From the NCBI RefSeq assembly GCF_964355755.1, contig NC_092671.1, positions 13,144,001 to 13,208,000 of the forward strand: 64,000 nt of DNA. The letters are read 5' to 3'. Numbering within the stretch: position 1 is the stretch's first letter; the number at the start of each line of letters is the position of its first letter. The notes beneath the pieces were generated by a model. The model did no database searches. It worked only from the letters and a program-made list of their open reading frames with translations, and was not told the origin of the DNA. The translations under genes and the position numbers were made by a program. This DNA is from Antedon mediterranea. Taxonomy: Eukaryota > Animalia > Echinodermata. Below are positions 1 through 64,000 of the stretch, in pieces.

Positions 1-410
1 CTATCAAAATAGTATTTTTTAAAGAAAATCGGCCTGTCTTCAACATTATGATGCTGTACTCTAGCTGTTCAACCAGTTTTCAGCTATTAAAAACAATTAT
101 CGTAGGAGGAGATAGGAAAATGCGAAGCCTCCTCGCATTTATGTGGCGGGTATTTTTCAAGATGGACATCCATTAGACAGTGTATACCACGATCGGAAAA
201 CACCCCTATTTGGGGCAAATCGTTGAACCTAAATTGGTTTTAATCGTCAATAACTAATTATCTAACATAATTTAATTAGTAAACAGGGTTACATCAGGTG
301 GTTAAAATCAGTACCGAAAGTACGAAACAACTTTATATACCATCGAGTAAAAATTCTAGAAGTAAGGCGCGATTTACCGAATTTTGCCCTTACGTAAATT
401 TATATATAGA
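1..410 (-). mobile_element. Non-autonomous Helitron-like element, 5' part (runs off the window start)
   Basis: Reverse complement of 15715-16124 at high identity. On the minus strand it begins A^TCTATATATA at 410. The paralogous intron in copy B (~7895-7900, ggaa^tttat on minus) is the empty A^T site, with no TSD. Confidence 0.85.
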
Positions 411-772
411 TTCCTTTTTAATTTCATAAATCACCTGGTGGACAAGCATAGCATCCTGGTATGCTCCGGTCAGCAATGTATCTGCGTAACTGATAATATC
501 CTTGTTTACAAGGCTCACATATACCTTTGTTGCATACCATACCATATTGTATTGTAGTATATTTAAAGAAGTCAAATTTGATCTCAGTTTTATTTGTTAA
601 ACAATTACTGAAAAAAAAAATCACATTTTAAACCACTGAATTAATTAAAGGGGGAATATATTCATGTATATTTTATTAGTATGAGCGTAATATTTTCACC
701 AGAGACAACCCCTTCCTAAATGTAGTTTAAAGTAATGATTTCCTTTGTAGCGGAGTAGGCCACTATCTTATA

Positions 773-890
773 CTTGGTTCCCACTAGGGATATTTGACCA
801 ATCACAGGTGATAGATTATTGTTGCTTGTTATTAGTCAACTCGCTTGCGTTGCGTCTACGTCCTTGCGTTGCGTCCTAGTGGGAACCAAC
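773..890. mobile_element. Foldback MITE, family 1 (TIR gcttggttcccactag / ctagtgggaaccaagc)
   Basis: Terminal inverted repeats plus an internal ttgaccaatcaca/..tggtcaa inverted pair. Paralogous copy at 8234-8357; dispersed copies at ~32136 and 41466. Confidence 0.75.
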
Positions 891-2914
891 TTTTAAATAT
901 ATATCAAATTTATGAATAGGGAGGGTTACGTGTGGAGGAGGGCGTGATCAAACTATGAGTGGAGATTTACGGTTAAAGTGTGAAGAGAAGTACGCGAACA
1001 TCAGTTATTCGTTCATTTCTGTTTAGGATGGAAGATGGGAAAGTACACAAATCCCACAAGATAATTTTTAATTCAGATATCAAATATATTTACACCACTG
1101 TATTTCCAGACAAAGTCGATGGAATTTTTGTCAGTTGTCCACAGTCCAAGTAACTGAAAAAAAGAATATAGTATTGATGAATAGGCCTACGTACAAATGG
1201 TTATTGTTGAAATTTAATATATGCCTTTATTATTATTAATTTTATTGCACATTTGCTCTTACACTCACCAAACAGTTAATTTTTCCAGGACGTACGCCTT
1301 TATTTAATAAACTCAAAATAAATTTATCATGTAGTTTATTTTGTCTAGATTAATGTTGGTAATTTAGTCAAGTTGTTGAAATCTAATGATCTAAAAAGAA
1401 AATATTCACCATTTTATCATTTTCATTACATCTATTAATTAATTTATATGACAGATCCGACAAAATCGGCGGAAAGGGAAAACTTAAAATATGGCGTTTA
1501 AAATAAGTACCTGACATTCAATACTCGCTCTTCCGCGCTATCCTGGAAAACCCTTATATTAGTTCCACTAGTAAAGGAAATGTGAAACAGCAGTAAGTAA
1601 TTTTCACATGGATCGCAGTCGACTGTTACTCGTCGACAAATATATGAACGGTTAGATTAAGTGGACACTCACGTTGACGTTTCAGTAAACGTATAGTCTA
1701 GTAAAAGTATGGTTGAACATACATAGAACAAATTGCAACATAATTGTTTTGTCTGGTTGATATGGTCAAAATAAACGTCATATCCAAAGTTTACCAAAAT
1801 CAGACATCGGAAAGTGGGTTAATTAGCATAAATTCAAAATGGCCGCCATTTACCATTTTGAAGCCCTGTATATCCTGGACGGTTGATTTTAGACGAATTA
1901 AGTGCATTGTGAGTAGATAAAAATGTAACATTAAACTTCACAATTAGCATATTAAATATGTTTTAAATTAGTCTTAGGTACGTCATAAGGTAGGCCTATT
2001 ATGTTATAACTGCTTAAATGACTGGTTTTAGACCCGACAGTGAATTACGAGTAGAAATTAATAAATAAGATATAAAACTTTTCTTGAAAATTGATAATTC
2101 ACAGTTAGTAATATAATTTAACTTAAATTTAACTACATTTACTTTTGCAGTGATATGACGTCATACCCGTACTCATGTCAGAGAGCGAACGACAAAATGC
2201 CACTGAATAACATTTGACATTTGACGAACCAGATATAGCATAAATTGAGGTCATAGAGTAGCAGTCGCCATAGTCGACGTGAAAAGTCCTTATAGTACAT
2301 TACGTGAAAGTGAGCTTTTGTATCCTATATTAGTCCCTATTATTGATAAAATGTTCATTTCAGGCACACCATAACAATGTAATTCAAAACTTACATTTCG
2401 TTTAATTCGGAATGTCGAAGTAACGCATCGCTGGCAATAGTTGTGAGGTTGTTATTGTTCAGATATCTTTTTAAAAAATAGTAAGAAACAAATTGATTTT
2501 TAAGGGTAATAATATAGAAATATAATATATAAGAAAAAATCAAAAGGTTCATATACCATGAAAAATTACCCAAACAATTAATTTAAAATTATTATGTTTT
2601 CTTTGGAGTCACAAAACTGTTTTACAATGCTTTTCCGGGTATGTTTGTGCATGTATTTTAAACCAATCAAACTTGATTTGTTGTAAGTAGTATCAGTATT
2701 GGTGTGTTCGCTATTATTTGCTGCGATATATTTTAATTATTATGGCACTTCTTCCGTTAGTCCTCAACCTGTGTTCTCACTGTGTTTTATAATGTGGACG
2801 GGAATTAAAGACATGGTAGGTAATATTATATCTATAAAAACTGTAGTCCTGTAATAAAAACAAAGGGTATAAATAAAATATAACCGAAGACAGAATAAAT
2901 TGTTATTTTTATAC

Positions 2915-3012
2915 CATAACCCATATATCTTATAGTTATTTCAATTGTTATTTATATAACATAACCCATATATTTTATAGTTATTTTAATTATTTATAAA
3001 ATATAACCCATA
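2915..3012. repeat. Short tandem repeat (~45 bp unit containing ataacccatatat..tatagttatt), about 3 copies
   Basis: Directly visible; also present in the paralogous intron at ~15400-15485. Confidence 0.6.
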
Positions 3013-3734
3013 CATCAAGTAACTAATGCTATTTTAACGTGTCCCAATCAAATGACGTCATGATCAATAAAAACAATAAAATCGTTGTATCGTGAAGATT
3101 GTAGGCCTAATTGTTTGATCATGAGGTCAATTTGATTGAATATTTCACCGAAGACAGAATATATTTTTATTTTTATAGTTCCAGTATGAAAACGTTTATC
3201 ATTTATCTATTTATCGTCGTTCATTCTCGTGCTAGTATAAACGGGCCTTTGTGCTTTCTTGTTTCATTTTGTTGTGCTCTAGCAAAGGCTAAACTTATGG
3301 AACGCAGTTTACGCAAGTTATTGGTGATGATGAAAATTGCATCGATGAAACGGCGTTTCGTATAAACTTATCAAAATCATCGTTCTATTCAAAAGAAATA
3401 TGTACGCTGCGCACGTGATATAAGTATCAAAATCTAAGCTACTAAAATGTAAATGTGTTTTTAAACTCACAAATGTGTTGTGTTTTCAGGTATTCCAGCA
3501 GGTAAGTGATCAAGTCCACGTCCACTGCAATTGACTTTGAACCAATTGGTGTCGGGCGGAGATTCACAGATACATAGCAAACTGTTACTATTATTATTGT
3601 GCAGACAATCCAAGTGTGCATAGCAACACACGACGAAGCTATAGAAAAGAATAAAAGTAAACGAAGGACGTAAAAACATTTTCTACTTATCGCGCCCAGG
3701 CTGCAGAAATATACTTAATCTGAATTTCCAGCTA

Positions 3735-3952
3735 CTAGAGGGTGAGCTCGCTTCGCTCGCTCCCCCTCTAGGAAGTGTAGACGATGGTTCTCGGAATGAT
3801 AATGTTCTCCTTATACATTTTCTGTCGGTTACCATTATTGAACTGCTCCCTTGTGTATAAAAGAGAGAAAATATTTGAAACCAGGTTGTTGCAAGGTGAA
3901 CTTATCTTAAACCCGGAAATTACTTTGACCGGGAAGAATTGAAATATATAGA
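3735..3952 (-). mobile_element. 218-bp mini-Helitron inserted just upstream of the copy A start codon
   Basis: Minus strand begins A^TCTATATATTTC (3952) and ends in the hairpin CTAGAGGGGGAGC-GAGCGAAGCGA-GCTCACCCTCTAG^T (3735). The flanks gcta|ttacgat rejoin to give the empty site gctattacgat in copy B at 17450-17460. Confidence 0.88.
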
Positions 3953-5729
3953 TTACGATTTAAATAGAATATTGATCTGATGCAGGAAATAAAATAAAAT
4001 TACATGTTACTTCTTTCTACCTTATTTTTCAATGAATGAATATGACAGTCTATTTTGTAACTCCTTTCAGTTCCATTGTTATAATCACTCAGTGTAAAAC
4101 AGTTAACAAAGTTAAATGTTCTATTATTGTAGAGGTTTTATTCTGTTTTAGTTTTCAATTCTATGTTAAAAAGGGAAAAGTGAAATTTCTTCCCTTTTCG
4201 GTGTGACGTATGTGACTTTAATTTTATGCAATTGAAATTGTGTTAAAATGTTATTGTCTGTTATATTCTCAATATATGTGATCACCATAGGCGTATATTC
4301 GATCGATTTGGCTATTTTGAGAAGATTTATTTGCACACATGCCTTTGCTATGGCGCATGTCTGTGTGATTTCTAATGCTTTATTAGTTTAGGCTATGAAT
4401 GTGAATAACCTTAATTTAAGGCGATATATATAATAGGCCTATGGAAATATGAGGTAGGCTACCTTTTTATAATCTTTAGTAACATACACAGAGCCAGATA
4501 AAATTGCAATATAAAGGGGACAAGTTCGGCGTTATAACAAGTCTTTCGTTTCGAAATTTATTTTCATGTTGATAAACATGTCTCAAGATAACTGGCCTTC
4601 TCATGGAGAGAACATCTGGATCATATTTGTAAAATTAATTACATTACAAAATGTTAGGGCTTCAGAGGATACCCACCTGTAAATTAAAAATCAGGTAGAG
4701 ACTAAACTGTGACGTCATCAGCAACATCTGTGCTTTATAGATTTTAAACAAAGATCGATTCAAATGATTATTGATTACAATATTTTCATGAAGAATTCAG
4801 TATTGGTATTTCATATTCAGTTAATTAAACTAAAGAAATAAACATATGCATGGAATTCATTTTGTAACAACCGATACTATTTAGGCAAAAATGCAATGGA
4901 AGGCCAAAGAACACCGGTAAACAGGTAATAATGCATCCGATTATGTTATGTTATATATGCAATAGGTAGGTACAAATAACCGTATTTACAAAATAAAAAA
5001 TGGATGGACCAAATGAAGTATATTCTCCACTCGTCAAACATAACTTACTTACAATGCTGGTGACGCCCATGGATTGCATCACGATTAATACATACAAGGT
5101 AATGTGCATTTACACCCACAAATTAAATAAAATCCTATTAACTAACGTAGAATTACAAATTATTAAGCAGAGTCAACATTATTGTTTTGATTGATAGGCA
5201 AAACATACAAGGAAATAACTTCATTGGAAAAGAAGTAATCTTAGTAGGCCTATTTGCGGAAATCTCCAGATATTTTTCACAATAACAACAAAGATTAAAT
5301 AAAATAGTCCTGCACTGATAACAATAACACTTTCGTAGACTACAATTGTTTATAATACAAAAACCAAAACTGCACTGTACAATATATTGCTTAAATGGTT
5401 AAAATTGTATTTACAGATATCATATTAAACAATTTGCTTATGACAACATTCTAGCTCAAAGGCGTTTACAACTGAAGTTTTTGTTGAGACAATACCACGA
5501 TGATACATAACACGATTTATTAAAGTAACATCGCACATCTTGATAATGATAATCTGAATACATAATCTATCTCGGGATAAATATGTTTAATTAGATTAGC
5601 ACATTACAGTGCGACGGAACAATTAGATGATGGTAGGTATACTCTAGTGACATTTTTATACAGTAATTGTGTTTATTTAGGTAAACACAGATTAACGATA
5701 GATTTACAATCTACATTTTCAAGTCCTGA

Positions 5730-8700
5730 TTATATGCCATCACTTGACGAGGCGTTCAATAGAAAGATCTGTGAAGAACTCTCATGATTATACTCTGGAT
5801 CTGGAACAATCTGGTGTGTCCATCTTTCACAAATACTCTCTTTAACTTTCTTCAGTAAATCAGCTGCATAAGGTAAATAATATACAAAGTAAGTATTATT
5901 ACAATTATACACATAATGGCCTACATGTTGATTATAGGCTAAAGTAATTAATGAAAACTTACCAAAGACTAACACTAAGATGGACAAGTTAAGCATCAGT
6001 AGAATAAATGGTCTGATTTCATGAAGAAGAATAATTGAATCATCTGTCGTGTATAAAGAATCATCCATGTCAACAATTGTACCAATCGATAAGTTAACAA
6101 TTATGAAGACCAGTGTCAACAACTGAAATCTTTGATCCGATTTTTCCTTCATTGGCTCAAGATAAAGATGTAATGCAATAAGAATAACAGTTACAAACAA
6201 GGAATAAGACATGTTTGATGCTTCGTCATCTTTGAAGTTAGCGATAAGTGAAAGAATTGCTTTATTGTACATCTCAAATACTTCCCAGTACCAAAACCGT
6301 GAGTTGTATTGCTTACAAAAGAACTTTAATCCAACAATTTCTGGTCGTATACTATTAATATCTTCGTTATGTGAGGCATTACGTTTATATTTCCAATACA
6401 AAACGGCAACAACTGCAAGAGGAAAACCTATTACATATAGCAATGAAACAAACACGATGTTTTTGTTAGTATTGTACAGCGAACCATTATTATCTTCCAA
6501 ATTCATAATAGAATAGTCTGACGTAAGTATTTTCTTTGTATGATTGTGATTGTCATCTGATGTAACATTAAATGTACGAATCGACCAAGGACCTACGGCC
6601 ATGATATTTGAACAGGAATTTGCGTACGTTAAGTACATTAACATGATTGTAATTGATAAGCATTTGTCTTTTAAACGATGAGCTGTGTAATCACCACGAT
6701 ATCTATTGATAACGTGTAGCAGCAAGCAAACTGTTGACGCCAATATCAGAATAACGAAAGGTGTGGCTATACCAATATACAAAAGTGTATATGCATTCCA
6801 AGAACCAGACAAAATACACGCCGGACTGAGAAGATTAACATATCGAATAATGTCGAGATACTGTAAACTTTGTCCAACCGATTGAAAGTCTTCTGGCCAG
6901 TGAATTTCGTTTAGTTCAGATAGTATGCCAAGGATCTGATAGAAATTGATAGCTATCTTCATGTGAGTGAAAAAAGAACCCATGTGTGCGATACTTCTTT
7001 TATCTATCCGCCAAACTATGTATCCAATAACGGCGATTATTAAGATAATAACAGCAAATAGAATAATCATAATGAAACTCTTCTGACATTTATGACATTC
7101 GTTGAACAATTCGTAATAACCTGGTAAGCATGCGCCACATAACCATCCTGTATAACCACTGGAACAATTTGCGTCGATACCCCCTACGCAACTTTCTGAT
7201 CGTGGACACATAAACACAGCAGGTAATCTTCCATCGTAACTTGCATTTTTCAAAGCATCAGGATTACTTTCATTAAAGATGTTGCTAACTAAATGCGTAA
7301 TAAAATTATTGTACTTTTCTTTACTTTCTGGATCAAATCCCCAAAACCACCAGTAGCCCGTTAGCAATTGTTGAAAGTCACGTGCACAGTCGACACCTTC
7401 TGGACAAGGTTTGCATTCACCGAATCGATCAACACGATGGAAGTTATCAAGGCAATAACAAGCATTGAGATATGCTAATTGGTCAGTCTTAGTTCCACCT
7501 GGACATGTTTGACAATCATTAATCGTAGTAGCACCAGTCTTTTGCGAGAAACTTCCATTTGGACATGGTTTGCAGTTCTTAAGCCAGCTGCCTTCCTCAC
7601 TCATTCCCAACTCATCGTTGTAAAATCCTCCTGAAAATATACAATCGTACTATAATTAAACATTATTTTGTTCTTATCGTTTGAAATTAATTAATACATT
7701 TTCAGTATATCATCTCTTTTACATGTGGGTAAAATAAAAACTTTACAATACCAATCTGACAAATATTAAACAAGCCGTTGCTAATTTCATCATCATCATC
7801 ATCATCATCGTCGTCGTCGTCATCGGCATCGTCATCATAATCATGATCATATCCTCATCATCATCATTATTATTAATATTAATATTATTATTATAAATTC
7901 CTTTTTGATTTGACAAATCACCTGGTGGACAAGCATGGCATTCTGGTTTCACATTGTTTTGGCGTAACTGATAATGTCCCTGCTTACAAGGCTCACATAT
8001 ACCTTTAGTTTTGTTGCATACCATACCATAGTTTATATGAGTAAAATTAAAAAAGTCAAATATGATCTTAGTTTTATTTGTTAAACAATTACTGAAAATA
8101 AAAAACCAAAAACACTGAATTAATTAAAAATGAAAATATGTGTGTATAAACGTAATATCTTTCTCAAACCATTTTCAAATCTAGTTTAAACCAATGATAT
8201 CCTTATAGTATATGGCAGATACTTACATAAATTGCTTGGTTCCCACTAGGAATATTTGACCAATCACAAGTGATGGATTATTGTGGCTTGTGACTGGTCA
8301 ACTCGCTTGCCTTGCGTCGTCTACGTCATTGCGTTGCGTCTCTAGTGGGAACCAAGCTTTAAGTAGATATCAAATGATGTTTAGGATGGGAGATGGAAAA
8401 GTACACAAATCCCAAAAGATCAAATGTATTTACACTACTGTATTTCCAGACAAAGTTGATGGAATTTTCGTCAATTGTCCACAGTCCAAGTAACTAAAAA
8501 AAAAAATATTAGTATTGATGCATATACAAATTAATATTGCTGAAATTCAATGTAGGCTTTTAATTGTATTAATTTAAATACATTATTCTATTTATGCCAT
8601 AACTTACACCCCCCAAACAATAAAACATTTCACAGGACGCAATCGTCCATAGTTTATTTTGTCTAAATTACTTACACAATTGAATCATTTGACATGTTAG

Positions 8701-11700
8701 AAAAGCTTTTCTCTTCGATAAAAGTGATTGGATTATTGAACAAGTACCTGATAAATGAACAAATTAAAAAAAAATGTGATGTATTGTTAAAATGTTGATG
8801 GACCTAATAACGTTACTACGGTGATTGGGTAAAATAACGAAAAAATCAATATTGCAGTAGATCGTATGAATACACATATATATATATATATTACTATACC
8901 GGTAGTCTACAAATGGCATAATAATTCTTTTGCTTGTAATACTTAACGTGTACACGATTAAAGAGTGACGTAATCTGAGTTAGAAAAGCGTGTAGAAATA
9001 AAAGTTCATTCTACTTACAGTTTTTTCATTACTCCATTTCTAAACGTTCCATTCGTTATAGTTTCCAGCTTATTTTTTTGTAAATACCTGAGGAGTTACC
9101 AACATGATCTTCTAATTTATTTATGGTTTTATTAATATTAATTTTTTTTAAAACTATATGCTTGATATTATTATACACGACTAAATGCTAGTAGACCTAC
9201 AAGTAATAAATACAACAATATCAACTTCTAGTGAGTCTCAAACCTTTACCCGGTCAGTCTAATTTGATATTTGACTTAAGTACAAAAAACACATTAGACT
9301 TACTGCAAATCTGTATTTAAATTAATTATTATTAAATTTTTAAATTTTAGTCCACCAGATGTTTCGATTTTTCTGATTTCAAGCTTTTATTTTAGACCTA
9401 CATATGAAACGGAATGGTTTGAAATACAGGTTAGAAATTAGACTAAAACTAAATATGGCCCAAACTGAATGGATAAACAATTCAAACGCTGTAAATATGT
9501 CCTATTAAGTACATTATTATTTTATTTTACTCACATGACTTCAAAATCAGTATCATCAAATGCTCCATCTTCAATGTACGATATTTCATTATGGTCAAGC
9601 ATTCTATTAAAAAGAAATATTCAACTTCTAATCTATTGACTCTATTTACTAATATTTTCGTGATCGTCACAGCTGTCACTGTTGTCGCAGCCACCCAGAG
9701 GCGTAGGCTGGCTGTTGTCTGGGGGACAGATGCGAAATTTGTAAATGTGGAACCCTCAAATGGGGCTGAGCTAAAACAAATTTGAAAAATAGAGCTGCTT
9801 AGGTCCTTGGAAATTATACTTATTTGAAACGGTTAGAGTTTAGGACCAGCCCCATCATGGCTGGCCGGCTGAGCTAAGACCATTTTTAAAAAAGAGCTGC
9901 TGGGTCCTCACTCATACTTTGAAAATGACCGGTCTTGGCCTAATAAAGTGGACCCAGCCTACGCCACCGATTAGATTCATCACCATGATACTCATCATCT
10001 TTATTATGACAATTTTTAAATACGGTAGTCATTGAAGTTACGGATTTGGTTGTCAAATTATCATTCACCGCGACTCCACAATTCCTTGAATTAATGATGA
10101 TACTTACAATATATTTAGGTTTTTACAACCTCTAAAACTTGCTTTTGAAATTGTTTTAATTTTATTCCTATCCAGGTACAAGTATTGAGGAAAATACTTA
10201 GATTGAAATAAAGATCCATTTCCAAGTGAAGAAATGTGATTGTTATCCAGCTGACTGAAAATAAAATATCATATAAGTTGTTATTTATCATTCTGACATG
10301 TATAGGAAATCGTTTCATTTCAGTAACACCAATATTTACCTGTGCCTCTCGCTTTTCTCATAGGGGTATTTAATGTATACGGTAACAATTTTCAGAGGTA
10401 AATAAACGCAGTTCTGATTGTGGTACATTACTGTACTGTATCAAGTTGATTCATTATGAAATAAACACGAGTATGTATACATTCTAAAAACTTCTGTGAT
10501 AAAGGATCTATGTATAAAGTATTATTTAAATATTGTTTTAAAAGCATAACGAACTTAGTTACACTTACAGAGATTCACGGATTAGGAGGTTATACAATGC
10601 TGAAGGAAACACAGTTAAAACATTGCTAGAAACAGACCTTCAAAAGAAAACAATGCAGTATAAAGATCAATTTAATTACTGGCTTTTGTAATAACACAAC
10701 CGTAAACCACAAGAGTTTATTTGAAAACAAGATACGCAACCAATGCTTTTCCATTTCAAATATTGACCGATATTAGAATGTGGTGTAATGTATACTTACA
10801 AACTAAAAACACCAATTAGATCTTTAAATGCTTCTGGATGAATATCACCAATCTTATTAGCTTCAAGTCGTCTGAAAACAAATAGATTGAAAAACACAAT
10901 ATTCTTGATTGATAAAACTAAAGTAAATTATTTTATAAATTTTGAATTAATTAAATAAAATACTTACAGAGTGTTTAACCAAGTTGTATTAACAAACAAT
11001 CTTGCTGGTATCGTGGTAATTTGACTATATGTAAGGTATCTGTTAACAATAAAATACTATATAAGTATGAACAAAATAAAAAAACAACACACACAAACAA
11101 ACAAATAGAGGGAGATCTCTAAAATTGAAGAGCTAACTTACATTCGACTTCCTGATGGAATATTTGCGAATGCTCCTGTTGCCAATTTCAACAACTGATT
11201 GTCAACATATCTGTGAAAAGGTAGATAATGTCCAAACCACATGCTAACTATTCACGAAGTTTATACATCAACATTATTTGACATAATATTTATATTACTT
11301 TTAATATCTTATTTTGTACATTTGTTATTGTTAGTTTTTATTATATTCAATCGAAATATATTATATAAAATGTATGTTTAAAATTAACAAAACGCCAGTT
11401 TCTTTCTTCTTTACACGTAGTTATTCTCTTAAGGTAATTTACACAACCCAAAACAAAAATGTTTATGGTACAAAACTTACATTTCAATTAAAGATTTACT
11501 GGTAAAGAAGAAGGAGTTTTCCACCAATTCCTTAATATTAGTTTCTCTGAGATGTCTAATAGAATAAAAGTTGAAGTTCTGATTTAAAAACATAGGCCTA
11601 CTTAATGCACTTAATGATAAATAATATAATATAGTAAGACGATATGTTAGGCCGAACAAGAAGAAATATTTTAGCATAATATATAATGATATCCCGCCTA

Positions 11701-14700
11701 GATGTAGAGTGGATTGTGACCTAAACTGCTGATATTAAGCGTCAGCATTAGCGCGTACAACATTAGCGACTTTTCGTTTTAATGATGCACCGTGGAGGAG
11801 GTGTAAAAAGACAGGATGGTCATTATAAAACGTCAAAGTGTTGAACGTATAGTTATGAAAAACTTTAATTTTTTCAAATAATTCAATTTTGCTTTGCAAT
11901 ATTTTTTTATCCAAAAAAACAATAATAAATATTATACATTATACGTACATTCTGTTAATACGCTGTAGACCAGAAAACGTAAATGGTTCAATTTGCTCCA
12001 GAGTACTATTACTAATGTCACTGAAATATACAAAGGGTGATTCAACATATTTTATTATTAGTGCGTAACTAATGAAAGTACCATGTTTAAACGCAATGTT
12101 AGTTTAGTTTTGATACGACGATTGAAAAAACCCAAACAATCGATTTTTGTTTAATAATAGTATTGTTATTTAACTGAAAACTATAATTAAATTAAATTGC
12201 ATAGGCGTACCTATGCCTACATTTTTTTAAATTTCTTTATTATCATTATTATTATCCTCATTCTCATTATTATCTTTATAATTTTTATCATCATCTATAT
12301 AATCATTATCATCATCTTTGTAATCATCTTTGTAATCGTCTTTTTAATCACCTTTGTAATCATCTTTGTCATCATCTTTATAATCATCTTTGTAATCTTC
12401 TTTGTAATCATCTTTACAATCACCTTTGTAATCTTTTTTGTAATCATCTTTATAATCATTATCTTCATCTTTGTAATCGTCTTTGTAATTGTCTTTGTAA
12501 TCGTCTTTGTAATAATCTTTGTAATCGTCTTTTTAATCACCTTTGTAATCATCTTTGTAATCATCTTTATAATCACCTTTATACTCATTATCTTCATCTT
12601 TGCAATCGTCTTTTTAATCATTTTTGTAATCGTCTTTTTAATCACCTTTGTAATCATCTTTGTAATCATCTTTATAATCATCTTTATAATCATTATCTTC
12701 ATCTTTGTAATCGTCTTTGTAATCGTCTTTGCAATCGTCTTTGCAATCGTCTTTGTAATCGTCTTTGTAATTGTCTTTGTAATCGTCTCTGAAATCGTCT
12801 TTGCAGTCCTCTTTGTAATCGTCTTTGTTATCGTTATCATTATTATAATTCTTATTACCAGCAAAATTATAATATAAGCCTATTATTTATAAAAGCTTAC
12901 ATATTTCTAACAAAAGATCCTTGGAAAGTCGTCCTCGTTAGCTTCCTAATAGGATTACCATTCAATATTCTACAAAATGCGAAAAATAAAAAGGTATGAT
13001 TTGTAATTAATTGATTATTTAATTATTGACTGAATTGATGCTACAGTATAACCTTTCTCTCTCTCCTCATACTATGCTAAATATAATATAATATATAATA
13101 AAATAATGGCAGATGAACTGATGAAATAATTTACTTACATTGTGTCAAGTCGAGGTAAATTTGTAAATGATCCATCGACACACCTCAACCTATTATAACT
13201 CGCAGATCTTTAACATGAAAATATTCAATAAAGAATACATAATTATACATTAAGTGCATTATTATGCCAAAGTTAAATGTTTTAATTAATGTATAATTAC
13301 GATGGTATAATAAATAGTAGTTATGACCACAAATTATGTACCGCCGGTCTCCTCTGTCCAATGTGATTATGCTTTGAAAATACAGTTGGGAAACAACTAA
13401 TTCTCCATGGTATAGTTACTTAAAAAGCAACAGACATACACTTAAGTTGGGAAAAATGTAGGCCAGTGACAACATTTAGCTGATAACTTACATTGTGGTT
13501 ATTTTCTTTGGAAATTTTGGTAATTTAGTCAAGTTGTTGAAATCTAAAGATCTGAAAAAGAAAATATTCACCATTTTATCATTATCATTAAATCTATTAA
13601 TTAATTTAAATGACAGATCCGTAACAGACAAAATCAGGAAAGGGAAAACTTACAACATGGCGTTTAAAATAAGTACCTGATACTCAATACTCGCTCTTCA
13701 CCCGCTATACTGGAAAACCCTTTTATTATTTACACTAGTAAAGGAGTGTGAAACAGCAGTAGCGAAATTTAGATTTGAGTGAATGTGCACGACGTTCACG
13801 TCCACATGGATTACAGTCGACTGTTACTCGTCGACAAATATATGAACGGTTAGATGTGGATACTCACGTTGACGTTTCAGTGAACGTATAGTCAGTAAAA
13901 ACAAAGTAAGAACAAATTGCAACAGAATTGTTTGTTTTGTCTGGTTGATATGGTCCAAAAGTTTAACAAACATCGAATATCGGATAGTGGGTTAATTAGC
14001 ATACATTAAAAATGCCGCCATTTACCATTTTGAAGCCATGTATGTCCTGAACGGTTGGTTTTAGACGACCTAAGTGCATTGATGACATTAAACTTCCCAT
14101 TAAATATGTTTTAACTTAGTCATAGGTACGTCATATATTATTGTATAACTGCTTAAATGACATTATCCTACTGAAAAAAATCTATAAACTGCAGGAAAAC
14201 AAGTTTCTTAACATTTTCTTGTTTTTACCAAAATCGGACATCAAAAACAGGGTTAATTAGCATAAATTTAAAATGGCAGTTATTTGCTATGCCATTTGAA
14301 GCCCTGTATCTTCTTAAAGGTTGGTTTTAGACCCGAAAGTGAATTACGAGTAAATAATAATAATAAGATATTAAACTTTTTTTGAATATTGATAATTCAC
14401 AGTTAGTAATATAATTTAACTTAAATTTAACTACATTTACTTTTGCATTGATACGACGTCATACGTCCACCCGTACTCATGTCAGAGAGCGAACTGAATA
14501 AAACCCTAAATTTCAAATTTGGCAGTAGCATAAATTAACGTCATAGACTAGCAGTCGTCATAGTCTATATTATAGTATCTGTATTACATCAACGTTAGCT
14601 TTGTGTCCTACATTTGTCTCTATTATTGATAAAATGTACATTTCAGGCACACCATAACAATGTAATTCAAAACTTACATTTCGTTTAATTCGGAAAGTCG

Positions 14701-17409
14701 AAGTAACGCATCGCTGGCAATAGTTGTGAAGTTGTTATTGTTCAGATATCTTTTTAAAAAAGAGTAAGAAACAAATTGATACAATTATTTTAACTTTCTA
14801 CTTTAAATCAATAACATTTTACCACTCAATGGAGAGTTAAAAAAATTAACAAAACACAGCCACTGTCACACACAGCCACTGTGCAAATTGGGACTGGACC
14901 GTTTTAGAGGTGTTAACCACCTGTAGATCCTTCACTGAGTTAGTGAGAAGTCGAATAAATAAAATAAAAATAAATAAAAATAAAGGATGATATTATAGAA
15001 ATATAATATATAAGAGAAAATCAAAAGGTTCATATACCTTGAAAAATGACCCAAACAATTAATTTAAAATTATTATGTTTACTTTGGAGTCACAAAACTG
15101 CTTATGTGTTGTACAAAGCTTTTCCGGGTATGTATGTTCATATCTTTTCAACCCTGTCAAATTTAAATGAAAGTTACTCTACCAAACATGTCTTTGTAAG
15201 TAGTATCCGTATTTGGTGTGTTTGCTATTATTTTCTGCCGCACTAGTTCTGTTGTCCTAAACCTGTGTTCTCATTGTGTTTTAATAGAATATAATGGACA
15301 GGAATTAAAAACATGGGTAATATTATATTTATAAAAACTGTAGTCCTGTATTTAAAAAAACCAAGTATATATAATATAGCCGAAGACAGAATTCTTATTT
15401 TTATAGTTATTTTAATTGTTATTTATATAACATAACCCATATATTTTATAGTTATTTTGATTGTTATTTATATAACATAACCCATAGGCCTAAATCGAGT
15501 AAAATATTCAGCGTACAGACATTGCACGATAAACAACCTCGGTAAATAGATATACATAACCGTTTATACTATCTAACTAATAACTTTTTATCATGATTTT
15601 AATCATGACGTCAATTTGATTGGATATTTCACCGAAGACAGAATATATTGTTATTTTTATAGTTCCAGGATGAAAACTGTTATCATTTCTTTTGTTTTCT
15701 GTAGAAAAACTGTATCTATATATACATTTACGTAAGGGCAAAATTCTGTAAATCGCGCCTTACTTTTAGAATTTTTACTCGATGGTATGTAAAGTTGGTT
15801 CGTACTTTCGGTACTGATTTTAACCACCTGATGTAACCCTGTTTACTAATTAAATTAAGTTAGATAATTAGTTATTGACGATTAAAACGAATTTAGGTTC
15901 AACGATTTGCCCCAGATAGGGGTGTTTTCCGATCGTGGTATACACTGTCTAATGGATGTCTATCTTGAAAAATACCCGCCACAAAAATGCGAGGAGGCTT
16001 CGCATTTTCCTATCTCCTCCTACAATAATTGTTTTTAATAGCTGAAAACCGGTTGAACAGCTCGAGTACAGTATCATAATGTTGAAGACAGGCCGATTTT
16101 CTTTAAAAAATACTATTTTGATAGATTTAATATACGTTTATACAAATGTATTGATTTGCGATGAATGGAACATTCCAATCTCTGTGTCGTTCCACAAGTG
16201 TCTATTCCCTCAGGCGTCGTAAAGGAAAGTACTGTATACTCATAACAGAAATTCGATCCTTTTTTTTTTCAATCTGTGCTGCAGAGGTTGGATATAATTT
16301 TTTTTAATGGATAATGAGCTAGCGTTTTCAGTCGCCGTAATTTAATATTTATTACCGATTAAATCGAATTTATGATTTGCCCCGAATAGAGGTGGTTTTC
16401 ACAAATTGTTTAACATTATATATAAACATACGTCGTAGTGTATCGTTACATGTACTGTACTATTTCAATCGACTACGACGGTGATAGTTTCAACAAAGTA
16501 TTACATCGCAATGTTTTACTGTGTTTAGTGGTATATTATTTGTAAAACATGTTAATTAATATTTCGTTACAAAATAAAGACTATATTTAAAAATTGTTCC
16601 TCTTTGCACCCATCCTCTTTCCCATCTCTCAACCATAATGTTACATACAAAACACAAATTAAGTTTGTTTAAATTTGACTTAAACAATTGGTCTCATTTT
16701 GTGACAACATTCTCTTTCGGAAGTAATTCCCAGTGTGCTAATTTTAGTTGAGTACATAAATCACAGTGTCTATTTAATCGTTCCTGTAAACGACATATAT
16801 TATTGCCCTGCATTATTGTACATTTGAAATCGCCAGTTTTTTAACGCTGAAATTACTGTGTATTCGAGAACCATCTGTGGGCACGACCTAGATGGTACGC
16901 GAGCGAAGCGAGCGTACCATCTAGTATTTATAATTTATCTATTTATCGTCGTTTATTGTCATGATAGTATAAACGGGCCTTTGTGCTTTCTTGTTTCATT
17001 TCGTTGTGCCAGCAAAGGGCAAACGTAAGGAAAACAGTTTACGCAAGTTATTGGTGATGATGAAAATTGCATCGATAAAACGGCGTTCCATACAAACTTA
17101 TAAAAATCATCCTTCTATTCAAAAGAAATATGTACGCCGAGCATGTGATATAAGTATCAAAATCTAAGCTATTAAAATGTAAATTTGTATTTAAACTCAC
17201 AAATGTGTTGTGTTTTCAGGTATTCTAGCAGGTAAATGAACAAGCCCACGTCCATTGCAATTGACTTTGAACCAATTAGTGTCGGGCGGAGATTCACAGA
17301 TACACAGCAAACTGTCATCATTATTATTGTGCAGACAACCCGAGTTTGCATGGCAACACACGACGAAGCTATAGAAAAGAATAAAAGTAAACGAAGAACG
17401 TAAAAACAT
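5730..17409 (-). CDS. LRR-containing, Cys-rich, multi-pass membrane receptor (copy B), 19 exons, about 1098 aa
   Basis: Hand-spliced GT-AG exons keep one open frame: 17201-17409, 14678-14749, 13492-13551, 13139-13207, 12901-12969, 11949-12020, 11481-11555, 11142-11210, 10968-11039, 10800-10871, 10569-10637, 10108-10254, 9535-9603, 9019-9087, 8676-8747, 8434-8493, 7922-8091, 5963-7630, 5730-5863 (total 3297 nt). Contains a signal peptide, LRRNT (CICE..VNC.GRGL.HLP..IP.NTTHL), LxLxxNxI repeats, CxxCPxG repeats and about 9 hydrophobic helices. Confidence 0.9.
5963..7630 (-). CDS. Large exon 18 of copy B: Cys-rich (ephrin-receptor-like/GCC-type) repeats plus multi-TM domain
   Basis: Core of ORF 5730-7610. 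Acceptor tttcag at 7631, donor G|gtaagt at 5962. Motifs CKPCPNGSF, CQTCPGGT, CSSGYTGWLCGACLPGYY, MKIAINFYQIL..I.WP, YWEVFEMYNK, YLEPMK. Confidence 0.93.
7786..7895. repeat. (ATC)n/(GTC)n/(ATT)n microsatellite in intron 17
   Basis: Directly visible trinucleotide runs. Confidence 0.85.
8234..8357. mobile_element. Foldback MITE, family 1
   Basis: Perfect 16-bp TIR gcttggttcccactag...ctagtgggaaccaagc. Shared with copy A, so it predates the gene duplication. Confidence 0.8.
9696..9969. mobile_element. MITE with CAG(T/A)GGCGTAGGCTGG termini (hAT-like)
   Basis: cagaggcgtaggctgg at 9696 and ccagcctacgccaccg ending 9969; internal direct repeat ggctgagctaa...agagctgct. No clear TSD. Confidence 0.65.
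12300..12835. repeat. 12-bp minisatellite (atcatctttgta / atcgtctttgta)n in intron 5 of copy B
   Basis: About 40 degenerate units between LRR exons 12901-12969 and 11949-12020; accounts for the spurious ORFs 12197-12877 and 12295-12864. Confidence 0.95.
13965..14340. repeat. Two copies of a repeat fragment (ggttaattagcata..aaaatggc..gaagcc.tgtat..ggttggttttagac)
   Basis: Copies at ~13965-14070 and ~14225-14335; a single full copy in paralog A at ~1790-1895. Confidence 0.55.
15715..16924 (+). mobile_element. Complete 1210-bp non-autonomous Helitron-like element in intron 1 of copy B
   Basis: A^TCTATATATAC 5' end; 3' hairpin CTAGATGGTACGC-GAGCGAAGCGA-GCGTACCATCTAG^T at 16888-16924; absent from the paralogous intron of copy A (~3200); second copy at 1-410. 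No RepHel ORF. Confidence 0.9.
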
Positions 17410-18217
17410 TTTCTACGTTTAGTACTGATAGCGGCCAGGCTGAATATTAGCTATTACGATTATTGTCCGAGTCAAATATAATAGTTAAAATTACATGTTA
17501 CTTCCTTATACATTATTTTCCAATGAATGAATGAATCTTTTCAGTTTTAATTCTTGAGATCACTCACAATTGAAAGGCAAACACCTTTAGTTAAATATTC
17601 TATTATTAGGCCTATAGAAATTTTATTAAGAATTGGTTTCCTATTCTATGTTTATAAGGGAAAAGTGAGATTCTTCCCTTTTCGGTGTGACGTATGTGAC
17701 TTTAATTTTACGCTATAAAATTGTCTTAAAATGAAATTGTCTGTTATTATTCTCAGTATATGTGATCACCATAAGCGTATATTCGATCGGGCTATTTTGA
17801 GCAGATTTATTAGAGATCTAGCTGCTCCAAGTCCTTTTATTTTATTTTTATTAAACCTTATTTAAAGAGGGTAACCAAACAGTATGCTGACACTCAAGGG
17901 ACCTTCATAACAACCTTGCTGTTTTTTTTTTCTCTTTTGTGGCGTTAACCACTATTTTATTCATTTCATTCTCAAATGATCAATACAATGATTTTACACT
18001 TCATCCAAATATATATTCTCTGTTCTGTTATTTTCTTGTCCTTTCTTTTATCTTTTGTACGATTTGATCGAAACAATTCGGTCATATATATATATATATA
18101 TATTGGGGCGACTTTTTCTCATTCTCACAGATTTCCTCATCTTTATCGTTTCAAATTAATTAATTAAATTTCAGTATATCACCGGGCGGTTTAGAATTAA
18201 TGTTCTTTGCCTGATTT

Positions 18218-18220
<3 letters not shown>

Positions 18221-18279
<59 letters not shown>

Positions 18280-18767
18280 CATACTGTAAATTATAGAAAC
18301 AGTGCTCATATTCGGAACATGATCTCATAATCGCGTCGAGCATAGCTCATTGGCGAAAGTTCCGTATTATTTAGTTGTATGAAAAAATGTCTGGCGGGAT
18401 TCGAACCTGCAACCTCTCGCTTACAGGGCGAGTATCATACCACTAGACCACAGAGCCATGTATGGTATTATCACAGATTTTCACCCACCAGATACATTCT
18501 CTCATACAACAAACGCCCTCACAATCAGTGCAGGCTTAACAAGTCAGTGGTATAACAAGTCAGTGGTATGATACTCGCCCTGTAAGCGAGAGGTTGCAGG
18601 TTCGAATCCCGCCAGAGACATTTTTTCATACAACTAAAAAATACGGAACTTTCGCCAATGAGCTATGCTCGACGCGATTATGAGATCATGTTCCGAATAT
18701 GAGCACTGTTTCTATAATTTACAGTATGATTTATATATAATTTACACAGTGCTACGCAACATCATTG

Positions 18768-18850
<83 letters not shown>
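18221..18850. mobile_element. (TA)n-embedded foldback element with ~170-bp inverted arms containing a tRNA-like unit
   Basis: (TA)n 18221-18276; arm 18276-18444; spacer; inverted arm 18562-18732; (TA)n 18771-18850. Arms are nearly perfect reverse complements. Confidence 0.85.
18388..18457 (-). tRNA. tRNA-like / pseudo-tRNA (Pro-like body, TGT at the anticodon position) inside the foldback element
   Basis: GGCTCTGTGGTCTAGTGGTATGATACTCGCCCTGTAAGCGAGAGGTTGCAGGTTCGAATCCCGCCAGACA then TTTTTT: A box, B box, anticodon stem CTCGC/GCGAG and Pol III terminator. C at position 33 and acceptor/T-stem mismatches argue against a translational tRNA. Confidence 0.55.
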
Positions 18851-18851
<1 letters not shown>

Positions 18852-20606
18852 TTTATACTTTTATATGTATTATCCACTTTTTTCATAATTTTCTTTTATT
18901 TTAACTATTCCTCTCTACATTAAAAAAAAACCAAAAAAAAACAAACAAACAAACAATAGGTCTATGTCTCTGTACAAAACACACAAGTACATATATTCGA
19001 GTACATGACTGCATACATACATACCCACGACAAAGGTATATATATAAATAAATAAGTATTTACAATATATAAAATGCAATACAATTACTCAATTATTCTT
19101 AATTCTTTTTTTTTTACAATAAGAACATAAGTAAAAATATAAAATTCAAATAATTATAGTAAGCTTTAAAAATTCTTTCCTTACTCTTGTGTTTTAGTTT
19201 TATGTCTCATAGTTATATTTGTTACTTACTTATATGTTACGTTTCGTTTTGTTTTTAATATTTGTTTCATTTATTTTGATTTTTTTTTAAATAATTCTAT
19301 ATAAAGATTTAACTATTGGCATTGTACAGCGTTATATAAACCTCTGTAGAATATACCGTATTATAATAGTCGGTTAAGGTATAACCTATTATTTTTTTCT
19401 GCCAAAAAGAGGCGAGAAAGTGAACCATAATTCCATTTTTTTACTTTTTTTCAAAATGTGTGCTTTATAGATAACAACCTTGCTGTTTACGTTAGACCAA
19501 TAAAAGATAAAATAACCTTTTTAACTCATTTTTGTATTTTTGTGATTTTAACTAAACAAACGAAAATAATTTCAAACTATGTACTATATTTTACTGTGTT
19601 TGACCTATATAAATGAAGTGAATCGATTGGACTATTTTGAGCAGATTCATCAGAGATCTAGCTGCTCCAATTCCTTTTATTTTATGTTTATTAACCTTAT
19701 TTAAAGAGGGTAACCAAACAGCATCATGCTGACATTCAAGGGGCCTTTATAACAACCTCCTTTCTGTATTCTTATGTCAATTTTTAACTTTGAACAAACA
19801 AAAATAATTTCAAACCATGTACTATATTTTACTGTGTTTGACTATGAATAAATGAATTGAATTGAAATCGGGAGGGTTGAAACGTCTGTTATATTTCCCG
19901 ACAACTCTTTCTATTCCTTACTAAGACTAAAGAGACTAAATATATAAGCACGCTAAATTATAGTTTATCCATCCTGTAATATGCGAGTTCTTTCTGTTAA
20001 TAGAATAAACAAAAGAAGTAACAAAACAATATACAGATTGGCTGTTGCGTTAAACACTGCCCTCGGTCGTTTCATAAAGTTTATCCGTAATAATATGTGT
20101 GTCCCAAACACAGTGTGTTCTACTGAAAGTATATGATGCAGAGTCTCTGTGATGAATCACATTTTTATGTATCAGATATTACACACAGTTTAGTTCAATT
20201 CTCAAACCAATACCAGTTGTCTAGGAAACAGATATTGCAGCTATAGATATTAATAAGGAAAAACAGTCAATTGGTAGAGTGTTTGAGGGCGCTGGTAATA
20301 ATATAATCACACACTAGGCCTATGAGCCGCCTCAGTGAAGTACATAGTGTTGATTGCGAATCAATTTCAATCAGCTTAGTGTTTGTTTAGATCGCCAGTT
20401 GGCAAGCATTTATTTCTAGAGAAAATATTTATTTACTAAATCAGTTTTAGAGATTCTAGCAAATTTACAGTTACTGTACATTGACCAAGTGAGAGTTGGA
20501 TGAAATAGACATTTTTGTTTAAATTGTAATTATAAGCAATCTGGTACTTAAGAAAAGGAATATAAATGTACAAACTAAAATGGACAAAACATATAACTTT
20601 TTCCTG

Positions 20607-20826
20607 ATTAAAACACGTACAGAAACATACTTCAATAATGCAGCTAGTAATCAGCGCAAAGTTGAGTCTTGATCTAACTGGGTTCCCATTTATACACCTG
20701 GGGGAGAGAGGCAAACGTAAGTAAAGTATCTTGGCTAAGGATACAAGCAATGCGGCGAGAGTTGGATTCGAACCTCGATCTCACGATCAGTAGCCGAACG
20801 CCCAACACACTGCGCCACAGGCCCTC
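20607..20826 (-). mobile_element. tRNA-derived SINE with CORE-like central domain, 3'-truncated
   Basis: A box tggcgcagtg, B box ggttcgaatcc, then ccttagccaagatactttac..tgcctctctccccaggtgtataaatggg; second copy at 24665-24952. Confidence 0.8.
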
Positions 20827-22684
20827 GTAAACGTATTGCCGTGAACGAACGAGGGGCAATCTTGTAACACTAGGTCTAGTAACGGAGAACTTTGTTGGGT
20901 CCTGAAGGTATCCCTAAAATATCATGCTGTATTTTAATTTCAAGAATAATGACTGTGTTGATTAGAGGCATAATTACGTACTATCCAACTATTGTAGAAT
21001 ACCGTCTAATAAAACATACTCGTTGTTCCGGTAAGGGCGGAATGTTTGGGCTTCAGAGGATACCCACCTGTAAGTTTGTATTATATTGGCGAGAAAATAT
21101 ACTGTGGTACCGTTCACTAAAACGTGTGACTAGGCTATAGTCTAATTTCAACTTAATATTTGGCAGTGATAGGTTCAATACGTGTAAATAAAAATCAGGT
21201 ACAGGTACTAAACTGTGACGTCATCAGTAACATCTGTGCTTTATAGATTTTAAACAAAGATCGTTTCAAAATGATTATTGATTACATCACATGTCAATGT
21301 TTTCATGGAGAATCCAGTATTGGTATTTCATATTCAGTTAATTAAACTAAAGAAATAAACATATGCATGGAATATATTTCGTAACAGCCGATAATATTTA
21401 CATTTTGAAGAATACAATGGAAGGCTAAAGAACACTGGAATAAACAGGTAAGGCATCCGATTATGTTGGAAATATGCAATAGGCCTAGGTAGGTACTAGT
21501 AACCGCATTTACAACATGAATAAGTGATCTAATGGAGGGCCAGTTACCGCCAATCAACAAAAATGTAAATTAATGTATTAATTAGTATCCCCTGCCTGCT
21601 GAGTGTTCAATAGTATTCTCACCTCGTCGAAAATTACGTTGTTTTGTATTGTCTCTGTGCTGCTTGATGTTTTGTAATTGTAAACCATTATTAACTTGTT
21701 GTATCTGTATATATATATTGTAACTACTGTATGACCTTATTTTGTAAACATTTTGTATGGGTCGGAACTCTTGTTACGAGAGTGTTCCTCCGTTTTAAAG
21801 GAGAGTAACCAATAAATATTATTATTATTTATTATCTCTCCACCCCTACAAAGACTATTTGATTAATTATAAAATAGTATAGACACATATAACTTATAAG
21901 AAAATACAATGCATTTTGTTATAGGCTTTACCTATATACGGATAAAACTATGTAGGCTTAACTTCATTAGAAGTACAACCATTGCTGGTAGTTTTTCATG
22001 CCTAATTTTATCTCTTTTTATTAACCACTTAATATAGAATACCCACTTGGTTGCTATTTTTGTACATCTTACCAATAAGTGTGATAATATGATTACGCTA
22101 TAGGTATTCATTAAAATGATCATACTAAGTAGGCAACGTAGGTATTAACATACATTATCAAAAGTAAAACTGAATTGACAGCTCCCTGTTGAAATTATTG
22201 AAGATAAAACTAGACTAAACGGAACAACGCGTCGGATATCTTGTCAAATCTCTATATATTATGTAATGAAGACAGAACGAAACTGCCTAATTAATATGGT
22301 TATTTTACTATGTTATTGTACAATGATAATAATTAATCACGAGGGGAATTCATTTCCAGTTCATTTACACATCTCAAAATTGTGTAATATTAAGTCTTGT
22401 ACAATTGGTCTAACTTCTATAGTAGGTTAGTGAGTCAATTTTTAATGTATTTCATACAAGTACAAAAAATTAAAATTTGTTTAACTATAATCTTTTATGA
22501 CTGTATTTTTTCAATCTTTTAACTCACGCTTTCTTTTTTTTAAATTTTTTTATTGCAGTTTTATACCATTTTAACTCTATTTAGCGCCATATGTTGACGA
22601 TGATTTTTACAAATAAAATGAATGAATAAATGTTTTTGGTCTTTCAATAACAGCAATGTTCATAGTAACCATACGTGAGGGGAA

Positions 22685-23944
22685 ATGACGTATTCTGAGT
22701 GTGTTAGTGAAGATGAATACTACATTTGTCCATCTGAATTCGGGGACTCGTCTAAAACATCCTGCTGTATCGATAGCTACGGCGTTGGACAGTGCTGTGT
22801 CCCAGAGACGATAGGGGCCACTAATGATCAGCCTTGGGCCGGCTACCAGACAGATACGTAAGTTATAGCACAATATCATTGTATGGTGTGTGATATTTAT
22901 ACTAATTATGAATAAATATGTTTATAAATGTAATAAAATAATAATAATAATAAATATTGAATAGAAAATTTAATTTTGTAAACTGATTATGTTAATATTA
23001 TTAATTTCAATGTCTAATTAATTCTATATCGGCATCGGCAATAAATTCAACAATAAAATATTAATGTTCTCTGTTGTATGGCGGTATCTCTTTTAACTTA
23101 AAGCAAACGTGATTATATTAATATTCTGCTTAAATCTATAAATTGATCAAGTGACTAATTGTAATTTTCATTTTTTTATCTTGTTTATTAACACATCCAT
23201 TATTAAATCAGTAGGCCTATTCAATGACTGAAATAAATAGAATATGCCTGCAACGTATATGCATATTGAATACTAAAGATTATAACTGAGATTAATATGA
23301 AATATACAGTAGTTCATAACGTTGAGATGATGATAATAAAGTTGATGGAAATAATAATTATCAGGTTTCTGAAATATCATCGTATATTTATTTTGTAGAG
23401 TAATAATATTTAAATAGATTCATAAATATTTAAATGTTTACCAAATTACCACATTTTCTTCTTATTTTACAGTCCTATGATATATTATATGGATTATTTA
23501 TTGATATTCGGAGCCAGTGCTGTATTGTTAGTGATAATGGGACTACTGTGCTGTGAATACTCGGATTTTACTTTAGAACAAGACAACTCGTATCTAATTA
23601 AACAACACTCAGTTGCACCTAACACTAGATTTTCCGAACCTCACGACTACAATGGTAACAATTTCCGGGTCCTTCGTGAGTATAATCGGCACATCGACAA
23701 TGTACCTTCGGCACCGCCGAGTTATTACGAAGAATTTGACAACGGAACCTTCGGTCGCAATTATGAAAGACACCACTATCCCGAACAATTGACTGAAAAC
23801 ACCAACACTTTTAAAAAGTCGAATCAGCATTGCCATACAGACACGAAAATGCAATATCAATTAGAATCAACGTCGTGCCACAACTGGTACCTTCCACCCT
23901 CCAACGCTCCTCGACGATCACCTTCCTTTAATGATTGGTCTTGA
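22685..23944 (+). CDS. Shisa/WBP1/VOPP1-like single-pass membrane protein, about 214 aa, 2 coding exons
   Basis: Exon 22685-22857 (MTYSECVSEDEYYICPSEFGDSSKTSCCIDSYGVGQCCVPE..., donor gtaagt) splices in frame to the acceptor tttacag at 23473. Six-Cys C..C..CC..CC ectodomain, TM, juxtamembrane CC, and a PPSY motif. Confidence 0.82.
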
Positions 23945-24664
23945 AGACATAGTGGTACTACGACGGTGGTAATTTAAAGCAAAAAAACTCCTTTATTATA
24001 TGCTTTCCTAATACAATATATGTATGCGAAGCATTTGAATAATTAAAATTAAACCCAGATGATTTATAATTCCTCCGCCTCTTAACCTTTTTTCTGATTG
24101 ATATTGCACGGAAATACTGGTCACATGATCTAAATTCTTTTAATCGTTTACTTCCCAAGTCATCCTTCTATCCGACTAGTCTCTCAAAATGTTACATGTG
24201 CCTTCCCTTTAAACAATCCGAATTCACCACAAGTAAAACAGCATTAGTAAATTGTAAATCGTTTATTTATACTAATGCCCTTTGGTAGGGATTTAGAAAC
24301 CTCAACTAAATAATGAAATATGTCAAGACATAAATAATGTTAGTTCTAACTTTTCTTGCTATTACTGAAAATCGATGAAATAAATCTGAAAGAAAACGAA
24401 AGAGTTACTTTTAATCTGTTTTTCAATTTGCTGCTTCACGAAAACTTGATGAAACGAAAACGAAACGAATTTCACAGATAATAATGCATATTACCCATTA
24501 CACATATATTTATTCATATTCTAAACAAATAGAAATCAGTAAATTTACTAAATAAAATGTAGGCCTACATCTATCGGTACGTATTTCTTATACTATGTTT
24601 TGTACGTATTCTGAAGATACTTGAATCAATAGGCAAATAAAACAAGGAAGTATGCAGCATTCCT

Positions 24665-24952
24665 TAATAATAATAATAATAGTTCATTCATAGCGCATTT
24701 AAGCAAGCTCTCAATGCGCTGAACTTTATTACCCCAGTCAATTTTTTGGGATCAAACACGTATGGAAACATACTCCCAAAATGCAGCTAGTAATCAGCGT
24801 GTCAGTTGTGTCTTGATCCACCCATTTATACACCTGGGTGGAGAGAGGCAAACGTAAGTAAAGTATCTTGCCTACGGATATAAGAAATGCGGCGAGAGTT
24901 GGATTCGGACCTCGGTCTGACGATCGGTAGTCCAACGTCCCCCACACGCCCT
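24665..24952 (-). mobile_element. tRNA-derived CORE-like SINE, full length with LINE2-like tail
   Basis: Homologous to 20607-20826; ends in the stem-loop agcgcattgag..aaatgcgct followed by (TTA)n on the minus strand. Confidence 0.8.
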
Positions 24953-27900
24953 CACCCCTAATAGAACATAGTGAGGGTGGACAGTCATAGACAGAACACA
25001 AACGGCTGTCTGAACAATTTTGATGGAGGAATCGAACTATTGGTTTTATAATATAATTAGAGAGAGTGGCCAGCGTATTGTAGGCCTAATTCAATAGACA
25101 TTTCTGCCACCTTACAATTATCCTTTGTCATTTCCAACTGGAAATTGTTATCAATGTGGTATATTATTTACTTACGTTTTTAGGGGAATATAGTTTACAA
25201 AAGATGCTCATTGTATACCGGTACGTATATAAATGCAGGAAAAAATAATAGATAGATATCGCAATTTATAATATCAATAAATAACAAAAAACAGATAAAG
25301 CTTAATCCAGTTCAGCCTGGACACAACCGTGTTTAATTACTGATACAATAACATGAGTTGATGTGACCCAAATTCAACAACGACACTCAGCTTATGTGTA
25401 ATCTTCACCCGTGGCGATGATGTCAATCTGCCATGCAGTAGACATTTATAAAAAGCGCGCTCATTTGACGTTGGTCGCCTTCCTGCTGCAATGATGTAAA
25501 CACCTATACCTCCAAACTGCCATGCCTCCAGCTAATTTCATCGCAGAGAATGGAAACAAATGTCAAGGCAATTTAATGTTTCTAATTTTCTTTAAATCAA
25601 CCGATAAAAACTATTCTAGAAACATGTTTCTTTAAATTGTCACTATATAATGTTTATGTAATATTTATTAATAAATTAATGTACTTATTTATCGCGCATG
25701 CTTTTATGTAGAACAAATATTTCTTTGATGAAAATTTGGACAAAAACGTTTTAAATAGACAGTTCCGACACAGTGATTTAGATTTTTTGTAGATCAAGGC
25801 ACACATTTATTACGATAATAGAATATACGAAATAATAACACTATTCTTTGTTAGAGACCACTGTCTAATTATATTCAACAATAATAACTAGAGACACATG
25901 TTCAATAGAACATGTACCCAGTAATTTCTCACACTTTGACAAACTGTCAAATTCTATAAATGAGAGACCAAATTGGTAGAAAATTGGTTCAATAAATAGA
26001 CTGTTTAGTACACGGTCTTCTGAACAAATTTTGAGAAAATCAGAGTTTTTGTTTGTAAATAGTAATAATGCAAAGAAAGAACTGTAAGAAAACAGAACCC
26101 AGTCAGCTGAAATTGTGAAGGTTAGGAAGTTGTTTGGTCATAGAAAAAAGAAGCTGAAGTCTACCTTTGAGTGAAAGAAAAACTACCATCGAATACTTTC
26201 AAATGAGAGGGACATCTAGACATGAAACGAACTGTTTCATTTGGTTTTTATATCAGCTTATTATTTAATCATGCATTATGTGGAGGATTAACTAATCTAT
26301 ATGACCGTCCTTTAACCTGTCGAACTTCAAATCACCCGAGGAGAGAAAAAAAATGACATTGCACAAAACACCTTGAATACCGCTTTAAAGATCATCTAAA
26401 TAAATACAGTTTTATCAATATTCAAAAAGTGAAATAACCTGACCAAAACACTAAGTTCTAATCGATCATGAATCTCCATTTTTAGAACCGGAACATCACC
26501 ACCTTGCATGCAATCAATAACTGTAGCATGTGCACTTGTATGGCGTCACGTGATCGTAGAAACCGTTTCATTCTTTTTATAGGCTACATTATCACTCGCT
26601 CTTGTACTACCTTTTTACTCATTTTTACCACGAAGAAAAAAACTGCTACTGTTACGAAATATAATTTTAATATGTTATCGTATGTCATATACATGTTACT
26701 CATGTGTGCGTCATGATACGTGAGCTCAACTGTGCGTGTTTGTGAGAGGCGAAAACTCGACCGCAAATGCACATCGTTGTCCGAGAAGGGACTATTTTGA
26801 AATGTGTAATGATAATTGGAAAAATTATTTTAAATAAAAATAGGGTCTAATAGCAAAGATAACGCAGTGATAACGCACCAACACAATGAAAAGGTGATTT
26901 GTCTGAATATACCGTATTCTATATAGGCATACTAGTTTACAACTTTTTAAATTACTATGATTTATTCTTAGAAACAATTTAGGGTTATGCAGAATGTGCC
27001 AGGGTTATATGTAATGTTTTCTAGCAAACAGCTATTTTGGTTGAAAGAACAAATAACGAACGATCTTAATTTGAATTAACAATCATTTAGATACTAATCA
27101 ATCAATCAAACATTTTTGTTCTATAAATTTAAACTAAGTTTATGTAAATAACACCAAATTTAGCAAAGCCGAGACCATTCAAAACGATAAAATAATAAAA
27201 GTAATATGATAACAGTGAAATGTAGCAGGCCTACATCATATATTCGAGCGTAAAACTCATAGCGTGAGCATTAATTATGTTATGTTATTGTTATGTTATT
27301 TATTTATTATTCAACATTTTTTGTTTTGTTTTTGACGTTATCAAATTTTTATTTTCTTTTAAGTTCTGTTATTTATTTGTTAATTTTGTAGCTTAAGTTA
27401 GTTAAGATAAAAGGTACCAAGCTTGATTAGCTTCGGCTATACCTTGGCTACCTTTTGTATTAAATTGTTTTTTGTTTGATACAATAAAGAAGAAGAAGAA
27501 TTATCGAGCTCTAAAAAAAACCAATGAAATTATAGCAGTTTTATCCGTGTTCAAGCATGAAATAATGCATCATTCTACGAATGTTAACAGCGTAGTAAAT
27601 TGTTTGATTACAAGGTCATTGCAAGGTAGAACAATATTATACAGATGGTGATTGCTGTTATCTGGCGCAATACGGCCTAAAACACGCCACTTTCTCTCAC
27701 GAATTGTACACTTCACTAAAACTACAATTTTCGCATAGCAAATATGAATACGCATGCGCACGAACACTTTTTAAACCATTTTCCTAATGAACATGCTTTA
27801 TACACCCTGCTGACAAATTGGCGTGTCACACCAAACTTGATGTTTAGGCCTATAAAGCTAATAATACTAAATATTCTTGTACTTTCCAATGATATTAGGA

Positions 27901-30900
27901 CGACTTAATTGGAAACTACAGTAAGACGAAACCTGAAAAAATGCTATAGTCAATGTATCAGCAACTTAGGACGTAGAACAATTTAAAATGTAAATGAGTG
28001 TGGTGGATTTTAATATAACTGACTAAAAGTGCACATCACGCTGGTGACGTCATCAAATATCTCAAATAAATCTCTCAACTTAATAAAGTGCGAAGTTACC
28101 ATCACCACTCTACAAAGTTTTTAAACTATAAAATAAAAATGTTGTTTAAACAAATATAAATGTAAATACTAAACATAGGCCTATAAACAAATTAAATGCT
28201 TGAACCGGAGAATAAAATGAGTAATCAAACATTGCCCCAGTTTGTATTGTGGATCCTTTTGAGGAGATTACAGCTTGAAAACATTATCACAGAGCACATG
28301 TTAGGAATAAATTGGCCTGGTACAATAACATCGGCTAAAGAGGGAGAGTGCCCATCTTGTCTTTGTTCGTTATTATTAGCGACCTTTCCTTGCTGTTGAG
28401 TCACAATTCATTCTCAAAAACATGCGCAGAATGACTGTTGGACCAGGGAAGCTTTATGAAAACTATAAATACACCCTCCCGCCACCACCATCTTTCCCTA
28501 TCACTTGGATACGTCCGGAAAAGTGGAGACGCGCAATAAGAGATGCTAACAGAAACGACATGTGTCACAATGTTCGATTCGTGCTGTCGGGCGTAACTTA
28601 TATATACAATTACAATGGATAAAAGTCATAAATTCTCAACAGATATTCATCAAGCTTGTATTTATGAGCTATTAAACCGCTTACAATACTTCCTACTATA
28701 TTGATTTATTTCACGGAAATGAATAAATCAATTAATTTCATATTGACATTGGAAGTGCAATTTTTTTACAGGACTAAAGGTTATTATTTTAAGTTAATGT
28801 ATTAATTAGTAATGGAAGTAAAGGTTCTACTTTATGAATGATTTATATCCAAACAGGTTTATGCAACTCCTAATTAATATTATATTTTATATGAAGATCG
28901 AATACTAATTGGTATTTTACGTTTTTGTAATACAGGGATGACTCATCTCACTCTCTCTCTCCACAAACTCTTTTAATGTTGTATTGTAGACAACATTGTC
29001 CAAATATCTGGACTCACTAATAGTTGCACTGTATGTATTATTAAGTACTTAAGTTAATATACCGGTACAGATTAAGATATGATAAACAGAAAGTGTTGAT
29101 CAAATTGTTAAATCATAATACGTTACGGAACAATGTCCTATAGAGTTTTATCCCCTTAATAGGGATGCTCCAGAGAAGAGGTCACTTATTCGTCCAAATA
29201 GTATAATGTCACTTATTCGTCAAAATAGTATAATTATAGTATTTATAAAACGTCGTAAAATTTTTAGTCAAGATAACGTCTGACATTTTTTTAAGTTGGT
29301 GCAATTCTTATTGTTATGACGTTGCTTTCGTAGAACCATCAGACAATTTGATGATCTATAGGTATGCAGGTACAGCTTAAATTAAACATTGTCATCGTCG
29401 ACGACCAACATGGTATGCCATAATAGTTTTTAAAAAAACACCACACAGGATAATGTATGTGCACAATGTTTAATAAATAAGTTTACACAAGCGATTATGA
29501 TGCCTGTGAAAGGCCTTTACTATTAAAGAAATGTTATAATGATCTTAATTCCCAGACCACCATCATTTAGGCTAAATATCTACTACAGAATTATCAACAT
29601 TTAGGCCTATATTAATTATTTTTAATTTTTTTTAAAACTGCTATAATAGTATTATACAATGATGAAAAAAAACCAGTTTAGACGTATTTCTAAAGATGTA
29701 AACCCACGGTATGCAATGTTACATTTCTTTCGTCGGAAATAGTAATTTTAGTATAATGTTTAAATAGACTTACCAATGACTTAATGCTTGTAATGTTACT
29801 GTTTAAGTGGTATAACAATAATGTATTAATTTAAAAAATGAAAAATAGTTTAGATATACATTTGTATAAAGTCAATTGAAGAGTATGTCTACAATTCTAC
29901 AATACATTCTAATGCATGGGGTTTAAATAATTACTATGTAATACTTAATTAACATATTTTACATTTCAACTTTTAAATAATTTATTAAATCAAGTTTGTA
30001 GGTAAATTACAAAAAAAATCATTGTGTTTCTGAATTCTAAATATGGATTTACAAAAAAAAGGGAAAAAAATCATCCACTGATTACAATGCAATTCGGAAT
30101 ACAAATACCATGCACCTTTCTGTTTTGTTTGCAGTCTAATGCAAAACATTACAATAATTACTCTTATATTTTTATACCAGTTTTTCTCTCTCATAAATTT
30201 TAAATGGCTCTGCACTTTTCATAAAATTTTTTAATTTAAAAAATAGAAATAACTGTTTGAATATTCAAGGATAACTGTTATTGGTAACTAAATCTTCAAC
30301 TCAGACATTTTATGTTCAAATCAATAATTGATCAGGTGCCGAATAATTAATTATTATCAATGATAATGCTTCTTAACAACACAATTTCAATTACCCGGGC
30401 TGCTTCCTTACCATACTTATGGGGGCTGAATCTAGTTATTGTATTTACCAACGACTGCAATTAGCGTTATACGGAAACCCTTAACTGCTTTTTCACACAT
30501 GTAATTTACTTACAAAATATCTTACACTTGATATTGTATGCACATCACAGAGTAAGTGTATAGTAACACATTGCCCCGAGTTATAAGTTAAATAATGTTG
30601 TTTTTCAATCCCCACTCCACGTCACTGGCGTGACACTACGCATTATCTATAATCGTTTAGAAAGTATTATTTACAATATTTGTAGTGCGCATGCCCTATG
30701 ATCAATTTTACAGCATAAAACTAATTATTTAGATTTTAATGTTAAGCCAGTTTAGTATGTGAACTAAGGACACCCACTATACAATAATAATAGTTTAAAT
30801 ATGTTTAAATTTCAATAATAACAACTATTTTGTGCAATTTAACGTGAGTTATTGTGAAAATATACATTACATTTTTATGTTTCAAATTTACAATTTATAA

Positions 30901-30999
30901 TGATAAAAGTGTTGATAAGCAAACCAATATGCGTATGTTGTTATTTTGTTTTCATGTGTGGACCTAATTACAATCTGGAATCTGCATCTTTTATTCGGT

Positions 31000-33900
31000 T
31001 CATTTTCGCTCTGATCCAACATCTGCCAATCCAAGTTTAAAAACCTACAAATAAGAAAATTATGGTGTTAGGTAATAACAAAATTCAAAAATTATTTTTA
31101 AAAAAACGTATACTATGAACAAAAGGAATTAAACTTACAAACTGAATAAACTGAAATTATAATGTAAACAGATTTCTTTCATAAATGAACAAATAACACT
31201 TGTTTGTTGAACAGACAATAATATAAAGAATTAATTACAATGATTGATTGGGACCAGTTTGAATATGAAATATATCAACAGATCAGACATAATTTCCAAA
31301 AACACAGAATCAGTATCAGTTCTAGTATTAGTAACATAGATATGAAGCAACTATCGGTGCTAAGCCGTAATTAGAATTGATCGATTATAGTTATACGGAC
31401 ATAATATGAATAGTTTAATGATCAATATTGTCATGTTTCAGGAGAAACAATTTACCTTTAAGCTCTGTCTACACTATCACACTTTATGTGAAAAGAAAAA
31501 TATGATGTGCCTATAATGGACATGATGATGTCATATCACCACCATAATATTGAGAATATCACTACCATATTTTGAGCAAATCACACTAGTTTGATAGTGT
31601 AGACAAAGATAAAAAGAAATCGGCAGCACGCTATTTGTTGACCGGAAAAGATTTAGTTGAGAATTTAGAAGGTTTGATTGTTTAGAGGGCCGGGATTAAG
31701 TTGACTTTTTCGGAGTCAGATTGATTATTCAGGAGTCCAATATTTTTGGCTCGATTGACTATGCATGGGTTATGTTTATTATTTAGGGGTAAAGGTTAAT
31801 AGTTACAGTATCATGCAGCTGATTTCGCAGGCCCTTTAAAATACATGGTAGTAGGTATTATTAAGAAAGCTTCGAAACCAGATTGAGACATTATATTGGT
31901 CGGATAATATCGGCGACGAAGCATAATTATGATTAATAACAATTAATAGTCATATTAAATTGATCCAGTCTGTAAGATTTAACCGCATCACTAAAATGCT
32001 TTGTCAATTTTCATAAATTAAGTCACCTAAATTTGATATTTAAAGTAGTATCATCAAATTGGAAGACAAGATATTTTAATGGTTTTCGCCTCACTCTTGG
32101 CTATTGTGTTTTACTGGTAATCAAATATTAAGATTGATTGATTCCTACTATAGACACAACACAAGGACGTAACGCAACGTAAGTCATTTGACCAATCACA
32201 ATAAATGGATTATTCGAACTAGCGCTTGTGATTGGTCAACTCGCTTGTATTGCGTCTACGTCCTTGCGCTGCGTACCTAGTGGGAACCAAGCTTTATGTT
32301 GATAATTCTGTAGTAGATATTTAGCCTAAATGATGGTGGTCTGGGAATTAAGATCATTATAACATTTCTTTAATAGTGAAGGCCTTTCACAGGCATCATA
32401 ATCGCTTGTGTAAACTTATTTATTAAACATTGTGCACATACATTATCCTGTGTGGTGTTTTTTTTTTAAACTGTTATGGCATACCATGTTTGTCGTCGAC
32501 GATGTCTTGTTATATAAAAATATTTTAGCAACATCCAATAGTAAAATAAAACAATTTTCCCATAGTACTATTATTATATTAGTAGAATAAATAATAAATG
32601 CTTTAAATATTAATTAACCTCTGTTTTTTCTAACCACAATTGATAAATAAAATACAGCAATTTTGTGGTAAAGTATAGCAAGTGTAAAGAGTCAGTCATT
32701 ACAGTGTTAATTATATAATATTTATTATAATATTATATATTAACTTATTGTTAATCTTTATTTATTTTTTATATTAAAATTATATTAATAATTGCAGTGG
32801 TAACGTAGTCTTAAACTGTAGATTTACAGCGGATGCTACTAACCGATATGAACATCTTGATTTACAATTCATCACTAAACTCAATTATTGGATGATATGA
32901 ATCTCTTATTATAGAAACCAATCCCATCAATCGTATTATCGTACACTTTTTGAGAGTTATGTTGTTTCCAGTTGATTTACTTTGCAATCAACATTTTTTT
33001 TTATTACATCCGTTGTGCTCTGTAATGTGAATGGGTATACTAAGCCAAACGTTTCTTTACGTTCGTCGGAGTTAGCAAAAGTGACCCACTTAAAAGAATT
33101 GTATTCAAGAAGAAAAACATAACATTCTAGACGGCGTGTGTGTGCGTGATAACTTTACAGTATACTAAATAAGTGCAAACTTAAAAGGGCATGCGTTTAT
33201 GCCTGTTTTCCATAAGGCAAGTGCGCGTGCGTACACAGCGTACATATTTTTATCTACTTTGTGTGTGACGTGAAAAAAAATGCTCGGGAATGTTCGATTT
33301 ACGCGAATATATATTTGCTAATGGAAAACAAGGTGTACGTGTGATACTTGGTGAGTAAACCAGAACCTACGTCATAAAAAAAAATCATTATTTTGTCTTT
33401 AGCTTCGAATGCCATCATTTAGTAATTATAATCTAGATGCAGTATCATAACTCATAGGGACAACGAAGTACAATCGTCCAGATACCAGTACTGTATCAAA
33501 TCTTATATGAAATACTAGTGTCAGTATGCGCTCGAATTAATAACACACCATATAAGGACGATAATAAGATTATTGAAATAAAAGTGGGATGATCCAAAAT
33601 AAAGAAAAAAAAAATAATAAGATTATATTATTATGCCTACAATTTTCAAATAAAAAATTATATATTCTTATAACATCAATTGAATTAAATGTTGTTCCAT
33701 TTCATATTCATAGTATATAATAATTGTCAGTTAAATAAATGTATTGCTTAGATTATGTACGGACAGTGTAACAATGTACCCGTTGACGATGTAACTGTTC
33801 CGTGAAGTTTTCTAGCTAAAACATATAGTTGTATATACCTTCACATACGAGCAGTATTTTTATGTGGCACCTTATGTTAACCATCGTAGTAATATATCAA

Positions 33901-34104
33901 TATTTAATGCTAATGATAACGCCATTTAAGATGACTGTGAACACATTAAATAACTATTCAGGAAATGGGACACGACAAATCTAAGTCAATGATCATAGTG
34001 CCGGTTTTCCGTATTCCAGTGACACAATTTAACGTTAATTAACCACAAATCTAACACACCTTAGCTCTAATACGCAAGCTTACTTACTTTTTTTTCATGT
34101 ACGC
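31000..34104 (-). CDS. Candidate 3' exons of the ARKPIFamide precursor (17-nt microexon 34088-34104; terminal exon starting 31044)
   Basis: tgcag|GCGTACATGAAAAAAAA|gtaagt and ttatttgtag|GTTTTTAAAC. Direct splicing gives VFKLGLADVGSERK* (stop 31000); including the microexon gives AYMKKKFLNLDWQMLDQSENEPNKRC.. (stop 30888). Unresolved. Confidence 0.4.
31461..31610. mobile_element. MITE, family 2 (TIR agctctgtctacactatca / tgatagtgtagacaaag)
   Basis: Terminal inverted repeats with TTAA at the left flank; internal tandem atatcac.accata. Confidence 0.75.
32136..32292. mobile_element. Foldback MITE, family 1 (longer version)
   Basis: caaggacgtaacgcaacg..ttgaccaatcaca / tgtgattggtcaa..tgcgtctacgtccttg..ctagtgggaaccaagc. 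Confidence 0.75.
33201..33334. mobile_element. Possible small MITE (cctgttttccat...atggaaaacaagg)
   Basis: Imperfect ~12-bp inverted termini around a CpG-richer core; single copy in the window. Confidence 0.4.
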
Positions 34105-35659
34105 CTGCAGAGTAAGTTTTACTTTCATCATCAACAACCAAATCCGAAATAAATAACGTATTTAAGAACATAAAAAGCATTCATAGTTACTTAGAATTCA
34201 ATAAATCAAATTTAATTAGCAATTAAGAAGCGTCTTGAAGAGCGCAAACACTTCGTAACTAGGCGTGACATTTTCAGTGATGTAATTCCGAAAGTCCAAG
34301 TGTAAATAATGTTCGAAAATTAGAAATTCATGACACGAATAGAAAATTAAGATTGGTTAAGATAAATGATACTCTGATGAAAAACGTGATCATTTTTAGA
34401 TGTCCGTAAAACTTAGTAGAAATATAATTATAAGTTAGGAAAGAAACACGATTTTACATTAACAGTATTCTATGAAAAAAAAATCATTCTTACGTAAACG
34501 ATTTAAAACAAGTTGAATTGACTGTTTAAATCAAAATGTAAATTTCACACATTCTCATATTCTAGGTATACTATTAAATTTATTGAAAATATAATTAAGA
34601 TGAATTTTGCTGTGATGTGCATGCTAAATTGAAGTAAATTAATACCATTAGCCTTTTACTCATATTCTGCTAATATTTATGCTAAAATTGCTGTTTAAAC
34701 GATGGATTACATACAATTGATATAGAAGTTTTTTTTTGCTGTTACTCTTGTAGGAACTTTGTCCTAAGGCTTTTGAATTATAAAATGGTTTAAATATATT
34801 GAAATCTGACTGAAGAAACAAATGCAGTTCATAGTTATGAAAACCAATGTGGTTGACCATATGGTGGATAAACTTAACATTCACCCGTGCAGTAGCCCAT
34901 GTCATAAAGTAAAGACATGACCATGGTTTGTGTGTAACTCGCCTCCTACTCTCAGCTCGGTGGATCTTCCTCTGGTCTTTGATTAACCTATGCTACCAAT
35001 ACTGATACCAAAGTACTTTAACCCGGTTAAACATTACTAGAAACGTTACGGTCTCGAAAGTATTCAAAAAATGCATTTAACCAAAGTAGGACCGCAACAT
35101 TTCCATTTTCATCGATACGTAAACAAGATTAATTCTCACCTTTCCACAAGAATTAAACAGTCACAATAATGCACAAAATGATAAATGAACTTTCCTAGAG
35201 GTACAACCAGATTTACATTGACGTAGTAGTAGACATTGCTCAAGAGATCTAATAAACAATCGGGGACTGTTTAACGATGACAATAATAGCTGATATAATA
35301 TATAATAATAGCTAAGTACGGTACCTACAGTATCTTATTTGTACTATAACTTACCAAATCGTCTACACAAATTAATTCAGGTTGTCACACCTTTTAAAGA
35401 AGTGTTTTTTTTCCAAATTAAACGGTTGATATCTGATTTCAGTTTATTTGTTCATTAAAAACGTTTACGTTAATTAAAAAAATGTGCAATCATTATCATT
35501 CTCAGTAAAGTAACACTCTACCGCTATAAACTGATATAGGTTTTGGAGTTGTGTAAAAGTGCGGAAACGATTTTCTGAAACAGATACAAGAACAAAACCA
35601 ATACCAAAAGATTTAGGTAGAGAAGAAATAGGCATATGAAAAACGTAATTTTTGCCTAC

Positions 35660-38600
35660 CAGTGTTATGATGTCTTGCCAGTTAGTTGAAAGTAGTTGAA
35701 ATGCTTCTTCCATTCGACACATGCCGTCGTCTGGTTTTATACCAGGTACAAAATCTTCAAGTACCTCCTAAAAAAAATTTGATTAACAGTTTAACAATTT
35801 TTTTGAATTATAACTAATATAATGATGATATGTATCAAAGTATAAAGACCCATTTACACTAGGACGATAACGATCGACGATAAAAAAATAAACATACCTT
35901 TTTTTTACATAAAAGAAATTTTTTTTTAAAGAAATTTGTTTTCAATAAAACTATAGGATAACCAGTTAGGTTGTTAACAATATGAACTTACTGGGAGTGT
36001 TTCTTGGTAACCGCCGTCATATACCCTTTTTCCGACTGCAAAAGAGAAAGAAAATACAATCAATCATTAGTACGATAAAACAGTAACAACATAATATCAG
36101 ATCAACTTAAACCTTGAAATAAAAACAGACCAGAGCTGTCTATACTTGATAATAATTTAATTTTGAAAATAATTCCTCCCCAAAATTCCAAATATTATAT
36201 AGCCTATACTATATAGTTAAGTTCGGTTCCTAAAATAATTATAAAACACTATCACTCAAAAAGAAATATTACTTGTTAAAATATAGTTTTTCAAAATTGA
36301 ATACATGATATATGTAAAATACGTAGTATACCATTTAAATTGTTGTAGAGATTGCTAAGTAACGGCAGTAATACGTATAGTGAGTTAATAATCAGAAGTG
36401 TTTATGGAAATATACGAGATAAGCGATAAATTGTATAGATATTAAAGCAGACACTAAACATACTGAATGGAAGTTCATTACAATTTGAAATTGAAACTTA
36501 AAGAATGACTGTACATTGCAGGTGATCTTTTATTAACCTGTCCTATTTCAATACGTAATTGCTCAGTAATTAATCTTGTTGCTAAGTTGATAGACTTAAA
36601 TTATTTTGTAGATAGTATTTATAGTTTATAGTTAGTTATAATTTATATATATCCAATTGATATTTTAGTAAATAGTTTTTGTTTGTGAAGAAAATTGTCG
36701 ACTACTTATCCTTATTTTATGTTTTAATCAGCCATGGCTGGAGTACTCCGAGGTACTGTACTAAATAACTAACGTCGCACCAAATTAGGTACGGTACAGT
36801 AGTAGAAATGGGAGTGGACAGATGTAAGAATGTCTAGTGATGTAAAACACTTCGGGAATGAGATAAATAATTTTAATAAGGTCATTTAAGGTCTAGCTCT
36901 TGGCAAATAGTTTTCCTGTGAACAAAATATTAAACAAATATATGTATTAGTAAGAGTAAAAATAAGTAAAATGAGTCAGTGAGTGAAACCAAGTGACTAA
37001 ATTACATTAATATGAATATTTAATAACATTTCGTACTGCTTACGTAATTGGCACGCATAACCAATGCACTTTTAGAAAATTATTAATAAGATCACGAAAC
37101 GTTGTTTTTAATTGTTTGGTGTACAAAATTCAACTGTGAAACATGAAACCAAACATGATTAACAGTTTATATTTATGAAATAATTAAATTAAAGCACACA
37201 TTTAGCATAAAACATTAAATATCGATTGTTTTTTTTTGTTACAATAATTATAAAATACTATTTAGATTTCTTTTCCAATTTATTTCTCTGCTATATGCTA
37301 TGTATAAATGATTTTGACGTAAATTATGAACCAAAGAACTGCAAAATGTATAATAGATAACGAAAAAGTCAACTGTGTCTAATTTCTATCAAACTTGAAC
37401 ATAAAACTTTATCAGGGAAAAATACGATGGCGTTCGTGTAATAAAAGTTTCGGACAATCGGATCGCCCACGCTGATGATAGACAAGTAGGCCTAACATCA
37501 ATACAATAAACGCAATATTAAATAAAAATGATATTGATTAAGTACGTGTTTGGCAATGAGATGAGAATTCAATCAATCCTTTACACATTGCTAATTATTG
37601 CAGGGCGTGTGGTTGTGATGGTAGCCGTGTCTAATAAATGATAACATATTGATAATTTAACCAATTAACATGATATCGTATTGTCCAAAACATTGTAATA
37701 ACACTTTATTTCAATATTCAAACATATTAGATGTACTTTATTTACTATCTTTGTTTGAAGAATTGATCAGGTTAAAGATTTATTCTTGGCAACCGTAACA
37801 AATGGAATGATATTCTCTATTATTCATGTTGGTTTGCATAAAATAAAGTTTTAAATTAATATAAAGTATAATAGAAATATTATTGCTTTTTTATGTCCTC
37901 GTTTCTGGAACAACTTAGATATAAATATTAAAAATGTATATTCCATTAAATATACATATATTACACATAAAATGTTTAATGTGTATTATTTCGTAAACTT
38001 TTTTTGCATAGGCCTACAGCTTATCAGCCTTGTACTGTGTAGCTTATTGTTGATATCCTTTTTCATCGTTTAATTTATTTTAATCTGTATTTTATCATTC
38101 CCTTTGATTATTAAATAAACAAAATGATAAACGAAATGAAAGGGAAAAGAACATTTATTAATATGTTAATGTTCTATTATTTCGAAGTATTAAATAGGGG
38201 CCTAAAATATTGTCCCTAAGTATAGGCTAATCAGCCAATAAAAATAGAACAAAAGATGGAATAATGACGTATATATGATGTTAAATTATATTAAATTATG
38301 GAGGAACCACGATTAGACTAATTGTAGTTGAAATAATCCAATTTTAGGTGGAGAAGACTATTACACGCTTCCATGGGAGAACAAAGTGCAGTAGGCCTAC
38401 TAAGACGTGAATTGCACGTCATACGAGATATAGGCGTATTTTATATCGAGTCTTCCAGAGTGTGGCCTCATATTAGACCGTGACACTGTGCTTCTCACTT
38501 TTTAATGAAGGTAATTGCCATTCTGATGACATTACAAGGTCATTAAAATTAAAAGCATAATTCAATCCAATCTAATAGGACCCAATTAAAACACCACTGT

Positions 38601-39146
38601 AAATATCACACTATATTTAAATCTGTCATTTGTTATTTTCCTAAATAGGCCTACGCGTTATACAATATACAATAAGTTTTTACCAATATTTGCTAAATAA
38701 TGTTTTAAATACATTTTGTGTGTCCTAAATAGACAAAAATATTATATTCCTTAGTTCCAACGGACCAATTTCAAATCACAAAATATGCATACAATGCACA
38801 AACTCCATCATCCAAGTCTAGTTATGAGCATGATGATTTATGTTAAAGTCTTAAAGGCACTTTTACTTATGGAGTGCAAACGGTAAACGTCCGTATTCTA
38901 TTTTCGTTACCAGGCCAACTTTCAAAAAGGGTAAAGAAGCTTTCTCCGTTAAATTCATAACTAAAACGATTTATGAAACGGCTAATAATCGAACCAATAT
39001 TGGAAACAAAGTTATAATTATATATTACGGTACTTACATATTGGCTTCCTTGCGGCTGACGTCGTTGATATGAAACATACTGCGAGAACCAATGAAAGAC
39101 AAAGCCAACTAAAGGCTTGTCTATTTACATTTAATGAAATCGACAT
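35660..39146 (-). CDS. Putative neuropeptide precursor 1 (ARKPIF-amide directly after the signal peptide); 3' end unresolved
   Basis: Exons 39038-39146, 35992-36035, 35660-35767 with canonical splice sites give MSISLNVNRQAFSWLCLSLVLAVCFISTTSA-ARKPIF-GKR-VYDGGYQETLPEVLEDFVPGIKPDDGMCRMEEAFQLLSTNWQDIITL. Confidence 0.8.
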
Positions 39147-39616
39147 AATACTCTTTCGAAATTTATTAAATTGTTTTAGAGATACCTGTCTATAAAAATG
39201 GTATATAAAAGCTAGAGAAACCTGTTGATAGTGATAATATTATAGATATGGTAGTTAAGCAAGCTTCGAGTTGAATTTATAGACAGACGGAAACGGAACT
39301 GAATATATATTGACATTTAACACTGAAGATGCTATTGGTTATAATTTGGTAACTATTGGCGCGTTCTGGTCCAGTGACTTTTATGTAATCTGCGTCATGC
39401 ACCACTTTACGCAAAATTCTCACTTGTTCACTGTTGCCGTGAAACGGAGGTATAGGTTGAGTCAATAACAACAATGCAAACTAGTTTTCTTCGTATCTTA
39501 TAGAAACTGAATTGAAATATAACTTAAACAAATAGTATATTCATTGATGGTCATGATGACATTGTAATTCACGTATCGTATATTTTAAAGTCAAGATTTT
39601 TGTGAAATAAAATATG

Positions 39617-40198
39617 TGACGTCATCATATTTTTCAACTCTTAGCCCCAAAAAAATGGATTCTTATACCAATGTAATTTTTACAAAATATGATTTATCCT
39701 TGCTGCACAGAACTAACGCCATCAAAAAAAATAACGTTCCACAATGTACATAGGCCAAAAAAAAAACAATAATAAAGATTAACTTATTATGTACCATAAT
39801 TGTCTGAACGACAAATCAAATATAGTATTTATTACCTCATGTCTATATTATATTATGTATATCATTAAATAAGAGTCAGCTTAATTATTCACGTGTTGAG
39901 TAAATATTATTTTAGATCATTTATTAACACAACCCTATTGGGTAATACGAAGACAATGTCTTAAATGGATTATTTCTATGAATAAAAGAATGGATATGTT
40001 AATGTTTGACAAATCGAGGAAATAAAAAACATTTATTAGTAATTTTTGTTTGTGTTTTGTTCAGATGAGCAAAATCTCATTGGATCTGAAGCAGATTCGG
40101 TATTTCAAATATCAAACGCCATGACGTAAGGAAGGTTGTAGCGCCTAAAAGGAGAAGACAACTGCTGTTATAGAGTAGTGTTTGAAATATGACGTCAC
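39617..40198. promoter_or_regulatory. CRE-like TGACGTCA sites upstream of precursor 1
   Basis: TGACGTCA at ~39617 and ~40190, TGACGTAA at ~40122. The motif also occurs elsewhere in the window, so function is unproven. Confidence 0.3.
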
Positions 40199-41465
40199 AT
40201 GTTAATTATGCTCATTAATTTTATTTTATTTAAATTTTGATTTCCCTCTGGATTTTATTCTGGAACTTTCAGAATCTCTTGAAATTCCGATTTATATATA
40301 TTATATGTATTTATTAATTTGTAAATATGGCGAAAAGAATTAAAGTATTTAAATAAAAATGAAAAAAAAAGATTTTCACTGTAAGAAATCTATTTTGTGC
40401 ATTTAAAATAATAAAAAGTATATTCATCATTAATAGTTTCTGACGAATGGAGTAAATAAGCAATGCACTTTTTATATTAACGCGACACTGATGGTATCTT
40501 ACGACACCGACCTAATTAGGATTCTGCCTTTAGACTGGTATATCCATTCCATAATTGGTGATTTCAATTGACGCAATCCTACGTATAAAATTAAAACTGA
40601 TGTACATGATCGTGAAGAGGATGTCGGATAACCTTACATAAAACGTTAATATTAATGAACGAGATAGTACTTGACCATTTATTAGGTACTATCTGTAATA
40701 GCTTGAGGTGGATACATGCATAGAACGTGTTGTAGAAGAGGAAATAAAGTATTTATTTACTTATATTAATCTGTATTGATGAGGAAGGATTTTGCCAAAT
40801 TATCCTTTAACAAATCTGAAGAGATGGCAATGACATTGACTTTGTGGAAATTAAAATTCAATTACGAAATATTGTTTCAATGAACAGGAAAATCAGTATA
40901 TAAAATACATATATAATTGCCATCATTGAAATGGAACTTAGCTTAGTTAAATAATAATTAATTATATACTAAATTTGACGATTTTTCATTTCTATTAGTA
41001 TTTCACAGCCCTCAATTATGCACTCATGGTTGAAAATGAATGTGCGAAAAATCGATCATTACCGATTGCGTACATAAAATCGATTTGCACGGTTTTCAAT
41101 ACAATATTAAAAATTATAACCGTTAAAATTATATGGTAAAAGATATTAAATAGATTAGTGGTGCAAATTCACATTTCACAAAGAAATACACAGTATTAAA
41201 GTTGTACTATTCTGGTAATTGTTAACACGGTTATTCTTTTTCACTTTCTGTGAAATGCTAATTTGAAGAAGCAGTAATAATCTGAAAATCAGATTAAGTA
41301 CCATATCAAAATATTTATGTATCTGTGATAATTAAATATTAGAATATTCAATAATGAGATCTTGATCATTGCTATCAAATATTGTGATTTATAGACTACG
41401 TGGACTGAAAATATTACGATCTTTGTTTTGTTTGACTGTAAGCGCACAATACATGGCGCTGTTTA

Positions 41466-41582
41466 AGCTTGGTTTCCACTTGGATACAACTCAATGGATC
41501 ATCTGGATGTCACTGTTGTGATTGATCAACTTACTTGCGTTACGCCTACGTTCTTGTGTTGCGTCAAAGTGGGTACCAAACT
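41466..41582. mobile_element. Foldback MITE, family 1 (diverged)
   Basis: agcttggtttccact...agtgggtaccaaact termini; internal tgtgattgatcaacttacttgcgttacg. Confidence 0.7.
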
Positions 41583-44500
41583 TTACGTGGGTGCATTTTG
41601 GTCCTAAAATGTGATATGTATTACCGTACTTTCAAACATATATACATATACATTATAAATACATATTTATTCAGATAACATCACTTTAACGAACATAGAA
41701 ATGGTTAAAGCAGATATACAATTCTTATTTCAGAAAATGGAGAACCGTAGAAACTGAAAACATTTTGGCAATTTATAAATCTATGCTATTTTATGGGTTG
41801 TACCCTACTATTTTTAAACATCGTTCTTTAATTCTCTTCCTTTCGATATACGTCATATTTCACGTTACTCTTCCTCAAATATGGTCTAAAAACATCTCTT
41901 TCAGATGGACAATTTAGGCTATTCAAATCAAGTTTTGATATATAATTTGTATTATCTACTTAATAATAGAGTGTCGTTATTGTTCTGAGGATCTCTAATT
42001 ATAAGCGTCAGTTGAAGGGACCACCTTCATAAAATAGTGTAGTAAAATAAATAAAATCAAAAGCGAGTGCAGTTTTAAAACGCGTTGTATGAAGATAAAA
42101 TACTTTGTAAAACCTTGAATCCTACATACGCATCAAATTGAGATAAATATCAGAAATGCACCTGCAGGGAGAGATTTACTTCAACAGAGTTCAACGAGAT
42201 AGTTATAATCCGTTAAATAAACCCCCTATGTTGAAGGCTACCCACCTAAATATTAAAGCACCGTATCCATTTATGATAATATAATCGAATTTAATCTATA
42301 GGAAAACATTATTGTCTATCTCCTGCGCTTGCGCAATATAATCGTTTCACATAGCTCTAACTTTCGAAACATGTGTTATTAAGCTACAGTGAGGAATATC
42401 GCCCGATTGGTGGTGTCACACACTAATTGCATTTTGCACGGCTGGCGGCTCAAACATAAACATTTCACCCTTTTCTAAATCATCGCCAGCCGCAACGCAC
42501 ACTTGTGCTCAGGTTTAATTCTTTATAAGTTATACCCGACAATAGTTTTTTGTCACAAATTCACAAAACACTTATTGTTCGCCGTAGGGTATTAAGGTAT
42601 CTTAGAAATTGATTTACAGAAATATACATTTATACATTATAGTCTGACTGATTGACCACAATTATGGCTACGCCCAAGGCAGAAACATGGCCGCCAAAAA
42701 TAAATGGGGCAATTATAGGTCATAGTTTTATCAGCGGTTTGGCGGACTCATTTTCCCTCAAACACGGGCTAGGGGGCGAGCAATAAGTATTTACACATTT
42801 AAGGGTTTATGATTCTAGGCGTATCCTTCACATTTTAACTACTTCATTATATTGCTATTTTCCGAATTGTAAAGATTTAATTCAATACTTATATAATAAT
42901 AAATTCAAGAGATTTCACTAACACTACTGAAATCCAGAATATTTTGTAAATCTGAGCATAGTACAGATTGAAATAAAAGGCATTGTAATTAATCATTGAC
43001 TCCAAAAATATATATAAAATCGAAACATTTGAATAGGCCACTGTAAATAACCCAGATGTTAATATGATAGAATAAACTAAATTGCAAAATAAGTCATAGA
43101 TAGTGGCCATATTCTGTGTTGTGAAACCTTTGGAGACATAAACTTCAAATGAAGTGCAATTTTGTGGAAAATGTTCCATTACCAAAAAAATATACCAAAC
43201 AAAATTCTAGTCTACAAACGTAGACAAGATACATGCTTTTGGTTTCACATTAAGTGTCAATCAAGATATATTTTGGTTCGCATTTTATAGGTTAGGATGA
43301 AAGTCTGCACCGATTTTGTTACGAAATATGGACTATCAGGAGTGTATTACAGTACTTGCTTTATATTTTCAGATGACAGTATCTTGCTTTGTAAAGGTAT
43401 AAGGGCCAAATTAAGCAATGCAAACATATATACAATTGTAGACCAAAGCATGCAGAAACTTAAAAAAATGAACACATTTTTGTTTTTTTATCATCATTGT
43501 CATTTCAATTGATTTTCTTTTCAAGAAGTACATTCACTAAAGAAGTTTGGATAAATAAAGAGTTATATATTATTTGACAGCTGCACAAAAGTCAAAGCTA
43601 GATGTGTAAACTTTGTTTGGAAAAATCTTACAAAAGTATTTTAAAGTAACCGAAACACGATTTTAAGTTTCGCAAATTTTAATAATTATTAAAATAATTA
43701 ATTTTACTGATAAAACTTTCTGAAGTTGAAATTGTGTTAATATTTAATAACTAGTATTACTTTTCTGCTGTTTCTGTAAATCGTAGATGTACACATACTA
43801 ATTATATTGTATGGATGATAAAGACAGTTCTAAAGTTGCAGAATCAAAATATCCATCTATTTAGAGAATTCATAAATAGTAAAACAAATATAGCTACATT
43901 TAGGTTGCACAGAGACGTATAGTCGATAATGCTTTGACAGTATTGATTTTGTAATTGAACGCCGTAAAGCATGATTTTGGAAGTCAAAAAAGAAGATTAA
44001 AAGAAGAATGGGTTTAGATATCAGACATTCCAAATGTATTACGTGACAGATGAAAATGTATAAATTGATAAAAACACAGGAAGTGAGAATAATCTATTTA
44101 AAAAAAATAATGTTAGTGATTGATGGTATCTAAATTAATCTTTGATCAAAAGAGGCAATCTATAGCCTTAACGTTACGTTTATATTTATATCACCATTCA
44201 AGAACCCATTCCATTAGAAACCTCATTCAGGGTGTATTTATTCCTTAACCTATTCATTATTAATGAATAATAAAGACATATGAAAAGGTGATACCTCAAT
44301 TTTGTCGGGGCTTATATTTGACATAAATGTAGTAAAATAACCAACTCTGTGTGCCTAATTGATTTGTAAATTCTTTTCAACAATAATAATACTAGTTTTT
44401 TTTACTAAATACTTTTTTTTTTTTAATATTTACTTCTATGCAATGTTACAATATTTGCCTACCGCACCCTCTATCATCTTTTCTTGTTTCTGACCAACAG

Positions 44501-44960
44501 CGGGCGTAAGGCATACTATTAACTCAAACATAAGGTACGATTTTTAAGTAGTATTTCGTAGTAGTATAATCGAAATCCTGCTTAAAATTTTCGCTAGTAA
44601 TTTTTAACTAGACTCATAATCATATAGTCATAGAAGCGAGTGTAATTTCCGTTTACTGTTCCTTGACGAGACGATTGTAAAAATTATAAATTTTAAAGAA
44701 TACATAATACAAACAATAGGCCTAGGCCTATATCTATAGGCCTAAAGTCAAGTGAACATTATTTTCTATTTAAAGATACTACTTAACAAAGTTTAGCAAC
44801 ATTTTTTAAGTTATCGTTATTTTTTATTCTTCCGAAAAAAAAACATCAACAAAAAGTAACAGATATTACTGTGAGAAAATCACACTTACTACCACTAACG
44901 TGGCAACACGGTTATTAAATGCAATGCTCTTGCTTCTTCTAGACATATTTGTTGTCTTAC

Positions 44961-45156
44961 CTTCAACGCCTGGTGCAATGTTATTTCGTAGCGAACGCAT
45001 GGCTGGTAAAGGATAATGTTTACTACAAACCATTCTTCCATTTCCATCCATCTCGCACCTCTGTCTTTTGTTAAGCTTACTAGCTGTAATACATTCTCCT
45101 TGATATGATAGCAATACTACATAAACGATTAGTCCTATAATACGGTTGGTATTCAT
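44961..45156 (-). CDS. Putative secreted peptide precursor 2, first coding exon (KR-QRCEMDGNGRMVCSKHYPLPAM..)
   Basis: Hydrophobic signal peptide, KR site, Gln-initiated C-x9-C peptide, RSLR furin-like site, donor GAAG|gtaaga at 44960; TATTTAAAAA at 45217-45226. Next exon not identified. Confidence 0.68.
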
Positions 45157-45592
45157 GATTTTTATGTTAGCTAATCGGCTACTACAAGTACGAATGAAAG
45201 CAGAATCTTCTCCAAGTTTTTAAATACATAGGTGCTACATAATAAGTTGTATAAAACTTATTACATAAGCAATTATATGATTACGGTATGTCAATTAATA
45301 ATCAGACAAAATAGATTATAATGAATTAATTTGTATTATCTATATAAATGTATATTTATATTAGTAAATAGATATTTAATTGAAATAATAGATACATATT
45401 CTCTGGAGAACGGTACTAATTACGAAATAAGTTTTGTGTTTATTCGATCTAACGAGAGGATGTGACGTTTACACCCATATTTCCAAATAGGTATCATTTC
45501 GTACAAATATTTATAATAAGTCTTCAAAGCAATTATGATTATATGGACATCAGATTATACTGGATGAAGCTTGTCTGGGTCTGTGTTTATAA

Positions 45593-46760
45593 TCAAGGGA
45601 ATATGCATAATGTTCCACCGTCGTGGTCGATAGTTCTACAATCTAAAACAGCAAAAGCTAAAACACAAAAAATTCATCCCTTTGTGGTCCAAAGAGGGCG
45701 GTATTTACTTACTGTAAATTATGGATGGAATTTTACCTCTACAATTATTTAACGATGTGAGTATTAGGTTGATTGAAAAGTTCATTATTAGAATAATTTA
45801 GTTGTATTTTCGACATTGAAAAACAACACACAAACAACAACTTGTTCAAAATTTGTTTGTCGACTTTTTTAGGTACAAGAACAGTATTTACAGTTCGTTC
45901 CTATATTTAACTTAATTCTACGAATGATATACCGGTATAACGTCATTTGAAGGGGAAAAAAGAAAACAAAAAGGCTGTTCTTGTCAATTCCATTTTATGT
46001 ACCTAGTTGTACTCTTCTAAAATTTTAGGTTCCAGACGCCGATTCCACTTAAATTGCTATAAATATTTTGGCCCACATGGCATTTCATACGTACAATACT
46101 TTATCTTAGTTTTACGAAAATCGAAACGCTGACTGTTGGGCAACAACATAAGACAGAAAATAACTATACTTCGGGCAAGTATACAGTAGATGTATAGAGA
46201 TAATTATCTACTAAACTAACTACTAAAAATAATGAGTGTTATATAATCCTTCACCACATTTAAGGTTAAACTAAGACGTAACTACATTTACTTTATCAAA
46301 AACACATCGGGTAAACCAGAAATGTCTTCATTTTTATATAAACTAATAATGTAATCAATAATTGTAACATGATAAACTTACGTGTATTGGAGTTTGATAA
46401 GTACTCCATTCCAATGGGTGGGGTAAACGGTGTTGGATTTAGATTCAATTGATGATGACGGTGATAGTAGCCAGAGTCTTGAAAACGATCATCTTGATTC
46501 TCCAAATATATTCGGTTATCAACTGAGTAGGGACGCTGTGGTGGTAGACGGTACAATCCACTCAGCGAGTTACTGACAGCATCATGTCTTTTGCCAACAC
46601 GAATTGGAAACTTTGGTACACTGCGTTTTTTAATGTATTGTTCTGCATTATGCTGCCCTAATATAAAGCATCTTGATGGTGCTAGTAACACGTATAAAAC
46701 TAAGCACAATAAGTATATACATCTTTTGGACACGTTAGCGGTCATTTTGATGTTTTTCAT
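45593..46760 (-). CDS. Putative neuropeptide precursor 3, luqin-like (SVPKFPIRV-amide; C-terminal C-x10-C), 142 aa, 2 exons
   Basis: Exon 46382-46760 (signal peptide, KKR-SVPKFPIRV-GKR, donor C|gtaagt) joins exon 45593-45642 (acceptor ttttgctgttttag) to end SNTHCRTIDHDGGTLCIFP*. Confidence 0.82.
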
Positions 46761-46806
46761 TTTGTAACTGAAGCGAATGTGTATGTTGAATTAATATCTG
46801 GGTGAT

Positions 46807-46814
46807 CTTTTATA
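46807..46814 (-). promoter_or_regulatory. TATA box (TATAAAAG) of precursor 3
   Basis: Canonical TATA about 47 bp upstream of the ATG at 46760. Confidence 0.55.
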
Positions 46815-49800
46815 GTTTAAATTTTAATTAAAAACTTGATGTTAATTTTGTCAAATTTGAATTATTTCATTTTGTTAAAAGCATTATCCGGAAACACTTG
46901 CATCAAGGGACATCTTACATACAACTTATGTTATTGTAAAATAACTCTGCTTCAATAAGTTCCATATTAATTTATGTTTCTTGTTTATATAAAATACCGC
47001 ATGCGTTGTAAAAAAGTTATGACAATATTAGGATGATTGATTATGATTGTAATTACTACACCAGTAGCTTACAATCATAACCTAGAAATATTATTAATTA
47101 TATATAAATATTAGGCTGCTATAAGTAAATTTATAGGTCAAATGTTACGAATGATGCGCATACGTTCATTGACTTTTGAACGTACTTTTTGCATTCAAAC
47201 GTAAGTTCTACCACAACTTTTGAAAATGGTGCTTCTAAAGTTACATTGAATACAGTAATTAGTATCAATAGACCAAAGGTGCTTTTAGTGTGGCATTGTC
47301 AATCGCTAGGATTGTTATTCGTATTTATTATGCTTCTTGTTTGTAGAAAGAGGAGGGGTTTTATAACCACAGTGCAATACAATACAAATATAAATAGATG
47401 TTCCATAATGTGTGTAGCTAAATATGACTGATGTAACTTATAGGTGATTTATCATGTAGAGTCCATTTATTCACTTTATAAATATGCACTGTCATTCCTT
47501 AAATTGCAATTGATCATATTTAAATTATGTTTTTACTGACATCCAAAATCGCAATATGAATATCATAATCATTCATCATTTATTTTTGAAAGAAGATATA
47601 TAGTATATAAATGCTTTTATTATTTTGTTTTTATGTGAACGTCTAATAATAGAATAAGGAATGTGTCGGAAATACCCGTTTGTCTCATAATAAAGATAAA
47701 TATTTACTCGCCCATGTCATGTTACTAAACTACTAATTCATTAATCAGTATTAGAAGTTGTAAACTCGTGTAGTCGGTTATTATTACACGAATTTACACT
47801 AGTGGTTCCCTCGGGTATGACAAGAAGCAAGACTGTATAATTATAGACGATTACGCACGAAGTCGATTATTATTAGCGATATAATTAATCATTTGAGTAA
47901 GATCTCAGGCAATGGAATTATGGACATCTCATTCATTAAAACAACTGAGTTGAATTAATTCAAACTTAATTCATTTGTTCGGTCATTCGTTTTATTTTTT
48001 AGTTCATTCACTCGTTCTTTCATTCGTTGAGCTGTTAGACTTTGTGTCAATTACTTAATCGCGCCAACTGTTAATCAGACATCCACACAGTGGCATCTAG
48101 CCTACTTTAGAAACCCATCCTTCAAGTAGCGAATTGAGTCAAAACTAAACCCAACTAAGTTTTATTTCGTACTCCAGGATTGAAAAAAAAGTAACGAGCG
48201 CCATCATTTGCTAGATGATTGCTAAATGCGTTTCAGTAAACACCTACCTGTGAAGGTAGTTTGTAAATATGTTACGTATGTTTCAGACTAATATTACACA
48301 AGGTTAACCACCGAAACAAGTAGACATAATATTAATAACATTTCAGAGCTTTTCATTTGGTTAATCACAAATAAAATATTAGCCCACCTTAAATCCAATC
48401 TAGACCTCTCCTCTGTACTGCACACACTGATATTACCGTAAATATCCAATAGGCCTACACAAGTAGGGTTACTCACGTCGTCGCTACCGATGATCCTTGC
48501 ACAAGGTCATGACGGGTGTAACAGCGTAATTACGTTGACAGGGCCTAAGTCCAATAGAGCCTTTAAAACACGTTTGCTTCAAACAACGTAGATTCTGAAT
48601 ATATTCTAGATTAAAATTGAACCCCAAAACCCAATTGGTGAAGACATATTATAATTAATTTGTGTAGAACCATGGAGGGTAGAACTAAGAATTTTGTTAA
48701 CGGTTACTTTAAAAAAAACTCACATCCGTTACGTCAAACGTCACAATATTTTCTAAACAGTTGACGCCCTCTATATGAATATTTTACGTTTAAACCACGA
48801 ACATAAAATTATTGACTTCCAATAAGAATCATTTAAAAATAACTAATGCCCTCTATAAAACTAGAAATAATCTATTTTAGGCATAAATAAAACAAACAAT
48901 TATTGGATAAACAATTGTGTGTACTAGGCCTGATAACTGTATTATATATTTGTTACTTAAATCTATGTCGGTATTATCAGGGAAGAGTGATATTGAATTA
49001 TCGAGATGACAGTAGTTCAAATAAAGACCACTGAACTGAAATACAATTAAATAAGTTTTATAACGATTAATTTCCCATAAACTACAATGACGTTTACGAG
49101 AATTCAATTTATGTATTTTAAGCAGACCTCAATTTTAATAGGAAATTGACGTACGTAGATTGATCGATATACGAAAGTTGTGACGCTTCCAAAAATGTGG
49201 GTTTTGTCGTGTCTTGTGTTTTATGTATTGCTTTTCATTTGCCGTTTATTATTATGCTGTTTAAGATGTACAGTAATTTTCAAATACAATTGAAATATTG
49301 TTGAACATTCTTGACACGTTCTTAAAAAGTACGACCATTTACATTTACATGTTGATTAATGTAACGACATTGGTGTTACAAACAGACATTAAAGACGTTA
49401 AACTTGATGATAGATAATCGTGAATCAAGAGTTTTTGCACGGCTTTTTGCCGTGGGTCAATATGGTAATTGACGAGTTCTAAGACGTTGTATGTATAATA
49501 ATCACGCTCTAATGTATTTTCTACTTTTAGCACATAAAATACAGTTTATTTAAACATTTTATTCATTCAAAAAATACATTGAATATACTAGTATGTATTG
49601 AAACTGATTTAATCTTGTGAATGATTAAATAAAAACATTTACTAGGCATACACATAAGCCTACATTTGTGTGAGTTACGGTATTAAATACCTCAAACTAA
49701 TTTTGTTGATAATTTTAAACTTACTGATTAATTATTACCCGTTATGTTCCATTTATTTAAGAGCATATTCTATGCTTATTTGTGTTAAGGTTGAAGGGAA

Positions 49801-52800
49801 TGGGAGTGGGTTCTTCACCCAGATATAAACACATCAACACAACCATTTACTGTACATGACAATTTGTAATACACAAAAATATTATAAAAATGTTCTCCGT
49901 AATTTATAATACGTATTATGTAAAGTCATGTACGCTTACTGAATTTCTTATTTCTAACACATGAGGACAAAGCGAATCACCAGTAAACTACATAATTTAA
50001 AAGAAGGTTTCTGCTTAACCACATTAATTAGAAATAGTAATGATGAATTTGAAAATGAAGCAATCATTCAATACCATGCGCATCTTAAATAATAAACGAT
50101 GAATAGAGTGCTTATTTGAATATTATTCGTTTTGTGTCATCTGTAAGATGTCGAACAATTTATCCATTTTCATCTACGCAATGTAGTCAACTGCAGAATT
50201 GATGCCAATTAACATTATTGGAAAAACGGAAAATTCATTTAATTAATCTTGGATAAAAGATAATTTACATTATCTTTTTATATTCCATTTAATGATCGTT
50301 CACATTCATAAACAATTTAACTTAACAATTTACAAATTAAACTCGAATTATAAAGGTTATGTATATCTAATGGAGATCAAATTCTCGGTGTATTCTATAT
50401 TCAAACACCACCAAAATTGTACTATAATACTTAAGCCATATCTTTTATAACTAAAAGATATATATTTTATACTACTATTGCTAACTTTTTTTAGGCCGAG
50501 TATTCTCAAGCCCTGTCAAAGGAATATGGTTTTCCAAATGTTCGACACTTTTACTTTATCGTTTTGATTTAGTTTTTTGTTTATTTTATTTGATCTCCAT
50601 TAAGATCCAGCGACTGATTCTTTAATACAATTCTAATACGATGAGCTAGTCACATGACAGTCTCTGTATGTTTTATTTGCATTTTAATGTGTTGTTTGTA
50701 AAAATGTGTATAACGTCTTCCAGGCTTTGCCTTTGTTATCACGTCCCCCGTTTTAATGTGTTTTTTGTTTTGATGGAGATAAATAAAGATTGATTGATTA
50801 ATTTATTAGATCCGATCACGTTGATCGTCAATAGTGCAACTTGCTGCTTGGTGAAGCAGTGTGCTTAGAAATATGTAGTCAAATTCAATTTAACAGGATC
50901 CTTTATTCAATCACATTACCTAAAAATAAATAAAGTTCGTATGATACTAAAACACCTTAAACACCTTAACCTTCTGAGACCAAGCAAAAACCCATGATGA
51001 ACACTTCAGAACTTTAAATGAATTAGAAAAAAAGTATACAGTTCCATCATTAATTATGAGAACTATACATAATTTCATTTGCAGATATTACATATTTATT
51101 TATAATCGTCGAATCATTGCTAATTCGAAATGGATAAAGGGAGGCTTAAAATCCCCAGAGTGCATTATTTGAAATGAAAGTAATTTTACGTAATTCACGT
51201 ATTTGGTATTTGCACATTCATAAACAATTTAACTTTAAAGCGGTCACGACGTCATTACACAGATTGATAAACTCGAATAATCAGCATAATGTTTTAACGG
51301 GATAAGATGTAACAGCACTTGAGTGGGAAAAACGTCCAACGTAAATAAGTGGAATTGTCTTTGATTACAGTTGCCAAGGTATATGAGATGATCTTTGTGT
51401 TATCATATAATTAATTACCGTACCTGATATATTAAAGATGATCGACGGTATAAAAGCAATGAGGGGTTCTTCCTCAAGCCATAGGTTAAAACTACTCTAT
51501 TCAAGACGTGGTTTCCATAATTGAATAGTATATTAGTTATGTGAAGTGTTGAAGATAAATATGTCCTCGATGGTTAAATATTCTGTTATGTAATATTTGT
51601 TACGATAGTTTTGTGGTGAATTACATAAACCACTAAAAACCGTAAGACTTTTTTCCACTCCATAATCGACATTGGTTTGCGCATTTAAACTTTTTGAAAC
51701 CAATAATTGTGTTGAATAAAATAATATAAATTTACTTTACATATTTCCAAATACTTGTTTGCGATGCGAAAAACGCGCAAACCAATCATAACGAACTGTT
51801 CGATTCATGGCAAATAAATTCGCATAATAGTGAAAAAAAAGGTTTTAGAAGAGAAAAAATATCCTAGCAAAGTAAACATTACAATCCCATAATGTGTATT
51901 TGACGAAGGTAATTTCGTATCATAATAGTTTAAATGTCGATTTGAACTCCCTGGTGACGTTTTAAGGGGGATATTATTCATGGCGATGACGTACTGAAAG
52001 GTGACATGCATATAATACATATGTATGATACAGCAGACGAACAAGATAAATAGGTCATTCTATTTGACAAACCTCCTGCATACAACCTCCTCTGCACCCC
52101 GTTCCAACCGTTTACTCATCTGTTTTAATAACCGGAAGGGGCCTCTTTTGAAATAAAGCCTTTGTTTCGCATGATAAAATGAATTATCTTTGTGGTTACA
52201 AACTGGTACTTCAAAAGAAGGATACACGGGCACGAACGTACTCGACAAAATGTAATAATTCTATATTGTTGGCCTAGTAAAACCAATAATTCCAATAATT
52301 GATGATACTAACTAGATGGCTCGGTGTATTTATTTTGTTTTAAATGTATGGGGCTCCCTCTATAATGGTTGCGTTATCTTACTGTACTTATAGTTTGTTT
52401 TTTGATTAACATATACCGTTTATTATTATTATTATTAAAATACACAGCAGATTATTGACTTCAATTCATAATGCTATGCTCGTCTAGCAGGTAATTTTCT
52501 TTAAACGTTGCGATATTATTATTCTTTATTGCCAGTATTATAACAGAAACGACGTGATAAACTATTCCTAATACATTAATAGGAATCAAAATCACAATAA
52601 CCACATGTTAAGATTAAGCTACCAACAAAGTCTGTGAACTTTTAACCGAAGTTGAAAGCAAAGTTAAATACCATTAATTAAATACCAGTTGAAGTAGTAT
52701 TTTCAATCGGTTTATGTTGCTTAAGTAGATTTTCAATTTTCAACCAAGCAAAAATTAATTGCATTACAAAATGCAATAATAGAAATTTCATTCGGCTGAT

Positions 52801-55800
52801 GTTGCCATAAGTCATTCTTCTTCCGAAAACAAAAGATATTTTGAATCAATTATTTATTTGAAAAACATTGTCGTCATCAATGTCTCAAGTAAACAAGTGT
52901 TAGTGAGCGGGATCGAATCTCGTTCTTCGAACTACAAAATATTTTGGACGAAATATAAACTGAAAAACAAGGTTGTTCATACGATGATGTTAGAATACGG
53001 CGAATAAAAGTCTTTCGTCACACACTACACATTTTGTCATTAGGCGAAAACAAATTGCAATAACTTAACGGATCAACTTAACCTATGACCCGAACGAAAT
53101 TGACTGTCATTAATTCTTAAAAGGAGGAACGTAAACAAAAATAAGTACAATTACCGTAAGCTTTATATTTAAAGGGTTGCTGCACTTTTATAGACAGCAA
53201 TTTATTTTAATCATTAGAGAAAATGACGCCTCGCTTAAAAGCTGGTATACATAGGAAGTACTATGACGAATAGACGTCAACTTGTTATAATGTTCGAGCT
53301 CTTCAATTACCATTTGCAAATGTAAGAACTTAGCCGAAGCCAAATTAATAATAATTAATTCATGTTATTGATTATTAGAATATTTTGTTTAATGTTATTA
53401 TGTAAGCGACTCGAAAACACCAGTACAAAATGTAGGCACGCCTACTTAGTATTTTTCTTTAGGCTAAAAATATAACATTATTTGCAACCACTTGTTTTTG
53501 GTGGTAAATCCAATGGATCATTATTAAATATATAGACCTAACCTTTAAAACAAGTTATTGTTCCCGAAAGGATTTTGACAGATTTCAGTCTTCTGCCAAC
53601 CTTGTTGCTTGTTTCTAGTTGCTATTAGTAGTAAGTTTCATTATATTGCATATTTATGTAGTTTCATTTACATTTTATATTAACATACATAGACTCCTCA
53701 AAATATGGGTATCGAGTGAGGACACTGTCATTGACACGCGTGCGCACTGGAAACCTGACTGAACTATTTCCTATCTCATTTTCTTTGCATATTTCTATAA
53801 CTTTATGAAACTATACATGAATGTTCATGTATCATATGGGGAGGAAACTATATTCAATCCGACAAAAACACCGAATACTCTAAAGACCTTTAAAAGTCAA
53901 CAGACTAGAAATTCAATTTCCAATCAGAGACCAAGGATGAACTTTCAACAAAGAATTAAATTAAATTTACGATTGAATTAGTTTATTCTGTAAGCCCACT
54001 GTTTCTACATTCTACAAATTATCATTCTAATTCCCTATTTGCACATTTAATTTCCATAAATAACAAATAAATTAAGATGAATTGGCCATAAGTAAGTTGT
54101 TTGTAGACGGATGCAGATTGAAAATAAAGTACATGAGTGGTCTGTAAAATGTCACTACTAATTATTCTTCGTAAAGATGTTCAATTTTGTACAAAATGAA
54201 TGCGACAGAATTGTTTCTATTAAAATAAATAAATCAAAGTTTAACGCTGGATGCATAACCAGAAACAAGCATATTCAATGCTATGTTGTTAGCAAATGAG
54301 CTGTTAACATTAAGTTAGTGCCCTGAAAGTAGGCCTACTGCATTTTAAACGATGATATGAATATAACATTTTAGATAATGTGCCGGTTGGGCGATTCTGA
54401 AAAATCCGAAAAATAGGTACGTCCAAAGTCCAACAGCCTTATAATATTCATCATCACGAACGCTAAACGTCTTGCGACTTAACAAAACTTTTCCCATCAG
54501 AGCGATTACTTTTGTTTTGGGTGGTTTTGGGTCATCCTCTTGGTTTCTTGGCTTTTCTCATAGATTCGGATACAGATGGGATATAAGAGTCAGACAAAAA
54601 AGGTGTCCACACATGTCAAGCGTCTTTATCACACTGCTTCACTTTTCCTCGTTTGTGCTGTTATATAAATCTTTGTTTGTTATTGTATTAGGCCATCTGA
54701 TGCCGAAAATATGTCAATTTCGTCTTCAATTATGCAATTCACAGTCCAAAGTTTACTAAAGAATATGCTTGCCACATAATTGTTTGAAAAAGAGCAGTTT
54801 AAAATGCAAAGAGAAAACCCCTCTGATCAGCTATAATTCGAAGTGAGTTTACAGAATATTAACATGTTGTATAATATACATACATTTCATGATTTATATC
54901 AGATACAATACTTCGTATTGATTGCTGTAATTTATAGGCAATATTATTATGATGAATATATAAATATTATTTGAAGGCTGTATTGCGTTAAAGGTAGTAT
55001 GTAAATGTTGTAGAGTTCGATTTGATTTACATGTATTAAATCTGAATTTGTATGAGAACAGGTGAGACGAGACAACGTCATGCTCATTTCTGTAGAAGAA
55101 TGATTGTCATTTAATATCAAAGTGTCCGATATTGCTATAATCATCATGAAAAGGCAATATAATTTGATTTCAGGATTTGTTCAGCCGATTTTGAAAGGGT
55201 ATCATGTCTAGCAACTAGATAAACAGTTTGTAAGTATCGTGTCTACAGACGACCCCTTTCCACTAAGACTCCATTTAAATATCAGCATACTCCTTATGCC
55301 TCTCTTAAATGCATGTGAATGGATTTCTACTGTTGGGAGTGACTAAATTCACAAATTAAAATATAATACAAAAACATACTTTAAACTATTGTGATTAAAC
55401 TAGACTCACTGGATAGTATAACAATAGCAAGCTGTTTTGAAACTACAAAAACATTACAAGAATGAAAAAGCGATTAAAACCATACAAAGGCAATATAATA
55501 TATTCATTTCATTCTTTCCATAAAACTAAACAAATGTATTAATAGCTACAATAACAAATGCGATAGAAAAATATTGCCCTGTATCTTGTTTGGTAATAGG
55601 TATATTTTCGTACGATAAAAGGAGGTTATTTTTTGTAGTGATGCCCTAGATTGTAGGCTATACAACAGTTTTAATGCAAATGTGATTTTTATTATTACTT
55701 CGAAGGCAATTTATATTAATTGTCGAGATGAAAACCGAATGATCATATTTTACTAATTCGGAGTAAATTTTCTATTATCAAAGCCGCAAGCACTTCTGTC

Positions 55801-56740
55801 TGTTTTTTTTATTACTTTTTGCAGCTTAAGATACCTATGTTATAAAATATGCAATTGTAACCATCAGATTACTTACCACTGACAGCCTAATCACGTTATA
55901 ATTATACTTGTCGTAGCTAATTTTCTGACCTTTATTTTAGGTGATAAGTTCTTATTAATCTTTATGTCATTGAATTAAATGAATGAAATCTGAGTAGTGC
56001 TTCAACAACACGTCTAACTACTCAAGCTAAAACATTAAAACATTTCATTAACTGATAATAATTTTACTCGAACGTATATCGGCTTACATTTCTAATAAAT
56101 ACTACAAGTAGGATTTGAGACTCAAGCTGGATAAATTACCAACGTTACAACGGCAATCAAATAACCATAAAGTGAACTTCATAATCAGAAAGATTTCCGT
56201 TGATGTAGAATAGTTAACATTTAACTTTACACGAGCGGGATGGACTCGCGGTTTTTCGAGTGAAATTCGATAAATTGTTTTTTTTTAAAAAACAATTATG
56301 GCTACGTAATCGTATTTGATTGATTAATATAAAGAGGGACCACGCGTTTTGCACGAATATCATATCACGGGAGACAATATTCACTGATTTTAGCAATGCC
56401 TACCATGGCTACCAGGGTCAATGGATTAATAGGCCTACGGTTAGTCTACCAATACCAGGTCAAAGGAGTAGCCTACGAGCTGGGCCAGAAAACATCTGAT
56501 ATTACACATAGCCCTACCTTAACTTTAACTTATAAAACTTAAAATGTAGGAAACACTACGTAGTATTGATAATCACTCAACTTCAATCTTTATTGCTGGT
56601 TTTTAATTGCGCTTATTTCCCACCACTACATGCACTTTTCAATGAGGCAGTCACTTTAATTAACAACTAAAGCTTAAGAGATTTCAAAGCTATTGTCTAA
56701 TCACCTGTGCGTAAAATAATTCAACAAACAAGTAGCTTAA

Positions 56741-57165
56741 AGGGTAGCTCCGGTTAAAAAATATATTGTTTATTATATAGGCTACCTTTGCAACAACATT
56801 GATAGTGATCAAACTTTTTTTCCGAAAGGGATGAAGCCGAGCGAGCGTTGTAAAAAAAGCCGATGATTTTTTTTTTATACGAAAATTGACATTTTATGTA
56901 AATTCGAGGCATAATTCTTAAGGGAGGATATAAATCTAAAGAATAATCAATTTTACATAGGAAATTACTATTTTTATGGTAAAATTTTAACCGGTTAACG
57001 ATAGTAAATCACTGAAAATAATCAATCTAGGCCTATACGGTAACTTTACACATTTTCTAGCACCACTTTTTAAAAAGAAGCCTATTTAACGAAGCTTATT
57101 CTGTCGATAAGTAAGCGATGTTATGTTTTAAAACAATATACGTTTAACCCCAAAGAGCTAACCTT
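56741..57165. mobile_element. TTAA-flanked MITE (Kolobok-like termini)
   Basis: ttaa-agggtagctccggttaaaaaatatattgttt ... aaacaatatacgtttaacccc..gagctaacctt-ttaa: imperfect TIRs with TTAA on both sides. Confidence 0.65.
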
Positions 57166-58128
57166 TTAAAGTCGATAGGCGTGATCGTTAATCCAATAAT
57201 GATAGTTGAAACATTATTTATTTCCCCTAGAAGTTACTCATAGGGATTTTATTTGCAAATATACATAGGCCATGGCCTAAAATACAAAATAATAATTTTA
57301 TACAACAAATCCTTTCTTGGAGAGCCAACATAATATTGAATACCGAAAGCAACACAAGTAAGTTGTTTTTTGTCTAATAACTTAACATTTATTTTATTTC
57401 AACATCGTTTTTTTCTCTATAAGATAAATGTAATATCTGTGATTGTTTTCAAAATACTCAATCTCAACAGAAATTTTTCTCACGTTGATAGTTAATATAG
57501 ATTATAATCCCTAAGGCGTTACGTTTAGTTGATTAACAATCCCTAATGCTTAAAACGTTGGCGCATGCCATTAAACTTCCTTATTAATTTCCTCGAATTG
57601 GATGGCATAGAATATCTCATTTACCAAATTAATCACATAATTATGTTTTTTTGTATCTGACATTTAAAAAGTTTTTATACTATATTACACTATAACGTCT
57701 AGTGATACCCAAACAAATGTAATTAGTGGGTGTCAAATACCACGAGTTATCATTTAACTAAAACGTTTCATGTTACACCATTTAAATATTTAACGACACG
57801 ATCATTTGTCCATATAATTCGTGTTCCATGCCTAAAAAGAAATCACAAAATAAAGTTTAGTAACATGGAGTATTAATGCATACGGTACTTAAGTTGCCTC
57901 AACAGAGCTGCGCATGCGCACACTTCAACCAACGGTAGAGTACAATTTCACTCTTCTCTGATTTAACGGATACGAATAAAACAATGACACAAGCGATGAA
58001 GATACGAATGCAGTGATTGTCAGTAGTTGAATATAAGAATATTGAAATTTGAATGTTCAATTTTGTATATTATTTATGATGATTTATCTACAAATATTTT
58101 AATATAAATGATAAAACTTTAAACTTAC

Positions 58129-59090
58129 ATCTTTACGAAACATTTCTAATAGTGGCAAGCGTAGATTATCATAGTCTCTTTTACCTGAAAAGTAAATATC
58201 AATAATTAAAGTACATTTTAGGAAAACAAAGCTTGTTGAAATTTTTTCAGAATTAATACTGATCCTTATGTATTATTTTCATTATTTACACCAAGAAGGA
58301 TATAATTTAGCGTTTAAAAAGTGGAACTTTTAGCTGGGACTTCTAGCTCCCGAGTCCCATACGTTTTTGTCGAACAAATAGATGGAATTAAATAAAAATA
58401 AGCCGGTGACTTGTTAAATGATCGTAAGAAACAGTGTCCTAAAGCAGGGTGGTAACAATATTATAAGGAAATTATAAATCACATTTAGGCCTAAATGTTA
58501 TTTTAAATTTTAACAATCTGACGTAATAGACATCTGATCTTCTGAGGCACCACAAAGATGTGCACAATTTGGTATTGGAAATTATTAATTTTAACTACAA
58601 CTATTAAGGCTACCACATACAAAAACAATAATCAAACTGTATTATATTTGAACATGATTTGTATCTATATTGAATGATAGTGTCTTTGAAATTGTGAAGT
58701 CAATATCTCAACAGCATTTTGCTAATGCAATGATTACTTTTGCTGTTGTGTGTATTTATCAGCCACAAACTGCCACCTCGGTTTACGCACGTTTCGCTTA
58801 TAATTAACCCGGACACTGCACTTCAGGTGTTGCCTGTTTCAAAACAGATCAATTAGCCTTCTTACCAATCTATTCTGTGATCAAATATTCTTTAGTGATA
58901 ATGAGTTTGAATGTGTTTACATTACTGAAGTCCTCCTTTTAAAGAATCTTTTATAACCTATTCCAGGAAGTAGCAATTTTTTGTAGTTATGAGCACTTAC
59001 CAGCAATATGCGAACTACATACTTTAGCAATACAGGATATCTTGTAATTGCACCGTTTGCTACAAGGAACTCTCTTCTCTATTAAAGCAC
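58129..59090 (-). CDS. Putative neuropeptide precursor 4, two internal exons (KR-VPCSKRCNYKISCIAKVCSSHIA-GKR)
   Basis: Exon 59001-59090 (ttttcatag| ... G|gtaagt) and exon 58129-58184 (cttttcag| ... |gtaagt) splice in frame to ALIEKRVPCSKRCNYKISCIAKVCSSHIAGKRDYDNLRLPLLEMFRKD. Signal-peptide exon and last exon not located. Confidence 0.75.
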
Positions 59091-62000
59091 CTATGAAAAC
59101 AAAAATAAGACACTAATAAAAAGCCCGTCAATACAAACATACAACTGGCATTCCCAAGAGCAGAGAGTGCTGATTGTTCACACTTGTTATTTCTTTGAAT
59201 TACATTTTACAAAATGATAAGCAAACATTTTAAACTCATAAAAACAGTACGATGCCATTAGAAATGCCGATTTCTAACAAGCTGGTGTGTTAATGTGTTC
59301 GAGTAATGATACTATTATTATATTTCGAATTGAATCGGTAGACCATTCGGTTTTATTGACATTACCGTATAGTGCACCAAGTCAAAGAACACGGTACTGT
59401 TTTTTTAAATCAGTTATATCATGGTTAAGTATTATACTCGTGCTGATAACTAAATTGCTTCTATTCAAAGATTATTCTATTTGGCAGTGCAATCAAGTTG
59501 AATAATCTATTGGATCGGTTTGATGATTATCCAATTTTGTAATAATATGAAACTGTAATGATATTGTGGTTAATCAATTGGAATCAAGAGATATTGAATA
59601 TAGATGAAAATCCAATTGAGTGTATTGTTTCATTTACATAAATCTGGAGGAGAAGCCACACTGTATATAGAATGATTTTAAAGCATTGAATTAAATACAT
59701 CAATGTTTCCAATTCATATTTTGTTGGGAACATGATGTGTTAGTGTGTGTGTGGGTTGTGCAATAAGTCGTCGCCATACTTCGATAATCAAATAATGGCA
59801 CACCCCATGGAGTATATGAAATTCAAGCATGATTTCAAAATATAAAATACAGAAATACAGTATGTGCACTGTGCAATAATAAATGTGTAATGATCAATTT
59901 CAATCCATTATGGATTATGCATACGATATTCACTAAAAAAATAAATACATAAAAATATATGAAATGAAAATACAACATGTTCAGTATTATTTAAATACTT
60001 TCAATCAGACCTCCAAACACTAAACAAGATAGTATGCGGAGACTAAGAAAATGAAAGAAAAGTCAGATTAAAATAAAACGTCCTGAACTAGATCGACTAA
60101 AGCTGGTTATATATTTTTTTTCTTTAAAAATCATTATATATTTATATATATATATTATTGTCAATGAGTTTCTCTATTTACATAACGGAATCAAAATATT
60201 CATCACACGTTGAATACTATTACTCGGAAAAAATCCTTATAATAATCATAACTGTCTAACACTATAAATTTGTCTAGGCCTAATGATTTCATGGTATTTT
60301 TTTGTTAACCTTGACTGATTTTCCCTGATTGAATATCATGCCTTCTAATCCACTCCTACTCTCAACTGTGTTTATTAGAAACCAATCAATTTATAACCTA
60401 TTCGAGATTTTCAATTTAATCTCAAGCAACCTAAGCTTCCAGGCCAATTGACCCATTAATGTTGACTTCTTTTTTTAAATAATAAATGTTAGTTTCAAAG
60501 AGAAATTTCAATTTTACAACAACAATAGTTAATTATGAATTGTATAACAGCGTGCATATTGCCGTTGACATTGTTTTTAATTAGTTTACAAAATAGATAA
60601 AGTGGTTGAAATTGACTGATACTTCAGAAAATACAATTTGTCAGTTAACAGTTATCGAGGTAATTGCAAAGATAATTCACTTGAAAATCGGTGCACTCTG
60701 TTTTCTAATACAATTATAAACACAATACGTCCTTATCTTCAAAAGAAAAACATAATATGCCTATATATGTTTCAGCATTATAGTAGAATCAGAATGATAT
60801 CAGAAATGTGTGTCATTCATTGTATAATTTAAGGGCTAGTGTATCATTTTAGCAAAAAAAGTTCACTTGTTTGTTGTACACTTCAGCTGGTTGTCTATTA
60901 AGATGAAAACGTGGTTTATGCGTGCCTCTAATAACTATAGATAACAAAAATTAGAAAAATACCGAGTACGATGAAGATAACCCATAATCACATTGGCATT
61001 GGATATAAGCATACGTATTCAGAACTTTCTAGTATGTTTAAAATGATCCACACAAGGTACATTAATATAATGTTGAATTTAAATGAACAATTACAGTACG
61101 CTATTAGATTTTTTTTTATCTCATAACAAATGATAATTTAGCTAATTCACGTTAGCTACAGTACAACGGTGCTGGGAAAATTGGGATTTACTTTTTTCAT
61201 ATTAAGAACACGATATTCTTTATAAGTACTGCAGGAAATCATCATGTCTGCTTTTTGTAATATGTTACAGTATACCTTAATTTTAATAAGCGAGTGCTTA
61301 GTATTGATATATAATGTGGTTTAAGCTTGTATAATTCGGAAACGCTCACTCAGATATCACGTGACAGTCCTACTGAGTAAACTAATATGTTTTAATTTAG
61401 ATTAAGCTCAGGAAGAATCTCACATTTTATTTGACTAAAGATACTGAATTTCCTTATCTTTAAATAACGCCGTGATTTTGCGTTTACATAATGGCTTTAA
61501 TTAAACGTCGCTATCGGCAACAGCTCAACAACCATTTGCTATTTTAGGCAAAGACACGGGGCTGGCAGGCAGGAACAGCATCCCAAAAAGTGAATACGGT
61601 ACATCGTTTCTGCTAAAAAGATATTACGTATTTTAAACAACATCGTATTTTAATAATGGTATACACTTTCAGTACAAAACCGATTCTTATTAATGGCAAA
61701 TCGATAAACCAATACATAATTCAAAACAATGATTATTGATAACCTTGGATGAACTCTATTCGAATACAATGGGAATGTTGGAAAACACATAATGTTAATA
61801 TACTTAATCGCTTCGGCTTTTAGATTTTTGACGCAATCATTCATCTATAATTTATTTATATATGCAGTCTCGATGTCAATAGAACTTCAATTAATCACCT
61901 AAAGTAATAGCGTTAAAACATAGCAAGATGTCATTTTGAAGTTAATAATTTTTTTTTAATTCAAAGGTTAATACAATATAATTTAGGATCAGCCCTTGTC

Positions 62001-64000
62001 GTCAAGCATTAAGTGCTGCGGATTAATTTTAAGATAATGTCAATATCACCATGTTAAGCAAATTCATTCATTTTCAAACGTAAAATTCATAAAACTGAAC
62101 AAAAATGGCTTACTGAAACCCGCCTTTCAAATCTATTTGGAATTACAATGTTGGGCACATTACGCTAACACAGAAATTAGTATTACAATAACAGTATTAA
62201 CGATTAATACCTTGCTTTAACTTTCCTTAATTCATTTGTTGTTGAAAATTAAGAATTAATCAGCATAGTTATACCCCGGTAAACTATTTTTCCTACTTTA
62301 TATAAACTGCCGTAACTAATATTTTACAAATAGATGCCCATTGTTGTAATACCGTGTAGGTTTTACTTCAGTGTCGAGTTCCAAAATTAAATTAAAAAGT
62401 ACAAGTATTTGATGGGTCCAGTGGCCGTATTCACCAACCACACTTGAGTGAGATAGAGTCCTTAAGTGTTTCACTTAAGCTAATGAAAGGTATTCATTTA
62501 GATAAAAGAATTGTTTAATTGTAAGGGTCTCCCTTCGCATAAATGGAAATGGTGTTTGGAAAAATGTGATACAAACTACTGAAAATAATTATTCCAGTTT
62601 ACTACATTTAGGAGGACAGTAAGAAAAATGAGAATATGCCAGATTTATCAAAAATGTTTCAATCGAAGTTGAATTCCTTGTATTGATATATTTCGACGCT
62701 AAATTCAAATTGACAACTGCTCTGTCAGGCCTTTGACTACTTTCAAACTAAAATAATGAAAAATTCGTCCGCATCATCATCTTACACTATTATTGTTACG
62801 ATCGCTGCCACTTATTAAATATAGGTATTGGTGGCAAAGTATCATTAGTAAACAAGTATTCGAATCTATTTGCTATTAGTGCGATGTGATACGAAGCTTT
62901 ACATCAATAAACATAGCATTTATGGTGATGAAATATTGAATTGCATTTGATTTATATGAGCTTATATTTCTTATAATATACAATATAGATATTATATGTA
63001 GGCCGAATCCGATATTTAAAGTAAGTTTTAAGAAAGCTCAGAAACATAAATCTTCATAATTATGTCGAAAAAACTCGATATCGTTCTAGTTTGACAGTAT
63101 AAATAAAGATTGAAAAATCCGTTAATCCTGCCTTCTCAATTGTAAATCTCGTTTTTAATTCTTTCTGGAATAGGTTGGTTAAGGTAGATTATTCTAGGTG
63201 GAAGAGATAGCCTGCAATAGTCGGTTTTATTTCTAAGCATGTAGACTTTCGTAGATGATGACAATATAATAGTAATAAATATATATAAGCAAAAAACACT
63301 AAAAAAGAAGAGATGAATATTTGCTGCGATAGAGCTTGGATATCTAGAGAGTTGCGACACGGATACTCGTGAAACTTTCTACTGGAGGTTTGTCAGACCT
63401 GATTAGATCCCGTTAAACCGGTGTGTACTCACGTCTTGATGCAATCAACGACCATGTGTAACGTTAAACTGGTAAACGTAAAAGTTGGTAGAAGAAAAAG
63501 AGAAATCAAGCGAAATAGTAGTAGAGCGCTCTAACGGATATTTTGGATATAGTATGGTTAAAAATTAATGTAAAACATAATTAACTAAGACGCCAAATGT
63601 ATATGGATAAAAAGGTGAACAGTTCATTAAAATGGGCGATCAGTCATGTAACGATATTTAACGCTTCCGGCCTAAGTATATCTCAGATCACTGACAGTTT
63701 TAATTAACATGAATCAAAGTTTAAATTGGCGCAATTGGAAATGGAAAAACATTTAGCGATTTTCTATTTGTTATTAAAAATATTGTGTTATCTAATATTT
63801 TCACAGCAGTGTAAAAATGCATACATGGATTTGTGTTCGTTTAATGTAGGCCTACACGTACTAACATAAAGATTTGTTGCAGACACCGGCTAATGTTGCA
63901 TATTTATTATACTGATGAAACACGTTTAATTGAAAACTACTATTACGGTTGAGATATAATTATCTGTTATATTTTATTTGAAAACTATACAGTATAACAC

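Follow-up and report, generated by a model that had tools for sequence, protein, structure and literature searches.

The window analysed here, a 64,000-nt stretch of AT-rich animal DNA (31% GC), carries on its reverse strand a gene of 19 exons that encodes 1098 aa (5730..17409, start at 17409, stop at 5730). The 19-exon model is a single open frame with GT-AG introns, and it agrees letter for letter with the Antedon mediterranea protein XP_071942540.1 (our P0003). With exon 18 as the query, a 1098-aa Antedon mediterranea protein was retrieved at 100% identity. In the model, 18 exons were placed from splice sites, and the LRR exon 12020-11949 was placed via the NCBI protein. The gene is real, with a frame unbroken across 19 exons, and the start, the stop and the big exon (7630-5963) given in an earlier sequence-only reading of this DNA are the same as ours.

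The protein consists of a signal peptide, an LRRNT cap, 16 LRRs, Cys-rich repeats, a DUF7630 domain, nine predicted membrane helices and a 44-aa tail, with all exons on the reverse strand. Exon 1 (17201..17409) encodes aa 1-69, with the signal peptide-like N-terminus and the LRRNT. Exons 2-16 (8434..14749, aa 70-441), all of phase 2, encode one LRR unit each except for exon 12, which has two, and this gives the count of 16. They lie at 14749-14678, 13551-13492, 13207-13139, 12969-12901 and 12020-11949 (exons 2-6), at 11555-11481, 11210-11142, 11039-10968, 10871-10800 and 10637-10569 (exons 7-11), at 10254-10108 (exon 12), and at 9603-9535, 9087-9019, 8747-8676 and 8493-8434 (exons 13-16). The LRR region ends in exon 17 (7922..8091, aa 442-498), which also encodes the first GCC2/ephrin-receptor-like Cys repeat, while exon 18 (5963..7630, aa 499-1054) covers the remaining Cys repeats, DUF7630 and the entire membrane domain. 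Exon 19 (5730..5863) encodes the tail, predicted to be cytosolic, and the stop. The last intron (5864-5962, reverse strand) is 99 nt long, in frame and free of stops, so that its retention would insert 33 residues right after TM9.

In the Pfam scan, the LRRs are matched by LRR_8 (E=1.7e-42) and also by LRR_5. The LRRNT match is weak in XP_071942540.1 (E=0.058), and it reaches or approaches the cut-off in some homologues. Six CxxCxxG motifs follow, of which four are CxxCPxG, so the earlier description of an LRRNT, about 16 LRR units and CxxCPxG repeats is borne out, the LRRNT weakly. DUF7630 (PF24633; 7086..7214, reverse strand, aa 638-680), a Cys-rich cap immediately before TM1, is above its cut-off (E=2.9e-8, 34.2 bits vs 27). 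In addition, Ephrin_rec_like is matched below its cut-off (E=4e-4), and a TNFR_ELAPOR1 match is weak.

The nine membrane helices (5967..7079, reverse strand) are predicted from an AlphaFold model, family hydropathy and loop charges, in line with the earlier estimate of about nine helices and a short tail. They span aa 683-710, 712-736, 778-810, 815-843, 882-918, 947-962, 968-989, 995-1024 and 1029-1053. The AlphaFold model, based on a 126-row alignment (pLDDT 87.5, pTM 0.86), has nine long helices; in addition, the TM2-3 loop contains short helices and the TM4-5 loop forms a beta-hairpin. Hydropathy of the single sequence gives only six clear peaks in the membrane region; TM2, TM4 and TM6 are polar, and they emerge in the model as long helices and in the family-mean hydropathy, which marks all nine helices, TM6 being the weakest. 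The predicted topology has the N-terminus outside and the C-terminus inside. The family mean net charges of the TM1-2 (+2.1), TM3-4 (+4.4) and TM7-8 (+0.6) loops fit the positive-inside rule, and those loops predicted to lie outside are either neutral or acidic; the exception is the long TM5-6 loop, which is net acidic despite its predicted cytosolic side. Among 152 aligned cores, the DUF7630 cysteines, K723, Q730, D870, W947, E948, E951, K955, H986, P991, Q1001 and N1011 are conserved at 70% or more, and the conserved polar residues sit in or beside helices. The tail after the aligned core has a median length of 32 aa in 71 LRR-bearing homologues. Such very short tails could not accommodate a signalling domain, which makes the membrane core the probable effector. 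When solved structures were searched, none matched the domain over its whole length.

These results speak against several familiar identities. At E<=0.5, XP_071942540.1 has no Pfam match to TIR, kinase, 7tm or ion-channel families, and it contains no DRY, NPxxY or GPS-like motif, just as the sequence-only reading had stated. A Toll-like receptor is rejected because the core is multi-pass and comes without a TIR, and an LGR or another rhodopsin- or adhesion-class GPCR is largely refuted by the nine predicted helices, with none of these motifs and no 7tm match. The verdict that the protein is neither Toll-like nor an LGR therefore holds; neither an alignment with a 7tm family nor a characterised orthologue was found. 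Nor do profiles support a canonical TRP or polycystin channel, with no Ion_trans or PKD_channel match at E<=0.5.

Just downstream of the gene lies a tandem partial duplicate (435..3679, reverse strand), with copies of exons 1, 2, 16 and 17 that are in frame and have intact splice sites. A deletion cuts its exon 3 and removes LRR exons 3-15, and the rest runs beyond the window. A 128-aa sequence, P0067, opens with the exon-17 sequence of the duplicate and then jumps to the TM5-TM7 region. Judging from these features, the duplicate is probably degenerate, or else a short-ectodomain variant. In DNA runs, the 3' part of exon 18 (5963-6860, reverse strand) has ~2x single-copy depth and is near-identical to the paralogue P0013, which suggests that the TM exon was recently duplicated or underwent gene conversion.

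Other features of the window were also observed. Two inverted 419-nt copies (1-419 and 15706-16124), 96% alike and of very high depth in DNA runs, are a high-copy mobile element, with one copy in intron 1 and the other in an intron of the duplicate. A small inverted-repeat element at 18214-18851, with 124-nt arms that are 99% complementary, inner 63-nt arms and (TA)n flanks, is MITE- or SINE-like. Three ORFs have no Pfam match. The one at 46296-46790 (reverse strand) is like a neuropeptide precursor exon, with a hydrophobic leader and a short peptide between KKR and GKR, so that an amidated C-terminus, ...FPIRV-amide, is predicted. Another, at 44866-45219 (reverse strand), which starts like a signal peptide and in which KR precedes a stretch with two cysteines nine residues apart, is possibly another secreted peptide precursor exon. 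The third, at 23426-23944 (forward strand, 172 aa), has one hydrophobic N-terminal helix followed by CC and PPxY motifs, and looks like a small single-pass adaptor protein.

We have searched the 426-aa core with phmmer against 1.84 billion representatives at 50% identity, and obtained 2242 matches at E<=0.001, 306 at 1e-10 and 50 at 1e-30. Among the best 150 of the 2242, 55 have at least 400 aa ahead of the core, and 45 of these 55 carry at least three LRR motifs. Organisms were sought for 20 of the best 150; six gave none, and the others gave Antedon, Asterias, Patiria, Holothuria, Apostichopus, Montipora, Nematostella, Rhopilema and the sponge Oscarella, and no other phyla appeared in this sample; members from Amphiura and Anneissia were found in further searches. 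LRR-bearing homologues are thus present in four echinoderm classes as well as in cnidarians and a sponge. The Nematostella members include A7SVP3 and A7RJF1, and UniRef has a 'DUF7630 domain-containing protein' for Nematostella. Distant homologues bear GCC2/ephrin-like, beta-helix, TIG, HYR, He_PIG or BspA ectodomains. Among them is P0203, in which a beta-helix, Cys repeats and the shared membrane core are followed by a protein kinase domain at the C-terminus.

A maximum likelihood tree was built from 50 cores picked from the 152, with a midpoint root. In this tree, 34 rows fall in one clade (100/99), which holds every animal-assigned sequence plus five other LRR-bearing ones. This clade includes the sponge, a group with cnidarians (96/93) and the echinoderms (97/90), in which crinoids (100/100), asteroids and holothuroids show expansions of their own. 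Two LRR-bearing sequences, P0125 and P0191, lie outside the animal clade, so the LRR fusion likely arose more than once. The long branches of the outgroups make the deeper relations unsure.

Antedon has at least nine distinct sequences on five contigs and Anneissia at least ten, both numbers being lower bounds; together with the separate expansions in the tree, they confirm the earlier proposal of a lineage-expanded family. Identity to the nearest paralogue, P0013 (adjacent accession), rises from 66% in the LRRs through 82% in the Cys region to 95% in the TM domain, and for four other Antedon and Anneissia paralogues the identity is 31-44% in the LRRs vs 53-63% in the TM domain. That is, the LRRs vary between paralogues while the membrane core is conserved. 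Such variable LRRs on many paralogues point to ligand recognition, though LRRs often evolve faster than TM domains irrespective of role. The crinoid cores also differ from the others. R954 is found in 0 of 16 cores of the crinoid clade vs 133 of the 136 other cores, and the TM4-5 loop of the crinoid clade has lost a Cys pair that 128-133 of these 136 retain. These losses indicate that the crinoid function may have diverged.

The sequence-only reading had likened the membrane motifs to Cys-rich multi-TM proteins of protists and to the fungal PKD2/FLC domain, and both resemblances stand. On the fungal side, the gathering cut-off of PF06011 is passed by three homologues (P0039 from Patiria, P0198 and P0169), although XP_071942540.1 itself has no match at E<=0.5. 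In one scan, 11 of 54 homologues match PF06011 at E<=0.01, one of them above the cut-off, and many homologue matches span the last four helices only. S. pombe Pkd2 is described as having nine predicted helices (bioRxiv 10.1101/2022.08.11.503631) and as passing Ca2+ upon stretch when reconstituted in vesicles (PMC9727806; also reviewed in PMC12028594). The FLC family is portrayed in PMC9600462 as confined to fungi and as sharing hardly any identity with human TRP/PKD2. Despite their name, the PF06011 'TRP/PKD2' proteins have nine helices and do not resemble the canonical TRP channels, which have six TMs.

On the protist side, the comparison is with the cysteine repeat modular proteins (CRMPs), i.e., Toxoplasma CRMPa/b, Plasmodium PCRMP1-4 and Tetrahymena CRMP1/2, with Dictyostelium Q86I19 as the outgroup. 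Six core motif blocks are colinear by eye, in an unscored match, with the CRMP cores in the available supplements of PMC9815656: CP..C...C...LC..C..GY before TM1, KI..N[FY] in TM2, [LM]F..Y in TM4, IG[FI]PL in TM5, F/Y...W[YF]WE.....[RN]K before TM6 and H....P after TM7. The spacing from the F/Y before TM6 to W-Y-W-E and R-K is, by eye, identical in CRMPa. The core also retrieves proteins that bear GCC2/ephrin-like, beta-helix, TIG, HYR and He_PIG ectodomains instead of LRRs. In PMC9815656, Singer et al. describe the CRMP core as EGF-like domains plus nine TMs, term the family apicomplexan-specific, use Q86I19 as the outgroup, report that none of its homologues has a solved structure and predict that A and B pair as a heterodimer. 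None of the supplements of that paper contains the terms Nematostella, Amphimedon or metazoa. According to Sparvoli et al. (PMC9670195), CRMPs have the N-terminus outside, are required for contact-triggered exocytosis in Toxoplasma and Tetrahymena, and are proposed as host-contact sensors, a view restated in a 2026 paper (PMC13739732). Overall, CRMPs are the closest characterised family to the Antedon core, and the nine-helix core is likely homologous to both CRMPs and fungal Pkd2/FLC.

What might the protein do? That it is some kind of surface sensor we consider quite probable. More specifically, we tentatively favour, as a reading that may well be wrong, an LRR-gated sensor that would admit Ca2+ to drive secretion or defence, since the two branches of the core that have been characterised, both distant relatives, serve in secretion triggered by contact and in the entry of Ca2+; the channel evidence across the superfamily consists of one reconstituted yeast protein. 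The LRRs would bind microbial or cell-surface ligands, and the Cys-rich stalk and the DUF7630 cap would couple this binding to the helix bundle, where K723, Q730, D870, E948, E951, K955, H986, Q1001 and N1011 might form a gated polar path. The output would be Ca2+ entry and exocytosis, perhaps through a paralogue dimer like CRMPa/b.

On the other hand, the protein might be a non-conducting receptor whose LRRs sense the ligand and whose core signals via partners or G proteins, adhesion-GPCR-like in function and not in fold. We regard this as unlikely, although the large TM5-6 loop could bind effectors and P0203 carries its C-terminal kinase, because there are nine helices and not seven, the tails are very short, and DRY occurs in 5 and NPxxY in 1 of the 152 cores. 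Sparvoli et al. propose such a role for CRMPs, which bear the PANTHER label 'GPCR-like', but deny that they are bona fide GPCRs (PMC9670195, in part). In the available text of PMC9815656, CRMPs act in complex with single-pass partners and an escort function is discussed, and across the two papers the authors suggest GPCR-like signalling or an escort role; no CRMP channel activity is reported in the available text of either. A role of the core in moving a small molecule or escorting partners, with the LRRs as a cargo or uptake receptor, is improbable. The earliest link made for the FLC family was indeed with import of FAD into the ER (a title cited in PMC9600462), and the conserved polar residues in the helices would suit a transporter equally well, but a 16-LRR ectodomain that varies over many paralogues suits recognition better than housekeeping transport.

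A surface receptor for adhesion or self-recognition, with endogenous ligands in development, fertilisation or tissue contact and not a sensor in defence, we hold to be distinctly improbable, for the separate crinoid, asteroid and holothuroid expansions without one-to-one orthologues are less typical of conserved developmental receptors, even though adhesion is another role of LRR ectodomains and CRMPs sense cell contact (PMC9670195). That the gene encodes a divergent LGR or some different 7TM GPCR, or that it is a duplicate without function, is very improbable, being largely refuted by the helix count and the family assignment together with the absence of a 7tm Pfam match and the intact 19-exon frame, against which stand one holothurian homologue auto-named LGR4, a weak 7TM_GPCR_Srw match below the cut-off in 1 of 54 homologues (E=0.0012) and the partly deleted neighbouring copy.

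The membrane core is of a known but poorly understood kind, CRMP-like and Pkd2/FLC-related. We have found no description of the LRR-fused animal branch in a literature search that covered few subscription journals and few supplements, nor a characterised orthologue, which agrees with the earlier statement that the protein is poorly characterised. The family comprises overlooked, multi-copy, likely surface sensors of non-model animals, whose current automatic labels ('uncharacterized', LGR4, IGFALS, carboxypeptidase N2) derive from the LRRs alone, and it joins two groups handled apart in the cited literature, CRMPs and the fungal 'TRP-like' Pkd2/FLC. Since Nematostella has members, the function is directly testable in a genetic model, and the compact 426-aa core is a good structure target. 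We may further speculate, as an unlikely possibility, that early animals had a third LRR sensor class beside TLRs and LGRs: an LRR-gated nine-helix Ca2+ channel of CRMP/Pkd2 type, retained and repeatedly expanded in sponges, cnidarians and echinoderms, which would couple the recognition of microbes or prey directly to secretion, for example in coelomocyte degranulation or cnidocyte discharge. If this were true, alveolate CRMPs and fungal Pkd2/FLC would share one membrane fold without a solved structure, and CRMP-triggered exocytosis may itself be channel-based.

Compared with known systems, the Antedon protein shares with CRMPs a Cys-repeat ectodomain, a Cys-rich cap ahead of TM1, nine TMs and an outside N-terminus, the last two as predictions. 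It differs in its 16 LRRs, where CRMP ectodomains are made of MAR, Kringle, lectin or beta-helix domains, in its 1098-aa length and 44-aa tail, in its animal host, and in belonging to a family of many young paralogues instead of a conserved A/B pair. The fungal Pkd2/FLC proteins (S. pombe Pkd2, Trp663 and Trp1322; S. cerevisiae Flc1-3) likewise have nine predicted TM helices beneath an extracellular domain, but theirs is an ML/Ig-like TRP_N ectodomain; the N-terminal ML-like TRP_N is absent from the Antedon ectodomain, which consists of LRRs, Cys repeats and DUF7630. Toll-like receptors, which in echinoderms are also expanded with variable LRRs, have an LRR ectodomain too and differ in their single TM and TIR, while LGRs and glycoprotein hormone receptors place theirs on a multi-pass domain that is a rhodopsin 7TM (7tm_1). 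Finally, canonical PKD2 and Chlamydomonas MST3 likewise fuse a big ectodomain to a membrane domain named 'PKD2-like'. MST3, whose PKD fold is genuine and includes TOP and pore domains (PMC11015965), does not fit the Antedon protein, which matches neither PKD_channel nor Ion_trans, and a common fold of canonical PKD2 and fungal Pkd2 does not follow from their shared name.

Follow-up and report, generated by a model that had tools for sequence, protein, structure and literature searches.

A putative peptide precursor gene of Antedon mediterranea with variable front exons and a common Gly-Lys-Arg-bearing exon

In the clustered protocadherin alpha and gamma loci and in UGT1A, the first exons are variable, all share one phase, and each encodes a signal peptide; they are spliced to constant downstream exons. 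Cleavage by prohormone convertases followed by amidation by PAM is the established pathway of peptide processing. Like calcitonin/CGRP, the echinoderm calcitonin and PDF precursors are cases of one gene giving several precursors, with different mature peptides for calcitonin, according to the sections of the two reports covered here (PMC5627052, PMC6586643). In the echinoderm cases described in those sections, the first exon (signal peptide) is shared and later exons are included or skipped (PMC5627052, PMC6586643). Known spliced neuropeptide genes share the signal-peptide exon and vary the rest, whereas the locus described here appears reversed: it is the signal peptide and the peptide that vary, while the tail and the cleavage/amidation signal itself are shared. 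It also differs from protocadherin and UGT1A, whose variable exons are paralogous tandem copies of large domains, in having three unrelated short peptide exons and a constant exon that supplies the processing signal. No such design, a variable front with a shared GKR, was found in a literature search judged from titles and the opening of abstracts (with subscription papers outside its scope), and the peptide strings of the locus were found in no paper in that search.

We analysed a 64-kb window of A. mediterranea DNA, meaning the whole stretch examined. Coding segments A, B, C and D all lie on the minus strand with GT/AG boundaries (Table 1). A preliminary description had read them as four co-oriented peptide genes; strand, coordinates and splice sites stood up, but the number of genes did not, since B, C and D share exons in protein records. 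Nor is the locus hidden, as had been supposed: it is already annotated in RefSeq as 'uncharacterized protein' and had just not been recognised as a peptide precursor. The prohormone-type anatomy was confirmed, with signal peptides in B, C and D1, dibasic sites and GKR after peptide.

Table 1. Coding features and splice sites of the locus (window positions; percentages are ranks among sites).
Feature	Position	Strand	Description
Segment A peptide exon	59001..59090	-	KR followed by a four-Cys peptide of 22 residues; symmetric exon (phase 1 on either side)
A's own GKR exon	58129..58184	-	Gly codon split by intron; donor top 0.1%
Probable last coding exon of A (uncertain)	57802..57831	-	9 codons and stop; acceptor just top 9%
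Front exon B	46382..46760	-	Signal peptide, then KKR and SVPKFPIRV-GKR, then a long spacer up to a phase-1 donor; contains N-terminal part of P0001
Possible private last exon of B (uncertain)	45593..45642	-	Luqin-like C-x10-C; AATAAA at 45444; acceptor top 2.7%
Front exon C	44961..45156	-	Signal peptide, KR, peptide with C-x9-C ring, phase-1 donor; N-terminal part of P0002
Inner phase-1 acceptor in C	45098..45099	-	P0004 homology starts at 45099 (tblastn); would permit a B-C-D chain
Front exon D1	39038..39146	-	Signal peptide directly followed by ARKPI; phase-1 donor within Phe codon; donor top 0.1%; model matches P0003
Shared exon D2	35992..36035	-	Completes split codon, then Gly-Lys-Arg and tail start; in P0001, P0002 and P0003, matched in P0004
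Shared exon D3	35660..35767	-	Acidic stretch and a single Cys; helices predicted; present in all three records, with 77% identity to P0004
Shared last coding exon D4	31000..31044	-	Ends Arg-Lys and stop; present in all three records, with 12/14 identities to P0004; acceptor top 0.1%

P0001 and P0002 are the A. mediterranea RefSeq isoforms X1 (B plus tail) and X2 (C plus tail), with consecutive accessions XP_071941393/4. Exon B was 100% identical to the A. mediterranea record, which starts at the second ATG of the exon (46745); this match confirms an echinoderm origin. The model spliced at 39038/36035, 35992/35767 and 35660/31044 gave a protein identical to record P0003. Acceptor 36035 is shared in the records, being reached from B in P0001, from C in P0002 and from D1 in P0003. 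Since the records attach B, C and D1 to one set of downstream exons, the three supposed genes are better described as front ends of one gene, and they are likely alternative front exons of one annotated gene with a common GKR-bearing exon and tail. C had been thought to lack an amidation signal; it acquires its GKR via the splice 44961/36035 (P0002). Of the junctions proposed earlier, 39038/36035 and 35992/35767 were borne out at the level of a protein record (P0003), but 46382/45642 and 59001/58184 occur in no record found. All joins are known from protein records, which are probably automated gene models. The idea of a shared exon and the phases of the exons were noted before the P0002 sequence was seen, and P0002 showed the join of C to the tail.

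Each of the front exons B, C and D1 ends in a phase-1 donor and has a length of remainder 1 on division by 3. The exon at 36035 opens with x-Gly-Lys-Arg and leads to a 61-residue tail; its acceptor is in the top 0.05% of AG sites (18-64 kb). Only two of 204 strong minus-strand acceptors (six of 2079 AG) give a phase-1 opening with Gly and two basic residues, and these are 36035 and 58184. The hydrophobicity scan found signal-peptide-like N-termini in B, C and D1. Scanning the minus strand (18-64 kb) for exons with ATG, hydrophobic stretch and donor returned B, C and D1 only (n=3), against none on the plus strand and 0-1 in each of 40 simulated sequences (mean 0.15), with thresholds chosen after the exons were seen and with an inner phase-0 site (46578) as the first donor met for B. 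TATA-like motifs lie 54, 70 and 135 nt upstream of the ATGs, which is weak evidence at a background of 0.40 per 100 bp. Possible UTR acceptors are present upstream of C and D1.

That the peptides are mutually unrelated was also upheld. Two of 21 pairwise shuffle tests gave p < 0.05 (0.007 and 0.039), driven by signal peptides or Cys; B, C and D1 are not paralogous copies, the only such signal among them being that of the B and D1 signal peptides (p 0.007, uncorrected for the 21 tests). The front exons had no shared DNA repeats or DNA duplication.

On these grounds we consider it moderately probable that the locus is a single precursor gene with variable front exons that all make use of one constant cleavage/amidation exon. 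Each front exon would supply its own signal peptide and predicted peptide and would be spliced in phase 1 onto the shared GKR exon, and the choice of front exon would give a different amidated peptide from one gene. Each may start its own transcript, either from separate promoters or through mutually exclusive use downstream of a common non-coding exon. The precursor would enter the secretory pathway, where prohormone convertases would cut at KR/KKR and GKR and PAM would turn the Gly into an amide. The predicted products are ARKPIF-amide from D1, a 36-residue pyroGlu, disulfide-ringed and amidated peptide from C, and SVPKFPIRV-amide and a long amidated spacer from B. The tail, common to all forms, might be a co-released peptide or a sorting domain. 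If the front exons are alternative, different expression would be more likely than co-expression.

P0004, a protein of a second species, is a single chain made up of a B-like part, a C-like part and the tail, in the same order as the window. B was identical to its residues 4-104 at 37 of 113 positions (p 0.0005, 2000 shuffles), the homology stopping no more than four codons short of the donor of B, and C to residues 105-141 at 19 of 38 (p 0.0005). The tail was identical at 50 of 64 and is better conserved than the peptides of B and C. The usual pattern in precursors is the opposite. Glu-Val-Gly-Lys-Arg stands at the C join in both P0004 and P0002. P0004 keeps both Cys of C's ring and part of the ring interior, as well as C's KR, the dibasic sites and Gly-Lys-Arg. 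Both the window and P0004 have P-x-R-V with GKR, and the copy of the x-P-x-R-V motif that would be amidated is not the same in the two species. A D1-like peptide was not seen in P0004 (p 0.11-0.76), and the B-to-D2 join is absent from it. P0004 was among six phmmer matches, four of which were kept; P0005 and P0006, long repetitive proteins, were dropped as spurious.

Several of these observations count against the sharing of one exon by alternative fronts. Conservation is higher in the tail than in the peptides, the single B-C-tail chain of P0004 shows no alternative starts in the relative, and the B-to-D2 join would give an unusually long amidated spacer of 68 residues. B also has a candidate private last exon with a poly(A) signal, and unspliced C has an open frame. 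The conserved tail freed at GKR could itself be the real hormone, a single secreted product made from several promoters, with front exons serving mainly as signal peptides and for expression differences and the front peptides being secondary. We hold this to be rather unlikely. It would fit the higher identity of the tail, its invariant Cys, its terminal Arg-Lys without an inner dibasic site, and the shift of the amidated x-P-x-R-V copy between the species. However, both species retain the Gly ahead of KR, which serves the upstream peptide, not the tail, and they also keep C's ring Cys pair and KR and P-x-R-V with GKR. The single chain of P0004, together with the start of C homology exactly at the in-frame phase-1 AG 45098, points instead to a long multi-peptide B-C-tail precursor as the main form, the Antedon isoforms then being skipping or inner-start variants. 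Such a precursor is unlikely to be the main form in Antedon, where acceptor 45098 is weak (score -2.8, the median of AG sites), no such protein is among the record matches, and a complete signal peptide is present in C as well as in D1.

The reading of four separate neighbouring precursor genes, with the recorded joins as read-through chimeras of automated annotation, draws on the candidate private last exon of B (C-x10-C, AATAAA), on an unspliced C that could end alone and on A, which looks separate. We regard it as quite unlikely, because the protein of the second organism also contains the C-to-D2 join, with identical residues there, exact look-ups returned no record for unspliced C or B, and none of the 21 acceptors between C and D1 gave, by eye, a private last exon for C. 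Exact look-up of unspliced C, unspliced B and a plus-strand ORF gave no record for any of five queries (one of which started one codon late and is void). Exon 45642 itself is absent from P0001 and P0004 (p 0.79-0.84 for the comparison with P0004), and C-x10-C is given by four of the 204 strong acceptors, two of them those of exon 45642. Chance motifs in AT-rich non-coding DNA are extremely unlikely as a general explanation. A-rich and T-rich DNA readily gives hydrophobic runs and Lys, which could apply to segment A and exon 45642, but the background counts of the exon type and of GKR acceptors and the conservation in P0004 refute a chance origin of B, C and D. In unspliced C the frame remains open for 30 codons, and an AATAAA lies at 44828.

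Segment A probably represents a separate precursor gene next to this one, with the same split-GKR design and with its start outside the window. The acceptor of its peptide exon is in the top 1.5% and the donor in the top 0.4% of sites. Three signal peptides had been described earlier, and these were found for B, C and D1, but for A no convincing signal-peptide exon was found in 59091-64000 (18 upstream donors). A search with segment A, a weak test whose query included residues read from the intron, gave no protein record of at least 73 aa. Segment A had no Pfam, no PDB and no usable Atlas match.

None of the peptides of the locus is present in the crinoid precursor catalogue, as the preliminary description had led us to expect. 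Motif searches in all seven catalogue supplements gave no match to precursors PCNP1-20 or to named families. Somatostatin, stichopin and PCNP6/7 identities were rejected on motif spacing. Like stichopin and SS2-type somatostatin, C has a small disulfide ring with Asp and Gly, but the rings described in the parts of the reports covered here are x8 and x11 against x9 in C, which has no F/I-W-K core and does not stand at the precursor C-terminus (PMC3432112, PMC7536072).

For B and D the similarities are leads only. D resembles brittle-star np27, by eye, in a peptide directly after the signal peptide, an Ala/Gly-Arg..Pro start, an IF-GKR end in O. victoriae and a tail whose Asn-(Leu/Trp)-x-Asp-(Leu/Ile) ... 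Val-aromatic-basic-Leu stretch is like D3-D4, but the np27 peptide has about 14 residues against six in D1 and its tail is shorter and without Cys (PMC5627052). np27 was not among the six phmmer matches, and no alternative front exons are reported for it in the sections of that paper covered here (PMC5627052). The D1 peptide, which follows the signal peptide directly as in crustacean SIFamide, also resembles that peptide at both ends (RKP..IF-amide), and B peptides resemble PxRF-amides of the SIFamide/GnIH-NPFF family as P-x-R-V. D1 is without the SIFamide core, as that core is given in the part of the source covered here, and it would end in the Phe-amide shared by the family, unlike B, which ends in Val (PMC4062910). 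A receptor of this family is reported in the same part to be absent from sea urchin (PMC4062910). We think it improbable that the echinoderm ligands of SIFamide/GnIH type, so far missing, are the IF-amide and PxRV-amide products of this locus. Like the starfish luqin ArLQ, B has Pro-Lys-Phe and Arg-x-amide, and the candidate exon 45642 would add C-x10-C near the C-terminus (PMC5940834, PMC7041311, PMC9793003). This last feature is present solely if exon 45642 is used, and the P0004 peptides have neither Pro-Lys-Phe nor the C-x10-C part. Ambulacrarian luqins, in the passages covered here, have RW-amide, an ending not found in B and P0004, which have RV-amide (PMC5940834, PMC7041311). Two other A. 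mediterranea luqin precursors are already on record.

More tentatively, and with less confidence than in exon sharing itself, the locus may be a protocadherin-like gene conserved across feather stars, in which promoter choice picks one of three unrelated ligands, the shared exon amidates it and the common tail serves to sort it or goes along with it; any new phase-1 signal-peptide exon would then yield a new amidated neuropeptide in one step. If confirmed, this would be a simple route to the birth of new amidated peptides, and such peptides would escape genome scans because their GKR is encoded by a separate exon at a distance of up to 10 kb. It would also add four candidate peptides and a strongly conserved tail to a class, the crinoids, whose catalogue is without them, and would offer concrete candidate ligands for orphan echinoderm receptors.

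Pfam gave no family for the five peptide exons tried and nothing above cut-off for P0001, P0002 and A. The helices of D3 were predicted at low confidence (AlphaFold model of the P0002 sequence made with no alignment, mean pLDDT 49.6), and Atlas structure matches in the search with the tail were all below the naming threshold. By Atlas features its nearest matches were spexin, galanin and neuromedin-B precursors (0.78-0.85), a lead only, two of the ten best sharing a family.

GT/AG was found at every segment boundary named in the preliminary description when its four minus-strand prohormone genes (A, B, C and D) were spliced by coordinate and the minus strand was read across the whole window. 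A search with exon B returned one protein, the Antedon mediterranea uncharacterized protein isoform X1 (XP_071941393.1), in which B runs directly into 36035, the second exon of gene D (D2), and not into 45642 as had been described. A search with the shared part returned isoform X2 (XP_071941394.1), with exon C joined to 36035. The form starting with exon D1 (101 residues) fell marginally below the length floor of that search; a profile-free HMMER search returned it, identical to the window model. Since all three proteins enter D2, at the level of the records B, C and D are a single gene rather than three of four separate ones, and D2 gives each front exon its Gly-Lys-Arg, including C, to which no amidation signal had been assigned. 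The lengths of B, C and D1 all leave a remainder of 1 on division by three. The records carrying the joins may be automated gene models. Protocadherin and UGT1A loci may serve as comparison for this front-exon/shared-exon design.

The splice matrices had an unrelated locus, the receptor-like gene at 17400-5700, as their sole training set. Four donors ranked among the best 1% of GT sites, namely those of A, its GKR exon, B and D1; the C and D2 donors were within the top 3% and the D3 donor within the top 11%; acceptors 36035 and 31044 were in the top 0.1% of AG sites. A scan of 18-64 kb for an ATG, hydrophobic core and in-frame donor, with thresholds set after the exons had been seen, found three minus-strand exons and none on the plus strand; of 40 simulated sequences 34 gave none and six gave one. 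The three were B, C and D1, in agreement with the signal peptides described earlier. Phase-1 Gly-basic-basic openings occurred at 6 of 2079 AG sites and at two of 204 strong acceptors, 36035 and 58184. The segment features exceed chance expectation. Exon B also has an inner phase-0 donor at 46578 (-), directly 3' of its GKR site, whose use was found on no record.

The same HMMER search returned a 217-aa protein, probably from another feather star, with 65% identity to isoform X2. It starts with its own signal peptide, followed in window order by parts resembling B (37/113 identical, p 0.0005, 2000 shuffles), C (19/38, p 0.0005) and the tail encoded by D2-D4 (50/64). Likeness to B extends to 4 codons or fewer from B's donor; likeness to C starts at 45099, where an in-frame AG in phase 1 scores weakly in the Antedon genome. 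The relative thus has a B-C-tail chain on record. Glu-Val-Gly-Lys-Arg at the C-to-tail join is the same in both species. Both have two tandem x-Pro-x-Arg-Val-related stretches, with GKR on the first in Antedon and on the second in the relative. The protein showed no likeness to the D1 peptide, segment A or exon 45642. Two further matches, both long repetitive proteins, were dropped as homologues.

The proposed mechanism starts from the observed exon anatomy, common phase, three recorded joins and one conserved join. Each front exon would have a separate transcript start; TATA-like motifs lie 54, 70 and 135 nt upstream of the front-exon ATGs, although their background density is 0.40 per 100 bp and C and D1 are each preceded by sites resembling acceptors. 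The precursors would be secreted and cleaved by convertase and the front peptides then amidated, convertase cleavage and amidation being an established pathway. Predicted products are SVPKFPIRV-amide from B, a 36-residue ringed amide from C and ARKPIF-amide from D1, with the tail predicted whichever front exon is used.

The tail may instead be the main product of the gene, which ranks as the first rival because the tail is highly conserved. It has an invariant Cys, terminal Arg-Lys and no inner dibasic site; its model gave two helices at low confidence, and its nearest Atlas feature matches, spexin, galanin and neuromedin-B precursors, were all below the 0.9 bar. Read-through may explain the B-to-D2 join, given that the candidate private last exon of B has C-x10-C and AATAAA and that C, if unspliced, could terminate by itself. 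We consider segment A likely to be a distinct precursor that begins beyond the window, with a link to the B-C-D gene as the less probable reading. Both ends of its exon are in phase 1, and the next exon supplies its GKR. None of 18 donors upstream of A within the window could be assigned to a convincing signal-peptide exon for it, and A matched nothing among protein records of at least 73 aa, families, solved structures or Atlas clusters.

The locus had been taken as hidden and possibly undescribed; it is annotated in RefSeq under the two isoform accessions, where it is left unnamed. No B, C, D or A precursor was found in the crinoid catalogue PMC9793003 (supplements 2 and 4, and a motif search over all 7), the kind of comparison suggested in the preliminary description. 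Orthologues may be present in figures or supplements of echinoderm catalogues. Six peptide strings did not occur in the literature searched, which covers few subscription papers; within the same coverage no paper, judged by title and the opening of its abstract, dealt with a precursor gene in which different first exons, each with signal and peptide, are joined to one common exon. The available parts of PMC6586643 describe few linked precursor genes in sea cucumber, and spliced precursor genes with the first exon in common.

For family placement we used the available parts of the papers cited. Ambulacrarian luqins are defined by RW-amide and a C-terminal C-x10-C (PMC5940834, PMC7041311); B lacks the former and has the latter only via exon 45642, which is on no record. 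D resembles brittle-star np27 (PMC5627052) in peptide ends and tail, as judged by eye and unscored. The Phe-amide shared by SIFamide/GnIH is present in the D1 peptide but not in B, and the receptor was reported missing from sea urchin (PMC4062910). C misfits both somatostatin (PMC7536072) and stichopin (PMC3432112). The parts of PMC9400282, PMC4772807 and PMC9759900 available held nothing decisive.

Features of the window
Feature	Position	Strand	Remarks
Decayed tandem copy of receptor-like gene	1-4331	-	lacks middle exons; blocks 72-91% identical
Multi-exon receptor-like gene	5700-17400	-	short leucine-rich-repeat-like exons
Minisatellite	12311-12832		12-bp unit, 44 copies, intronic
Inverted repeat	18221-18818		~250 bp, between (TA)n runs
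Open frame	23426-23944	+	172 codons; one hydrophobic stretch; PPSY motif
Inverted pair	29393-29600, 32296-32504		209 bp, 97% identical; either side of last shared exon (31044)
Shared exon D3	35767-35660	-
Shared exon D2	36035-35992	-	opens Gly-Lys-Arg
Front exon D1	39146-39038	-
Front exon C	45156-44961	-
Front exon B	46760-46382	-
Segment A peptide exon	59090-59001	-	four-Cys peptide; GKR exon at 58184

The receptor-like gene encodes Cys-rich repeats, for which Pfam DUF7630 scored above cut-off and a TNFR-like match below it, and, in one large exon, a multi-pass membrane region. One frame of its minisatellite gives Asp/Tyr/Lys-rich repeats interrupted by stops. The plus-strand open frame, whose exact sequences were absent from protein records, resembles small PPxY membrane adaptors. 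The inverted repeat contains a tRNA-Thr(TGT) call at 18386-18457 and is likely a tRNA-derived element. The inverted pair could pair in pre-mRNA, provided that transcription extends there.

Follow-up and report, generated by a model that had tools for sequence, protein, structure and literature searches.

A crinoid gene with three alternative signal-peptide exons and one shared predicted amidation exon: a likely neuropeptide cassette gene in Antedon mediterranea

On the minus strand of a 64,000-nt stretch of the Antedon mediterranea genome (NC_092671.1, positions 13,144,001 to 13,208,000; hereafter the window, in whose own numbering all positions are given), a short exon encodes a signal peptide followed directly by the residues A-R-K-P-I. 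RefSeq annotates the locus as 'uncharacterized' only, and a first-pass annotation had read the product of the region 35660–39146 as a compressed peptide of the SIFamide type, ARKPIF-amide. Which peptides does this gene encode, and do they belong to a known family? The reading preferred here is that of a crinoid gene with three alternative signal-peptide front exons and three shared exons, which is likely to be a neuropeptide cassette gene.

The leader ending in TTSA with ARKPIF behind it is present on the minus strand as first described. Front exon C (39038–39146, 109 nt, minus strand) opens with an ATG at 39146, encodes a signal peptide of 31 or 32 residues with a clean basic-hydrophobic-small layout, then A-R-K-P-I and the first base of a Phe codon, and ends at a phase-1 GTAAGT donor after 39038. 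Both candidate cleavage sites, TSA/A and SAA/R, fit the (-3,-1) rule for signal peptide cleavage, so that the predicted product is either ARKPIF-amide or RKPIF-amide. Further trimming at the internal R-K to PIF-amide, which had been offered as an alternative, is unlikely because of the adjacent Pro: a Pro after a basic pair usually blocks convertases. The phase-1 intron inside the Phe codon proved correct as well. The acceptor before 36035 is the best in the intron that follows C, with pyrimidines at 16 of the 18 upstream bases, and shared exon 2 (35992–36035, 44 nt, minus strand) begins with the TC that completes the last peptide codon, in this case Phe, continues with G-K-R and 11 residues, and ends at a phase-0 donor. 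Shared exon 3 (35660–35767, 108 nt, minus strand, phase 0 at both ends) contributes 36 residues with a single Cys and two predicted short helices; the coding part of shared exon 4 (31000–31044, minus strand) adds 14 residues ending in R-K before the stop.

The spliced translation of these four exons equals XP_071941395.1 (RefSeq isoform X3 of Antedon mediterranea, 101 aa) letter for letter, an identity that requires exon 4 at 31044–31000. Acceptors at 35574 and 33366 were also considered as the start of exon 4 and were ruled out on the same grounds: the contig described below leaves at 35658, and RefSeq uses 31044. The originally delimited region therefore holds exons C, 2 and 3, whereas exon 4 and the further front exons lie outside it. 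The tail, which had been described as helical and Cys-containing, does carry GMCRMEEAF in the exon at 35767–35660. Its Cys (position 68) is the only one in the tail, the two other Cys of X3 lying within the signal peptide. The helical character, by contrast, comes from a low-confidence AlphaFold model (mean pLDDT 49.6; helices 70–77 and 81–90) that was too poor for a fold search.

Splicing of the C form is backed by one RNA-like contig. Three sequencing runs (labelled X1, X4 and X5, of which X1 and X4 represent one sample) were compared over 34800–39400. A single contig of run X5 (1,249 letters, depth 285, covering 8 of 30 bins) spans both introns, with joints from 39038 to 36035 and from 35991 to 35766, both with canonical CT..AC ends. 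Both joints are missing from runs X1 and X4, which cover all 30 bins including the introns. The contig begins upstream of the ATG of C and continues for 983 letters past exon 3, outside the compared stretch; at 39150–39400 run X5 has no cover. It is one contig of one run whose kind ('RNA?') is a guess, and its independence from the annotation is not assured. The models of RefSeq are the source of the A and B forms introduced next.

Two further front exons lead into the same shared exons. Front exon A (46382–46745, 364 nt, minus strand; phase-1 GTAAGT donor, with a further in-frame ATG at 46760) encodes a signal peptide, K-K-R, a predicted SVPKFPIRV-amide, G-K-R and a spacer, and leads to isoform X1 (186 aa). 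Front exon B (44961–45156, 196 nt, minus strand; phase-1 GTAAGA donor) encodes a signal peptide, K-R, a predicted Cys-pair peptide with an NGRMVC core and a final E before the split codon, and leads to isoform X2 (130 aa). Joined to the shared exons, A and B match XP_071941393.1 (RefSeq isoform X1) and XP_071941394.1 (RefSeq isoform X2) exactly; the last 64 residues are common to X1, X2 and X3, and the starts come from different exons. A scan of the minus strand over 36036–64000 retrieved three signal-peptide exons with a phase-1 GTAAG donor, namely A, B and C, compared with 4 matches in total (mean 0.04) in 100 dinucleotide shuffles, a control in which the hydrophobicity cut-off had been chosen after the values were seen.

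The acceptor at 36035 is the sole strong one in the window that is followed by Gly and a basic pair, and the acceptor scan found no second G-K-R exon for A or B in the window; A and B are thus without a processing exon of their own there. As exon 2 opens with TC, only F, L, I or V can stand before G-K-R; the three Antedon isoforms have F, V and L at this position. By completing the last codon and supplying G-K-R, the shared exon would give each front a different predicted amidated peptide and all of them a common tail. The fronts themselves were also considered as recent duplicates and this was rejected, since blastn returned no match below E 0.2 and protein shuffles gave z values of -0.2 to 0.5, the exception being C against A (z 5.0), which is ascribed to the hydrophobic leaders. 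As for the choice between fronts, TATA-like boxes lie at 39275–39281 (minus strand), 135 nt upstream of the ATG of C, and, ahead of A, at 46814. With a GC content of 30% such words turn up often, and the boxes are therefore a weak hint of separate promoters only. Acceptors just upstream of the ATG of each front occur alongside them, a combination that would fit separate promoters as well as mutually exclusive internal exons.

Anneissia japonica, a second crinoid, offers a comparison. Its protein XP_033100625.1 (217 aa) is a single model in which an A-like and an inner-B-like part precede the same tail. The tail is the most conserved part, far above any front, with 50 of 64 residues identical between the two species (28 of 36 in the exon 3 part and 12 of 14 in the exon 4 part). 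The counterpart of front A shares 37 of 102 residues (shuffle z 14.6) and the mature part of B 20 of 45 (z 13.7); E-V-G-K-R stands at the join in Anneissia too, V being the residue before G-K-R there. The conserved motif of front A is [FL]-P-x-R-V, which reads FPIRV in Antedon and LPVRV and LPTRV in two tandem copies in Anneissia, and that of front B is the Cys pair around NGRMVC, the last amidated segment of B being poorly conserved except for E-V. Because A- and B-like parts sit on the same tail in both species, A and B belong with the tail in two species, and the conservation of their motifs argues that these fronts carry selected peptides. Exon C has no match in the N-terminal part of the Anneissia protein (z -0.2), and protein profile searches found no C-like isoform in any other species, so that C is known from Antedon mediterranea only. 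The first-pass annotation had looked to orthologues for conservation of its peptide; ARKPIF is missing from this sole other crinoid model.

The single Anneissia model invites a different reading, according to which the main product of the gene is a single long precursor of several peptides, consisting of A, inner B and the tail, or the tail is the real product; the signal peptides of B and C would then be recent or minor 5' variants, and ARKPIF-amide a by-product that is not conserved. The switch from the A-like to the B-like part in the Anneissia model coincides with a possible inner phase-1 acceptor of Antedon (AAG, 45098–45100, minus strand), at the end of the signal-peptide code of B. Joining A to 45098 keeps the frame and gives 232 aa, a candidate splice in Antedon. 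In the Anneissia model, with A chained to inner B, B is an internal exon, and to judge from these splice signals it may also serve as one here. A second inner phase-1 acceptor lies within the signal-peptide code of C, at 39079, and T-rich acceptor tracts would tend to read as hydrophobic residues; the high conservation of the tail relative to the fronts and the confinement of ARKPIF to one species point in the same direction. However, the C form is the path assembled through exon 2 in run X5 at the depth given above and from upstream of its own ATG, the leader of C has the layout of a genuine signal peptide, and the motifs encoded by A and B are conserved in both species. The long-precursor reading is rated unlikely, and the cassette gene with exchangeable fronts is retained as the preferred one.

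Database searches place this gene among crinoids. Residues 1–40 of the exon-3 ORF, used as a query, retrieved 2 of 2 candidates, both of them RefSeq proteins of Antedon mediterranea, and a profile built from X2 and X3 returned 4 among 729 candidates, namely the three Antedon isoforms and XP_033100625.1. Of the 6 matches that a full HMMER scan of 1.84 billion representatives produced, 4 were crinoid proteins and 2 were repeat artefacts (P0008 and P0009); relatives outside crinoids at E<=0.001 were absent from these 1.84 billion representatives, a bar that is harsh for short precursors. Pfam had no family for X3, X1, P0007 or exon A and gave one chance match for X2 (E 0.29), the PDB sequences yielded one chance match only (E 0.43), and 0 of 216 pattern matches in a metagenome scan were confirmed. 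In the Atlas, each of the clusters nearest by features either consists of neuropeptide precursors or has no name. GnRH precursors make up 15 of the 30 matches listed (0.92, 171–181 features), and an unnamed arthropod cluster of 74 aa (0.90, 163 features) holds rank 16, or rank 1 with six families skipped; the structure rows all fall below the naming bar. A literature search, with most subscription journals outside its coverage, produced nothing relevant on RKPIF or PIRV peptides or on an architecture of this kind. The crinoid precursor list of PMC9793003, in the portion available, is without this protein, and six motifs are absent from its 7 supplements; within these bounds, the neuropeptide gene is missing from the published crinoid catalogue.

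The claimed likeness to SIFamide can now be weighed. X3 resembles a SIFamide precursor in having one F-amide right after the signal peptide and a Cys in the tail, and its peptide shares RKP and IF-amide with the SIFamide 12-mer. Among 400,000 random hexamers, 27 reach at least 5 identities with one gap allowed; among 400,000 that end in F, 495 do. The first-pass annotation had itself cautioned that the similarity might be due to chance, and since the families and orphan precursors available for comparison number in the dozens, a match at the level of 1e-4 to 1e-3 could presumably arise in this way. The X3 peptide has 6 residues and not 12, and it ends in PIF instead of the GSIF of the 12-mer or the LxF-amide of lophotrochozoans. 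Arthropod SIFamide precursors carry a pair of Cys in the tail, whereas both crinoids have one; alternative fronts are a further difference. The Rhodnius SIFamide precursor has 74 aa and 3 exons with 2 introns in the available text of PMC7047498, compared with 101 aa and three coding introns in X3. On its sequence, X3 is SIFamide-like in layout, while the motifs compared do not place it in that family: what stands of the original claim is the layout and five residues, whereas SIFamide orthology is not supported, given the missing GSIF, the single tail Cys and the lack of any match outside crinoids.

A broader version of this idea would make the locus a crinoid member of the SIFamide/GnIH/NPFF system, in which C has the SIFamide-like layout and A encodes GnIH-like PxR-x-amides. 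FPIRV of Antedon and LPTRV and LPVRV of Anneissia align in register with the PxRFamide motif of chordates (PMC4062910, as far as its accessible text goes) and with LPXRFamide (PMC8461181, likewise in part). It is this register of the [FL]PxRV-amides of front A with the PxRF-amide motif of GnIH/NPFF that keeps a SIFamide link under consideration, at a low probability. The top Atlas match with six families skipped, the unnamed arthropod cluster, has the length of the Rhodnius SIFamide precursor, but it is outranked by the GnRH clusters. Moreover, the A-type peptides end in V, whereas the sections of PMC4062910 at hand give a terminal Phe-amide as the only feature shared by the whole family; the PxRF-amide feature as such is absent, since front A has P-x-R-V and front C is without Arg at -2. 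Set against chordate GnIH/NPFF as described in those sections, front A differs by its terminal Val in place of Phe, by the lack of detectable precursor homology and by the shared Cys tail. Profile searches gave no match beyond the crinoids. The receptor type is reported as absent from the sea urchin in the consulted part of PMC4062910 and as not identified in echinoderms in that of PMC5627052; a receptor of the GnIH/NPFF/SIFamide type is reported in a hemichordate (PMC4062910, same part). Membership of the locus in this system is accordingly considered very unlikely. That crinoids kept a SIFamide/GnIH/NPFF system thought lost in echinoderms, with the F-amide of C and the PxRV-amides of A switched by 5' exon choice, is a long shot. 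If true, the gene would be the missing link that connects the SIFamides of protostomes with the GnIH/NPFF peptides of chordates, and should crinoids hold an NPFF/SIFamide-type receptor, the ambulacrarian ligand question would be directly testable.

Two other families named in the first-pass annotation can be set aside. In kisspeptin (KPP1) genes a phase-1 intron lies between the signal and peptide exons and the peptide ends in RXLPF-amide; here the intron falls inside the last peptide codon and the motif is absent. SALMFamide genes (L- and F-type) have a phase-0 intron after the signal exon and several LxF- or FxF-amides, as opposed to phase 1 and a single PxF-amide. The crinoid KPP1 and SALMFamide precursors are other proteins in the available list of PMC9793003.

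Could the gene instead be a strongly diverged member of the bombesin-type, the GnRH/corazonin-type or the brittle-star np27 family, in each case one so far not on record for crinoids, which gained its extra fronts later? In echinoderm bombesin genes, three coding introns have phases 1, 0 and 0, the first of them interrupting the peptide, and the precursor is 102 aa long (PMC12002301, from the part of the paper available); X3 has the same phases and 101 aa, and the same part reports no bombesin in crinoids. The bombesin ArBNP is alike in its phases, but its tail is without Cys and shows no visible likeness to the crinoid tail, and the RIFGPXX-amide and PRXN motifs given there are absent from all three fronts. 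For GnRH there is the half share of precursors among the Atlas matches listed, yet no front resembles the starfish GnRH or corazonin peptides in the accessible portion of PMC4923880, whose main text and supplement legend disagree on which gene type has two introns. The brittle-star precursor Ovnp27 (PMC5627052, available in part; compared by eye) carries IF-G-K-R or FF-G-K-R a short way behind its signal peptide, together with an IPVRY core that resembles the [FL]PxRV of front A and, in a helical-looking tail, an N-[LW]-x-D stretch that gives a short likeness to the crinoid tail. Its IF-amide, a look-alike of SIFamide, is judged possibly convergent in that text. Ovnp27 differs in its peptide of 12–13 residues (IPVRYQTGxxF-amide), its 85-aa precursor, a tail that, like that of starfish bombesin, is without Cys, and the fact that no alternative fronts are reported in the portion seen; no profile match connects it to the crinoid gene. 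Because shared exon 2 opens with TC, a terminal Gly or Tyr before G-K-R is impossible, so the shared exon cannot supply such an end, and neither Pfam (GnRH and corazonin included) nor the profile searches gave a match. Descent from one of these three families is hence improbable.

Under the preferred cassette reading, the gene could work in the following manner. Each precursor would enter the secretory pathway through its own signal peptide. The standard steps of prohormone processing would follow: removal of the signal peptide, cleavage by a convertase behind K-R, trimming by carboxypeptidase E and amidation by PAM. X3 is thus predicted to give (A)RKPIF-amide, X1 an FPIRV-amide, and X2 a disulfide-looped peptide together with a short V-amide, all of these peptides being known here as predictions from the encoded precursors. 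The common 61-residue tail would be released together with the peptides of each isoform; it may be a module for sorting or folding, or a product in its own right. The choice of front, whether through separate promoters or through mutually exclusive exons that follow a shared non-coding exon, would set the peptide released by each neuron, and the peptides would most likely act on rhodopsin-type GPCRs.

In this gene, a single exon for amidation and cleavage appears to serve several peptides that are unrelated and have separate signal peptides. Such an arrangement would offer a simple route to new neuropeptides, as an upstream hydrophobic leader with a phase-1 donor would gain an F-, L-, I- or V-amide and a ready-made tail. 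The locus also provides concrete candidate ligands for echinoderm receptors that lack known ones, several of which are found in the available part of PMC5627052.

Exon choice that leads to different precursors is already known from neuropeptide genes, as described in the accessible parts of the respective papers: calcitonin/CGRP (PMC4772807), locust myosuppressin and termite CNMamide (PMC4237046), and the calcitonin and PDF genes of a sea cucumber (PMC6586643). In those examples the 5' coding exon is shared, the downstream exons vary, and the peptides are related or identical. In the Antedon gene, by contrast, the signal-peptide exons vary, the predicted peptides bear no relation to one another, and what the isoforms share is the predicted signal for amidation and cleavage; against the examples cited here, to the extent that these sources were available, swappable 5' cassettes are unusual.

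Within intron 2 of the neuropeptide gene, which separates shared exons 2 and 3 on the minus strand, lies a short high-copy element of ~75 bp (35843-35920), recognized by contig depth and by loose contig ends. The summed contig depth over this element reaches thousands in all three sequencing runs compared (runs X1, X4 and X5), and numerous contigs from these runs end loosely there; it may represent one terminus of a small transposable element. Upstream of front A, the signal-peptide exon of isoform X1, a strong donor-like site, CAG|GTAGGT, is located at a distance of 1.5 kb (48250, minus strand), and it could represent the 3' end of a shared non-coding first exon.

The whole 64-kb window contains 29 copies of the word TAGGCCTA, and a low-complexity tandem repeat spans 12191-12999, where it opens the long ORFs found in several frames. 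A gene for a leucine-rich-repeat, Cys-rich membrane protein is present in several tandem copies, distributed over 5730-7649 (minus strand) and over pieces at about 400-630, 3440-3900, 7740-8120 and 15580-17450; its relatives come from Anneissia (56%), Antedon (52%) and Acanthaster (33%). A small plus-strand gene (22679-23944) has a Cys-rich exon together with a hydrophobic stretch and a tail rich in Pro and Tyr; it resembles Shisa-like proteins, but a Pfam search returned no match backing that likeness.

By eye, the M-C-x-M-E motif in the C-terminal tail common to all isoforms (35700-35724, minus strand) is also present in the tail of a crinoid precursor labelled kisspeptin-type 2 among the entries of supplementary file 2 of PMC9793003. 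The peptide of that precursor, as listed there, ends in F-x-G-M-I/L-amide, which appears by eye to be near the vertebrate tachykinin motif FxGLM. Outside the window, the tail of crinoid PCNP2 (L-V-R-A-W, in the sequences of PMC9793003) looks similar to that of brittle-star np27 (L-[LM]-K-A-W, in those of PMC5627052), a visual likeness by which PCNP2 competes as a candidate for np27 in crinoids.

Follow-up and report, generated by a model that had tools for sequence, protein, structure and literature searches.

Among living echinoderms, crinoids form the sister group of all the rest (PMC11336682), and the published list of their precursors holds 20 orphan types (PMC9793003). Three of these encode amidated peptides with four cysteines. 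PCNP6, reported from Anneissia japonica only (PMC9793003, supplement 2), consists of a signal, a short spacer ended by KR, a single amidated four-cysteine peptide of 17 residues starting X-Pro, a GKR and a tail, with the spacing C-x1-C-x4-C-x3-C. PCNP7 follows its signal directly, starts C-x3-C and keeps the spacing C-x3-C-x9-C-x3-C in three of three species, and PCNP18 carries two peptides in tandem (C-x4-C-x7-C-x3-C and C-x3-C-x9-C-x1-C). Outside the neuropeptides, two kinds of molecule bear comparison. The tenascin-type EGF consensus is X4-C-X3-C-X5-C-X4-C-X-C-X8-C in the available part of PMC1578592, and two-disulfide or hairpin antimicrobial peptides, including tachyplesin, alvinellacin/capitellacin and starfish PpCrAMP, occur in marine invertebrates (available parts of PMC11767717 and PMC12466427).

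Here, we describe a small spliced gene in a 64-kb stretch of Antedon mediterranea DNA (the window) that encodes a predicted amidated 23-mer with four cysteines. It shares the overall layout of PCNP6, including, by eye, similar Leu, Pro and Phe residues in its tail where PCNP6 has an L-P-x-L-x-x-F stretch; it differs from PCNP6 in all three cysteine gaps and in the length of the peptide, and the PCNP6 tail is longer. Remote paralogy with PCNP6, compared by eye, is a lead only. PCNP7 and PCNP18 are of similar size to the 23-mer. Given the constant spacing of PCNP7, a change in every gap would not be expected of an orthologue, and an Antedon PCNP7 already exists.

Results

The peptide and its exon

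The predicted mature peptide, VPCSKRCNYKISCIAKVCSSHIA-amide, is encoded on the minus strand at 59070–59002, directly after a KR at 59076–59071 that is a predicted convertase site followed by Val-Pro. Both lie on exon A (59001–59090), 90 nt long and of phase 1/1, with an AG acceptor and a GTAAGT donor; the exon was defined from the sequence and from a joint and the loose end of an RNA contig. In order, it encodes the last Gly of a signal-like region, the spacer ALIE, the KR, the 23-mer and the first base of the amidation Gly. The codon for this Gly is split, with G at 59001 and GT at 58184–58183, and the second KR follows at 58182–58177 on exon B, so that dibasic sites on both flanks and the C-terminal Gly span an RNA-supported joint. 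The initial annotation had placed the mature peptide on a symmetric 90-nt phase-1 exon with the Gly codon split by the next intron, and both the sequence and the RNA joints confirm this. Its description of a cationic peptide with a KR inside the ring also holds: the 23-mer has the cysteine spacing C-x3-C-x5-C-x4-C, four Lys/Arg and no Asp/Glu, and the internal KR lies between Cys1 and Cys2. If amidated and closed by two disulfides, the peptide has a computed monoisotopic mass of 2504.23.

Within the window, this spacing is found a single time. A looser pattern (dibasic site, four cysteines, Gly) occurs twice in the six frames, against a mean of 0.025 over 40 shuffles, with one of the 40 containing a single occurrence. 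The second match (minus strand, 15565) is without support and is preceded by a stop at most one residue before; the shuffle thus understates chance. The RNA joints, rather than this statistic, are the real evidence for the gene.

Transcript and gene structure

Three public runs were compared with 54001–60100, including one whose type was guessed to be RNA; five runs from two studies match, none recorded as RNA. The guessed-RNA run, from one study, contains a minus-strand contig of 1589 nt spliced at two joints, which skip 816 and 297 bases exactly at the predicted exon borders and read CT..AC on the plus strand (GT-AG). Its word depth is 666, compared with 2.6–8.5 for the unspliced contigs listed for the same run, a figure that is not a measure of expression. 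The two other runs contain scattered short pieces only, none over the exons, and give no control for the joints. The first intron (58185–59000, 816 nt) splits the amidation Gly codon. Exon B (58129–58184, 56 nt) holds the remaining Gly bases, the KR and tail residues 1–16, and is followed by a phase-0 GT-AG intron of 297 nt (57832–58128). A third exon, exon C (56437–57831, covered by the contig from 56437 to 57830), had been missed by the initial annotation; it contributes the final nine codons, the stop at 57804–57802 and a 3′ UTR that runs for 1365 nt or more (approximately 1.4 kb), with several AATAAA signals (56594, 56774, 57222, 57253 and 57398). The tail after the GKR is thus 25 residues long and near neutral (five Asp/Glu, four Lys/Arg).

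At its other end, the contig extends 39 nt upstream of exon A as a loose end. Translated by hand, 30 of these letters read through in frame to the split Gly without a stop and give two Thr and eight hydrophobic residues, much like the end of a signal peptide. The loose end has no match in the 64-kb window at up to three mismatches, and a scan of the window upstream of exon A for a hydrophobic first exon of phase 1 found none under the chosen thresholds. The first exon therefore probably lies beyond 64000, and the intron before exon A would span 4.9 kb or more (59091–64000 within the window). Two hydrophobic phase-0 frames at 59733 and 59700 were rejected as first exons, being of the wrong phase and not matching the RNA end. 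A trans-spliced leader was judged an unlikely source of the loose end because this reads in frame as the core of a signal. Separately, the last bases of the upstream intron (59112–59091, minus strand) resemble, in frame, the real end of the upstream exon as it appears in the RNA, both beginning Cys-Leu-Ile-Phe; the resemblance may be chance or the trace of an old duplication.

The initial annotation had named two findings that would have overturned its reading, namely that the exons belong to a larger non-secreted protein or are not transcribed. The frame ends 25 residues past the GKR, the RNA is hydrophobic at its upstream end, and the spliced contig is present in the guessed-RNA run; neither objection stands. 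The contig comes from a second individual and differs from the window at none of 176 coding bases and at 19 of 1365 UTR bases, a contrast that is not significant (Fisher p = 0.15).

Search for relatives

Word searches of 5.8 billion proteins (lengths 73–2000 and 22–72), a collection that includes named proteins from A. mediterranea and A. japonica, gave no candidate and no orthologue. The sole phmmer match among 1.84 billion representatives (E = 3.7e-4) was rejected as an unnamed five-fold tandem repeat with neither signal nor GKR, its score being a sum over the repeats. Pfam returned no family for three versions of the peptide query at E up to 10, the PDB sequence search no match, the VIA-align fold search nothing at Z ≥ 2 and the atlas search no usable match; two cyclotides from Foldseek (E ~8) were not retained. 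The homology queries were single exons of 23–41 residues, for which sensitivity is low and a blank result is weak. In the searched text of the crinoid precursor survey and its supplements (PMC9793003), the 23-mer is not listed. A full-text literature search with motifs from this gene and its three neighbours (see below) found no paper, and the cysteine spacing itself was found in a single paper, that on the tenascin-type EGF consensus.

Described peptide families were then compared by cysteine number and motif, which bears out the initial view that the spacing is unlike the orexin, somatostatin, calcitonin, MCH and vasopressin types. The echinoderm orexin type requires six cysteines, and a separate Antedon orexin precursor is in the crinoid list (PMC9793003). 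The calcitonin, vasopressin/oxytocin, MCH and somatostatin types, each with two cysteines and motifs of its own (neurophysin in the case of vasopressin/oxytocin), were rejected as well, Pfam being blank, and so was the insulin/relaxin A chain, of which neither the CC-x3-C-x8-C pattern nor the accompanying B chain is present. Echinoderm np18 has a tail with 8–9 cysteines and Arnp22/23 have two cysteines, as given in the available parts of PMC5627052 and PMC4772807, respectively, and both were set aside.

Predicted fold

The best single-sequence AlphaFold model of a 30-mer shows strands at 17–20 and 23–26 joined by a two-residue turn around Cys3–Cys4. Its pLDDT is 71.7, that of the four other models 49–54, and pTM is 0.31. 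The modeled hairpin fits an EGF half-domain and would equally fit any C-x4-C hairpin. The hydrophobic moment of the peptide is 0.60 at strand periodicity versus 0.48 at helix periodicity, and its GRAVY is 0.28.

Neighboring precursor-like genes

Sequence prediction identified three more precursor-like genes on the same minus strand, starting 11 kb past the stop of the 23-mer gene and lying within 20–24 kb. Pfam assigned no family to any of the three, none is in the published crinoid precursor list (PMC9793003), and no paper on echinoderm neuropeptide gene clusters was found, judged by title. Because the neighbors and the 23-mer gene share no sequence family, the cluster serves as context only.

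The first neighbor, Y (46382–46745), is predicted to encode a signal, KKR, the nonapeptide SVPKFPIRV and GKR. A candidate next exon (45642–45590, minus strand) adds a C-x10-C tail, which is given by two of nine candidate acceptors (45657 and 45642, in the same frame). The predicted amidated nonapeptide shares Pro-Lys-Phe with starfish luqin, and a C-x10-C tail is a hallmark of luqin precursors (PMC5940834, available part); in contrast, Y ends in Arg-Val-amide and is without the RW-amide that defines ambulacrarian luqins in the available text of PMC9793003. In the atlas search, eight of the ten matches shown for Y are named neuropeptide precursors of no consistent family, and its recognition score is weak and below threshold. 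The second neighbor, Z (44961–45156), is predicted to encode a signal, KR and a peptide starting with Gln and containing C-x9-C, with a phase-1 donor; nine candidates exist for its next exon. By eye, the ring of Z resembles the C-x10-C tail of Y, 1.2 kb upstream.

The third neighbor, W (35660–39146), comprises predicted exons at 39146–39038, 36035–35992 and 35767–35660, with the best acceptor chosen from two candidates. It would encode a hexapeptide ending Ile-Phe directly after the signal and followed by GKR, with a phase-1 intron of 3 kb interrupting the Phe codon. The IFamide is placed as in SIFamide precursors, and convergence is possible. W and brittle-star np27 are alike only in their last two residues, and the IFamide likeness of np27 was itself judged possibly convergent (PMC5627052, available part). 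As a side observation, crinoid PCNP2 resembles np27 by eye, each having a single amidated peptide after the signal and a similar tail (PMC9793003 and PMC5627052, available parts); the crinoid survey reported no echinoderm homologue for PCNP2 (PMC9793003).

Other features of the window

Elsewhere on the minus strand, 17450–400 contains at least two copies of a gene combining LRR, cysteine-rich (DUF7630, Ephrin_rec_like) and multi-pass membrane regions, of a family expanded in crinoids, with LRRNT exons at 17412 and 3682. Its long exon (7649–5733) is an open frame 51–60% identical to A. japonica proteins and 95% identical to an A. mediterranea protein; these identities place the window in a feather star, very probably of the genus Antedon. 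A 12-bp tandem array of 44 copies (12311–12832), which on the minus strand reads as a repeat of Asp, Tyr and Lys, lies inside this membrane-protein gene region. On the plus strand, an open frame at 23426–23941 with an N-terminal hydrophobic helix and PPSY/LPPS-type motifs, without a significant Pfam match, is possibly a small single-pass membrane protein.

Discussion

The gene described here is real and of a well-known kind, and its family is not assignable; its function is deduced from its layout. We favor the view that it probably encodes an orphan neuropeptide or hormone, an amidated 23-mer from a spliced and transcribed gene that would signal through a receptor. The initial annotation had left the choice between a novel neuropeptide and a toxin or antimicrobial peptide; that it is a real, spliced, small precursor of no assignable family stands, and context and layout favor the neuropeptide.

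Cutting at dibasic sites, trimming and Gly amidation are standard prohormone chemistry. A precursor of an estimated ~80 residues would enter the secretory route by its signal, with the start codon and signal cleavage predicted, and a convertase would cut at both flanking KR sites before trimming and amidation at the Gly. The internal KR is probably protected, lying within the Cys1–Cys2 loop with a Cys directly after it; if it were cut, the chains would remain linked by disulfides. Val-Pro after the first KR may slow cutting there, and a 29-mer would result if that site were left uncut. The released peptide would be compact, likely with two disulfides and a β-hairpin at Cys3–Cys4. In EGF-type modules the disulfides pair 1–3 and 2–4, and by analogy the same pairing is probable here. 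Signaling would proceed through a receptor, presumably a GPCR, from a neural source.

By analogy, this reading draws on the amidated four-cysteine orphans PCNP6 (of the same layout), PCNP7 and PCNP18, and it gains from the three same-strand neighbors, all predicted to carry a signal and dibasic sites and two of them also a GKR. Counting against it, no start codon or full signal peptide was seen in the RNA or the window, the transcript is one contig from one study, and no orthologue was found that would speak for conservation.

The strongest competitor, which we nevertheless consider unlikely, is a host-defense peptide, in which a cationic, amidated, two-disulfide β-hairpin released by the same convertase route would act against microbial membranes or deter predators. 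The acid-free composition, the GRAVY, the strand-type amphipathicity and the hairpin of the low-confidence model would fit such a peptide too, the 23-mer being short and having two possible disulfides like tachyplesin, capitellacin and PpCrAMP, and the blank homology searches are in keeping with rapid evolution. Hairpin antimicrobial peptides of the classic type are rich in Arg and aromatic residues, however, whereas the 23-mer has one Arg, one Tyr and no Trp; the cysteine spacing of those three peptides before the hairpin is also another, and none was matched in the PDB sequence search. The near-neutral tail is not an acidic propiece, no paralogue with the same spacing is present in the window, the second individual shows no coding change, and the neighbors resemble neuropeptide precursors.

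Less probable still is a truncated module of EGF type, in which the N-terminal half of a tenascin-type repeat, with its four cysteines, would have become a processed, amidated ligand that is growth-factor-like or binds a protease. The spacing of the 23-mer equals that of the first four cysteines of the consensus exactly, the hairpin is predicted in the right place at Cys3–Cys4 and the exon phase is 1/1; since cysteine gaps of 3, 4 and 5 occur often, the match may be chance. The tenascin-type sequence is a repeat in a large protein, in contrast to the free amidated peptide here. EGF repeats keep glycines inside the ring, and the 23-mer has none there. Membership is not assigned because Cys5 and Cys6, the ring glycines, a profile match (no Pfam, PDB sequence or fold match was obtained) and the exon register are all missing. 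A whole module moved by exon shuffling would need Cys1 close to the start of the exon, and here it is the tenth codon, which also leaves little support for the 'exon-sized module' of the initial annotation. For the 23-mer, EGF is a guide to fold, not to membership.

Least probable of all is a young or decaying gene that is spliced and makes no functional peptide, as, although no homologue or annotated protein was found in searches over 22–2000 residues and the start codon was not seen, a signal-like end, KR, four cysteines and GKR are held in one frame across three joints and the second individual is without coding change.

The type represented by the 23-mer is not among the 20 published crinoid orphan types. 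With it, the amidated two-disulfide orphans of crinoids come to five cysteine spacings, and the gene supplies a defined candidate (2504.23 Da) that can be synthesized. In a class that has been little studied, one more orphan peptide is less a surprise than an expectation. Considerably more speculative, and in our judgment quite unlikely, is that four crinoid neuropeptide genes, unrelated to one another, form an array over ~24 kb that has gone unreported, comprising the peptide with an EGF-half fold, a luqin-like precursor of an Arg-Val-amide and a short IFamide in the position seen in SIFamide precursors; if true, it would mean that homology surveys have missed ligands in the lineage sister to every other living echinoderm. 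Small precursors encoded by tiny exons evade both annotation and homology mining, and the three neighbors hint at further ligands missed in this way.
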